A stretch of DNA of 64,000 nucleotides from Raja brachyura (Eukaryota). Shown piece after piece: positions 1 to 64,000 of the stretch. Each line of letters starts with the position of its first letter. The stretch's first letter is position 1. Under the pieces are notes generated by a model. That model was not told where the DNA came from. It worked only from the letters and a program-made list of their open reading frames with translations, and made no database searches. The position numbers were made by a program, and so were the translations under genes. Location of the stretch: NCBI GenBank assembly GCA_963514005.1, contig OY740814.1, positions 11,904,001 through 11,968,000 of the forward strand. Reading direction: 5' to 3'.

Positions 1-1152
1 TTTTCTCCAGAGGTGCTGCCTGACCCGCTGAGTTACTCCAGTATTTTTGCGTCTAGTTCCTCATGCAAGAACCGTGAGGGCCGATGGCTGGACGTGGGGC
101 GTGAATAGCGACAGAATTATCTCACCTTTAAACTCCCATCACCTGCAGAAGAGTCCCACCCGACACCTCGCCTATCCAAACTCTCCACAAATGCTGAGCT
201 CCGCGGAATCCGCGGAGTTTTTCCTACACTTTGTTTTCTTACTCGAGATTCCAGTATCTGCAGTCTCTGGTGTCGGCAGGAAAGGGGACGTGGGCCAAGT
301 TCTGAACCAACACATACACCTTCCTCAACATCTGCCGTTTGGTTTTTCAGAAACAGCAACCCTGAGACCAAAGCTGAAGTGGGAATGGGACCAAAGGATT
401 GATAAATAGAGGAGATCGGTCATTTCAATTGTCTTAGAGTTCTAGGTTTTGGTATTGTACAAATTTGGTATTGTACAAAACAATGCTATCATGCAGCAGG
501 AAAAAAAGAAGGCTGACTGAGCTTACTTCTAGGATGTGAATTTTGAGGATGGGAGTGAGATTGGTGCATTTGGAATAGAATTTAGGATATATGGGGTCGA
601 CGTGCCAAAATACTTTGCTATCAAAGGTAGGGTGAAAGACGAAATAGATGCTGCACAAAATGTCAAAATTTAGAATACATTTTGAATATACAAGGGTTAA
701 AGAGATGGTGGAGCTTGAGAAGAGGGAAGGTTGAATGATGGAGAGATTGAAACTAGAGGTCTGCTTGACCAATTGGCCTGTCGGATTGTGAGATCTTGGA
801 TAAATTTGGTTGAAAGTTAGAAGCCTTTTTAAGTTAAATTAAACATATTGTACTAGCAGCATGTGACTTCAGTACTGTATCCCCAAGACAACACAGTCCT
901 GGAGTCTTGCAGCAGCAACCAAGATGGTTTTGGAATCATCAGATTGAGCTAACTCACAAAGTTATACAGCACTGAAACAGGCCTTTTGGCCTAACTCATC
1001 TCTGCCAACAGTGCGTCTACTCATTTGCTTTAATTTGGCCCATAGTTCTCTAAAGCTTTCTAAACTGAACGATTGGCTGCTGATTTATTAATATCACATC
1101 ATATTGGGTTACGTAAATTTTTTGTGACAAGATCAGTGATAACAGATAACAT

Positions 1153-2254
1153 GTTGTAAAGAAGGAACTGCAGATGCTGGAGAATCGAGGGTTACACAAA
1201 AAGCTGGAGAAACTCAGCGGGTGCAGCAGCATCTAAGGAGCGAAGAAGATAGGCAACGTTTCGGGTCGAGACCCTTCTTCAGACTGGTCAGGGATCAGGG
1301 AAACAAGTGATATAGACGGTGATGTGGAGAGATAAAGAACAATGAATGAAAGATATGCAAAAAAGTATCGATGATAAAGGGAACAGGCCATTGTAAGCTG
1401 TTTGTAGTGTGAAAATGAGAAGCTAGTGCGACTTGGGTGGGGGAGAGATAGAGAGAGAAGGAATGCCAGGGCCCGAGGGCTGAGGGAGAGGGGAAGGGGA
1501 GGAGGCAGCCTGGGTTAACAGAATTGAGAAAATTCAATGTTTAAGTCCAGAGGATGTAGACTCCCCAAGCGGAAATATGAGGTGCTGTTCCTCCAACTTG
1601 CGGTGTTGCTCACTCTGGCCGTAGAGGAGGCCCAGGACTGAGAGGTCGGATACGGAATGGGAGGGGGAGTTGAAGTGCTGAGCCACCGGGAGGTCGGGTT
1701 GGTTATTGCGGACCGAGCGGAGGTGTTCGGCGAAACGATCGCCCAGCCTCCGCTTGCTCTCACCGATGTAGATCAGCTGGCATCTGGAGCAACGGATGCA
1801 GTAGATGAGGTTGGAGGAGGTGCAGGTGAACCTCTGTCGGACTTGGAAGGATTGCTTGGGTCCCTGAAAGGAGTGGATGGGGGAGGTGAAGGGACAAGTG
1901 TAGCATCTCTTGCGGTTGCAAGGGAAAGTGCCCGGGGAAGGGGTGGAGCGGGAGGGAAGGGATGAATTGACAAGGGAGTTGCGGAGGGAGCGGTTTTTGC
2001 GGAAGGCAGACGGGGGGGGGGGAGATGGGAAGATGTGGCGAGTGAAGGGGTCATGTTGGAGGTGGCGAAACTGGCGGAGGACTATCTGTTGTATGCGCCG
2101 GCTGGTGGGGTGAAAGGTGAGGACCAGGGGGACTCTGCCCTTGTTGTGAGTGGGGGAATGGGGAGAGAGGGCAGTGTTGTGGGGTATGGAGGAGACCCTG
2201 GTGCGTGCCTCATCTATAGTGGGGGAGGGGAATCCCCGTTCTCTGAAGAACGAG
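1153..2254 (-). mobile_element. 5'-truncated Penelope-like retroelement (GIY-YIG endonuclease end plus 3' pLTR with hammerhead core), 15-bp TSD
   Basis: ORF 1534-2289(-) has a Cys-rich linker (CNRKRCYTC) and GIY-YIG motifs (NLIYCIRC..IYIGESKRRLGDRFAEH..PVAQHFN..EEQHLIF). A frameshift near 1570 continues it as RLGSLHPLDLNIEF. GATAACAGATAACAT is duplicated at 1138-1152 and 2255-2269. Confidence 0.92.
1253..1284 (-). ncRNA. Minimal type I hammerhead ribozyme-like core in the Penelope pLTR
   Basis: Minus strand reads gtCTGAAGA AGGGT CTCG ACCC GAAAC GTTG: CUGANGA box, stem II hairpin, GAAA box. PLE pLTRs are known to carry minimal hammerheads. Stem I is weak. Confidence 0.6.
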
Positions 2255-2669
2255 GATAACAGATAACATCTTGGATTAAAAATTGGCAAGGAAACTTCCT
2301 GTTAACCACCTACTAACCTCCCTCAGCTAATGAAACAGTGCTTTTCCTTGTTGTGCAAAATGTCTGTCACCAAGAGAGGCTTGATTGCAATATTGCTGAC
2401 CATGTTGGCTGAGTTCTGGAGAATGTAGCTATCACCCTTGAAGGTCTATGGCAGATAATGAGTGAAGAAACGCAAGGGATAAAGTAACCTGTCCTTGTTC
2501 TAACTGTGGCAGGTGCATCTTCCACAACAGTATAGAAAGAAGTGACAATTGTAAAGGTGAAATCTAGCCTTCACACCCAGGACATCCTCAATTTGTGGAA
2601 CTACAGTTATGCTAAATGGGACAGACTGAACAGATCTGAGGTCATAATTGGAAATCCACACCACCTATG

Positions 2670-4435
2670 CAAAAGCCAAGCTATTCTATCTTTAACTTTT
2701 CCTATACATGCACCTATCCATATGTCTTTTAAATATAGTTATTGTACCTGCCTCAACCGCTTTCCCTGGCATCTCATTCCATGTATCCACCACCCTTAGT
2801 GTGAAGAAGTTTCCCCACCAGTTCGTACGAAATCTCCCCTCACCTTAAACTTATGGTCTCTAGATTTTGATTCCCCAACCCTGGGAAGAAGACTGTATGC
2901 TTTCACCCTTTATATGTCCTGCATAATTTTGTACATCTCTATAAGATCACCACCTCCACCCCACCACACCCTCTGGCCTCCTGAGTTCCAAGGAATAAAG
3001 TCTTAGCCTGCCGAACCTAAAATCATGGAAAAATCCTCTTTCTGCACCCCTTCCAGACGAACGGTATTTTTCCTACAGCTGGGTGATCAAAACTAAGTAT
3101 AATACTCCTCATCAATGTCTATGATGCACAAAAACATCCTAATTTGTATATTCGGTCCTCATTGTGGTAAAGACCAGCATGCCAAAGGCTGTCTTCACCT
3201 ACCTGTCCACCTGTGATGGCATCTCCAGGGAGATATGTACTTGTGAGCGCAGCCTTGCCAGCAGTGTGTTCGTCCTTTCGACTTTTTTTGTTTTTTAGCA
3301 TGTCTAAATATATGTTTTAGTATGAGGGGTGGGGGGGGGGGGGGTGGGGAAATAGGGGGAAACCTTTGCGGCCTAACTGGATTGGTGCGGCCATTCTCGG
3401 AGACCGACCCAGAGCTTCAGCAGCAGGCACGGCGGGACTTTAACATCGCAAAGCGGGGCGATCCCTTGCCAGAAGAAGTGCTCCGACCGCCGGCCTGAGG
3501 CCTATAACGCCGTGAAGCCACGGTCTCCAAGAAGAAAGTGGCTGATTCGGGAACTCCAAGAGTGTGTGTTTCAATCCGTCCCGATGTCTGAGTTTTGATC
3601 ATCTCGACGAGAGGGCTTGTACATCGGGGCATCCGTAGCGGCGACTATGGAGGGTTCATGGCCCCGACCACGGTAAACAAAGGAGGAAGATTGACTGCAT
3701 GTTATTGCCTTCCATCACAGTAAAGAATGTTGATTCCACTGTGGTGGATGTTTATGTTAAATTCTATTGTGTATTGTGTTCTCTTTGATTGTATGGCTGC
3801 ATGGTAACTCAAATTTCACTGTACCTTAATTGGTGCACGTGACAATAAATGTGAACTTGAACGAGATCCCTCTGTCCCCCATCACTTGCCTGAGTCCTGA
3901 CATTCACTGTGAAGGTCCTACTCCAGGTTGACTTCCCAAAATTAAATGCCCCAAAATAAAATTCCATTCCTTGGTGCATTTACCCAGCTCATCACAATCC
4001 TGTCGTAATTCTTAATGACCTCTTCACTGTCTACAAAATCACTTTGTCATCTGCAAGTTTACTAACAAAGTTTGTATCTATTTTAAATCATTGATATAGG
4101 TAACGGTGGGACCAACATTAACAGCTGCGGCATACTACTAGTCAAGGTTCTTCAGTCCAAGCAACAATCTTCCACTATCACCCTCTGCTTCATACCAACA
4201 ACCATTTTGTGTCCAATTAGCTAGCTCTCCATGGATTCATGCAATTTAACCTACAGAGTAACCTATTGTGCTAAATCTTATCAAACTGCTTGCTGCGAAG
4301 AAAACTTTTACTGCCCTGTCCTTATCAACCTTTTTGGTTACCTTCTTCAAAAAACTCAGTCAAATTCATGAAACGTCATCTCCCATTCATAAAGCTGTGC
4401 TGATTGTCTCTCATCAATCCCTGTCTTTCCAAATA
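2670..4435 (-). mobile_element. Decayed CR1/HER1-type LINE 3' fragment, interrupted by an insertion at ~3245-3862
   Basis: Similar to better-preserved CR1 copies in this window (e.g. 60263-60990). The CR1 sequence resumes at GAGATCCCTCTG (3863). Confidence 0.7.
3245..3862 (+). mobile_element. CpG-rich non-coding retroposon-like insertion with Rex/Babar-type 3' tail
   Basis: Splits a CR1 copy, retains many CpGs, ends GTGACAATAAATGTGAACTTGAAC, and has no RT ORF. Confidence 0.55.
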
Positions 4436-5288
4436 AGGCTACTCCCAGTGACCGAGATTGACAGTCCCTGTCGAGGAAGTCACTTCAGGAGAGGAATCTC
4501 AGGCACAGGATATAGGGAAAGGAAGCCCAAAATGTTATACAGACATTGAAGAAGTACTCAGATCTAAAATGAAACACTGAGCCTTGCTGTCTGAGGATTA
4601 TCATGCTGGCTTTTGAGTTTTCTTGTTACCCCTACTCCAACTTTGTACTTGGCCACATAAAGTTGGGAATGATGTGGGCAAGCTATTTTAAATTCTTGCC
4701 TGCCTGCTCCCTGCTATGTTTTTGCAGTATGGAATGGAATAAAGTTAAAATTACACATCTATCCCATTGCCAACACTCCACCATAGGTTAAAAGTTTAAG
4801 AAAGAATTGCAGATGCTGGAAAAATCAAAGGTAGACAATAGGTCCACCTTAGTAGACCATAGGTAGCATTTACAGAAACACTTTCTTCAGAATGTTGAAT
4901 TGAGCACCAAACAGATTATTCATTCAATGTTCCCTGTCATTTATTGCATCTTTATGCATCATCTAATATGAAGCTTGTGAACTATTTTGCTTTCTAGTTC
5001 ATAAATTCTTACATGCAAAACATAAACTTCTAAAACAATGAATTTGTTGACAGTTGCATCATTACCCAAGATGTGTCATGGATGATTGATTTAACTGAAG
5101 CTGAACGTATTAGTTGTTCTTTTGATTTAAACATGATTTTTTTCTCTGTGAAACACTTATTGAAGCATATATGAAAAAATGTTTGCACTGATTTGCTAAA
5201 AGTCAAAGAAAAAGATGCAATATTTCATCATTTTGTTTGTGCCAATGTTTTACAATATAATGTGCATTTTCTACTTTTATATTAACAG

Positions 5289-5510
5289 GCTTCAATTTGC
5301 CCAAGAAAAGAAGCAGCTCTTCAGCAGGCTAGGAATATAGAGTCCCAAAATCAAAGGGATGAAATTTATAAAGAATTTCTTGAAAAATTGAGTAAAGAAA
5401 AGTCTATATTGGCAAAAGTAAGGGCTGATGAAATGGCATCACGAAAGCAATTCCAAAGAATTTTACAGGAGATCGAACAGGAAAAAATGATGGAAGAAGC
5501 AATTTTGAAG
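5289..5510 (+). CDS. MNS1: MNS1 (meiosis-specific nuclear structural 1) coding exon 2
   Basis: ttaacag|GCT...TTGAAG|gtgagc; 222 nt, phase 0-0; ASICPRKEAALQQARN...EQEKMMEEAILK. Confidence 0.88.
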
Positions 5511-6039
5511 GTGAGCAAATTTCTAGATTTTGTATTGCTGTGTGAAATATACTGGAATCACAAATGCATCACTGCTGTGTTTCATATTAATTTCCTTTAT
5601 TACATAAGAATAGGACCTATGTACAAGAAGTGCAAAAAGTGTGACTATAGCAATAGATTTTATAACAATAGTGGTATTAAGCAATAGTAATTTTATCAAA
5701 TCTTCCTCTTAAGTACATTTTACAATCCTGGCCAAATTATCATTGAGTAAATTGAATTCTATTTTACCTCCCCTGACTTTTTGTATTAAGAACCTGCTGT
5801 TCTATGTAGACCTTGTTTAATATAATTAATTACATATCCACTGACATGTTCACCTTCACCTCTTGTGTGTTATTTAGTTTGATTTAATGTGGTAGTTTTT
5901 TAAGAACGTACTCTTGGCCTTGATACTGCTTAAGATTGCCTTGATGCTGAGTTCCTTTCACAAAGTCTTGTGTGTAGAGGGCTTGAATTGTGTTGTCACC
6001 AAATTAAGAGAGACAAAGTTGTAGCAGCAATGGGCAATT

Positions 6040-6910
6040 GGTTCATTATTGTCACGTGCTGAGATATAGTGAAAAACTAGGTTATGTTCTCTGTGTGTTT
6101 TTCCCTTTTGCACTATGCGATGCACCCATGTATGGTATGATCTGCCTGGATAGCATGCAAAATAGAGAACAGAACCTAGTGTTACAGAAACAGAGAAAAT
6201 TCAGTTTCGGTAAAAAATCGTGGAAGACAGAATCAATGTTGCGGGGTGGGAGGAGGCTGGTTTGTGTGATGGACTGGGCTGCATTCAAAACCAACTGCAA
6301 TTTCTTGGGATCTCAGGCAGAGCGGCAGAGCAGGACTCATACCAAGCTGTATCCAGATAGGATGCATGTGTAGAAATAGAGACATTAGTGTGCTATCTTG
6401 GCCGTAGCAATCAGGGCAAACATTTGGTGATATTTACACAAAGGAACGTGAAGCTCTAGACATTCCACGCTTCATCACCATTCATAGAGACTAGGATATG
6501 TACTTCACTACCTCCTGAAGTTGATAACCAGCTGTGTATTCTGCTAGCCTTGAGGGACAGGTTGTCTTGACACCATGCTACAGTCTTGTTATTGTTTGGG
6601 AACTGACCCACTACAATGGTGTCATCAGCAAATTTGTAAATGGAGTTGTGGAGAATTTGACTGCGCAGTCGTGAGTGTATAGGGAGCTGAAACTTACAAT
6701 ACACTGGTTTTGAAAATTCTCATTGAAGAAGTTTTGTCACCTATCCTTACTGATTGCAGTCCGTGGGAAAGGAATCCAGGATTAATTTGCAGAGGGGGGT
6801 TTTGAGACTAAGATCCAGGCATTAGGAGATCAGTTTGGTTTGATTATGGTGTTGAAAGAGGAGCATAGTCAATAAATAAGAGTCTGATGTAGGTGTCCAT
6901 GTTATATGGA
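6040..6910 (-). mobile_element. Rex1/Babar-like LINE fragment
   Basis: RT motif NSIYKFADDTIVVG..WCQDNLSL in ORF 6456-6704(-); GTGACAATAA-type 3' end near 6045. Confidence 0.7.
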
Positions 6911-7942
6911 TGTTATTCAGTTCTTCGTTTCTCTCCACAAAATGTATTGGAGCAGGACTGAGTGGTGACCTGTGGGGTTCACAGAACCAAGGCACTCTTG
7001 ACAGTTAATTGTAATTTCTTTCAATAGCTCACAGCTTCGTGTGGAGGTTTGAAATAGTGGACCTTCACTCGAATTTGAAATTTCTTTACACTAAAATTAC
7101 ATAACCAATGGTTCTGCCATTAAATATAATAAAAACACTTCTTTCGGGTTGCACCAGTCAAGATTGCATTAAAGATGCAACCACTGAGTATTTGTTTGGA
7201 ATCACAGGAGATGTTGTCTAACCTATTGAAGGATGGGTAATTAAGATTATATTTACATTGACATCTCCTTATTTGGATTATTCAAAAGGATAACATGTTG
7301 TACTCAAAGACTGCGGTTTTACAGATGTGATGCAACAAATTCTAGACATTGGAAACAAAATAATTAGAAAAATATAAGTCTGAATTTAGATACGTTTATG
7401 GGATTTTTTTCAGGAAAAATTGTGCATAATGCAATGAGGTGTCGTCTGTTCCAGTCTTTAAGTTAGTTTATTTTGTCACATGTACCAAGGTACAGTGAAA
7501 AGCTTTTTTGTTGCGTGCTATCCAGTCAGCAAAAAGTCTATATATGATTACAATCAACCATCCACAGTGTACAATGCAGGATAAAGGGAATAACGTTTAG
7601 CGCAAGGTAGTCTGATAAAAGGTAGTCTGAGGGTTTCCAATTAGGTAGATGATAGGTCAGGACCACTGTCTAGTCGGTGATAAGATGTACTGAGAAATTG
7701 GCAAATAATCAAGAAGACCTTGTTAATTAGAATGTTAATTAAGAGGTTAAATTGGATAAATTAAACAAGTTTTAGATTAACTTGGTTGTATTGAGTAAAA
7801 CTAATTGTAGTTCAAGTTCTAAAGCTAATCTGTTAACTTGGATCAATCATTGAAAATGTTTTTTTGATGATCGAGGTTACATTGATTGACGTTCGTGATT
7901 TCTTGTCCATTTATTGTTCTGGACATTTGATATCTATAATAG

Positions 7943-8070
7943 GCAGAAAAGAGAAAAATACTGAAGGCCAAGCAGTTGGAACAGGAGGAAAGGATAGCCA
8001 AGGAGCTTGAAAGAATAAAGTATGAGAAACTAAAAGATGAAAAAATGAGACAGCAAGTCCGAGAAAACAG
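7943..8070 (+). CDS. MNS1: MNS1 coding exon 3 (followed by a GC donor)
   Basis: ataatag|GCA GAA AAG...GAA AAC AG|gcaagt; 128 nt; AEKRKILKAKQLEQEERIAKELERIKYEKLKDEKMRQQVRENS. Confidence 0.92.
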
Positions 8071-8749
8071 GCAAGTTAAAGAAAGATGTCATGCTTATAT
8101 ATTGTTCCATTACCTCAGTGCTGTTATTTAATTAGTCCTTGAAGCATGTTTAAGTAGGCTCAGGTACTCACAACGGCAGCACTGGAAATAAATACTAAAA
8201 CTGATCGCCAAAAGATTTTGTTAATAAAGAATAAACATTGAAGTCCCAGATAAGCTGCAGTTACAAAGTGGTTTGTGGTTAAGTGTAAATGTAAATTTTC
8301 AGATGGATAAAACAATAATTCTGTTTTTATTTACAACTCCTCCAGATCCATCTTTTGACTCTTGTCCCATTATCATCCTCACTTTGGAGCTTCTCCAGTC
8401 CGTCATTTAATCACTACTACTTCGTATCTGACCAACCTTTTAATATTCGTTCATCTACCTTGTTTCTCTTTCTTGCTTCCGTGTATGCTTTCAGTGTATA
8501 AACTGTAATTAGAAAGAATATGAGGCAGAATTTCTGAGAAAACGGACAAGTTGTCATGTTCATATAGTGCTTCCGTACATTCTCAATACTGCTATTTAAA
8601 AAAGTTCTTGAGACATAGATGCTGGACCTTGGCACAACAGACAAACTGCAGGCATAAGCCAGTGGGTCAGGCAGCATCTGTGGTGAAAGGGATAGATATT
8701 TTGGGTTCAGACCTTGCATCTTCCAAAGAAAACAAGTGCAAACTGTTCA

Positions 8750-9700
8750 TATCTCTCTAAAGCTATCCTATCCATGAACCTGTTCAGTTGTCTTTTAAGC
8801 ATTGTAATTGTTTGTGCCTCTACAGCTTCTTTGTGGCAGTTTGTTCCATTTACTCGCCATCCTTTGTGTGGAAAAAGTTGCCTCTCAAGTCCCCTTTAAC
8901 ATAGTTCCCCATTCACCCTCTAGTTTTAGATCCCCCTATCCTGGGGGAAAAACTGTGATCACCATTTTATCTTTGACCTCGTGATTTTATAAACCTCCGT
9001 CAGGTCATCCTTCAGCATTGTTCACATCAGGGAAAAAAGACCCAGCCTTTCCTATTTCTTCTCTTGACTCAAGGCCACAACATCCTTGTGAATCTTTTCA
9101 GCACCCTCGCTAGCTTAATCACATTCTTCCTGTAGTACCACTGATCAAAACTCACACAATATTCCAGGTGGTACAGCCGCACCAGTGTCCTGTACAGCTG
9201 TAACATGATGTCCCAGCTATTGTACCCATACCCCAGCCAATGATGGCAAACATGACATGTTCCTTCTCCACTTCCTTGACACAGGAGTCTGTGTCACCAC
9301 TTTCAGGGAACTAGATACTTGTACCCTCGGGACCCTTCAACAACATTGCCTAAGGTTATGCTTTTGCTCTTTTGCTATGCATGTGCTGCCCTGGTTTAAC
9401 TTGCTAAAATGCATCCTGTCCAAGTTAAATTCCATCCGTCATTCCTTATCCCACTTCCTCAGTTCATCTATTTCCTGTTAAAAGGTTTCCTTTACTGTCC
9501 ACCACACCACTGATTTTTAGTGTCATACATAAACTTAAGATTATTCCTCTTGTATTCTCATCAAAATCGTAATATATAGGACAAACAACAGTGGATCCAG
9601 CACGAATCCCTTGTGGCACACCACTGGCCAAAAGACCCCAATCTGAAAAACAACCTTCCAATTTTGCACCAAACTGCAAACTCACCCTTGTTCCCATGTA
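8750..9700 (-). mobile_element. Decayed CR1-type LINE fragment
   Basis: RT motif remnants (SGVPQG) in ORF 9464-9697(-). Confidence 0.7.
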
Positions 9701-10254
9701 ATCTCATTTTCCAAACCAATCAATTCATCCAGAAGGGAAAACATTTGTTCCATCATCTGATGAGTTAATTGACCTACTCTCTCTCCATTACTGCTTAATC
9801 ATCTAGCAATTTCTAGCAATTTTTGTTCTTCGTTAAGATCGCCAGCTTCCTGTTAAGTCTAACGTGGCCTTTAGTAACATGATTTTGCAACATAATTCTA
9901 AAATTATTTTAAAAAATTGACACATGCAGTCTTACATCTATCCTCCTCTTAATCATCCCCACCCATAAATTCCAAAACAACCCTTTGCAATATTGAGTTT
10001 ATTGGGGTCAGTTATAAACAATTATTGCACATTTTCTGTCAGTTTACAATTTCTTCTATGGAGTGATGCTTCATAACATGTGCATTACTTTGGAAATTCT
10101 ACAGCAATTAACTCTTGGTGCATTATAAAAGCATTTAATATCTTATGATCCATGATCATTGCCTTATATAGGGTTATTTGACCGAAAGGTTTCAGTTAAA
10201 GACATATAAATTGCCACATTTTACACTCTGGTGTTATTGGGCAAAATGATGTAG

Positions 10255-11460
10255 TTGATGAAAGATAAATCATGCTTGACAAATTTGCATGAGTTATGTA
10301 ACAGCAGGAGTCCACAGAAGGGAACCTGTAGATGTAGTGTATTTTAACTTGGAAAGGTATTTGACAAGGTGCTGCATAGTTTGTGCACCACCCTCTTCAG
10401 GACTCATGGTGTTGGAAGTGTATAAGCATGCATTGAAAATTGGCTGTCATGTGGAAAATAGAATTGGAATCATTTGTTGTTTTTCAGGTTTGAAGGATGT
10501 AACTAGTGGACTACATCAGGGATCAAACGGGGATCAGTTCTTGGCACTCTTTTTACTATTTATAATAATGACCTGGAGGAGGGAGTGAAATGAAAAGTAT
10601 CCAATTTTGCCAATGATGCAAAAATGTTGGAGGTGCTTGTTATAATGAGGATATTGGGACTCTACAATAGGATATGGAGAAAATTGAGTGATTGGGCAAA
10701 AACTTGGTAAATGGAATTCATTGTGGGTAAGTGTGAGGTTATGCACTTGGATAGGAAGAATAAAAAGGTGGATTGTTATCTAAATAGAGGAAGACTGCAA
10801 ATGAGTGGAGTTCAGGGGAATCGAGATTATCTTGTGCATGAATAACAAAACGCTAGCAGGCAAAGACAGAAAATAGTTAAGATAAATGACGATTTAGTCT
10901 TTATTGCAAAGTGGTTGGTTTTAAAAAATGGGGAGGTATTGTTGCAATTTTACAAGGTGTTAATGAGACCTCAACAGGAATACAGTGTACAGTTTTGTTT
11001 CCATTATCTAAAAAGTAAACAGTAACATTGGAGGCAGTCCAAAAGAGATTAATTGTATTAATTCCTGGGGTGAGAGGATTATCCTATTAATTGAGGCTAC
11101 GCAGATTGGGTACGAGTTTAGAAGAATGAAGAATTACCTTATTGCGATGTAGAAGATCCTGAAGGCATAGTAGGCAAGATGTTGAGAGGTTCTCATTAGT
11201 CAGAAAGAGTCAAATGAGGGTTCAGAGTTACGAGATAAGGGTCACTTAAAATGGAAGTGGTGAATCCCTGGTTTATTTACCCCAAAGAGTTGTAGAGGCT
11301 AGAACATTATAAGTATTTAAAGTGGAGGTAGATAAACTTTAGAAAGATTAGGAAATTGTGTGTTTCGGTCTCTGGTACGAAAGAGAAGCTGGGAATGGTG
11401 TAGATCAGCCACAATCTTATTGTATTGGAAGGCAGACCTCAGTGGCCGAGTTATCCTTTT
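10255..11460 (+). mobile_element. Decayed CR1-type LINE RT and 3' fragment
   Basis: VDVVYF.., VTSGLHQGS, FANDAK and CEVMHL remnants with frameshifts. Confidence 0.75.
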
Positions 11461-11529
11461 GTGTTGTCTTCCTATTTCAATTAGTTATTCTTATGATTTC
11501 TTCTTGTGTTCCTTCATTTCAAAATTTAG

Positions 11530-11632
11530 TATTGAGCTTCGTGAACTAGAAGCCAAGTTAAAGGCTGCTTACGTGAACAGAGAAAGAGCTGCGCAGATAG
11601 CTGAAAAAGAAGCAAATCGTTTTGAGAAGATA
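11530..11632 (+). CDS. MNS1: MNS1 coding exon 4
   Basis: atttag|T ATT GAG CTT...AAG ATA|gtgagt; 103 nt; IELRELEAKLKAAYVNRERAAQIAEKE matches the recalled vertebrate MNS1 motif. Confidence 0.95.
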
Positions 11633-12028
11633 GTGAGTATTATGCATTAAGATGGATATTGAAATATTTAACTTTTTTGAAAATACTTTGAAATATTTAA
11701 CTATTTATATTATATTGTACTTCCCGAAAGTACTCCCTATTTTAGATTTTTTTTTCTCTTTTCCACACATATCAGAATGTAAACTAATTTCAAAAGCTAG
11801 TACATTAGGAATATGTTGCTTGTGTTTTAGCTTAAATGAACAATGTAGCTTGACTAAAGCTATGCCTTTCATTTGCAAATTATGCCTCCTTAAATGTGTT
11901 ATAGTGTACAGAGTTCAAAACAACATTAGAAGTAAAAAGCGTTAGCTTTTTCAAAAAGTAAAATGCAGTCTGGTCAAATAAAATGCAGAACCACTGGGGA
12001 AAATGAATAATTTGTCTTTTTAAACTAG

Positions 12029-12258
12029 AAACGTGAGGCTGAGCTTGCTAAATTAATGAAGAAGGAAAATGAAAGGGCCACAGTAGAGCGGGCCAAGGAA
12101 GAACAGAAACGCGTTGAACAATCCGTGAGATATCAGAAGGAGCTCGGAAAGCAGGTTGATGAAAATGAACAAAGGAGACAGGAAGAATATGATGAATTCC
12201 TAAAAGATAAACTAAGGATTGATGAAATTGTAAGGAAAATCTATGATGAAGATCATAG
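12029..12258 (+). CDS. MNS1: MNS1 coding exon 5
   Basis: aactag|AAA CGT GAG...GAT CAT AG|gtaaga; 230 nt; ...EEYDEFLKDKLRIDEIVRKIYDED. Confidence 0.95.
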
Positions 12259-13238
12259 GTAAGATCTATTGCAAGTAATGATTTTCTTTAATTTTGTTCA
12301 AAAGAAGCTGTGTAATGCAAGGATATATTTCTGTGTTCGGGTAATTATCTTTCTCTTTCTGAAATGTCTTCCAAGATAATCTCCGGTTTCAGTCAAATGT
12401 AACATTAAATTATCTCTGATGCTAAAAAGTGGGATTAGTGCTTTTGATCAGACATTATGGCCTCTGCCGAGTGTCATAAATGAATATCAAAGTTTTACAT
12501 TTAATTTCATATCCTTTCAGAGCATTCAAAGTGAGATTGACCATTCATCAAAATTGCTAACAAAATAGTATCAGTGGGGACAAAATTTGATGCGCTTCAG
12601 TTGAACTTGATGATTGCAATATAGTAAACAGAAAGATCAGTTGAAACAGGTGTGCCCAAGAAGTATATGCAAGCTGTCAAATATAGTCATCTAAGGGCAT
12701 AATTCCCTGTGAATAGTATGGCTTGAGACAGCTCCTGTCCTGAAGAATAGATTGAAATATTCTTACATTACGTATATAGGTAGATCACATGCATTCTTCA
12801 GTGTCCTTTTCTCAATAGGAGCTGATTATGTGGTTGTCAGTCAGAAAAACTATCTAGAGATAAGCTAAAAAAGGCAGTCAGGAGGGCAAAAAGGGGAGTG
12901 GAGTTGGCTCTGTCAGATAAGATTAAGGATAATCCCCAAAGATTTTATAACTACCGGTACACAAAGGGAAAAAGGGTAATCAGAGAGAGAATTTAACCCC
13001 TCAGGAATCAAAGCAGTCAATTCTGTGGAGCCACAGGAGATGGGTAAGGTACTCAATAAGTATTTCTCTTCTGTTTTTAGAGAAAGGCATGAGGACCAAT
13101 TCGCAATCCGATAGTGGATGGAGTTTTAAACATTTCATTCAAAAATTGTTAATATTTGTGTTCCGAAATTCTTGTGCTTGTAATATTGAAAATACTAATC
13201 TGTCCTGACTTTTATGTTAATCCACTCTTTTTGAATAG

Positions 13239-13455
13239 GGAAAGAGAGCTGAAGATGCAGAAGATGAGGGAAACTCAGAGGTATGTTGAGGAGTTCCAGA
13301 AGCAACGAGCTGAATGGAAACAAATGGAACGGGAAAAAATGGAAGCAGAGAACAGAAAGATTTTGGAGTTTGCCAATTCCCAAAAGAGCAGAGAGGATGA
13401 ACGGATGGCAAAAGTTCGAGAACAAGATGAGCATAAAGAAATGCTATACCAAAAG
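13239..13455 (+). CDS. MNS1: MNS1 coding exon 6
   Basis: gaatag|G GAA AGA...CAA AAG|gtagga; 217 nt; ...MEAENRKILEFAN... Confidence 0.95.
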
Positions 13456-13541
13456 GTAGGATAAATTTGTTTGCTTAGTCTGTCATGATTTACATATTAT
13501 ACATATTCATTTTATAAATTTCTAACATTTTTTTCCCACAG

Positions 13542-13649
13542 CTTGCTGCGGAAATTGAAAAACAACAGCACGAACGTGAAGATATGGAAAATGTCCGTCA
13601 AGAATTGTACCTTGAAAAAGTAGAAGAAGCTCATAGACAGCAACAAATT
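13542..13649 (+). CDS. MNS1: MNS1 coding exon 7
   Basis: cccacag|CTT GCT...CAA ATT|gttagt; 108 nt; LAAEIEKQQHEREDMENVRQELYLE. Confidence 0.93.
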
Positions 13650-13952
13650 GTTAGTATCAGAAAGACTTCTCACCAGTTTATTACCAAGAGTTGCATTGTT
13701 TGTGGCATTGTGTAGGTTGAAACGAGATTATTAAAATGTGCAAATATTGTATTTTTGCTGAAAGATGCCAATCAAATTGAGCCTGTTGTACTTATGTTTG
13801 TCCATCATGGTAAGAAACTGACCTGAGAAAGCAATTGGAAATTCTCAATGACATCATATCAAATACATCGTCACACTTCAATGTGCAGCAGAGGTAAAAT
13901 TATACCGGACGGTACTGCAATAAGTGTAACAAGTTTATATTTGTTTTTGCAG

Positions 13953-14210
13953 GCAGAGATGGAAAAGCAAATTCGTCAACGGCTTGAATTACAGAAGACA
14001 TACCAAGAGCAACTGGTTTTCAAACAGAAGCGCATACAGGCAGAGAAGGAGGAAGAAGATGAGCTACGGAGAAAGATGTTGGCCAAACTTGCCGAGGATG
14101 ATCGTATTGAGCAGATGAATGCACAGAAACGGCGTATGAAACAGCTTGAACATAAGAGGGCTGTGGAGGAAATCCTTGCAGATCGACGCAAACAATTTGA
14201 AATGGACAGA
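13953..14210 (+). CDS. MNS1: MNS1 coding exon 8
   Basis: ttgcag|GCA GAG ATG...GAC AGA|gtatgt; 258 nt; MLAKLAEDDRIEQMNAQKRRMKQLEHKRAVE. Confidence 0.96.
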
Positions 14211-14561
14211 GTATGTTGTGAACTTTACTTGAAATGCAATTATTATTTTGTTTCCCATTTTATACTACATAATAATTAATGCTCCACGTAAATTGATATT
14301 GAATAATTTTTTTGGGGGATTTGTTTTAGCAAGATTTGAATTTCCTGTACAGAAAATCTGGACTGCACCTCTGCTGTGTAAATGTACATGTATTCAAACC
14401 AGGGATGATATTTTTTAAATATAAATTTTATTTCAAAGGTGTGACATTTGTCCAAATTCAGTCAGAGTTTAGTGTTGCACACTGCACAACTTTCTAGTTG
14501 TAAGAAAGCAAGTATCTGTTTCTGAATAATGGCTTAATTCTGATTAATATCTTTTTAATAG

Positions 14562-14687
14562 AAACGTGAACTTGAAGCACGCCAGCAAGAAGAGAAGAAG
14601 GAGGCAGCTCTTCAGGCTGTAATTGAGGAAGAAAGGCAGAAACTTCTCAAACAGCATGCCAGTAAGCTGCTTGGTTACCTTCCAAAG
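14562..14687 (+). CDS. MNS1: MNS1 coding exon 9
   Basis: taatag|AAA CGT...CCA AAG|gtatgt; 126 nt; IEEERQKLLKQHASKLLGYLPK. Confidence 0.95.
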
Positions 14688-15944
14688 GTATGTCACATGA
14701 GAAATATTATCAATTTTGAAAATGAATTGCAGTATTTTGGGGATTTTGTTCTTTGGAAAATATAACTTATTAAGATATTAACAGATAGCAGCAGTGACAA
14801 TTGAAGTATCATTTGATACTGACACTCGCCCAGAGACTTGGAGTTCCACACTACATGCCAAGATAACGCAGAAACATTTAGAAGTTATGGGAAATCTCTG
14901 CTTTCCTGTCCGCTTACTACCTTGTTCAAACTTGTAGAGTAATTGATGTTGATAGAAGTATCTTCAATTATAAACCTATTGATTTTCCACACACTGGTAT
15001 AACAAAGAATTAGGCAGGCAATTTGTACCTGCAGCTTTCTGTTTCAATTGTATAATGTCAGTCTGTAAAGGAAAGGAATTATTTCCTAGTCTTTTACTAC
15101 ATTTTGATTTCAAACAAAACAAAAAAAATTTCACTAAAGACTGAAACAAAACATTGATGAAAACAAATGTATTTGCTGCTGCAACCTCAAATTCCAGATC
15201 AATATTGTTGAAGAAGCACGTCCACAGTTCCCATCACTTTGAGGCTGCAGAAAATGAATACAAGGTTTCAGAAGGACTACACTTACGGCTCTGAAGTTTT
15301 TAAGATGTAAAATATATCTTAAGTAAGCTATAAAGCTTATTTGAAGAGGAAGGGAATTTAAAAGGATGGGTCCAATATCAATAGAGAACAAAGTTGATTA
15401 TTATTGAATCAGGAGTCTGTACTTGCACCAAAGTTCTCTCCGAGGAGAACTTTGAAAATATCCAAGTATCTTAGACAGGTTGTGATACTCCGGACTATTA
15501 ATTTATGAATTATAAAAGTGGGAGGTTTATAGAATATTTATTTGGCAGGTGAACCAGGAATATGGAGAGGGGATATTTCCAAAATAATTTTGCAAAATTT
15601 GAAATGAAGAAATCAACCTTGTGATTAAGCAGCACATGACCTCGACCACTCTGTCCGAAAAACTGTGACCCCTTGTTCTGGACTTCCCCAACATCGGGAA
15701 CATATGGGATATATTAGAGAATTCTAGAAAGATAAACCATTTGGGAAAATGCTTTGTCAACATGTGAATTGGAATGAAGGATAGCTGTTACAAGTCTAGA
15801 TTAGTTAACAATACTGACATCAGTTGTGGGGTGATGAGGAAGGGGGGAGGAGTCATTAAAGGAGAATGGCAAAAAAGTGTCAACATCAAGCATATTGATA
15901 GTGTCTTTCAGACTGCGGGAGAGCATGCCTACAGATTGATGTGT

Positions 15945-16195
15945 TGGGTCTGTGTGCAGTTTGCATGTTCTCCTTGTGACCACGTGGGTTTCATTCAGGT
16001 GCTCCAGTTTCCTCCCACGTCCCAAAGACATGTGGGTTTGTAGGTTAATTGGCCTCTGTAACTTGCACTTTGTGTGCAGGGAGTGGAAGAGAAAGTGGGA
16101 TAACATAGAACTAGTGTGAATGGATGATTGATGGTCGGTGTGGACATGGTCAGTGGAAGAACCTGTTTCCATGCCGTATCTCTAAACTAAGCTAA
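15945..16195 (+). mobile_element. HE1/V-SINE-like SINE with CR1(HER1)-type tail
   Basis: V-SINE-type core GTTTGCATGTTCTCCTTGTGACCACGTGGGTTT followed by tail CCTGTTTCCATGCCGTATCTCTAAACTAA. Confidence 0.7.
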
Positions 16196-16259
16196 ATAAA
16201 ATGTGAGGTTTCTGGAAGCATCAAACAAGAGAGGTTGATAACATAACTACAATTTAAAT

Positions 16260-17025
16260 AGTAAGTTATTCAGCATTGAAACTGATCCTTCAGTCCAACT
16301 TGCCTGTGCCAACCAAGATGTTTACCTGAACTAGTCCCTTTTGCCCGCATTTGGCCCATAACCCCCTTAAACCTTTCATCTCCATGGACCCGTCCAAATG
16401 TTCTTTAAACTTCGGAATTGTGCCCACCTCTACCACTTCCTCTGGCAGCTCACTCCACGTACCCACCACATTTTTCCATGTGAAAACATGCCTCTCGGAT
16501 TCCCTCTAAATCTTTCCCCCGCAGCTTAAGTCTGTTGTATCTTATTGGGGCTTCCCTATCCTGGGAAAAAAAGACTGTGACCATCCAGTTTTATAAATCG
16601 CCCTCATAATTTTATAAAGCTCTGAAAGGTCAACCTCTTTCACTCCAGGGAAATGGTCCTAACCAATTCAGTCTATCCTCATTGCTCAAGCCTGCTACTT
16701 CTGACAACATCCTTGTTAATCTTTTCTGAACACACTCTAACCTAATCACATCTTTCCTATAGTACGGCAACAAGGACTGCATACAATGCCCCAGGTGCAG
16801 TCTCACCATGTTTTATATGGCTGTAACATTAAGTCCCAACTCCTGCACTCATCACCCTGTCCGATGAGGCAGACATGCCATATACTGCCATCACCACCCT
16901 GTCTTACCTGTGTCACCACTTTCAAGAAACTATGTACTTGTACCCCATGTCTCTCTGTTCTCCAACATACCCCCAGGGCTCTACCATTCACTGGATAGTC
17001 CCTGCCCTGGTTTAAACTTACAAAA
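16260..17025 (-). mobile_element. CR1-type LINE 3' fragment
   Basis: GVQVHSFLKV..QV remnants and CR1-type 3' end. Confidence 0.7.
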
Positions 17026-17049
17026 TACCAAGAAACCTATTGAGATGAA

Positions 17050-17540
17050 TGTTTAATTTATTATTGTCACATGTACCAAGCTACAGTGAAAAGTTCCAGT
17101 CAGCGAAAAAAAACTACACATGTTTACAATTAAATTGTCCACCTTGAACACATACAGGAGAAGAGGTATAACATTTAGTGCTAGATAAAGCCCAATAAAG
17201 TCCGATTAAAGATAGTTCTTGTCTGATGGGAAAAGAGTAAGTGACTGGGGTGAAACTGGTCTTGATTATGCTAGTGGCCTTGCTGAGGCAGCATGAAGTG
17301 TAGATGGAGTTCATGGAAGGGAGGTTGATTTGCGTGATGGTCTGGGCTACGTCCACATCTCTCTGCAATATCTTGCAGTCTTGGATGCCGCTGTTCTCTA
17401 ACCATGCTGCAATGCAACCCTATAAAATGCTTTCTACAGCACTCATGTCGAAGTTAGTGAAGATAGTTGGGGACATGCCAAACTTCCTAACCTTCCAAGG
17501 TAGTAGAGGCATTGGTGTGCCCTCTTGGCCACACTTGAAC
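17050..17540 (-). mobile_element. Rex/Babar-like LINE 3' fragment
   Basis: LQRDV..AQTIT..LPSMNSIYTSCCLSKATSIIK; GTGACAATAA end. Confidence 0.6.
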
Positions 17541-17623
17541 TGGGTTTATTGTATAAATATTATTAAGATGTTAGTGTTATTGTTGTGTTGGTTAAGCTAA
17601 TTATTTTTATGTGTCTTTGACAG

Positions 17624-17731
17624 GGGATATTTAAAGATGAACATGACCTTGATCTGTTTGATCATGCCTTCAAAGAGACTTTCAAGAAAGGAAATACCAA
17701 TATGTCTTCAGATGAAGGGTGGAATTGTTAG
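17624..17731 (+). CDS. MNS1: MNS1 last coding exon (stop TAG)
   Basis: tgacag|GGG ATA TTT AAA GAT...TGT TAG; GIFKDEHDLDLFDHAFKETFKK. Exons 2-10 join in frame; adding an ATG exon gives 500 aa. Confidence 0.93.
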   Translation, partial: GIFKDEHDLDLFDHAFKETFKKGNTNMSSDEGWNC

Positions 17732-17897
17732 ACCTGATCCCATTGTCGTATTGCATTTCGTACAACCATTTTGGCCTACGTAGCCATCTCAGACAGCTCA
17801 GTTGCACTTGGATATAAAATTATATTGATTCCTATTTAATCGCAGAGTTGAAATGTATTTGATATGAATATTGAAAGCATATATCATAAATATTATG

Positions 17898-17919
17898 AAT
17901 AAAGTTTAATTACAATAAA
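17898..17919 (+). terminator. MNS1 polyadenylation signals (two AATAAA)
   Basis: AATAAA at 17898-17903 and 17914-17919, ~170-190 nt after the stop. Confidence 0.6.
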
Positions 17920-18834
17920 AATGTTTTAAAAGAAGTGGAATATAGCATAATAAATATTTGTTTTGAATTTGAGGGGGATTAACTGGAATCCAAGGAAGTT
18001 TGTAACATTTTTCATTTGGACTAATTTACTACCATATTCATACAGGCAATATATTATCTGATAGAAACATAGAAAATAGGTACAGGAGTAGGCCATTCAG
18101 CCCTTCGAGCCTGCACCGCCATTCAATAGGATCATGGCTGATCATCCAACTCAGTATCCTGTACCTGCCTTCTCTCCATACCTCCCTTATGGTCAACTGA
18201 CAGCTTAACTGAAAGCATACAGTGGAGGAAAAATATGCACACATTCTGGACCAGTGGAGTATCAGTAACAGAAGTTCGCACTAGAGGTAGCTACGTCATT
18301 GATTTCTCTTTGAATGATCTAAATCCTCTCACATACTTTGGGTTTTGAGACCAGCATAACTGGTTCCATGTGTCTGCCTTGTCCAAAACTTGTTAAAATT
18401 ACACAAAGCAGTGCCTTGTATGTTCCCACAGTGCTACAATTGTTACAAGAATTGATTTAATCTGTGAGAGGAAATTTATTACATTCAGGTTGAGTCATGG
18501 CATATTGCAGCTGCTTGCATTGAAACATTGATATAAACTGCACAACGTAGGTGATCTACATTTACCTTAATTTATTGAATATACCATGCCAGACCAACAG
18601 TACAAGTGAAGAGAGAGTTTCAGCTGATCTTTCCAAACAATGGGGAGGGAGAAAAGGGTGGGAGGTGCTGCTGCCTCAATTCCTGGAACCCAGATTTGTG
18701 CATGATCCCAGCCGCTGTGTGGAACATGCATGTTCTCCCTGTGATCATGTGGGTTTTCTTGAGTGCTGCGGTTTCGTCCCAGAGTTAAGAAATGTACTGG
18801 TAAGTGTGCTGCTGTTAATTGGCCCATAGCATAA

Positions 18835-19108
18835 ATTTTAGACTTTGCCGATACAGTGTGGAAACAAGCCACTGAGTCAGCGCCAACCAGTGAACACTAG
18901 CACTATCTTAAACATTAGGGACAATTTACAGAAGCCAATTAACCTATAAACTTGTACATCTTTGGAGTATGGGAGGAAATTGGAGCATCCAGAGAAAAAC
19001 CACGCGGTCACAGGGAGAACGTACAAACTCCATACAGACAGCACCCGTAATTAGGATCGAACCTGGCTCTCTGGCACTGTAAGCCAGCAACTCTACCGCT
19101 GTCCCACG
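18835..19108 (-). mobile_element. HE1/V-SINE-like SINE
   Basis: Minus strand has a tRNA-like head (GGTTCGATCC B box) followed by GGAGTTTGTACGTTCTCCCTGTGACC. Confidence 0.72.
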
Positions 19109-19544
19109 CTAAGGTAGCTGGAAGGAGTGGGCTGAGAATGGATGAGTGTATGTGAGAGAGGGAAAATGTATGCAGCAATTTATAAAGAAAAGCACATTCA
19201 GGACATTTCTTTTTTGAAATATGCACGCTGAGAACAACATGTCTGCTGATGGATATGCCAAGCTGTGACCAATTTGAACTGACCATAAAAGAAAATCCTT
19301 TTGGATTATATTGCAAGAACCAGAACTTATGTCAATACAGGAATTTGTTAACCGCAACAAAATCAATCTCATAACTGTGTAAGTGATGCTTACCTGTGAT
19401 GTGCTACAGAATCGAATAATCGGTTTACAGTGATCAAGAAATGGCCATACTGATTTCTACATCTTTGGCATTTGGAGAAAAATGGAATAGATGTTTCCTC
19501 TGATTACTAGGTTAATTAAGTGTCCAACCCATTATTAACAGTTG

Positions 19545-19825
19545 TTTAGTGTATTTAGTAGTAAAAAGGCTCACTGGTCACTGCCACCGCAACCCACAAA
19601 TGCCAGCAAACAAGGGTGTGCTGTGGGAACCCACCCATGGAAGACGTGACCTGGGACGGACAATCAAGATGATGCTTAAGACGTTAATGGGAGACTCATG
19701 TGTAGAGACAAAAGAGAAGCTTGCCAACTGCATGGAGGACAGAGATGTGTGGTGCGTCCATCACCGTTCCCGACGGAAACCAGCACCACTGTGTCGCTAA
19801 TGTTTTCAACGATTATGATGATGGT
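19545..19825 (+). mobile_element. RTE-type LINE 3' fragment
   Basis: ORF RLTGHCHR..VLWEPTHGRRDLGR..MEDRDVW is typical of RTE C-termini; short (GAT)n tail. Confidence 0.65.
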
Positions 19826-20235
19826 AAGTTGTAACAAAAAAGATGACTAGGAATACAGTGCTGGATTGAAGTGCTTGATCCCCAGTTTAATTTTCTATTG
19901 TCCTTATTGATAGATGACATTTGAATACTTTAAACCCGAAACAATTTAAGCCACTTGACTTAGTCATGGAAAAGTATGAACACTGGTGACTTCAAAGGAA
20001 AATAAATGGAAATGTAGGAAATAAAATTAGCCAACAGGTCTTCTGCTGTCAATCTGTGTCACTTCAAGCAATCAGATATTAGAGGCCAATTATGAAAACC
20101 CATGTACAATTTCAAGATTTGGGATTTAATAAAGAAGAATGCAGACAATCATCAGGTTTGCAGCAAGTAACCATCCGATAATTAATTGACAAGTGCGATA
20201 AAGAGAAAAATGAAATGAAAAATGTAGAAAATATC

Positions 20236-20241
20236 TTTATT
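20236..20241 (-). terminator. Candidate TEX9 polyadenylation signal
   Basis: AATAAA on the minus strand, ~110 nt after the TEX9 stop. Confidence 0.5.
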
Positions 20242-20351
20242 TCATTCAAATAATTGTATAATACTAAAACATGAATAGATTTTGCAAACTTGAAATTGCA
20301 TTCAAATGTATGGTTTACAATATTAAGTTATTACTCTGCCTTTTCTTCCAA

Positions 20352-20453
<102 letters not shown>

Positions 20454-20552
20454 TTAGTGCTATGATACCATTTCATCACCAGATTATTTTAATACTCTTA
20501 ATTTCCAAAAATGGCAAGGTTACCAATTACCGCTTCTCTCATTTTCACATCA

Positions 20553-20714
<162 letters not shown>

Positions 20715-21429
20715 TTACATTGCTTTTATTTTAGTTTTGTCCAGTAATTATTTGAAATAATGGAGAGGGGTTGAGCACTTTCAGCAGTCTGAATGCAGTG
20801 GACAATACAAATAAATACCATGTTTCTAGAGGACTCTGAGAGCTGGTATTGAGTAGCTTCTTTGGATGAATTACCACTATACCATTCAATTGGTAAAATA
20901 AGTAATGAGCTGCTTTAGTGTCAGATTATCAGATGACTTACAACAAAAAATGGCAGCTAAGGAAATAAAGAAAATATACAGAAAAGAATCAGCACAAATG
21001 CAAGGTTACCAAGAATGATGGAAATAGAAAGGTAGATGTCATGCATGGAAATAGAAGCTACGATGTCAGTGATCTTAAAGCATTTTTGTTCTCATGTCAG
21101 TCTCATCTCGACCCACAGGACTGGAGTGCAAACAAGTAATCCTCAACACTGAGAAACCACCTTAGATGCTTAAAAGTCAATCAAAACCACAGAAATGGGT
21201 CCTTTGGCCCAGCTCGTCCATACCAATCAAGATGCCCACCTATGCAAGTCCCATTTGCCCACCTTTGGCCCATATCCCTCTAAACCTTGACGACCCTTTT
21301 ACCTGTTTAAATGTTCCTTAAATTCCGGGTCTTTGGGTAGAAAAGGATTCAAGGCTTGAGTGACTCTTCTCTCAACGGCGCCCTCAAGAGTGGCTGAATG
21401 TGGAATTGATAATTTCCCCAATATCTTTA

Positions 21430-21570
<141 letters not shown>

Positions 21571-22067
21571 CTAGTATGATAATTACATGATGAAGAAGTC
21601 ACTGAATGTTCACTTATACAACATCGAAATATTAAAAGATACATTATTTATAATATTTCACTTTCATATAAAAACCTATCAAACTCTGCATGTATATAAA
21701 ACATTTCTTAAAAAAGTCACTGAGCCAATTTGCTGGCTCTTTTTTATGGAGACATTATCTGATGGAAGAAAGTAAGAAATATTGATTTTAGGCTATAGGC
21801 CCATCAATATATGGATTTAACAATGCTAATTACATTATTAAATGACCCAAAACCACAACCAACAATTTGGTATGGGATAAATCTTGACATGATTTTTTGA
21901 TATTAAACACTTTCATTTGGCCAGGTTCATGAATAGGCATGAAACAAATGTTGGCAAATATCTGTGCTTGGTACACAATATCTATTGCACCACAGCTGTT
22001 ACAAAATAATTAAAAAATATATAATATAGCTCTTAGCTCCATTTTACACAAGGCAGGATACAAATCA

Positions 22068-22225
22068 GTCTGAATATGGGTCTGAAGATGATCAGTCTGA
22101 AGAAGGGTCTCGACCCGAAATGTCACCCATACCTTCTCTCCAGAAATGCTGCCTGTCCACCTGAGTTACTCCAGCATTTTGTGTCTATCTTCGATTTAAA
22201 CCAGCATCTGCAGTTCTTTCCTACA
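22068..22225 (+). mobile_element. Short Penelope-derived hammerhead-core insertion, 14-bp TSD
   Basis: CAGGATACAAATCA at 22054-22067 and 22226-22239; core CTGAAGAAGGGTCTCGACCCGAAATGTC. Confidence 0.85.
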
Positions 22226-22897
22226 CAGGATACAAATCACTACTTGCGCATTACAATGTGGGTGTTGCTTGTCAACGATGCACCATCCTGCAGCGGAAGG
22301 GGTCTACCTCAATTTACCTTGATCTAATACACTTCTGACCATGTGCATACAATGGTGTCTTGTGCTTCTTGTGCATAGTGGTGGAAAGATTGGTGGAAAC
22401 AGGGCCGCGACGTGAACGCTCTTTCCTTAACCTCAATTATCAACCGTGGTGTAACGATTGCCACAGGATTCATGCAGGTCCTTGCTGATAAATATGCCTG
22501 TGCCCAACAGACATGTGCAGCATACATATGACAAAAGCCATGTTGCCAAAGCAAATCTAACATAACAGACTGTCAGCACACAGAAATACGGGGGAAACAT
22601 TTGTGTAATTTGTGCAAAACAGTATTGAATGTTTGAATAACCTCCGAGAATGTCAGATTAATTTTTTGCATGGTATTGTATTGTATATATTTATTACTTG
22701 AATAAAGTCTATTTTGATTTGTTTTTAAATGTTTCCACTGCCTACACTACTCTGCAGGATCTCTGTAGTACTCATTACAACAGCTTTCAGATCTATTGTA
22801 TTCTCCCACATATTTCACAACTAGGTTAGTATGACATGATAGCCTTTATCACCAGCAAGGATTGAGAGCAAGTCCGAAGTGATATTTAACAGCCTAG

Positions 22898-23128
22898 ATA
22901 GACACAAAGTGCTGAAGTGACTCAGCAGGTCAGGCAGGATCTCTGGAGAAAAAAGATGAGTGATGTTTCCTATCTGAGTTACTCTAGAGTCTGAAGAATC
23001 GCAACAGTTTGAAGAAGGGTTCCAAGCCGAAACGTCATCTGTCTTTTTTCTCCAGAGTTGCTGCTTGACCCACTGACTTTGTGTCTATTTTTGGTATAAA
23101 CCAGCATCTGTGGTTCTTTGTTTCTACC
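22898..23128. mobile_element. Palindromic (inverted pLTR) Penelope-derived insertion
   Basis: Inverted arms; TSD TTAAC(A/T)GCCTAG at 22886-22897 and 23129-23140. Confidence 0.75.
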
Positions 23129-24359
23129 TTAACTGCCTAGGTTGTCCATGAACAACTCTTCTCTGAGTGATAACAATTTCTGGACTACCACTTACAGATC
23201 TTTCAACAGTTGCCACCCCAATTATCAATGCATCTACATAGACATCATCATAATAATCATATTTTATTAGCCAAGTACGGTTTGCAACATACAAGGAATT
23301 TTCATAATGGAATGAATACTTCCTCCTGTCTTACTTTTGGCAAAGTAAATTTATAAATGAAATCATGTCAAATAATGGTCAAGTAATCACACTTGTATAT
23401 TCCCACTGGGTCCTCTTTGGTTCTGTATGCCCTACTCTTCTTCATAGTGCAATCTCACTGACCCACTGATCTTATCCAGACTGGTCTTTATGTCACACAA
23501 GTTCCACACCAACATGATTCAGTCTTCATACCCTTTCATGTAGAAACAAACAACTGCAGATGCTAGCTTATATCAAAGAGACACAAAGTGCTGGAGTAAC
23601 TCAGTGGGTCAGGCAGCATCTCTGGAGAAAAAGGATGGGTGGTGTTTCCCGCTGAGTTACTCCAGCACTTGGTTTCTATCTTCACAGCCTTTAAACTGGT
23701 CCTGCAATCTTCTCAGCGTCAAACCACATTTCAAGAAGGCAGCCTAAAAAATGCCAACTCTGTCAGGGACATGCATAGTTTTTAATTTAGCAAAATACAT
23801 GATTAAAATAATTCCGTAGAAATAAACTACTACGCATTATGCTCAATGTAATAATAATACATGCATAACCCATTTTGTATAACTTTGGCAGGATACAGAA
23901 AACCTTAAAATAGAGTACATTTTCCATTCCTAACCATAAGATGGCAGTAACAAGTAATATTCCCAATTTGGCATTATATTTCACTGCCTTGGAATAGTTC
24001 AGTAACTATATCCAATCTTTCACATAAATTCCAAAATGGTTTTAGAATATTAACACTTCAGTTTTGATTGAGAAAAATAATATTGGCCTGCAGTGTATCT
24101 AAATAACTAATCCTTAATGAGAGCACAAAAGGCTGCAGAGCTGAAGTTTCCAGTTTGATTCCTGGTCCATACTCACTTAGATGTTGCCAGCTGTAGACAT
24201 AGATGGGAAGCATGATTGATCACAGTGCCCAAGGAAATAGACACATTTCACTGGGCTTCTTACTCCTGACAACCAGTGCCTTTATTGAAAGCTGTATACT
24301 GGATAAGGACAAAAAAGGACCAAACAGCCCTGCACTCCATGGACAAATAAAAGCGACAG

Positions 24360-24547
24360 ACACAAAATGCTGGAGCAACTCAGCGGGATTGGCAGCATCT
24401 CTGGAGAGAAGTAATGGGTGACATTTTGGGTCGAGATTCTTCTTCAGACTCTTCTCTCAGAGATGCTGACTGTCCTGCTGAGTTACTCCAGTATTTTGTG
24501 TCTATCTTTGGTTTAAACCAGCATCAGCAGTTCCTTCCTACACACGT
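24360..24547. mobile_element. Palindromic Penelope-derived insertion, 16-bp TSD
   Basis: CAAATAAAAG(C/T)GACAG at 24344-24359 and 24548-24563; inverted arms around a decayed hammerhead core. Confidence 0.8.
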
Positions 24548-26018
24548 CAAATAAAAGTGACAGTGCTTCCTTCTATGATCAAACATATCCTTTATACATG
24601 AAGAGCAATCAGAAGTCCGCCATTACCAATGTATCAAGAGCGCCATTAGATCAGGAGAGAAAACATGGAAAACATCCATGAGTACATGCAATGTTTCTAT
24701 AGTCCACATACACATAACACTAAAACGTAAAACCTATAAAGAACAACACTGCATTATAAAAACTTGTAATTAAACAATACTGTCTAGGAGCAAGAGTATG
24801 CCGGACAGTTTCTCCAGCCAATTGCACCAGTCAGTAAGGTCATGTGGCACCACTACTAGGATCCAAAATGCTGAATTCCAGCTTATGCCCTGCAATCTTA
24901 CAGCCCTTCACATCAAGAATCCCTCTACCTCTAATTTAAAATGTTCAAAGACTATCATCGTAGGAAGAGAATTTCAATGATTTTGCAACCTTGTGGGAGA
25001 AAAATTGCTACCCGTTCCTTATCTTAAGTCTCCAGTTTTATCACAGAAAATTGCTCACCAAAGATGCAACATAAAAGAAAAAATACTAGATAAGCTCTGC
25101 CGGTCAGGCAGCATCTGTGGAAAGACAGAGAGTCAATGTTTTGCAGACACAAACGTTACCTTTTCTTCCTGCAGTTGTTGCCTAGCCTGCTGAATTTCTC
25201 TCGTATTTTCAGTTTGTATTTCAGATTTCCAATATCTGCAACTCCTTTTTTAATCTCCAGTTTACTTTCATTGTGCAAACACAAACAGGTGCATATTTCT
25301 ATTTCAATTGAATTTTCACAAACACGAAAGTCTCCTAGTTTTAAATAAATAGAGACAACACTGGAAGCACTCAGCAAGTCAGGCAAAATCTGTGGAAAGA
25401 ACAGCTAACATTTCAGATCCTTCATCGGAGCAGAGAAAGAGAAAAAAAAATCCAGGATGTTCTGGAACCTGCGATTTAAAAAATTGGACCCATTCTATTC
25501 AAATAAATAGCAGTAAATTAAGAGTAGTCTGCAAATCTCAGGAAAATAATGGGGTGGAAGATTGCAACCTTCACGTGGTCCGCCCTGTTTCCACTAATGC
25601 AATCAATTCGACGTGCACAAACGGAAGATCAAATAGGACAAGTTGTCCAACAACTTTAGGCTGTGCACGCCACATAAAAGAAGAAGAAGAAGGAAAATAA
25701 TAATAAAGTTTTCGCAAATGAACCGATAACTTGGAAGGTCCGAAAGGATAGTAATCTGAAATGTGGAATTTAAATGCCAATTTAATTTGCCAAATTGACT
25801 GTACTTTTACTAAATGTTATGTGGCCTTACACACTTGTGCATGGAATCACTTTGATTTTCTCTCCAGGGCCAATATGAGCAAATCATTAGGGCCTATGAA
25901 GCAGATCAATTGCTGCCTTATGTAGCTATCAGGGGCGGCAAAGCCTATCCACAATGTTTGTAGAAATGCAACAATTTAAATGGATCAGTTTACTCAAATG
26001 TTATAGTATGAAATATAC

Positions 26019-26192
26019 CTTTTGCAAAGCGAGCACTTGTTGCTGTAAACCATCACTTTTCTTTTGTACCTCATCAGCCAGGCTTTTATATTTCTCAATT
26101 TGAGACTGCTGGATGTTCGTTGCCTTTTGTAATCGGTTGCGTTCTTCCTCTACCTCCTTTACATGGCTACTCAAGGTATTATTTTCATCATC
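26019..26192 (-). CDS. TEX9: TEX9 coding exon 9
   Basis: aatag|GAT GAT GAA...CAA AAG|gtatat; 174 nt; EEERNRLQKATNIQQSQIEKYK. Confidence 0.94.
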
Positions 26193-26422
26193 CTATTAAG
26201 CAACGGTAAAAACTGTGAAACATAATCAAAAAGATAACTTTATCCAAAATCTGTCAACTGAAATGGTCAAACCCACAATCACCATCAAGTTCATTAAATA
26301 AAAATGGAAGAAACTAGAAATACTCAGCAGGTCAAGCAGTTTACATGGAGAAAGGAGCTGAGTTAACATTTCAGATTAATTTTCTCTCGTCACAATTAAG
26401 ATCAGATATATCACATCATATT

Positions 26423-26545
26423 CTGCAGAAGGGTCTCGACCCGAAACGTCACCCATTCCTTCTCTCCAGAGATGCTGCCTGATCTGCTGAATTACTCCAG
26501 CATTTTGTGTCTTCGATTTAAACCAGCATCTGCAGTTCTTTCCTG
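26423..26545 (+). mobile_element. 123-nt Penelope-derived hammerhead-core insertion, 11-bp TSD
   Basis: CACATCATATT at 26412-26422 and 26546-26556; the insert begins CTGCAGAAGGGTCTCGACCCGAAACGTC. Confidence 0.85.
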
Positions 26546-28084
26546 CACATCATATTTGTGTTGAACGTATCTATTTTTTTATTAATCATAAGGTGAAGCT
26601 CACAGCACGAATAAAGGTATATTTTGTGGTGAAATTCTGACATATTTGTCGTATCATCAGTAATTTCCGCAGCAAGTGGTGGATTTCTGCAGATGTAAAT
26701 GTTGACAAATTCCAGGCATTTGATTGGGATGGCTCTGGCTAATGAAGATTGCCAGCTAACTTGGAGAATAGACCAATGGTGCAGGAGATTAGAGATGGAA
26801 CATTTATTTTTGTTAAAACCAGAGTTTGCAACCTTTCTGAAATTGATCTGAGGCAGAATGTAAGCATCAAGATATTTTCAACAAGATAAACCATTCCACT
26901 GAAAACGATATATGCCCTGTTAAAATAAAACTGTCAGTCGGGCAAATGTGTCAAGAATTTGCCATAATTCAGTTAACATCTACCAGATGTGGGATATTTT
27001 CAGAATTCTCAATATGTTTAATATGTTTAATATTAATATATTGAAACTTTATGGTTGAGGTCAAAAGGCAGTCTTACCAAAGCCTTTAACCACAAACAAA
27101 ATATATCAAAGAGTTTGATTACAATTTAGCTGTGAGATACATGTAACATAATTATACAGATGCAAATAACGGCCACTTTTTATGTATGTCTACTCTGCTA
27201 TTCTGAGTACTATTTTCTCTATTTTAATTGCATTGCCAATGCATGTATAGCAAATATTCTTGACAAATTCATCGCCTTGGACCCCAAGATCCCTTTATAC
27301 ATCAATGCAGTTCAGGGTCTTGCCATTAACCGTATACTTTCCCCCTTACAAAGTGCAGCATGTCACAGTTACTCATGTTAAACTCCATCTACTTTTTTTA
27401 TGCTTATATTTGTTACTGATCTAAATCCAAAAGCAACAGAAATACTGTGGCCAATTAATTCACGGAATGCACAAGAGATTTTATTTTAAATCGGTGTGTT
27501 GAGGAACCTTCAAAGGAACAAACTATTTTAGGTTCAGTAATGCGCAAGGAAAAAGCGTTAATCTATGATCTGGGGTCTTCAGGGAGCAGTAATCATGATA
27601 TGAAAAAATCTTATGTGAAGATTAGAAGTGATTTAGTTCAAATAGTTCCAAATAAAGCAAACTACAGATGCACAGGCGTCTATGATAGATTGGGATCAAC
27701 ATTAAACACATAACAATAAACAACCACTGGCTAACTGTTATTGAATTAAGAAATTGTTTACAAGTAATATATATATCTAAGGCAAAAGATGTGAACTAGT
27801 CAAGTGGTTGTATACACCGTATATCCCTGACAGATTCCGATTCTCATCATCCTGAACTATCCCTCTATTTTTTCTGTGTAGCTATAAAGGGGAATGAAAG
27901 GTTGCATTGGATCAAAATAATCAATGTATAATATTGCCAAATAAAAAACAGAAAACCTTATGATTCAGAAAACATCAGAATTAAATAAATGACGAAAGTT
28001 GAAGCAGAATATAAGGGTAAGGTTAAAAACAGATTGTAAGAACTTCTACAGATAAGTATAAAGAAAAAACAGAACCAAGTCAAG

Positions 28085-28690
28085 CCGAGTTTATTTTTAC
28101 ATGTGCAAGAATGGAGGTATAGGTACAAATGAAAATCTGGCTTGCAGCAGCACCACAGACACCTAGACAGTCAACACACAAAACAAATTATGCATACATT
28201 GCGCATTAAATTACTAACAGAAAGAATACAGTGCCAAAATCATTAACACAAGACACAAATTGTATCAGAAAACAAGACCATGGTAGGGCAAAAGGAGGTC
28301 CATAGTGTTCTGTTTGTAGAGTTAGGATTTGGGTTGTGTGGGGCGGTTTGAGGATCTGATAGTTGTAGGAAAATATCCATTCCTGAACCTGGAGATGTGG
28401 GTTTTCTGTATCTCCTGCCTGATGTTAGCTGTGAGATGAGGACATGGCCGAGACTGTGGGAATACTTGATGATAGATGCCGGCATCTTGAGGCAGCACCT
28501 CAGACAGATGCTTTCGATAGAGGGGAGGGTTATACCCTCGATGGACCAGGTTGAATCCACTACTTTACATTTTCTGACCGTGGGAATTGCTCGGCCCGGC
28601 CATGATGCAACCGGTCAGGATACGTCCTACTGTATATCTGTGGAATTTTTTCAGTAATATGCCAAATGACTTTAAACTTCCACGAGAGCT
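28085..28690 (-). mobile_element. Rex/Babar-like LINE 3' fragment
   Basis: FHRYTVGRILTGCI and LPSIESICLRCCLK..SIIKYSHSLGH..SGRRYR remnants. Confidence 0.65.
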
Positions 28691-28932
28691 GGTGTGCCCC
28701 ATTCGCTGGAACGATAACATTTCTTCAGACCTAGAAAGGTCCCGACCTAAAATGTTACCCATCCTTTTATTCCAGACATGCTGCCTAACCCGCTGAGTTT
28801 CTCCAGTATATGATGTCTATCTCACTTACATTGATATTATTGCAATTTGATTGTGGTATTAAAATATTTAATAGCAAGCCATTTAATAATAGATACTTCT
28901 AAACACTGTGTGACTTTATATTTGACCCTTAC

Positions 28933-29015
28933 CTTCTTGTTGTATTCATGAGCTAGTCTATCCAGTTCCTCCTGCATTACTCTTAGTTTTGCTTTCAGAA
29001 ATCGTATCTGGGCCT
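28933..29015 (-). CDS. TEX9: TEX9 coding exon 8
   Basis: actcag|AG GCC CAG...AAG AAG|gtaagg; 83 nt; EAQIRFLKAKLRVMQEELD. Confidence 0.95.
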
Positions 29016-29428
29016 CTGAGTTCATAGTAATAGAATAAAATTTAAAAAAAATTAATTCAACACAATTTATCAAACAACTACCTTTCAAAATAGTTATCCA
29101 TTATGGTATATGTACCATCAACACTAAATAGTTACTTAACTGAGGACAGATTATAGTGTAATGTGTTTTAATATCAAATTATTAAATTAAGAAGTGTTTT
29201 TCCTTTCATCTGTTGCACAAATAGAATGAGATCAACAACAAAAAAACTGAGAGATCTGTTTCCACGTTGCCTTGCTTTCTATTCCACTCATGCATCAATT
29301 CTGTCAGGCATTTGCAGATATTATCCAATAGCGGCTTTCAAGAAAAATAATACCTTCGACATGAAAAAGATTTCTCAAAATAATACAGGTAAAATGTTTA
29401 TACCTCTCAAGAATGATGAAATATTAAC

Positions 29429-30388
29429 GATTTAGATGAGGAAATTAAATGTGACATCTCCAAGTTTGCGGATGGCACAAAGCTGGGTGGCAGTGAGCTG
29501 CGATGAGGATGCTATAAGGCTGCAGGGTGACTTGGATAGGTTGGGTGAGTTGACAGATGCATGGCAGAAGCAGTATAATGTGGATAAATGTGAGGTTATC
29601 CACTTTGATGGCAAGAACAGGAAGGCAGATTATTATCTGAATGTTGTAAGATTATGAAAAGCGGATATGCAACGAGACCTGGGTGTGCTTCTACATCAGT
29701 CACTGAAAGTAAGCATGCAGGTACAGCAGGGAGTGAAGAAAGCTAATGGCATGTTGGCCGTCACTGCGACAGGATGAGAGTTTAGGGGCAAGGAGGTTCT
29801 ACTGCAATTGTACAGGGCCCTGGTGAGACCGCACCTGGAATATTGTGTGCAATTTTGGTCTCCTAATTTGAGGAAGGACACTATTGCTATTGAGGGAGTG
29901 CAGCGTAGGTTCACCAAGTTAATTCCCGGGATGGCGGGACTGACATATGAAGAAAGAATGGATCAACTGGGCTTGTATTCACTGGAATTTAGAAGGATGA
30001 GAGGGGGTCTTATATAAACATATAAAATTCTTAAAGGATTGGACAGGCTAGGTGCAGGAAAAATGTTCCCAGTGTTGGGAGAGTCCAAAACCAGGGATCA
30101 CTGTTTAAGAATAAGGGGTAGGCCATTTAGGACTGAGATGAGGAAAAACATCTTCACCCAGAGTTGTGAATCTGTGGAATTCTCTGCCACAGAAGGCAGT
30201 GGAGGCCAATCACTGGATGTGTTCAAGAGAGAGTTAGATTTAGCTCTTAGGGCTAAAGGAATCAAGGGGTATGGGGAAAAACCAGGAACGGGTTACTGAT
30301 TTTAGATTATCAGCCATGATCATATTGAATGCAGTGCTGGCTCAAAGGGCCTACTCCTGCACCTATTTTTCCATTTTTCTATGTTTCT
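29429..30388 (+). mobile_element. CR1/HER1 LINE, 5'-truncated, fairly young
   Basis: KFADGTKLG, YRALVRPHLEYCVQFWSP..EGVQRRFTKLIPGM; tail TTTCTATGTTTCT. Confidence 0.9.
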
Positions 30389-32564
30389 GAACACATTGTG
30401 TCTCTTTTTCCTTGGAAAGAGAAGGTTAAGCAGGTTGATGGTCTTTTAAATTATTCATGAATTTGAACAGTGTGGATGTCGTAAAGATGTTTCCGCAGAC
30501 CAAAATTAAAGGCCCTAACATAAGATAGCCAGCCACTACTAAATCCAAATGGAATAAGGAGACACTTATTTATTCAGATAAATAAACATATCTAGGTTTC
30601 CCTTAAATACATCGTATGAATCATCTCAACTACTTTCTCCAGTAGGAAGTTCTCCATTCCGTGGAAACTGTCCAACTGGAGGAAGTAGTTGTGATGATCC
30701 ATAAGATGTATTTAAGGGAAATCTAGATAAGTGTGAAAGTAGAAAGAAAATAAAAGGATCAGTTGATGAGCTCAATGAACAAGTATGTTCCATGTTCTGT
30801 CCATTTTGAATTTGAATTGCAGCAACAGTCTGAACATGAATTGCAGCATTTTGGATTTTCGTGATGGAAATATGAGCGTACATGGTAGCTCTCAGACATT
30901 CTATTGCTTCTCCTTGTCCTGTAATGGAAGATGTGACCTCTGGCTTCTAAGGCAGAATGGGTCTGGAACTGCTCAAATGGAGCTGGCTACCATTTCCATG
31001 CTGGAAAAGCTTTGTGAAATGCGCCATGATTTGTTGATTTTTCTTTCCTCATTTCCAGATTGTTTTTCCACAAATGCCTGGCTAGTTACAGTCCTTGGAT
31101 ATAAAAGGAGCAATGCACAAGAATGGGGTTGTTGAAGGCGTGTCTGCTTGCTTCCACTGTCTGCAGCTTCTAAAACAAAAGGGATTGTGTGAGGAGGGAT
31201 TGTGTGAGGAACATGGAATGTAAGAACACATAGGAATGCGGATATCATTTTATTCTATGATTTAAGACCTGCCATGTTGACAACCTTAGAAATAGCCACT
31301 CCAAAGATAGTGACCACAGTCTCCTCAATGAGGGGAAGAGATGCAGCTGTCCCAACTGGTTAGCTGCTGCTCCCTTCATTTATCCTCTGCATAGCAAGAA
31401 CATAGGAATGTAAGTAGAATGTTAGAATATTGGGCATGTTCCATCTTTCAGTGAAATCATGTATTTGTGACCTTGTCACATGGCTCAAATTCCCTTGGTA
31501 ACTTTGGATTGTAAAAACCAATCACCCTCAGACATAATAACATTAATTGTACTGCAAGAGAAATTGGGATATTGAGTCAAGCAATTTGTTAAGATGATGT
31601 GTGGCCATTATTGAATAGCTGTAAATGTACACAGTTTCTGATATATTGGTGTGAAGCTTTCAGCAGAGTTTGCTGTATTGCAGGGGAGGATGTGATTGCA
31701 AGGTTAGAGTCCTGGTAGCCATTTGACAGGGAGGTGTGATGTACTGAGCAATTGTTGACACAAGTAGTCCATTTCATGGTGTATGGCATCTGAAGATAGA
31801 TTCACTGGCCTTGTCTACCTTTCCTGGTGATTGTAAGGGATAAGGAGGATATTCAGAGAATATAAAGTTAGGGGGGGGGGGAGAAACACTGAGATTAGAA
31901 AAAAAACAGCCTTCAAACTACTTCCATTAAATATCTCATACAATTATAGTTAAACAGCATGGAAACAGGCCTTTCAGCCCAGCTCACCCTTGTTGACCAA
32001 GTTGTCTGCCTGCACTAGTCCCATTTGCCTGTGTTAGGCTTATATCCCTCTTTTCGATCCATGTACCTGTTTAAATGTCTTATAATCCTAATTGCCTTTC
32101 TTATATCATAGAACCAGAGTTTATTTTTTGATACTTACCAGTAGTGATAGACTTCGAAATCACAGGGTACAGTTATATACAGATTGACTGCTCTGTATCC
32201 CTAACAGTAACTATGGTGTTTATGAAGGCCACAGCCACTTGACATTAGTAGTTTTGGAAAGTAACCACTGTATCCTCAACAAATACATGTGTACCTGTTC
32301 AATTTTTGGTATATAACAAATGAGACCTGACCAGACAGGGATGGTTGGCCAAATGTGCAGGAAATGTACTGGGCAAAGTTGAGGTAGTCAAGATGGATAA
32401 CTCACAGAGCTAATGGCTGACAAATCGCTGGGACCCGATGTCCTGTACCCAATGTTTTAAAAGGAAGTGGCTGCAGAGGCAGTAGTCCCATTGGATAAAA
32501 ATTTTCAATACTCAAATTCCGAGATGGTACGAGATTTGGAAAACAACCAATGTGATTCCCTTGT

Positions 32565-32688
32565 GTAGGAAGGAACTGCAGCTGCTGGTTTAAACCGAAG
32601 ATAAGACACAAAATGCTGTAGTAACTCAGCAATACAGGCAGCATCTCTGGAGATGGGTGACGTTTCGGGTCGAGACCCTTCTTCACAC
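32565..32688 (-). mobile_element. 124-nt Penelope-derived hammerhead-core insertion, 14-bp TSD
   Basis: TGTGATTCCCTTGT at 32551-32564 and 32689-32702; minus strand begins GTGTGAAGAAGGGTCTCGACCCGAAACGTC. Confidence 0.85.
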
Positions 32689-34837
32689 TGTGATTCCCTT
32701 GTTCGAAAAAGAAGCAAGGCAGAATGTGCAGAAAAGTAGGCCAGTTAGTTTAATATCTATTATTTGCAAAATAATAGAATCAATAATCAAAGTGGAAATA
32801 TTTAACCAGTAAGGAATGCTGAATATAATCAAACCTAATCAACATAGTTTTCGCAAAGGTGTCTATTTGACCAATTTACTCAATTATTTTCAGAATATGA
32901 CAGGAGAGGGGAATTTGTAGTGTAATTAGATTGATTAGGTGTAGTATTCAATCATGGTAGTATTCAAGTATGGTACATACAAGTAAGAGACCGAGGTACT
33001 GGGCAAGGCTCGTTACCATGATTGAATGATGGCTGTCACATAGAAAACAACTAGTTAGATAACATTCAGTCTGGAGGGTCTAATGGAGTACTGCAGGATT
33101 GGTTCTTGAACCACAAATTTGTTCACTATTTACACAAATGACCTGAGAGAGGGAACAAACTGTCAGGGTTCCAAGTTTGATGATGATACAAAATTAGACA
33201 AAAAAGACGTTGCTATGAGGATATTGTGATTCTGCTCAAATAGAGTGATTGGGTGAAAAACTGGCAAATGAAAATTAATGTGGGGAGCTGTGAATGTTTA
33301 CACATTTTGGTAATAAAATCAAGAGGCAGATTCTTATCTGATTCGAGGGACTGTAAATGAAGCTGTAAATGAATAATAGAGGGATCGAGGTGTTCTAGTG
33401 CATGCATCAGAATAAGTTAGCAGGCAGTTCTACTACTATCTCACCCCCTCACTATTTAATATATCACTCTATCAGATTATTCCTCAGCTTCTTCCATTCC
33501 ACTATCCAATCTCTCCTAGTAACCAAAATGCTCCAATCCAAGCAACATCCTGGTGAAAATCCTCTGCACAAGCGCCAAGATCTTACAAATTCATTACAAT
33601 TTTTAACCTAATCACTTGCCCAATTAAATTTCTAGCACCACCCTCCAAAGTTTTAATTTTAAAAACTCCATTAAAAATGGCATTATGGGAAAGGTTTTTT
33701 TAATCAAGTGACTCGATTAGCTTCGCAATTTGAATTTCAATTTAATTTCATCAATCATACTGAAGCAGAGTAAGAAACTGAACTGATGGAAGCTTTCATT
33801 TTAGACCCTAGAAATTCAGTCACATTACACAAATGCCAACTTCATCACTTAAAGTTTGCCAGGAAGCTGACTGTGGCTCTATGGTAATTAAATCCGAAGT
33901 ACCAATATCAGGTGCACCCTAGGCCTCACCATTTAGATAAAACGATTCATCTATGCCCCCAAATATCTGGGCCCAAGAGTGTGAGCATTTCATTCCACAG
34001 CCTGTTCTGAACCATTGGGAGCAACGGCAACAATGAACAACGAGCAAGTGACTCTGTTTTCTTTAGCTAGGAACAGCTAAGACAGAATGGAAAGAATATG
34101 GATATTGGGTGATGGCAGGATACTTAAAATGAGGTTTTAAAGGACACACTGTGCTTGTAGAATCATAGACTAGCAAACACTTCATGTCATTATGAGAAGG
34201 AAACAAAGAGAATATAAGTAGCAGTAAAAAGAAGATGAAAGAGCAGGGAATCAGAGTTATTGGGATGAGAATGGAAAGTGGCCAAATATCAATCCAGCCA
34301 TAGTCTTGTAGCTGAGGTTGACGATCAAATTAAGTTCTGATGCTACTGAATTTCAGGACCATGTCCTATTCTACTCTCATGTTTTTATATCCTCAAAACA
34401 GAAACATAACTGATTAAAAAAATCTTGTTCACCTTGTTGATTACTAAAAAATACAATTTAAAAATCTGTTTTCCCATGCTATTAATTCAGGAGCTACAAC
34501 TTAAATAGTCTCTTGCTCTTTCTTAATTCCTATTTATATTTGTGATATATATTTGTAATATTAATTAATCTAAAACTTAAATTGTTTAAACCTAACAAAT
34601 CAATTTATGGGCTTTCGTAATTCATCAAATTAGGACCCAAGTTCTCCATTCAGCAAATTTAAATTTATTCCACAATATTTAATTCTATCCAAATGTTTCT
34701 TGCTCACATTACTGGTAGTGACTGAAATGCTTGTGATCAATGTATCCAAATGAAAATACCTTGTCTCTGAAAAAAATTGAGGCTTTGAACAACCGAATTG
34801 TGCAGTGTAAAGAGTAAAGCGATGCATTCCGACCCAC

Positions 34838-35013
34838 CTGTGCTCATTTGATTGCCAACGCTTGGCATTATCACATCTTCTACAACAGCAGGACTTCCGT
34901 CCTCCAGCTGACATTCAATTTTGCTAATTGTCTTAGCAAGGGAGAAATTGGAAAAGTCCTCTGGAACTGCAACATCATCAGCCATGTGTAATTCAAGACT
35001 TTTATGTTTAGCA
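34838..35013 (-). CDS. TEX9: TEX9 coding exon 7
   Basis: ttttag|T GCT AAA...AGC ACA G|gtgggt; 176 nt; ADDVAVPEDFSNFSLAKTISKIE. Confidence 0.95.
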
Positions 35014-36586
35014 CTAAAATTTAAAAAAAAAGTTTTTATTTTGCACTTTTCAGTTCAGAAAAGAATTTTCTGCTGAACTGGTATATTTAAAATGAGAACA
35101 CATCAAAATACTAGTTATTATTAAATAAATAAAATCAAGTTATGTCACTTGGGTATAAGTGAGAAAATATTGCACCGCAAACCGCGTTGGCTGAATCATT
35201 AAATTATTTAATGTACATTAAAAATGTATGGAAACAAAAATATAAAATATAATTCTAATCCAGTGGGCATTCTGTTTCATATGTGATTTTTATTCGCTCT
35301 GATTTAAATTTATAAAATGAAAAGTGATTTGCACCAGAACAAATTTCACGTGTTTAAAACATTCATAATTGGCTAGTCAGATACATTTTGACAAATTAAC
35401 TAATTCATTTCATAGTTCCCTTTACATTTTCCTAATCCAATGCACTCTTTTCAAAGAACGGTTCACTTGACAAGGAATCTGGAACAAACGCAAACAAAAT
35501 AAAACTATAATAATAATAATATGTGTATGTGTATGTTCTAAGCTTACAGCAGAGTTTATTGAATAATTGTCTTGCTAAAATGTAGATGGATTTTGTCTTG
35601 TAAGACAGAGGTGTTCAAACAAGGGCCTGTACATTCTTTGTAGCTAATAAGTGTTTGTAATTAGACTACACAAATATGTTAGTATTCAGGCTTTTGTAAT
35701 TATTTGCTTTACTCTGTTTATTTTCGAATTCGAAAGGAGCCCCTTTTTCCTCCTTTTACATCGTGAAACTTTAGAAACAGAATACAATGGTACTAAGTAA
35801 ATTTAAAGAAAGAAACATCTGTTACAAAGTTAAAAGAGGTTTGCATGTATCAGGTTGTTAGGCCAGGACCTACTTTATATAGAACTGTTGCAGTGCAAAG
35901 AAAACAGTTGTTCCAGAGTGACTTTGACAGATACTCCTTAGAACAACAAGCTACTTTACTGGGCAACACACCAAGAGTTGAATTATGAATGCTGCCTTCT
36001 CAGTACAAAAGTGAACTGTAATGAATTTCAAGATTTTAGCTGTCAATTAAAAAATGGTTAAACTGCATTTAATTCCAGAAATTTTCAGATATGCAATGCA
36101 GAAACCATTGCACAATATTGCTAGATAACATGTCTTAAAGTACTGAAAGTTTTCCTTTCAGAAGAGAAATTAGGGAACTCTGCCACCTACAGAGGGTGGT
36201 AGGAATTTGGAATTATTTTACTGTGATCAGCAATTGATATTAGATTTTAAATCTGAGATTGAGAGATTTTAGTTAACTGCAAGTATGAAGGAGTGGAGGG
36301 ACAAGATGGTACCCGAAGCTGAATCAATGATCAGCAATGATCTTATTGATTGTCAGAACAGGCTTAAAGAACTAAATGGTCTCTGCTTAGCCAAAATTAC
36401 TTGCAGCCTTAGAACTCTTAATCTTAGTTCCAGTTTAGGTTACACAAAGCAAACTAGGAACTTAAATATAAATAAATAATGGTAATTGTTAATTTGATTC
36501 TGCACATTTAACATCTTGCTTATCAGGTCTTTTTGAACACTAAGTGCTATATCAGATATATGGTATGGATGTTTAGAAGATTTTAC

Positions 36587-36663
36587 CTTGTCATTTTCTT
36601 TCCTTTGCTTTCTGAACATGGTCTGGTTTGTTCTACGTTCCTCAATCCAACCTTACTTTTGTT
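36587..36663 (-). CDS. TEX9: TEX9 coding exon 6
   Basis: ctttag|AAC AAA...ACA AG|gtaaaa; 77 nt, phase 0-2, fits neighbours; NKSKVGLRNVEQTRPCSESKGKKMT. Confidence 0.8.
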
Positions 36664-37999
36664 CTAAAGTACACAATTGAAAAAAAAAAAAAAAGATTTC
36701 TGTCACTATACAGTTAAGATTTCAATATGTGCAGTATCATGTTTTTCATTTGATAGTATTTAAAGCTAACAACAGACAAAATATATTCACAACGTCTAAG
36801 AACTCAATGCAGGGAAATCTCAAGGAGAAGTGTGCAAATAAATGGTGCAAAAGCACTTTAATACTCACAAGACACTGTTCAATAATTTTGGTTGGAAATT
36901 TCAGGCGTGCTAGGGAGAGATGTAAAGAGGAGGGGCGTTGCATTATTGATCTAGGAGTCATCACTGCAATACTGGGGGAGGGTGACTCAGAACGCTCTTC
37001 AAATGAACCCATATGAGCAGAGCTTCGGGGGGAAAAAGGCAAGAATTTCCAAGTCAGGAGGAAATAGAGGAGATGGTATGTTGGCAAATCATGGAAAGAT
37101 GTAAAAGGAACAGGATTATAGGAGTTGAGAATTTCAATACCCCAATATGAATTGGCAATGTGAAAGGATTAAATGGTCTTATGGTTAAATGGTTAAATGG
37201 TAAAAGAATAAGGGGTAGGCCATTTAGAACTGAGATGAGGAAAAACATTTTCACACAGAGAGTTGTGAATTTGTGGAATTCTCTGCCTCAGAAGGCACTG
37301 GGGGCTGATTCACTGGATGCATTCAAAAGAAAGTTAGATAGAGCTCTTCGGGCTAGCTGAATCAAGGAGTACGGGGAGAAGGCACGAACTGATTGTGGAT
37401 GATCAGCCATGATCACATTGAATGGCGGTGCTGGCTCGTGCACCTATTGTCAATGTATCAATACAGGTAAAATAGGAGTGAAAAAAACCCCCAATTAATT
37501 ACGTTAACCAGCAAAAAACCCAACAACACAAAGATATGACTTTCAACAAAGCAAGACATTTTATAACACAACAATGATTGACAAAAAAAACAACTTCCTG
37601 TTACGTGTAAAGTAGGTCATAGCAAGATTATAATTAGAAAGCAAGTTAAGAACCCACTGTGTGAACTGCATATATATTTTTTAAAGTAAGCAAATTATCT
37701 TTGCACTAAAACCATCATACCCTACAATCATGAGGGTAGGGATACATGTAACATATTAGGCCTATTTAAGTTTTCAAGTTGTAGAAAACAACATAGAAAA
37801 CATTTACAAGAAAGGAACCAAGATGTTTGGAAGAGCAATTAAAAATAAATTGTCAATGTCATCATTATGAAAGTTTAGATTTTTATTCTAATTATTATTT
37901 TTATACAGGATTCACTGAAGAAATAATTGGGTTTCATATGTCTTTTTAAAGAATCATTGATTTGACTGCTTTTAAAGTTGATAACTTTATTTGTGGATT

Positions 38000-38580
38000 G
38001 CTATAGAATCATACAGCATTGAAATAAGCCCTTCGGCTCAAATTGCCCAAGCCGGCCAAGATGCCCCATCTACACGTCCTATCTGCCCTAATTTAGAGGC
38101 CCATGTCCCTCTAAATCTTTCTTATCTATGTATTTGTCCAAATGTCCAAATATTGTTATAGTACCTGTCTTAACTTCCTCCTCTGGCAATTTGTTCCATA
38201 AACCCACCACCCTCTGCATGAAAAATCGCCCTTCAGGTTTCCTATTAAATCTTTCCCCTCGCACCTTAAACCTATGTCCTCTGGATCTTGATTCTCTTAC
38301 TCTGTGGAAAAGACTGTGCATTTACCCTATCTATTCCGCTCATGATTTTATACATTTCCATAAGATCTCCCTCAGCCTCCAGCACACAAAGGAATAAAGT
38401 CCTAGCCTGCCCAACTACTCCCGATAGCTCAAGCCCTCATATCCTGGCAACATTCTCATAAATCTTCTCTGGACTCTTTCCAGCTTCACAAAATCCTTCC
38501 TGTAGCAGGGTGACCGATATGCCAAATGCGGCCTCAACAATGTCTTGTACAATTGTTACATAACATCCCATCTTTTATTT
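38000..38580 (-). mobile_element. CR1-type LINE 3' fragment
   Basis: SRSRGHRFKVRGERF..FFMQRVVGLWNKLP. Confidence 0.8.
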
Positions 38581-38589
38581 TCAATATAG

Positions 38590-39360
38590 GGAAGCCAAGA
38601 ACTGCAGATGCTGTTTTATACCGAAGATAGACACAAAGTGCTGGGGTAACTCAGTGGGTCAGGCAGCATCTCTGGGAAGAAAAGAGGGGTGACGTTTCAG
38701 ATTAGGACCCTTCTTCAGAAGTTTACATGTACCTCATTTAACCTCATCTACTGCATTAGTGTTCCCGATGCGGAGTCCTGTACATCGGCAACACCAAACG
38801 TAGACTCTGCGACCATTTAGCTGAACACTTATGCTCAGTCCGCCTAGGCCTACGGGATCTCCCGGTTGCCAAGATTTCAACTCCCTTTCACATTCACAGT
38901 CTGTCCTGGGCCTCCTCCATTGCCAGAGGGAGGCCACATGTAAATTGGAGGAACATCACCTCATATTTCGCTTGGGTAGCTTACAACTCAGTGGTATGAA
39001 CATTGAATTATCTAATTTTAAGTAACTTCTGCTTTCACTCCACTCTCCTCCCCCTCCCCCCTTGCTCCCTTCCTCCACCTAGTTGTTTCACCAGCTCCAC
39101 AGTTCTCCATATTGTTTTTACCTCTTGAGATCACACCTTCACGAGCCAACAATGGACCTGATCAGGCATTGCCATGCCCGAGGTCATTTGTGGCCGGTCC
39201 GGATTGTTCCTGGTCTTTTCTCGCCCCAACCCCCTCCCCCGCCTCCACCCCTTATTTTCTGTTTGAAGAAGGTTCCCGACCTGAAGCATCACCTATCCTT
39301 TTTTCTGCAGAGATGCTGCCTAACCTACTGACTTGCTCCAGCACTTTGTATCTATCTTTC
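38590..39360 (+). mobile_element. Penelope fragment: inverted pLTR piece, GIY-YIG remnant and 3' pLTR
   Basis: SVLGLLHCQREATCKLEEHHLIFRLGSLQLSGMNIE; opposing hammerhead-like cores at ~38690-38718(-) and ~39262-39292(+). Confidence 0.8.
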
Positions 39361-39769
39361 TATATTCAGTATGCTTATTGAAGGCCAATGCACCGAATGC
39401 CTTCTTGATTATTCTATCTACCTGTGACACCATTTTCAGGGAACTAGGTACCCACACTCCAAGATTCATCTGCTCTACAACACTCGCAATACCTCTCACT
39501 TATATTAATTCCTCGGCCCACCTGATTAAGATCCTGCTGTAATTTTTGATAACCATCTGCTCTGACTACAATATCAGCCACTTTAGTGTCAGATTGTTTT
39601 TTAATGAATGGAAAAAGAGAGTGAGATAACAAATGCACTTGAAAGTTTTTTTAAAATAAAGACAAACTTAAACTAATTCACTTTACATCCCTTGCAAATT
39701 ACAAATGGTTGTTGGCTGGATAAAATAAAAAAATTGGCCATAATTACTTATAGCGATGCAAGAATTACT

Positions 39770-40155
39770 TATAGAGACGTACAAAATTACTTAAGGGGTT
39801 GGACAGGCTAGATGCAGGAAGATTGTTCCCGAAGTTGGCGAAGTCCAGAACAAAGGGTCATAGTTTAAGGATAAGGGGGAAGTCTTTTAGGACCGAGATG
39901 AGAAAATCATTTATCACACAGAGAGTGGTGAATCTGTGGAATTCTCTGCCACAGATGGTAGTTGAGGCCAGTTCATTGGCTATATTTAAGAGGGAGTTAG
40001 ATATGGCCCTTGTGGCTAAAGGGATCAGGGGGTATGGAGAGAAGGCAGGTACAGGATACTGAGTTGGATGATCAGCCATGATCATATTGAATGGCGGTGC
40101 AGGCTCGAAGGGCCGAATGGCCTACTTCTGCACGTATTTTCTATGTTTCTATCTT
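39770..40155 (+). mobile_element. CR1/HER1 LINE 3' end
   Basis: SRTKGHSLRIRGKSFRTEMRK..QRVVNLWNSLP; TTTCTATG tail. Confidence 0.85.
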
Positions 40156-40234
40156 TCTAAGAAGCTATTTGGCTACCATCTGCTGACAAGGTAATCCCAT
40201 TGCATTACTCTCCAACTATTTAATTATTTTTTCC

Positions 40235-40430
40235 ATTCACCCACACTCATGTAATTTACGGAAACCAATGAACCTCTCAGCAGGTTTTTGATATATGGGA
40301 GAAAACCCCGAAACCTGTCCAGTCATGAGAGAACATGCAAACTCCATACAGGCAGCTTCCGAGGTCAGGGTTGAACCCAGGTTGTTAGAGCTATGAGAGG
40401 CAGTGCGAACTGCCGAACCACCAAGATGCC
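40235..40430 (-). mobile_element. HE1/V-SINE-like SINE, decayed
   Basis: GGTTCAACC B box and GGAGTTTGCATGTTCTC core on the minus strand. Confidence 0.6.
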
Positions 40431-41769
40431 TTACATAGTTGATGCATAATTCCAATTAATAATTTAGATATACAGTTGGGTACTGTAATTCCAAGTTTTA
40501 TAAGTAAACTGTTTTTATAAGTAAACTATATAGTTTCTATCTAAAATCCATTGCAAGTTCATACCTTCAAAAAATGCATATTTCCACAACATACAATGTA
40601 ACATATGAAAATGCTGGACGTATCCTCACTTCAACAAAATGTGTTTCACATGTAATTCTATCAGTGAGTGAAGGCATTTTTATTTATGCAACAGCAATGC
40701 AAGCTACACCATCTTTATTTAAGTAACAGCATAGGAAATACATCAGTATTTTAACAGAGCTATTGAAGGCATGTTGACTTTGGAGTTTAAAATGATTGGC
40801 TGTCTAGGCTATTCATGGAGAAATCTGAGTACTTTATCTATTCAAAGAGCAGCAGGTAATCATGTTTGGAGTCCCTAGTCTAACCCCTCACCAATTTTCA
40901 CATCCATCATTCAGTAGTTAATATATAAAGTGTAGTCATTCTCACATAGACAGAAAGTAGTAGTGTTGAATTTGCAGCTGACCGAAGATATGCTTTACTG
41001 ATCACCGAATATCCATTATTTTAAACAGCACATTTATATGTTATACTTCACAGGAGCTTTTCATCTTTAATTCACATGAACCATGTGAATTTAGAAACAA
41101 TTGAAACATTAAAAAATAATTTATAAACAAGATAAATAGTTCAACTATTTTTGGAATATATAGAAATCCTAAATGGTGGAGACAACAGACATCAGTATTT
41201 ACTGGTAGAAATAACTTAAATAATATGATTAATATGACCAATCAATATCTTATCATATATTGCTTACTCATTACCATGCCATCAAGTGCACAATTGGAAT
41301 ATTATTTATTTCATGTCACAATTTATTATATCAAACTTGCAAAGTGAGAAGTCATTTTATACAGCAAAACATTGCATTGTTTGATAGACTGTCAACATAT
41401 TAACAAGTATAGTGATTTGTATTCACCAAAACAAAATTGCAATGCAATAATTTTATTATAACTATTTTATATTGATTTCTTCCTTTTAATATATTCTAAA
41501 TATTAAATCACAAATACCACGACATTCCTTGGAATTTAGTCATGTGACAAATCAAATAAACTTGGAGAACACAAGTTTTAAAATACCGTTTTTTCCCCCT
41601 AAAGATGTAACAGAGGAGATTTTGCAATTAATAATCCTCTTGCATCTGAGCTGCAAAGTTATGGAGATAGCTTTCACTTCAGGGTCTTAAGCCTCAAACG
41701 TCGTTCTCATTAAGTCTGATGCTGTCACATCTTTGGTATGAAGCATGAAATTATTAAAGTGAAGCCCGA

Positions 41770-42400
41770 TATAGAGCGTAGAACAGTGCAACACAGGAAC
41801 AAATCATTCAACCCACGAAGTCTGTACCAAACATGATGCCAAATTAAACTAATTCCTTCTGCATGCACTTAATCCATATCCTTCCATTCCCTGCATATTC
41901 ATGTGCCTATCGAAAAGTCTCTTAAATGCCACTGTTGTATCTGCTTCCACCACCACACCTGGTAATATATTCTAGGAACCTATCATCATCATCTGCATAT
42001 AAAAATCCGCCCCATACATCACCTTTAAATTTCCCTCCTCTCACCTTACAGCATTGTCCTCTAGTATTTGACATTTGCACCCTGGGTTCTGACTGTCCGC
42101 CTTATCAATGCCTCTCTTAACTTTATAATCTTCTATCAAGTCTCTCCTCAGCCTCCAGGAAAAAAAAATCCAAGTTTGTCCAACCCCTTCTTTTAGTTAA
42201 TATCCTCTAATCCAAGCACCATCCTGGTAAAGCTCTTCTGCACCCCCTCCAAAACCTGTATACCTTCCTGTAATGGGGAGACAGACCGGAACTGCACACA
42301 ATGCTCCAAACCAAATGCGGCCTAACCAAAGTTTTATGAAGCTGCAATAAGACTTCCTGACTCCTACATTCAATGCCCTAACGAATGAAGGCAAGCATAC
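41770..42400 (-). mobile_element. CR1-type LINE 3' fragment
   Basis: Similarity to other CR1 3' ends in this window. Confidence 0.65.
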
Positions 42401-42759
42401 CATTTGTTCCCTCTCGTGAAAAAAGATCCCTGGACAGCTCTATTAATAAGCCATTACTTATTCCTAAAAAATTGTTCCTTAAAACATTGGATTATTTTCT
42501 CATTTGTGGTAACAGAATCTTTCCTTATAAATGTGATGCTGTTTGTGCTATTGTACATTCCAACTGTGCATATAATTCAGAATTACTCACTGCTCATTAT
42601 ATACAGTTCTGAGAGCTGTATATATGTTTCCATCTCCTATATACGACTAAAAATTGTAAAATTAACAACTGAAGATTTTATTTATCTGAAAATTTTGGTT
42701 TACTGATAAAGTAAGAGCATGCATTTGGTAAAATTATTCCATAATTTTATTCCATAATT

Positions 42760-43035
42760 TTAAGGTGAAGGGGGAAATATTTAATAGGAATCTGAGGGGT
42801 AACTTTTTCACACAAAGGGTGGTGGATGTTTGGAACAAGCTGCCAGAGGAGGTAGTTGATGCAGGGACAATCCCAACATTTAAGAAGCAGTTAGACAGGT
42901 ACATGGATTGGACAGGTTTGTTGGGATGTGGACTAAATGCTGGCAGGTGGTACTAGTGTAGCTGGAACATGTTGGCCGGTGTGGGCAAGTTGGACCGAAG
43001 GGCCTGTTTCCACACTCTATCACTCTATGACTCCA
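42760..43035 (+). mobile_element. CR1-type LINE 3' end
   Basis: FNRNLRGNFFTQRVVDVWNKLPEEVV; tail CTCTATCACTCTATGA. Confidence 0.8.
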
Positions 43036-43644
43036 AATAATTATTAACACATAAATCTAGCCAATTAAATCAATAGCAGAGGGCTGCTTCTCTAATTAAG
43101 TCACACAGGAAGAAGTGAACAAACTAACTTGCATTTGCATTATATCAATCAGTTAAAGCGATTCATACAAAATTAATTGCTTTTGCAGTGAGGAGGGAGG
43201 CAAGTTTTGTTTCATAGTTTGTCATAAAAGCAAATTGTTAGAATATCAATATTGGCATCTGATCATTTAAAATTTGGAGACAGCAAATTACTAAATCCAA
43301 AATTACATTTTTCTGCATTGTTACATTGGTTACTCAACAAGGAAAATGAAAATGAATAAGTGAGTGAAGTGGTTTGTATGTGCTCTATGCGTTCACATTT
43401 CAGCTAAAAATAAAGCAACACACGGGGGCTCATTAGGATGCTTGCACAGCTTGTTTTTTTTGGCTTCCTATTTTTGTATATTATTTTCCTCCTACTGTAT
43501 TAGGCCAACAGTTTGCTTTCCTTGGTATCATTGCCAAATGTGGCTGAAATTAGAAAATTAGTTCATTTGGAAAACTCACATTTATTCAGAGCCTTTTAAA
43601 GCACTGACTGAAGGCTCATAAAAAATAGAAAGGACTGGCAGCAA

Positions 43645-43845
43645 ACTGGCACAGCAAGAAGAACTGCTGTCTCATAGTTCCAGTGACCCGAGCTCAACCT
43701 GACTGGCGCTGTATAGGAACTGGTGTGGTCTGTATGGAGCTTGCATCTTCTCCCTGTGAATGCATCATTTTCTCCTGGGTACTCTGATTTCCTCACACCT
43801 TCCAAAGATCTTGGATTGTAAATTAATTTGCCATTGTAACTTTGA
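43645..43845 (+). mobile_element. HE1/V-SINE-like SINE, decayed
   Basis: TCTGTATGGAGCTTGCATCTTCTCCCTGTG core. Confidence 0.55.
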
Positions 43846-45104
43846 AGCATGTTCACTTTGATGAGACTGCATTATAGGCCCCCCAATAGTCAGCATGAAT
43901 TAAACAAGCAGATATATTAGGAGATTGTAGATAGCTGTAAAAATAATATGGCGGTGTTAGTGTGAGATTTCACAAATATTGACTGGGTCTTCCATTCTGT
44001 AAAGGGCTTGGACAGGGTGAGATTTCTTGAGTGTGTCCATGACTGCTTCTTTACTCAAGAAATAGAGAGCCCTGTTAGAGAGGTCTTCTTCTGAGGGAAC
44101 AAGATTGGGCAAGTGACTGAAGTGTAATCAAATGCAAATGCAACTTGGCTGGCATGGACAAGGTTGGTCGAAGTGCTTGTTTCAGTGCTGTATAAGCTCT
44201 ACGATTCTGTGACCTCAGGTATGTATCAGGGGAGGGAATGGTGCAATTGACGGGAACACGCAAAGAATAGTTTACAGCAAAGTTAATGGGAAATGCGATT
44301 ACTGTGAGCAAACCTATTATTTTATGGCTGAAATACACACCTATGTCACAAAGACATATGGAAAGAGATTAGGAAGAGTAAATAACGCCTTGATCAATAA
44401 GATAATACATTTCAAGGAAGAATGTAAAAGATGTAGATTAGGGAAGGAAGAATATCAGCAAGCAGGTCAAGATAATTGAAAGCCAATGGCAAATTGAAGA
44501 GGCACAAGGACAACAGAGAATTCAGAAAAAGAAGTAGTAAAAATAGAATTGCTTCTGGAAATAGTTAGTGGCAAAATACTAAGGGTGTGCAAGACAAGAG
44601 AAAGAATTTTAAACTTCAGGGACTGTACTTAGTAATAATGTACTACATTCCTGTGCTATCATTGTCAGTTAAATAGTTAATTTGTTGGAATGATAATTAA
44701 TACTAGCCTTCTGAAATATCTAATGCAATCAAGCAAAGCTTATGCTGGTTATAATAGCAGCTCCCAAATTTTCCTAAATTGATTAAAAGCGACATAATCG
44801 TGGAGTAAATTAATCATATGGTTGGATCAAATATAAATAAACCATGGTCTTTTCCTGTAATATAGCAATGTTCATTATGTAAAGAGAAGCACAAATGAAG
44901 AAAAAACATCATCGGATTTTCAGTTAGTTTCAGCAAACATTTTAATTTTCTCTAAATCATTAGTAATATTCGATGTTATTAATTGTCATTTGGCTTTAAA
45001 GTACTATCCAAGATAGCTCTTGGGTTAAATTACAGTTTGCTTCCAAAGTAATTAAATATGAAGTATAATAAATGCATGCCTAGATTTTTCCGTTATTGTG
45101 GTAC

Positions 45105-45153
45105 CTTTGTTACTTTATTTTCAAAAGATGATCCGGCAAAAGAAAACAATTCT
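45105..45153 (-). CDS. TEX9: TEX9 coding exon 5
   Basis: ttttctttcccag|A GAA TTG...ACA AAG|gtacca; 49 nt, phase 2-0, bridges exons 4 and 6. This region is poorly conserved. Confidence 0.7.
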
Positions 45154-45806
45154 CTGGGAAAGAAAAAGCAGTATATTAATACATATTTTCCCATTTGTTG
45201 ACCTTTTAAATTACCTTAAATATATAGGCCAAATAATTTAATCCAGACGCTAAATGAACAAAATGACTAAATATATTAGTTTTGAATCTGTATTGGAAGA
45301 ATACAGTTAAATTCAAGTTTTGCTACACATATTTATCTGCAGATTACTGTATCAAATGATGCAATAACTTAGATACTCAAATACTTAAATCTCAGTTTTA
45401 AACTAATTGTTTATGACTGAGTGTATGTTCCTATTTAATCTCAAATCACTATCCTTGCTTTGAATGAATTTAGTGTGATGTTAATTGGATTGCTAAATCA
45501 CACATCATGTAAAAATTAAGGCATATATCTCAGGTGGTGGACTATATAACCACCATCTGGGTTTCTACACTCAGATATCACCTCCTATTAACTATACATA
45601 AACCAGCACTTTTGCAGCTGTCAGAATGAACTGTTTTGTGATCAAATCTAAAGGGAGATCTGTGGTGATAAGCAATCTCCAAAAGAAGACAATGAATAAA
45701 AAAAAACAACTAGGCAGACACTTAAAGCACAACTCTCTTGAAGGTGATGATGCATTTTTTTTAACAGATATTATATTCCTTTTCCATCTCTGGAAATACA
45801 TCAAAG

Positions 45807-48031
45807 AAGCGAGTTCGGTATTCCGACTGTGCATGCCCAGGTCATAGGTCACTCGCCATAAACATTGTTGGTAACTGAGCAGCTGAACCACCGTTTCATC
45901 TGTATTTTCCAGCTTTGATTCTTCTATGGAAGAAAATACTGCTTTCAAACTGAATTAGTTGTATTATTTGTTCCTTTACATAGCTACGATGCAGGCACGT
46001 GCCGTCAGGGTAGGCAAGGTAGGCACTGCCTACCCTGACTAAAATTATGAAATGGGAATTATTAAATATAAATAGTAAAGGCATGGGAGAATTATGCCTA
46101 TGTAAGAGACTGATCTCTTAGGTAGGCATAATTCCCCGTGCCTTTCACCCGCAGCGCTTGTGACACGGGAAGCTCTGTGCAGCCCCCGTGCCGTCAGCGC
46201 TGCCTGAAGCCGTCAATTTTAATCGGGGCTGAAGGCAGCAGAAATCCTGCCTTTGTAGCACTGCGCATGCGCATCAGTCTACTGCGCATGCGCAGCGCAA
46301 GTTTATTGGCGGGGTTTTCAGCCATGGTTTGTCGTGTCCCAATTATATGGTAAGTACATTTTGTGATTTTTTTTTTAATACCGTATTTGCCGGGGTGTGG
46401 GAGTGTGTGGGAGTCGGAGTGGGGGGAGCGCTCCTTTCACAGCGTTTGGGGAGTCTGGCCCGGGGTAACGTTGCGGGGAGGGCACAAATGTTATGAATGA
46501 GGGGTCGGGGGCATCCACTTGCGTCGTTCCTTGCAAGGGGGCATGAAATGACACTGCTCTGAGGCTGGGGGGGGGGGGGGGGGGGAGAGAGAGAGAGAGA
46601 AGTAGCTCGAGCGGCCGCCGGGCCGTACAGCGGGACCAGCCGCCACCTTAGCTCCAGAACCACCCGCCCACCTCTGGCAGCTCTCCATCTAAAAACCTCT
46701 CTCCTGCCGCTCGCTGGCCTCACTCATGTCCTTAAATTCCGACAGCGCGATTGAGGTTACTCGGCTGTGGGAGTTTAAGGATTTGCTTGCTGACATGAGT
46801 GAAGTCGGCGAACGGCAGGTGACAGGTGTTCAGACGGAGAGCACTGCCAAAGGTGAGCGGGCCGGCAGAAGGCGCTGAAGCGGCGGCCAGTTCAGCTGTC
46901 GGGTCCCGGTGGCCGCTCCCCGAGCTGCTTCTATCCCCAGCTACAGTCCGTGGCTTCGCACCCGGAGAGCTGCGGCAGCAGTGAGGGAGTGAAGATTCCA
47001 GCACTTTGTGATAAGCCACTGTTTTTATTTATTTATTTATTTAACGGGGAGAACAATCTGCGCATGCGCGGTTTACATTTTTTTTAAAGCGGACTGAGTG
47101 CCTACCCAGAGTAATTACTCACGGCACGTGCCTGCTACGATGGTTTTGTCGTTTTTATTGCTTTATGCTTCGGTGAGCAAGCGAGTGTGCGTTTCATCCA
47201 TGCTCGGGGTCGGGCCCGGGTCTCTGGCGCTGGGGGCGCTGATGGAGTTGCTCGGAGGCGGCTGGAGGTGTCCAGAGTGGCCCTGTGCTGGCGGCCCTGG
47301 ACTTGCAGCTGGTGCAGAGGGGGGTGGGTGGGTGGGTGGGTGGGCGCTGGCTCGGGCTCGGCTCTGCTCCAGCTCCCGGGGGTGGGGGCGTCAGCTGCGC
47401 CTCTCCCTGTCGGTTGGCCCCCTTTGGGCCGAGCACCGGCCATCGGCGGGATGCATACGGGGTGCTGCGGTGGCTCAGCGGGTCAGGCAATATCTCTGGA
47501 TAAAGGTCTCGACGTGAAACATCACCGCTTCTTCTCCGCGCTGGCTGTGGGCCCGGGGCCGCCGGTGTCCCATCCGTCTGGGACTGTCGGTTGGCCAGGC
47601 GGAGTTGAGCTGGGGTTGGCGCTTCTTCTCCGCGCTGGCTGTGGGCCTGGGGCCACCAGTATCCCGTCATTCCGGGGTCGCCCCGGCCGCCCCCCAGTGG
47701 CGGTTCGGCAGCATTTGTGGCGCTGGGGACCCAGGTTGGATCCTGGCTGCTGATGAGGTGCGGGTCTGTGTGCGCGCAGCAGACGAGAATGTTTCTCCCC
47801 TGTCTCCCACTCACATCTACCCTCTCTCTCTCTCTCGCTGTTACACCCCGCTCTCCCGCTACCTGGCACCCCTGTTCCTCAGATGAAATATATTTTTACA
47901 CATAAATTATGAATAAAGATAAGAATTTATACAGTTTATAAAGGCAGCGCTTCGTTTGCTTTTTCTTTAGGGCAAATGACCTTTGACAAATCCCATGATT
48001 CCTTGCATTTTTCGGAATACCAAACTCGCTT
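45807..48031. mobile_element. Unclassified non-autonomous TIR DNA transposon (outer element, hosts the hAT)
   Basis: AAGCGAGTTCGGTATTCCGA (45807-45826) is the inverted copy of TCGGAATACCAAACTCGCTT (48012-48031), 19/20. Subterminal GTCATAGGTCACTCGCCATAAA resembles the reverse complement GTCAAAGGTCATTTGCCCTAAA. TSD not resolved. Confidence 0.7.
45992..47134. mobile_element. Non-autonomous hAT-type DNA transposon, 14-bp TIRs, 8-bp TSD
   Basis: TIR CAGGCACGTGCCGT / ACGGCACGTGCCTG; perfect TSD CTACGATG at 45984-45991 and 47135-47142; repeated subterminal TAGGCA/TGCCTA; no transposase ORF. Confidence 0.9.
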
Positions 48032-49549
48032 ATTATTATCCACTGCATGCGAAAGCATTGAATCTTTAACCAACAGTTGGACTGAGCACATTTGTGGTAT
48101 CTGTACTTAATGGATGGTGCATTAGAATATAAATGTCTTTGGCTCATACACCTTAACCTTCTACTTGCTTTCACCAAAAGCATTAAATTTTGCAGATTAA
48201 CTAATGATTTGGCTGAACAGAAGATGGCAGTGCATTCTCATATGGTTAATTGCTAGAATGTTAGAATTATAAAAAAGTTATAATTTGTCATATTCTATTT
48301 GTTCCTCCTATCCACTTAACATTGTTTTCAAATATTAAAGCTTATTAATTAATATAAACAAGCTTTTGCTGGAAATATAAATATGTTTGTTTTAAAACTG
48401 GGAAAATGCCAACCTCATTATCTGTCCCCTCTTGACAACGTCTCTGCAATATTATTCACAATTATGCTAGTTTTTAGAATATTTAATTAATGTCACACAG
48501 CTGGAGAGAGAAATTAGTTCATTAAAAGTTCACATGAGTGCATTGAGAGAAGATAAGAAATGTGTGACCCAGTCAGTGCGGCAAAACCACAAATGCGACA
48601 GACAGTTTTTATAGCACTCGGTGAGTCAGAGAGAGATGGAGGAGGGAAAACTTGTAAAAGAGAACAAAGAAATGGCAGAAAAACAATGTAAGTATTTTGT
48701 CTCAGCTAGCAAAGGAAGTGAAGTGGGCGTAGAACAGTTAGTGGAGGCTATTATTCACAAAAGTAAAACAAAAGAAGTGATACAAATTTCTGACAGAGAA
48801 ATCACCAAAGATGTACAAACCAAGAAACTAGAAATAAAACAATAACATCTCTGATTTGAGTGTGGCAAAAAGCTAACCAAAGTTTCAAAGGAATTAAAAG
48901 CAAATATTGGCTAATTGCTAATCATTGGAGAATTATGAAAGCAGTTAGTACAAATGTTTAAATTAAAGGTCAGGAATTCAAGTATTTTAATTTAAAGAAA
49001 GAATAGATAATATGAATTTTCAAAAATGAATTAATAAATATCATCAAAGAATCATTGCAATGGTAATGACCCATGAAATCAAGAGGATTACAGTCAATTA
49101 AATAAAGAGATGCCTAGAGGCCATAAAGCTAAAGGGTAGGAGTAGACATAATGGTACAGTGTTTCACAATGGGCTGTGTTGGGGCTGTACTTGTTTGGTA
49201 TAAACATAAATGAAATGGAACTAAAGATTTAAGGCATTTTAATTAAATTTGCTGAGAGCACAATTACTGTCCAATTGTGGCCTACAGAATGAAATACTGT
49301 AGAAGGACATACAGGTTGATTAGATTAAGCAGTCATAAAACTGCTGCAATCACTCTCAAAATATCAAGAATAAGAGTTAGAAACAAAATACATTTAAATG
49401 GTAAGATTTTAACAGGGCCTAGAGTTACAGTGTGCAGGGACCAATGTTCAGGATCAATGTCAGGACAGGATTTGATCACTGATGAGGACTGAAATCTGTG
49501 GTTATTGGGGCACAAGGAGATGGAAGCATGCTCCAAGTGAACTGCAAGG

Positions 49550-50180
49550 TCAGGAGACAGATGCTGGAATTTTGAGCAAAAAACAAAGTCCTGGAGGAGG
49601 AGAGTAGATAGATAAGGATTTGGGTTGGGAATCTTCTTCAGACTGATGAACCTGAGGGGAGATAGCTGGTAAAAAGAGATGAGGGAAAGGAGTGTGGGTA
49701 GAAATGGCAAGTCATAGGTGGATGCAGGTTAGAAGGGGTGATCGGCAGATGGTGGAGATGATAACAAAAACTAGAGGTGAAATGGAGTCAAAAGAGTGCA
49801 GATCTGGAGACAAATGTAAAAGTGAAAGGAGGACAGCAGGTGGAAAGGGAACAGGGGAAGAGGAAAATAAGGGACTTGGGATAGGGAGAAGAGCAAACTG
49901 AGGAGGAAAATGAAACTGGGTGATGGGGGCGAGGGAGAAAGGAGTGTATGAGGGAGGTGGGGAGGGGGCAACGTAGGTAAGTAGGGGGATGGGTACCTGA
50001 AATTGGAGAATTCAATTTCATGCCATTGGGATGTTGACCACCCAAGCGAAATTTGGGGTGCTGTTCTTCCAGTTTGCATGTGGCCTCACTCTGGTAATGG
50101 AGGAGACCGATAATAAAAAGATCAATATGGGAATAGGAAGAGAAATTCAAACAGCACACAACTGGGAGTTCCAGCAAGTC
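49550..50180 (-). mobile_element. Decayed Penelope 3' fragment
   Basis: IGLLHYQSEATCKLEEQHPKFRLGGQHPNGM, followed by pLTR-like sequence. Confidence 0.75.
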
Positions 50181-50408
50181 TTGGTATAATTATGGGAATG
50201 ATGTATTATAGCTAGAATTGCTTACAAGGCAAAGACAGGTGGGAAAGCAAGTTTGTGGAGGACAAAGAATCTGTAAAGAATATAGGTAGATTACGTGCAT
50301 GGAAAAACATTAGGGAAAAAATGTATATTATAGGGTAGTAAAGTTATTGATTTCGGTAGAACAGAATACCAGAGTACATGCTGTTTAAATGAAAAGAGAT
50401 GACAGAAA

Positions 50409-50660
50409 GGTAGACACAAAATGCTGGAGTAACTCAGCGGGTGAGGCAGCATTTCTGGAGAGAAGGAATTGGCGACGTTTCGGGTCAAGACCCTTCTTCA
50501 GACTGATGTCAGGGGAGGAGGCGGGACAATGAAAGAATATAGGCGGAGACAGTAAGACTAGTGAATTCCTTCTTTCCATAGACGCTGCCTCACCCGCTGA
50601 GTTACTCCAGCATTTTGTGCCTACCTTCAATTTGCCAGCATCTGCAGTTATTTCTTAAAC
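50409..50660. mobile_element. Palindromic Penelope-derived insertion with hammerhead core
   Basis: ~60-bp inverted arms; core GTCTGAAGAAGGGTCTTGACCCGAAACGTC on minus; imperfect TSD AGAGATG(A/G)CA. Confidence 0.8.
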
Positions 50661-50776
50661 AGAGATGGCATAAAGCTGCTTGAGAAAGGACTGGGTGTTT
50701 TCACGTATTAAAACATATTTATAAAGCATAATATTCATTCATAACAATCCATTTCTTCAGAGGTTAATTATGTTAC

Positions 50777-50853
50777 CTCAGTTTTTCTTTGTCCATTAAT
50801 GCAGATGTTTCATACTGTGGCGTTGATTGAGAAAACATTTCCTCTTGTCCCTT
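50777..50853 (-). CDS. TEX9: TEX9 coding exon 4
   Basis: gtttag|AAG GGA CAA GAG...CTG AG|gtaaca; 77 nt, phase 0-2; KGQEEMFSQSTPQYETSALMDKEKLR. Confidence 0.78.
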
Positions 50854-50959
50854 CTAAACACAGATATTCAACTATTTGAGACATTCAGCAATATAATAGA
50901 TCAACATTAAGAATTACAAAATATAAACTATCTGTAAAAGGAGAAGGACTACTGGTATA

Positions 50960-51710
50960 GCTGATTTTTTTTTTCCTATTCATTCGAGGGATGTAGGCAT
51001 CGCAGGCTGAATGAGCATTTAATTGCCCAACCCCAATTGCCCCTGAGAAGGCAGTGGTAAGCTGCCAACTTGAACCAGTGCAGTCCCTGAGGTTTGGTAT
51101 ATCCACAATGCAGTTTTGGAAAGAGTTCAAGGTGAAGAAACAGTGATATATTTCTGTCATGATGGTGTGTGACTTGGAGGACAACTTAACCGTGGTGTTT
51201 CCATTCTTTTTCTGCCTTTGTTCTTCTAGCTGGTAGAGGTCATGGTTTTCAAAGGTGCTGTCTAAGGAGTCTTCGTGAGTTAGTTGCAGTGCATCCTGCA
51301 GATGGTACAAACTGCTGCTCTTGTGTGCCGGTGGAAGAGTGAGTGAATGGTGGTGAATGGCGTGCCTTTCAAGTCAGTTGTGGTATGGTGTCCTGTATGG
51401 TGTTGACCTTCTCGAGTGTTGTTGAAACTGCACTCATCCAGGCAAGTGGAGAGTATTTCTATCCTGACCTCAGTGTTGTAGACGGTGACCAGGATTTGGG
51501 GAATTAGGTGAATTACTCACTGTACGATTCCAAGGCTCTGACCTGCTCTTCTAGCTACATTATGTAAATGACTACTCCAGATTAGTTTCTGGTCAGTGGT
51601 AATCCCAGGGTTTTGATAGTTGGGGATTTAGTAATGATAATGCCATTGAATGTTAGAGGATGATAATTTGAATTTCATTTGTTGGATATCTTCATTGCCT
51701 GTTTGTGCCA
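50960..51710 (-). mobile_element. Old LINE fragment (CR1-like)
   Basis: Decayed C-terminal ORF remnants and a poly-T (minus-strand A-rich) end at ~50965. Confidence 0.5.
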
Positions 51711-51831
51711 TGTAAGATAGCACCTCCAATATCCCGTATGCGCTATGAGTCAGCATTTGGAGGCATCACCTTACCAAACCATTTTAGAGCATGACCAAAA
51801 TGCAATAACTTCATAACTCACTCAAACTCAC

Positions 51832-51895
51832 CTTAACTTCTTCAGCTTGCCGCAACAGTTCAGCTGTTTTTGCTTCCAATTCTGCATTTAATTTC
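51832..51895 (-). CDS. TEX9: TEX9 coding exon 3
   Basis: aattag|G AAA TTA AAT GCA...GTT AAG|gtgagt; 64 nt; KLNAELEAKTAELLRQAEEV. Confidence 0.95.
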
Positions 51896-51979
51896 CTAAT
51901 TAAATATGACATGTTTTATTAAAAATAGGCAATGAATAACTACATTAAAATATAACCTAATGGAGAGAAACATACGTAC

Positions 51980-52074
51980 TTGTACTCTTCTTCTTTAGAG
52001 AGTAAATCTGGAGGAACTTTCTTTGCTGAAGCTGATGGCAGGGAGCCAGATCTATTAGACATTACTTTCTTCGT
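51980..52074 (-). CDS. TEX9: TEX9 coding exon 2
   Basis: atctag|ACG AAG...TAC AA|gtacgt; 95 nt; ...PPDLLSKEEEYK. Confidence 0.92.
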
Positions 52075-55000
52075 CTAGATTCAAAAGAACACATAACCAA
52101 TACAGAAAAGTTATTTTAAAAGTTAATATTATAAAAAAATTTGTATCAGTGGCAAAAGCAGAAATTGATTGATCAAACAATCAAGAAAATATTGAGACAA
52201 GCAATTGGCAAAAATGCTGTTAGGTTCAATTTGTTCTGGTCTATTACAACAAACACTTCTCTGGATATATGGAATACCACTCACATCCTAGAGAGTCTTA
52301 GAGAGTCCATGATCATATAGTAAAACTTCATTAAACCGGCAAGCTCACAGCTTTGGCGGTGCTTTATCTGGAAGATTTTCTGGAATACCAGGTGTTATTT
52401 TAATAATACTCCAACACACATTTAATTCAGTTCTTCACAAAAAAAGATGTTACATGGTAACGTATAGTGAACACTGTATGTTTAAAAGGAGTGTGGGAAA
52501 TAGAACTAGGTATGTTTTAATGGAGCAAAGGAACAGGGTCCCCATGAGTGAGCAAAGAAGAAATTAAAGCTTTGGCAAATGAACTGAAAACATAAGAAAC
52601 AGGGTCACAGCAAGCAACGGGGAATGCAGAAACCTGGTCCCAGGCCCCATCAAATGGTCAGGAAGCATAGGAATCAGGACCTCATGGTGAGGACAGGGAT
52701 CACAAGAAACAGGGTTCTGGAAAGTGGACAAGGAGAGCAGCAAACATCACCTGGTGAGTCAGATGCCAAGCCAGTGGAATTTCCGAATAACCAGAGAGCA
52801 TTTGATCAGATTTTTACTGTATCAGTGATACTGTTTTAATATTGCATGTGCATTATTTAGTGTGGTGCACTACTGAAATGCTATTTTTCAAATGAGGTGT
52901 TTTGAAGAAGAGCCTTTTGAGTATCCTTGCCAACATTTGTCTCACAAATGACAAATAAAGCAGATAAATTGATCACTATTTTTGCTACCACTCCTTTTGT
53001 CATTGGCTTTTCCCTGTATAATTGTGACTAACTTCCATTTGTGCAATGTCAAAAAGGTAATAAAGAAACAAAACATTTGCATTATCAAGTGAGAATTTAT
53101 GCTGAACTACATTAGAAGATATTAGGGCAGATAACAATAAAACGTGATCAATGGTGGATTTTAAGGGTGAAGTAAAGCGGAAAGGAGAGGCAAAGAGATT
53201 TAGGGAGAAAGTTCTAGGGTGTGAGGCTTGGTAACTCAAGGCTTGGCTTCCAACAATGGAGTGATCAATTTCAGGGTTGATCAAGAGGAGAGAATTGGAG
53301 AGCTGCATATACCTTAAGGTTAATGACTGGAAAATTAGAGGGAATGTTGAAGCTGAAGATAACAAGATAAGGCTAGCAAGATTAGGATTTTATATCAATT
53401 TGTATAGTTATATATTTTATATGTTTAATTTATGGGGAAATAATGCAGACCTGCAAGTGCAGGGTGATCAAAAGACCTAAAAATTAAGATAACAATGACT
53501 CATTTACCTCAAAATCATTTCCTGCCCAATTCATAAAACCCTCAAATTTATTTATCAGTTTTGCTTGGAATCGTAATGAAGCCTCCACAACAATTCAAGA
53601 TGCAACATTTCAAAGATTCACCATGCGCTGAGTGAAGAAACCTTTCCCCCCTACCAGTGCTAAATGGCCATCATCTTTATTCAGATACTGTGAAGCCTAG
53701 TTTCAGACTCTGCACCCAGGGAAAATATTCTCACCACAGCTATCCTGTCCAGCCCTCTTAGAATTGATATGTTTCAATTATGCAACTCCCTCATTCCTCT
53801 AAACTCTATAGAGGCCTAACCTGCTCACTTTTCCTTTGCATGATAGACCTGTCACCCCAGGAGCTAGTCCAGTGAATTTTCACTGAACTCCCTCCAAAAC
53901 AAACTTTGTTTTAGGCAAAGAAACCAACATTGTACAGATTACTCCAAATGTAATCTCACCAAGGCCCTATATAATTGTAAGAAAACATATTTAATCTTTG
54001 AGTCATATCCTTTTCAATTGATAGCCGGCATATTACTTGCCTTCCTAATTGCCTGCTGCATCTATAATTCAGAGAGAATTTAGATGTAGGTAGAAGAGTT
54101 TTGTATGACCTTTACTTTTTGTAAAAATAGGACAGCCAAGACTGCAATAATTAGATAAGTCTTGAGGTAACAAAAGCATGATTGAGGGCTTCTGCAATAG
54201 TGCCTAGGTGTGAACAAAACAAAGTATAAATAAACTATCTGTCTTTGTGATGGCATATATATATATAATGAAGTGAAGCTCAAAGGAGGTGAAATATGAT
54301 ACCACAGTTGCAAACAACCTGATTGAAATTTCTTACAATTCCTTACAAGAGGAATGGGGTCAGTGGCTGGAGAGCAATTCTTTGGCCAGGTTTCCGTTTC
54401 AAGAGTACTCAATGACTATAAACCGTTTAGGATACTAAGGGGGGGGGGGGGGGGGTCATGAGATACATTTTATGAAATTCATGTAATTTGCTCAAAGAGT
54501 TCAATAGAAGATGAGTTTTTGATAATGGACTCACTTAACCACTCAAACTTATGAAGCAAATACAAGTATTCACCAGAAAGAAAAAGTATCGTTATTATGG
54601 AAGAAAATAATCTCAAATGTGTTCTGTGCCTATGACCCTGTGCTCGTCATGTTTATTGAATTATTATCTGCTGAAACCTGAGCTGCTGTGACTACAATTA
54701 TTTTTTTAATGATCTGCAGATAACTGGCAATGTAAAAATTCCTAATACTGTACAAAATAACACATAGAGGCCAGCGTCCAGATGCACAACATTAATCCCT
54801 GCAACACCAGTGTAGTTCTCCCCTGACCCACAGAATCAAAGATACTAGAGGTATCTTTGCTCAGAATAAAGAACTATAACTTTTGCCCAGAGATGCTGCC
54901 TGACCCGCTGAGTTACTCCAGTATTTTGTGTCTGTCTTCAGTGTAGTTCACAAGCTGGTCCTTTGGAAGGGAACGGCACCGTCTCAATGGCGATGAAGCC

Positions 55001-55147
55001 CGAGTCCTCCTCCTCCTCCGGTCAGAGTCAGACCCTGTGCTGCAATGCCCGGGTAAACGATCAGAACAAATCAGCCAGTGAAGAATGAATCCGAGCCCCC
55101 TCACTGCCGGTGCAAAGCCTCCCTCCCTCCCCCCGGCCGCCTCTCAC

Positions 55148-55177
55148 CGAGCTCGCCGGCCGTCGCCGACCCTCCAT
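55148..55177 (-). CDS. TEX9: TEX9 coding exon 1
   Basis: Kozak GCC ATG G; MEGRRRPASS|gtgaga in a CpG island; phase 0 fits exon 2. Total CDS 1170 nt = 389 aa plus stop. Confidence 0.85.
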
Positions 55178-55194
55178 GGCGTCGCCGCCGCCCG

Positions 55195-55208
55195 GTTTCC
55201 AGGGTAAC
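55195..55208. promoter_or_regulatory. RFX X-box in the TEX9 proximal promoter/5'UTR
   Basis: GTTTCCAGGGTAAC (rc GTTACCCTGGAAAC) closely fits the X-box consensus GTTNCCATGGNAAC, 17 nt upstream of the ATG, inside a CpG island (~54975-55600). Confidence 0.75.
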
Positions 55209-55269
55209 GAGCGGGGAAACTGCGCGAGGTCTGCGGAGGGCGGGATGGAGACTCGGGGAGGCCGGGCCC

Positions 55270-55590
55270 ACCTGAGGTGACAGACACCGCCTGTAGCCCA
55301 GGCCCTCCCTCCCCGCCGGACCCCCTCCCCGGGCCCTGAGGTGACAAACACCGCCTGTAGCCCAGGCCCTCCCTCCCCGCCGGACCCTGAGGTGACAAAC
55401 ACCGCCTGTAGCCCAGGCCCTCCCCCCCCTCCCCGGGCCCTGAGGTGACAGACACCGCCTGTAGCCCAGGCCCTCCCTCCCCGCCGGACCCCCTCCCCGG
55501 GCCCTGAGGTGACAGACACCACCTGCAGCCCAGGCCCTCCTCCCCCCCGCCGGACTCCCCTTCGCCGGGCCCTGAGGTGACACCGCCTGC
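55270..55590. repeat. GC-rich minisatellite, ~52-68 nt unit, five copies plus a partial
   Basis: Recurring CCTGAGGTGACA(G/A)ACACCGCCTGTAGCCCAGGCCCTCC...CCCCGGG at ~55270, 55334, 55386, 55438, 55502 and 55570. Confidence 0.92.
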
Positions 55591-55609
55591 AGGCCGGGCA
55601 GAGGACACT

Positions 55610-56500
55610 TGTAGATGCTGGTTTACACCGAAGACAAACACAAAATGCTGGAGTAACTCAGCGGGACAGGCAGCATCTCTGGAGAAAAGGAATGGGAGAA
55701 GTTTCAGGTCGAGACCTTTCTTCAGACTAACAGTCAGGGGAGAGGGAGTCACGGATATAAGGAAGGGTAGTAATGCCCCTGTCCCACTTAGGAAACCTGG
55801 ACGGAAACCTCTGGAGACTTTGCGCCCAACCCAAGGTTTCCGTGCGGTTCCCGGAGGTTTTTGTCAGTCTCCCTAATGGTCGAAAGTGGTTTCCATTTTA
55901 AAAATCGGTAATTTTTTAGTCGAAGCCGGTTGCGATGCTAGTTGAAGGTGATTTGCGGAGGACAAAAATCTCCGGGAACCGCACGGAAACCTTGGGTGGG
56001 GCACCAAGTCTCCAGAGGTTTCCGTTCAGGTTTCCTAAGTGGGACAGGGGCATAAGGTGCGAAAACGACAGATCAAAACAAATGATGGTAAGGTTATGTA
56101 TAGGAAGGAATGCAGATGCTAGTTTACACCAAAGATAAACACAAAATCCTATAGTAACTCAGCGGGACAGACAACAACTCTGAAGAAAAGTAATAGATGA
56201 CATTTTAACCCGAAACGTCACCTATTCCTTTTCTCTAGAGACACTGAGTTACTCCTTATTTTTGTTTATGATAAGGAAATGTAGTATAGTTCATATTGTT
56301 GGCCAAAGGGAAGGTGACAAGGAGGCATACAATCAGTAAAATTAATCAGAAGGTCAGTAAAACTAGTCAGAGAACCAGGATGGGGAGGGACGGAGAGAGA
56401 GAAAGCAAGGGTTACTTGAAGTGAGAGAAATCAAATTTATACCGCTGGGTTGTAAGCTGCCCAAGCGAAATTTGAGGTGCTGAGGTGCTGTTCCTCCAAT
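55610..56500 (-). mobile_element. Penelope 3' fragments, interrupted by a MITE
   Basis: pLTR/hammerhead-like pieces at ~55700 and ~56210; GIY-YIG C-terminal remnant at 56412-56500. Confidence 0.7.
55774..56052. mobile_element. PIF/Harbinger-type MITE, ~85-bp TIRs, TAA TSD
   Basis: TGCCCCTGTCCCACTTAGGAAACCTG...CAGGTTTCCTAAGTGGGACAGGGGCA, flanked by TAA at 55771-55773 and 56053-56055. Confidence 0.88.
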
Positions 56501-56964
56501 TTGTTCCGCAAAAGTACCAGACGGCACTCGTTAGCACAGCCGCAAAGATGCATTGATTTTTCCGCAGCCCGTATAGGTTAAAGAGGATGAGAGACGATGA
56601 GTTGGGATAATACTTACATGAATAGTATGTAGGAGGCATGATCAGTAAGTGCACAGATGACAGGAAGATTGGTGTAGTTGTGAATAGTGTGGAGGTTAAT
56701 ATTTAGCTGCAGATTGTTATTGATGTGTTGGTGAAGTGGGCTGATAAATGGCAGATGGAGTTCAATACAGATAAATATGCAGTGATGCATTTTGCGAGTA
56801 CTAATGAAGCTGGGACATACACCTTGAATGGGGACCAATGAAGAACAGAAGGGAGTACAAGTCGAGCAAACTTTGAAAATGGCAACACGAGTAGTTAATG
56901 TGGTTAGGATAGCATACAGTATGGGATACTGTATTGGCCTTCATTAGTCCGATGTTGAATATAA

Positions 56965-57973
56965 TTCCATTGGCTCCATTTGTGTCCTGGATCATCAACG
57001 ACCTAACTTGACGACCGCAATATGTCAGGCTACAGAACTGTGCCTCGGACATGGTAGTGAGCAACACGGGGGCCCCACAGGGGACAATCCTCTTTCCCTT
57101 CCTGTTCACCATCTACACCTGGGACTTCAGATATAACTCCTGCCACCTGCAGACGTTTTTGGATGCTCCTGAAATTTTGGGCTGCATCATTGAGGGGAGG
57201 GAAGCTGAATACAGAGGTGTAGTCAATGACTTTGCTGAGTGGTGTGAGTTGAATCACCTGCAGCTCAACACTGACAAGACTAAAGAGTTAGTGGTCGACT
57301 TTAAGAGGAGGGGAACAACCCTGTCCCCTGTCTCCATTAACGGTGTGGATGTGCAGTTTACCAAGGAGTACAAATACCTTGGAGTGTACCTGAACAGTAA
57401 ACTGGACTGGCCCAGGAATGCTGAGGCCATGTACAAGAAGGGACAGAACCGGCTATACCTTTTGAGAAAGCACGCTCCTTCAACGTCTGCAGCAGGATGC
57501 CATCTTCTTTGCTGTTGTGTGCTGGGACAGCAGGGTGAAAGCCGCGGACGGCAACAGGATTAACAAACTCATCAGGAAGGCTAGCTCTATCCTGGGGGTT
57601 GAGTTGTATTCATGGGAGGTGGTCTTGGAGTGGAGGATGCTCTCAAACTGTGGAGCATCTTGGACAATACAGCTCACCCCCTCCATGACACACTAGTCAA
57701 CCTGAGCAGTGCCTTCAGCAACAGACTGGTTCCACCAAGATGCAGCACAGAATGCCACAGGAGATCTTTTTCCCTTTGGCTATCAAACTTTACAACACCT
57801 CCCTCTTATGTTGTGGGGTAGATTGACTCCCATGCCCCCCCCCCACCTCTCTCCCCAAATCTTTACACACCCCCAACCCTTTTCACTCATAACTTTAATT
57901 TCATGTATCTTGTGTTTTATGACTGTTGGCAGGTCAATTTCCCTCCTAGGATAAATAAAGTTATATTGTGTTG
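56965..57973 (+). mobile_element. Rex1/Babar LINE, 5'-truncated, inserted in a CR1 fragment (56590-58050)
   Basis: RT VSNTGAPQGTILFPFLFTIYT..WCELNHLQLNTDKTKELVVDF..YKYLGV; tail GGATAAATAAAGTT; candidate TSD TATAA. Confidence 0.85.
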
Positions 57974-58859
57974 TATAAGTACAGGGAGGTTATGCTCCAA
58001 CTTTATAACACTTTGTTCAAGTCTTACGTGGAGTACTGTTTGCAGTTTGGGAGACATGCTCCAGGTCCTTCCAAGCATCCTAAACTGAACAGTTTGCAAG
58101 TTCAAAATGCAACAGCCTCGTAATGTATCAAATTAAATCATAGGCCAACCATGGACAATGTGTAGTTAAACCAGGGAACCATTCTGATATTGCTGCATAT
58201 CAAGTTCCCACAGCCCAATTGTATGCAGCATTCAGTAATTTTCTACAATCTGAGAGGGACATCAAGCATTCATATCTTCTTCATTTTTCACGGCAGCAGA
58301 CAAGCTGGCTGCTTTCCACAACCATTCCTCAACCACATACAGTACAGCTGTTTCGAAGAGAGAGAGGCTGTAGGGGAGAGGAAAGGTGCCCCAGAATCTC
58401 GTGAAAGATACCCAAATTTTCATCAGTGAAATGAAAAGCAAGGGGGTGGGCATCTGGAGACCCGCTCGGACCTTCATTGGAAGGAGTCAGGAAGTGACTC
58501 CAGTTATCTTCTTCATATCCAGATATAAACCATATCTTCACAAAATATATCAGAACATACTACCTATCACAAAGAACAGTCCAGGCAAGCCATTTTTCTG
58601 TGGATCGTGGATTTATTCTTTGATATATTGTGCAGATGCAGTGCAGTGGGATATGGATCACATGCCGGCAGATAAGACGCATTTAGCTTGGCATATTCGG
58701 CAGGTACATGGTGGGTCAAAAGGCCTGTTTCTGTGCTGTGCTGTTCTATGTTTTGAAAACTGCTATCTCTCCTCTCTTTCCCCAGTTCCGAACAAGTTGA
58801 AACAAACACAGAACTGATGGACGAACAGCCAGTCAAACAGGGTTGGTGGAAAGAGAAAT

Positions 58860-58983
58860 GTCTGAAGAAGGGTCTCGACCCGAAACGTCGCCCGTTCCTT
58901 CTCTCCAGAAATGATGCCTGTCCCGCTGAGCTTTTTGTGTCAATCTTCAGTTTAAACCAGCTTCTGCAGTTCCTTCTTACACA
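58860..58983 (+). mobile_element. ~124-nt Penelope-derived element with intact hammerhead core
   Basis: Begins GTCTGAAGAAGGGTCTCGACCCGAAACGTC and ends CAGTTCCTTCTTACACA, like the copies at 26423 and 32565. No clear TSD. Confidence 0.8.
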
Positions 58984-60262
58984 ACTAGTTAATATTTCAG
59001 GCTGAAGACCCGCCATCGGAACTAAGAGAGAAAGCAAGTTCAAGGCACAGAGAAGGTGGGGGTGGCAATGAGTGGAACAAAGGTAATAGAGTGAAATCAT
59101 AGACAAATTTGAATGGATGGCTAAGTTCCTTTGTGTGTGTGATATGATGCTAATGTGAAATCTGTGTGATGTTGTGATATAGTCTGGCCTACTGAAATGT
59201 GATGAGCAGGCCAAAATATACAAATGACAGAATAAGGGTGGGTGGGGGGGGGGGGTGGGGGGGGGGTAGGGTAGAGGAATATCAAACATAAATTGTCAGT
59301 CTCGATATCTGAAGTTGGGAAATTCATTATTAGGTCCTGCAGGCTGCGACATGCTCAGGCAAGAAATTAGGTGTTGTTCCTCAAGTTTACGTTGGGTCTC
59401 AATGAAGCACTGCAGGAGGATCAGACAAAAGAGTCTGAGTGGGAGTGGGATGGTGAATCTAAATGGCAGGCGGACCAGAAACTCAGGCCACTCCTGCAGA
59501 CAGAGTGCAGGCGCTCCGTAAAGCTTTTACACAATCCCCCAATGAGGAAGGGTCCCTGACCTGAAACATTATTTGGCCTCTCCTTCCACAGATGCTGCTT
59601 GACAGACTAAGTATTTCCATCATTTTTTCTGTTTTTTACAAGGTTGATTTCATTAAGGTCTGATCACTTGTGTGATGTAACCCGGATTAAATAATTTACT
59701 GCACAACTTGCATGTAAAGTGTCGGTACTATTGGATCCAGTTTCTAGGCTTACATCTTGTGGGAGGGGACCAAAAGCTTGGCAACAACATACGTCCCAAA
59801 TGGATAAAATGTTTTAGAATCTAATTGAATTAAAATATATTTCCTTTTTTTTCAAGTTAGAAATGCAGTTTAATAAAGAGTTTTTGATTTTTGATCATAC
59901 GTGATATCAATTATTGCACACTACTTCAATTTCTGTAATTCTATCAATCCCTCTAGAGCTCAGACAATGCGTCATTACAATGAATGAAAAGGCAACCAGT
60001 GTCTTATTTAAGGCCAAAAGCTAGTGTGCCTAGTGGCAAGGACTGATGCGGAGGTTGGGCAAGCTGACATTTGTGAAGAAACATTATGCAGCAATAGGTC
60101 ACAGACTTTTATTTCCTCAGATCACTGAAACAATTCAACTCTATGTTTTGCCTTTTCTTCAACTCCCTGGTTGAAGTTTCTCTGTTTTCTGGAAGGGTGT
60201 GGGAGTTTTCTGAATGCCAGTAAACCATGAACTGAATTGAGGATGGAACATTTTTGAAAATA

Positions 60263-60990
60263 GATAATAGACAATAGACAATGGGTGCAGGAGTAGGCCA
60301 TTCAGCCCTTTGAGCCAGCACCACCATTCAATATGATCATGGCTGATCATCCACAATCCGTGCCGCGTTCCTGCCTTCTTGCCATATCCCCCGACTCTGC
60401 TATCTTTAAGAGCTCTATCTAACTCTTTCTTGAAAGCATCCAGAGAACTGGCCTCCACTGCCTTCTAAGGCGGAGAATTCCACAGATACACAACTTTCTG
60501 GGTGAAAAAGTTTTTGCTCATCCCCGTTCTAAATGGCCTACCCCTTATTCTTAAACTGTGGCCCCTGGTTCTGGATTCCCCTAACATCGGAAACATGTTT
60601 CCTGCCTCTAGCATGTCCAATCCCTTCATAATTTTATATGTTTCAATAAGATCCTCTCTCATCCTTCTAAATTCCAGTGTATGCAAGCCTAGCCGCTCCA
60701 TTCTATCAACATATGACAGTCCTGCCATCCCAGGAATTAACCTTGTGAACCTACACTGCACTCCCTCAATAGCAAGAATGTCCTTTCTCAAATGTGGAGA
60801 CCAAAACTGTACACATTACTCCAGGTGTGGTCTCACTAGGGCCCTGTACAACTGCAGAAGGACCTCTTTGCTCCTATACTCAACTCCCCTTGTTATGACG
60901 GCCAACGTGCCATTAACTTTCTTCACTGCCTGCTGTACCTGCATGCTTACTTTCAGTGACTGATGAATAAGGGAAATAAGGACCCCCAGA
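60263..60990 (-). mobile_element. CR1/HER1 LINE 3' fragment, fairly young
   Basis: SKEVLLQLYRALVRPHLE..EGVQCRFTRLIPGMAGLSY; (TCTATTG)n tail. Confidence 0.9.
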
Positions 60991-61522
60991 TGTGAAAATC
61001 TGAGAAAATTACTCTGATTTTTTTCAAAGTTGTCTTTTAAAAACAATTTTTGCTTTGTGGCGACTTGAAAGTGAAAGCTAAGGTAAAACAAGCCAACATT
61101 AGGTTGGATAAATAACTTCCTGAGAACTAAGACATGAAAGCAGGAATCAACAGTATTCAATGAAATTTTGGTTGATCTTCCAGTTTCCGTGAGGATTTTC
61201 TTGGGATTTGTTATTGTAATTTGATGCCAGATTACCTTGGTACATTATGGTCTACTCCTTAGTTTTAGTAAACATCCACTGGAAGAACATCATATTCCCT
61301 TGGGATTGCTATATTGCAGGTCCTGTCATTGTGGAAATGTTCTCAGCAATGTCACGAGGGAATAGAACTTCCGCCAGCCTTCAAAACTGTTGATTTAAAG
61401 GAATCAGGCAGAGGGCAAGAATTGCTCAGGTGAGGAAATTCGGAACTGTCCCAGGATCAGGACATAGTGCTGTGTTTTTGGAGGTGTATTATGTTCTCAT
61501 GTGCCCCCCTCCTGACACCTGA

Positions 61523-61727
61523 GGTTTACACATAATGCTTGAGAAACTCAGCGGGTGCAGCAGCATCTATGGAGCGAAGGAGATAGTCAACGTTTCGGGC
61601 CAAAACCGTTCTTCAGACCCGAAAAGTTGCCTATCTCCTTTGCTCCATAGATGCTGCTGCACCCGCTGAGTTTCTCCAGCATTTTGTGTAAACCCTCGAT
61701 TTTCCAGCATCTGCAGTTCCTTCTTTA
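61523..61727. mobile_element. Palindromic Penelope-derived insertion (same subfamily as 1153-2254), 8-bp TSD
   Basis: ~75-bp inverted arms; ACACCTGA at 61515-61522 and 61728-61735. Confidence 0.82.
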
Positions 61728-64000
61728 ACACCTGACTGAAGTTGTAACTTTGACTCCCAAGTGTGAGAGAGAAGTCTCAATGAAGGTATTGCAAGCAGCG
61801 TTGTCAAAGTATGTTAGCCACCCTCCCTTCCCCGGTTTTATTTTGGTCATCATTTCTGGTATGTTCTAGGGTTGCTACCAATATACGTAAATATAGTGGT
61901 TACATCCTTGATTCATTTCAAAGCTATGAAGCTCTATTTAGTGAAGTGAGTCTAAAATAATTCCATTTGGAAATTTTAAGAACTGCTTTGAAACCAAACT
62001 GCTTTTCCCTCGAATGTATCAGTGCTTTGTCCCTTTGTCATTCTTTTAGGAAATAAATTTTAAAACATGAGAACGGAATGAATTTGGCTTTATATAGGCC
62101 AAGGGACTTTAGTAATAACAACCAGCTGCCATGATCAGTTAGTTGCCTAATGCTTAATTAACAAAATAATCAACTGCATAAATGAAATTTGTGTGTGTTT
62201 CACATGTTTTCAATTTGTGTATCGTTTTTGGAGTTCAAAAGATCATACTGAATATAGCCATATCTGATAACTGGCTAGACTAAACAAAACTGGTCATTTG
62301 AAGATTAGCTTCATATGTCAAACACATTGCAGCAATGACATTAACATTTCTTCATTTTCAGCACAAGTAATCGGCATGAACTATAAAACTAATATATGCA
62401 GTCCATATACAAATTAATGGGGATTATTTGAATTAAGGTGCATACATCAGGCTGGGACCTGCCAGAGGGTCTCCCTTTTGTATCACGATGCTGCAGAACA
62501 AGAAATGCTGTTAAAACCTGGCTGGGAAGTGTGTGCCTAACAACAGGCACGCTTCAGAACAATGTGACCTAATTTTTCCTGGCAGCAATCTAAACAAGGG
62601 TTGTATGGGGAATAACATCATTATAAGGGCATCTGATGCAGAATCTGATTGAGTTGCACAGGGGCGATGTATGGCAGTTAGTGTCTAGTCCTACTTCGAC
62701 AATGGCTGAATGATGTGGATATCATTGTAAATGCATTTCAATCTGGGAAATGTCAGCTATTATGTCTGTTGGTAATATTCTTACAGTTCCATTAATTAAT
62801 CAATCATCATCATTCTCTCTTGGTCAAGTATGATTGTCTCCCAAGGCACGTCTCATCTTTGGGTCTGAAGATAGCTGATGAAGCTGATCTGGAGTGGCAG
62901 ACTGCTGCAAATTGAACAAATATTTCCGTTCAGGTGGGTGGATTTACTGATCTGAGTCACAATACACCATTTCACCACTTTTCTATTTTATGTATATTGC
63001 AAAGTACTTTCAGTTCAGACTGGTGTCCAGCCAAGGTGCATCATTGCCCCTATACTTTTCTTAATCTTGATGCTTCTCAGGTGGAATGGAGTTAATCCAT
63101 GGGACAAATGAGAAACTTTCCAACCATCACCACTTCCACTCCAGAACCATCCAATTCCCATTACCGAGCTGCAGTGCACAGATAATGTTCCACATGCCCA
63201 CATTCAGAGAACAAGCTCCAAGCCATATTATTGTTCACTGACACATACGAGAGAATGTGCTTTATACTTAAAATCTGCAAAGGACCATCGTCAAACTATC
63301 CCAACTGTGCACCACTACCTTACAATAATAAAGTCCTGCAATGGGATCCTCAAAAACATGGACGGCTTTTTACATCTTGTATATATGGACCGCTTTCTAT
63401 GTTTTGGGCACTTTCTCTGAACAACGACATTCATAGATAATAAAATTGATGATTGTCAGCACAGCGTTTGTATGTCTGAGGAAAAAGCAATGTATGAAGA
63501 CCAAGACCTTAAACCCAGTACAATGGTTTGGTTGACTGTGCAGCAGTTACCCTGCCTTTCTGTTTGCTTCAGAGACTCGGGTGACCTGGAGAGATATAGT
63601 CAATGTTCTGCCTGAAGAACTGTCCAAACCCTTGAAAGAATGAGCATATTTATGTCAGCAGCATGTTCCAGATATTAAGATCCTAATTAAATTCTGCATG
63701 CTTTATTGGTCATGCCATGCTATAGCCACTTCAGTATTTGCAAAAATGGCCTTCTAGATTGAGCGCAAACCTGGTTTCAAGGTGTAGACCCCCAGTTCAG
63801 ACACATTTAGTGGCAAGCTGAATTTCAGAGGTGCAGTGGGTGTCAATCAATCAATCAATCAAACAAACTTTATTGTCATTTAGAAATACATTGATATATG
63901 CAGTTCCAAACAAAATTACGTTGCATTTGGCTCCCTGTGCAACACAATAAATTAACAGAAGGATAGGCATGGATGAAAAGGATAAAAGGATAATTAGTGG

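Follow-up and report, generated by a model that had tools for sequence, protein, structure and literature searches.

A sharp 5' boundary of solo terminal repeats from a Neptune-type Penelope-like element of a skate probably marks the start of its RNA

The short units with a hammerhead-like core that are dispersed in a 64-kb window of skate DNA (the whole stretch analysed here) are terminal repeats (R) of an autonomous Penelope-like element (PLE), and about half of the young insertions consist of R only and share one 5' edge. We consider it probable, at roughly 70%, that these solo copies arose when reverse transcriptase (RT) started in the 5' R of a probably capped, uncleaved transcript and ran off the first base of the RNA. 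The transcript 5' end, which is the best supported option, had been overlooked in a sequence-only reading of the window. The 5' edge thus likely marks the RNA start, and the solo copies would be a record of how PLEs copy themselves.

The unit of about 130 nt forms both ends of an element of about 3.97 kb with the layout R-ORF-U-R, in which U is the 3' UTR and the tandem period is 3,965. The full-length copy L241 has a unit of 3,971 nt and an ORF of 1,192 aa beginning 35 nt past the tail, with YIDD at 839, the linker C-X4-C-X2-C at 1059, upstream of the endonuclease (EN), a GIY-YIG core at 1096, the string LIYC..C..C...Y.GE, and a CCHH motif with two Cys in the GIY-YIG core (LIYCIRCSRCQLIYIGE, then two His). 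Pfam matches to RVT_1 (E 2e-4) and GIY-YIG (E 2e-3) were obtained, neither of which reaches its curated cut-off, and a search of PDB sequences yielded no relative. Judged by its ORF motifs the element is an EN+ PLE of the Neptune type; a CX2-5CxxC linker upstream of EN is common to Neptune and Nematis and missing from Penelope and Poseidon. More than 42,000 near-identical ends were found, and the 1,192-aa ORF is intact in the young family. The element also has pseudo-LTRs (pLTRs) that derive from tandems, whether partial or full, as well as inverted 5' copies and an optional 35-nt tail. Rather than the single 3' end claimed in the sequence-only reading, young copies have two, 35 nt apart: 60 of 98 copies end at 91-99 and 34 at 123-133, as counted in the first 4.2 Mb of one contig for one young subfamily, which is not that of the four copies described below. 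R of the four-copy type also lies behind endonuclease-coding DNA (38 HSP-R pairs). Mobilisation by a Penelope element was proposed correctly. The whole unit aligns to a PLE end. A SINE with a Pol III-derived head was rejected on this alignment and on an Rfam scan of the copies, which gave no match to tRNA, 5S or 7SL.

The four R copies named in that reading were all recovered at the coordinates it gave. Three of them have perfect TSDs of their own (14, 11 and 14 bp, within the 11-14 bp reported), and are thus independent insertions as claimed. The first, a tailed copy on the plus strand at 22095..22225, has R position 1 at 22095 and a hammerhead-like core at 22097-22124, in which the stem III palindrome is altered at one site. 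Its 14-bp left TSD at 22054..22067 (right partner 22226-22239) is separated from it by a 5' stutter at 22068..22094, also on the plus strand, which consists of two short re-copies of the R start, 7 and 9 nt long, with untemplated bases between them; this may reflect repeated run-off and jump-back at the template end. The second (26423..26545, plus strand) has an 11-bp TSD at 26412-26422 and 26546-26556 and a core change at A6, and the third (32565..32688, minus strand) has a 14-bp TSD at 32689-32702 and 32551-32564, a core change at C3 and a 7-nt deletion. The fourth (58860..58983, plus strand) has an intact core at 58862-58889 and no TSD within 400 nt upstream, even with one mismatch allowed. 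This makes it the only one of the four in which the hammerhead core is intact. The TSD scan was applied only near the start because the long-range false rate was 14% (53/369); with mispaired flanks, a match of at least 9 bp within 60 nt of the start occurred in 2/369 pairs.

The earlier count of about 14 cores in the window was too low, a profile search giving 34 matches. Nor is the unit self-contained: a young, 5'-truncated Neptune-type element at 1153..2254 on the minus strand reads from the GIY-YIG-coding 3' part of the ORF through U (about 1285-1530) into a tailed R at 1157-1284, all inside a 15-bp TSD (1138-1152 and 2255-2269). An older decayed copy on the plus strand (38692..39359) has endonuclease-coding remnants, then U, then a short-ended R (39262-39359), and an R copy on the minus strand at 55610..55727 has a short U piece upstream. 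Two head-to-head R pairs are located at 24354..24547, where one 10-bp TSD encloses a short arm (1-99, minus) and a tailed arm (39-132, plus), and at 61515..61728 (1-103, minus; 17-131, plus). At 50405..50659 there is an inverted pair in which R is preceded by about 60 nt of U on the minus arm.

The 5' ends of the 98 young copies are not uniformly spread: 48 of them fall at -5 to +6, an 11-nt span just ahead of the core that includes pyrimidines at +2 and +3, with a mode at -1, the A of YCAGTC (A(-1)). This is about 21-fold more per position than at the neighbours (p about 1e-30), and the recurrent 5' boundary seen in the sequence-only reading is therefore real and far beyond chance. Apparent ends at -159, -165, -211 and -212 are alignment breaks in poly-C and were scored as U-bearing. 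Loose ends at the same boundary in contigs of other organisms may be the U of other subfamilies and are uninformative on transcript starts.

The unit could also be a SINE-like element, in which solo R copies are transcribed from an internal promoter of their own and re-mobilised in trans; we regard this as unlikely, although it can coexist with run-off at the transcript end. The Inr-like, CGANC and DPE-like motifs are all at or downstream of the boundary, LINEs and the Penelope element of D. virilis have such internal promoters (according to the accessible part of PMC2377424), and solo and inverted copies make up the majority of 5'-intact matches (88 and 42 of 191). Within the young subfamily, however, solo (n=43) and U-bearing copies (n=35) show no allele differences and diverge by 1.7% and 1.5%, respectively, so that no separate SINE or retrozyme lineage is seen in this comparison, which covered a subfamily other than that of the four named copies. 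Moreover, the same boundary is found on ORF-bearing pieces (9/30 loci), many solos start at +1 to +5 and have lost the initiator, and several subfamilies each have their own U-bearing partners. The discrete retrozyme- or SINE-like family that had been postulated is unsupported: an autonomous Neptune-type element has the unit at each of its ends, young solo copies have the same alleles as longer ones, and there are no tandem hammerhead repeats.

The junctions are consistent with the end of a template. Of 100 listed rows, 56 have a G immediately before the start, compared with a background of 27% (p 9e-10), and the count is 18 of 28 in the class where stutter artefacts are least likely (p 3e-5). 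The excess is weaker when all subfamilies are pooled (37/100, p 0.02) and in older solos (10/21, p 0.056). A G stands before 29 of 51 starts at the peak and before 18 of 66 at truncation points elsewhere (p 0.002), with 4 of 202 ends in the poly-C zone and all ends at which the next base of the template is G left out of the comparison. Untemplated addition of C by RT requires no cap. At 12 of 30 loci chosen by their ORF start, the sequence reads [1..x], 0-9 extra bases and then R from about position 1, and behind this R the ORF does not resume, with no exceptions (0/12); we read these as run-off followed by a template jump. U is present upstream of the 5' R in 10 of the 30, which implies that templates also included RNAs that were longer or read through, or that additional jumps took place. 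In a same-molecule test, only 3 of 8 double run-offs had exactly the same start. None of 42 head-to-head junctions was centred on a near-palindrome in a strict test and only 11/42 were centred on AG(T/A)CT with 4 mismatches allowed, which are therefore a minority class.

Slightly less likely than the SINE-like reading is an RNA that extends beyond the boundary in the 5' direction, in which case the base of the ribozyme fold would act as a strong RT stop or be processed to an uncapped end. In a possible fold of R, positions about 4-14 pair with the tail, the boundary adjoins both this helix and stem I, and untemplated bases may be added at any forced stop. Yet a stall at the helix predicts ends near +14 and not at -1, the fold of R is no stabler than that of shuffled sequences (z -1.5), and the excess of G seen at the peak is missing from the other truncation points. 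The sequence beyond the boundary differs between subfamilies that have the boundary in common and is unstructured (0 to -4.4 kcal/mol for the 60 nt upstream of R in 10/10 examples). The RT stop that the sequence-only reading had offered is thus unsupported, because the boundary is 5' of the whole fold, the upstream sequence is unstructured and the junctions, with extra bases and jumps, are typical of a template end.

If the boundary is the start of the RNA, Pol II would initiate at or within a few bases of A(-1), and both the start site and the cap are predictions from sequence. With A(-1) taken as +1, the site matches the Inr consensus BBCA+1BW (PMC5580651) and CGANC is located at +18 to +22. 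The match to downstream promoter motifs is partial, with 4/5 bases for DPE and 1/3 for the second part of MTE, and CGANC is lost in one subfamily. The promoter-like bases are also under hammerhead constraint. A start at A(-1) would place the core at nt 4-31 of the mRNA. This geometry is not universal, since the accessible text of PMC4209133 and PMC8557442 describes an intron between the start site and the hammerhead in the Penelope element of D. virilis.

That intron ends at the 5' end of helix I (PMC4209133), and the boundary might by analogy be a 3' splice site, with pyrimidine tract and YAG, joined to a very short first exon. Although every subfamily has a pyrimidine-rich stretch and CAG at the end of U and AG often precedes the start, we consider this improbable: no fixed exon sequence lies ahead of the solos, starts vary from -2 to +5 where an acceptor would fix +2, the template continues with GT in 0/10 anchored jump junctions, and U has no second peak of 5' ends.

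Genome-wide pattern searches gave 3,806 starts at A(-1) compared with 262 at +31, the first base of the predicted cleavage product, 160 at +33 and 239 at +35, where the A(-1) and +31 classes were counted with different patterns and a control at +28 was excluded since single CpG mutants dominate its count. There is no excess at +31, in agreement with the earlier view that cleavage does not explain the boundary. Copying from hammerhead-cleaved or circular RNA in a retrozyme cycle is very improbable, despite the minimal hammerhead anatomy and the 262 copies starting at +31, which are no different from their neighbours and about 15-fold below the A(-1) class, since none of 30 U-anchored copies ends at +30 and no tandem hammerhead units occur.

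By inspection, the core has the minimal type I features that had been claimed for it: CUGANGA with an extra base, a stem II with G10.1-C11.1, GAAA, a palindromic 15.2-16.2 and NUH. The layout is complete in the common subfamily variants and in one of the four named copies. Helix I has only 2 bp, and variation in stem II is limited to U-A to U-G, with no two-sided change. The hammerhead-like fold is less stable than alternatives, both as a monomer (-4 versus -5 to -7 kcal/mol) and as a dimer (-12.7 versus -19.7 kcal/mol). The covariance-model check proposed earlier, an Rfam scan of the copies with E up to 1, gave 5 matches and no hammerhead family among them. We refer to the core as a candidate, hammerhead-like ribozyme.

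The copying scheme starts from the observed R-ORF-U-R layout, 3' ends 35 nt apart, TSDs and sharp 5' edge at the A of YCAGTC, and from a Pol II start at or near that A. As taken from work on another clade (Frangieh 2024), the endonuclease would nick the target and RT would start at two internal sites that flank the tail. From the 5' R it would produce a strong-stop-like cDNA, about 96 or 131 nt long, to which a C may often be added opposite the cap, along with a few untemplated bases. Joined to the target it would become a solo copy and, re-copied, a stutter; with a second cDNA as partner it would form a head-to-head unit, or a template jump could take it to a position within the RNA. Synthesis that begins on the 3' R would yield the ordinary 5'-truncated copies with U and ORF. 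More tentatively, and as something possible rather than likely, the first 33 nt of the mRNA could be downstream core promoter (Inr, MTE/DPE-like) and minimal hammerhead at once, and transposition could normally begin with a target-primed strong-stop cDNA of the 5' R that then jumps to the opposite end of the RNA. Such an LTR-like strand transfer would explain pseudo-LTR regeneration, with solo stubs, stutters, hairpins and [1..x]+R chimeras as failed jumps. For the young family the prediction is precise: the capped start should precede the core by 3 nt, the templates should be uncleaved, and jumps should follow run-off.

The element resembles the EN+ PLEs Neptune and Nematis, as far as the accessible text of PMC8557442 and PMC3846280 describes them, in its RT with C-terminal GIY-YIG, CCHH motif and CX2-5CxxC linker, and in its tandems, inverted 5' copies, 30-40 bp tail, variable TSDs and frequent 5' truncation. 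It differs from those described there in that about half of the young insertions are R only with one sharp 5' edge before the hammerhead; the solo pLTRs of Adineta are put down to recombination or deletion in these accounts, without TSDs. A fixed 5' boundary of this kind does not figure in the same text, and no prior description of it or of a cap G was found in the literature searched, repeat databases and some supplements lying outside it.

The core is similar to PLE minimal type I hammerheads in its CUGANGA, the extra base before stem II, G10.1-C11.1, the 4-bp stem II and the GAAA-CGU-C palindrome, and in its occurrence as dispersed single motifs and nearby inverted pairs; the Acropora Neptune hammerhead has the same layout as the skate core. 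Helix I has 3-5 bp in most of the PLE minimal hammerheads listed and 2 bp in D. virilis, as here, but unlike in the others it appears to lie right at the 5' end of the transcript. Non-LTR retrozymes (Li, Clavereau, Pollet 2026, bioRxiv 10.64898/2026.07.22.740005, accessible part) share the origin from PLE pLTRs, the type I hammerhead and a chondrichthyan host, but are tandem repeats with a complete hammerhead per unit, whereas the skate copies occur singly at dispersed sites or as head-to-head pairs. No tandem units with a complete hammerhead were found, only short-period arrays in 1.06 Mb (66 bp) that lack CUGANGA, in a survey set from which 133/542 matches had been dropped; these made up all of the C42 sample's array-bearing part, with 88 matches in arrays and 45 others.

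For the Poseidon element PAc of Anolis, the accessible text of PMC11167929 describes uncleaved RNA as the substrate and extension of both target strands. The two are alike in that the tail is bounded by two internal RT start sites, with the hammerhead about 100 nt upstream of them. PAc belongs to another clade and its ORF starts inside the hammerhead, compared with 135 nt after it here, and that text contains no mapped start site and no run-off insertions (PMC11167929). The element class, the tail and the ribozyme motif are already known. Full-length LINE-1 copies carry an extra 5' G, and minus-strand strong-stop DNA of LTR elements is a short cDNA that runs off a terminally redundant RNA at its capped 5' end. 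Unlike such strong-stop DNA, the cDNA proposed here would be primed at the chromosomal target and not by a tRNA, and its product would be inserted directly.

All four copies named by the sequence-only reading are present in the window, at 22068-22225(+), 26423-26545(+), 32565-32688(-) and 58860-58983(+), and the perfect target-site duplications (TSDs) described for the first three were recovered (14, 11 and 14 bp, respectively), the copy at 58860 having none. The hammerhead core ascribed to all four is intact at 58860 and not intact in the other three. We number the repeat, R, from the G of GTCTGA (1) to about 131, with -1 for the preceding A, and refer to the element sequence upstream of R as U. 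A profile built from such copies matched 34 sites in the window and 542 in a 1.064-Mb sample of seven contigs, a rough extrapolation of which gives 0.7 to 1.1 million fragments in the 2.7-Gb genome. Of the 542 matches, 88 are units of eight 66-bp tandem arrays (4-30 units each; L111-L118, G000:C42:8008938-8077734). Each array unit spans positions 23-89 of R as found in an older subfamily, and since it lacks the CUGANGA half of the hammerhead we regard the arrays as a pLTR-derived minisatellite, not a retrozyme. The four copies of the note fall into sister subfamilies that are older and have the same but a less sharp 5' boundary; the quantitative boundary work rests on the youngest subfamily, in which one exact 40-mer occurs 42,553 times.

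Coiled-coil coding exons on the plus strand of the window (13827-14279, Pfam TPH match, E 2e-16; 5286-5687) presumably belong to the host gene MNS1, so that copies within the window's first part could lie in introns. A weak Rfam CPEB3 ribozyme match on the minus strand (22383-22445; 23.4 bits, gathering 35, E 0.089) agrees almost exactly with the ribozyme core over about 22 nt; the site has no stable fold (z +0.8), nothing pointed to a CPEB gene, and the match is probably due to chance. Long dispersed and inverted repeats at 29688-30331, 37197-37438, 39784-40153, 57012-57563 and 60274-61244 are LINE fragments, which we take to be CR1/L2-like. GC-rich islands lie at 46000-48000 and 55100-55610, the latter containing a GC-rich tandem repeat of 64-bp period that adjoins an R copy.

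The proposed mobilisation by a Penelope-like element (PLE) was borne out by R at both ends of complete elements, reached by a stepwise upstream walk from window 1285-1420. The window itself holds a truncated young copy (1153-2254, minus strand, 15-bp TSD). In the full-length copy L241 the unit measures 3,971 nt, carries R at either end and has an ORF of 1,192 aa that opens 35 nt past the tail. The ORF contains YIDD, a C-X4-C-X2-C linker and, within its GIY-YIG core, the CCHH cysteines; Pfam matches to RVT_1 and GIY-YIG were weak and below the cut-off. Residues about 165-465, which separate a short N-terminal domain from the RT region, form a low-complexity stretch of about 300 aa rich in Pro, Ser, Thr and His, because of which the ORF is much longer than rotifer PLEs (830-840 aa). 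The first ATG (element ~160-170) overlaps a good 5' splice-site-like AAG/GTATG 30 nt past the tail; 5' introns are frequent in PLEs, and no fitting splice joint was found among the contig joints listed. Judged by its motifs, the element is an EN+ PLE of the Neptune/Nematis type under the definitions in PMC8557442. Contig C18 carries four tandem units with a 3,965-nt period, and in older subfamilies R of the named-copy type also sits behind endonuclease-coding DNA. Among 191 5'-intact matches, 54 reach 5' into U and a further 7 may do so, 42 are paired with an inverted copy and 88 are solo; the sequence 5' of R is pyrimidine-rich and differs by subfamily.

To characterise the boundary, we took the first 100 matches in genome order to an internal 40-mer (R 43-82), which gave 86 loci and 98 distinct young copies after four local-repeat matches were left out and a few extra matches were gained from the flanks. 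The recurrent 5' edge held up: 48 of the 98 copies start at -5 to +6, with the mode at -1, 12 at +7 to +42 and 5 at -6 to -50, the remainder having longer U or ORF. The 5' ends are not uniform, with about a 21-fold per-position excess at the boundary. In genome-wide searches that demanded two mismatching bases ahead of the start, 3,806 copies began at A(-1) against 262 at +31, the first base past the predicted cleavage site, 160 at +33 and 239 at +35. The ratio is approximate, since the patterns searched were not equal in length or in the subfamilies they cover. Compared with the two control positions, +33 and +35, the count at +31 shows no excess, and an end at +30 was seen in none of 30 U-anchored copies. 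Cleaved RNA was therefore not the main template, and cleavage alone, as had been anticipated, does not explain the boundary. A search of published papers found no description of such a fixed boundary.

We favour a reading in which RT starts in the 5' R of a probably capped, uncleaved RNA and then runs off its first base, so that the transcription start site and cap would lie at the boundary. Of the matches listed, 56/100 have a G just ahead of A(-1), the share in non-C flanks being 27% (p 9e-10). Among rows with A as the previous base, where stutters interfere least, 18/28 have this G (p 3e-5). At young loci it precedes 29/51 peak starts versus 18/66 other truncation points (p 0.002), the sets counted sharing part of their copies, and at several it sits between the TSD and the element. 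The excess was weaker with all subfamilies pooled (37/100 among the matches listed, p 0.02); older solos have the G in 10/21 cases (p 0.056). By analogy, this base may be a copied cap; LINE-1 provides a precedent for a cap copied as an extra 5' G, for which our literature search found no report.

With A(-1) taken as +1 and the consensus given in PMC5580651, the context fits the vertebrate Inr BBCA+1BW and, in older subfamilies, also Drosophila TCAGTY. CGANC lies at +18 to +22, and 4/5 DPE positions (+28 to +32) and just 1/3 in the second MTE block match. This match was recognised post hoc; Inr and CGANC co-occur at 57 of the 34,523 Inr sites of the sample, 23 of the 57 being R-like, and the A of CGANC is missing from one subfamily. 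The promoter-like bases are the same ones that build the putative minimal hammerhead, which has all features listed for minimal PLE hammerheads in PMC4209133 apart from a helix I of more than 2 bp. Rfam gave no hammerhead match in the copies, and predicted hammerhead-like folds are less favoured than alternative folds.

Further junctions come from 30 loci picked by the first 227 nt of the ORF, a selected set without a genome-wide frequency. Twelve are chimeras: the element starts near position 1 or inside R and extends to a variable point at 353-1296, followed by 0-9 extra bases and R again from -3 to +8. Nested insertion was rejected, since the remainder of the ORF would be expected behind R, yet it does not resume past the second R. 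The chimeras could be produced by run-off and a subsequent jump into the interior of an RNA that includes the ORF, an event of which the stutter at window 22068 is a miniature. Nine of the 30 loci begin at -2 to +5, eight of them chimeras and the other, L232, continuing for at least 1.86 kb, where the retrieved sequence stops; U lies upstream in ten. The near-palindrome AG(T/A)CT at the boundary is the centre of 11/42 head-to-head matches, and two run-off cDNA ends could anneal there. The loci L234, L279 and L267 include a head-to-head R unit that lies inside another copy's ORF with a 17-bp duplication, as well as young copies in tail-to-tail pairs.

Solo copies may have been re-mobilised. Against an RT stall, including the suggested stop at the ribozyme fold, the sole nearby helix is predicted to halt RT near +14, and the upstream sequence is predicted to be unstructured in 10/10 examples and is not the same between subfamilies. 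Solo R could alternatively form a separate SINE or retrozyme lineage, the discrete family originally claimed, but no allele sets 43 solo apart from 35 U-bearing young copies, and the retrozyme definition in bioRxiv 2026.07.22.740005 demands tandem hammerhead units. A splice acceptor fits poorly, as a constant exon is absent, start positions vary and jump points lack a donor GT. The copies are real, but the element class and ribozyme motif are already known and this is not a new family; the observation is valuable for its boundary and junctions, which offer a testable record of how PLEs replicate.

The 3' ends of the 98 young copies fall at 91-99 (60/98) or 123-133 (34/98), matching the optional 30-40 bp tail of PLEs, which PMC11167929 explains by two internal RT start sites. 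That cleaved RNA is not the main template here agrees with the same source. D. virilis Penelope has an Inr/DPE promoter inside the pLTR (PMC2377424), but an intron precedes its hammerhead, unlike the layout proposed here.
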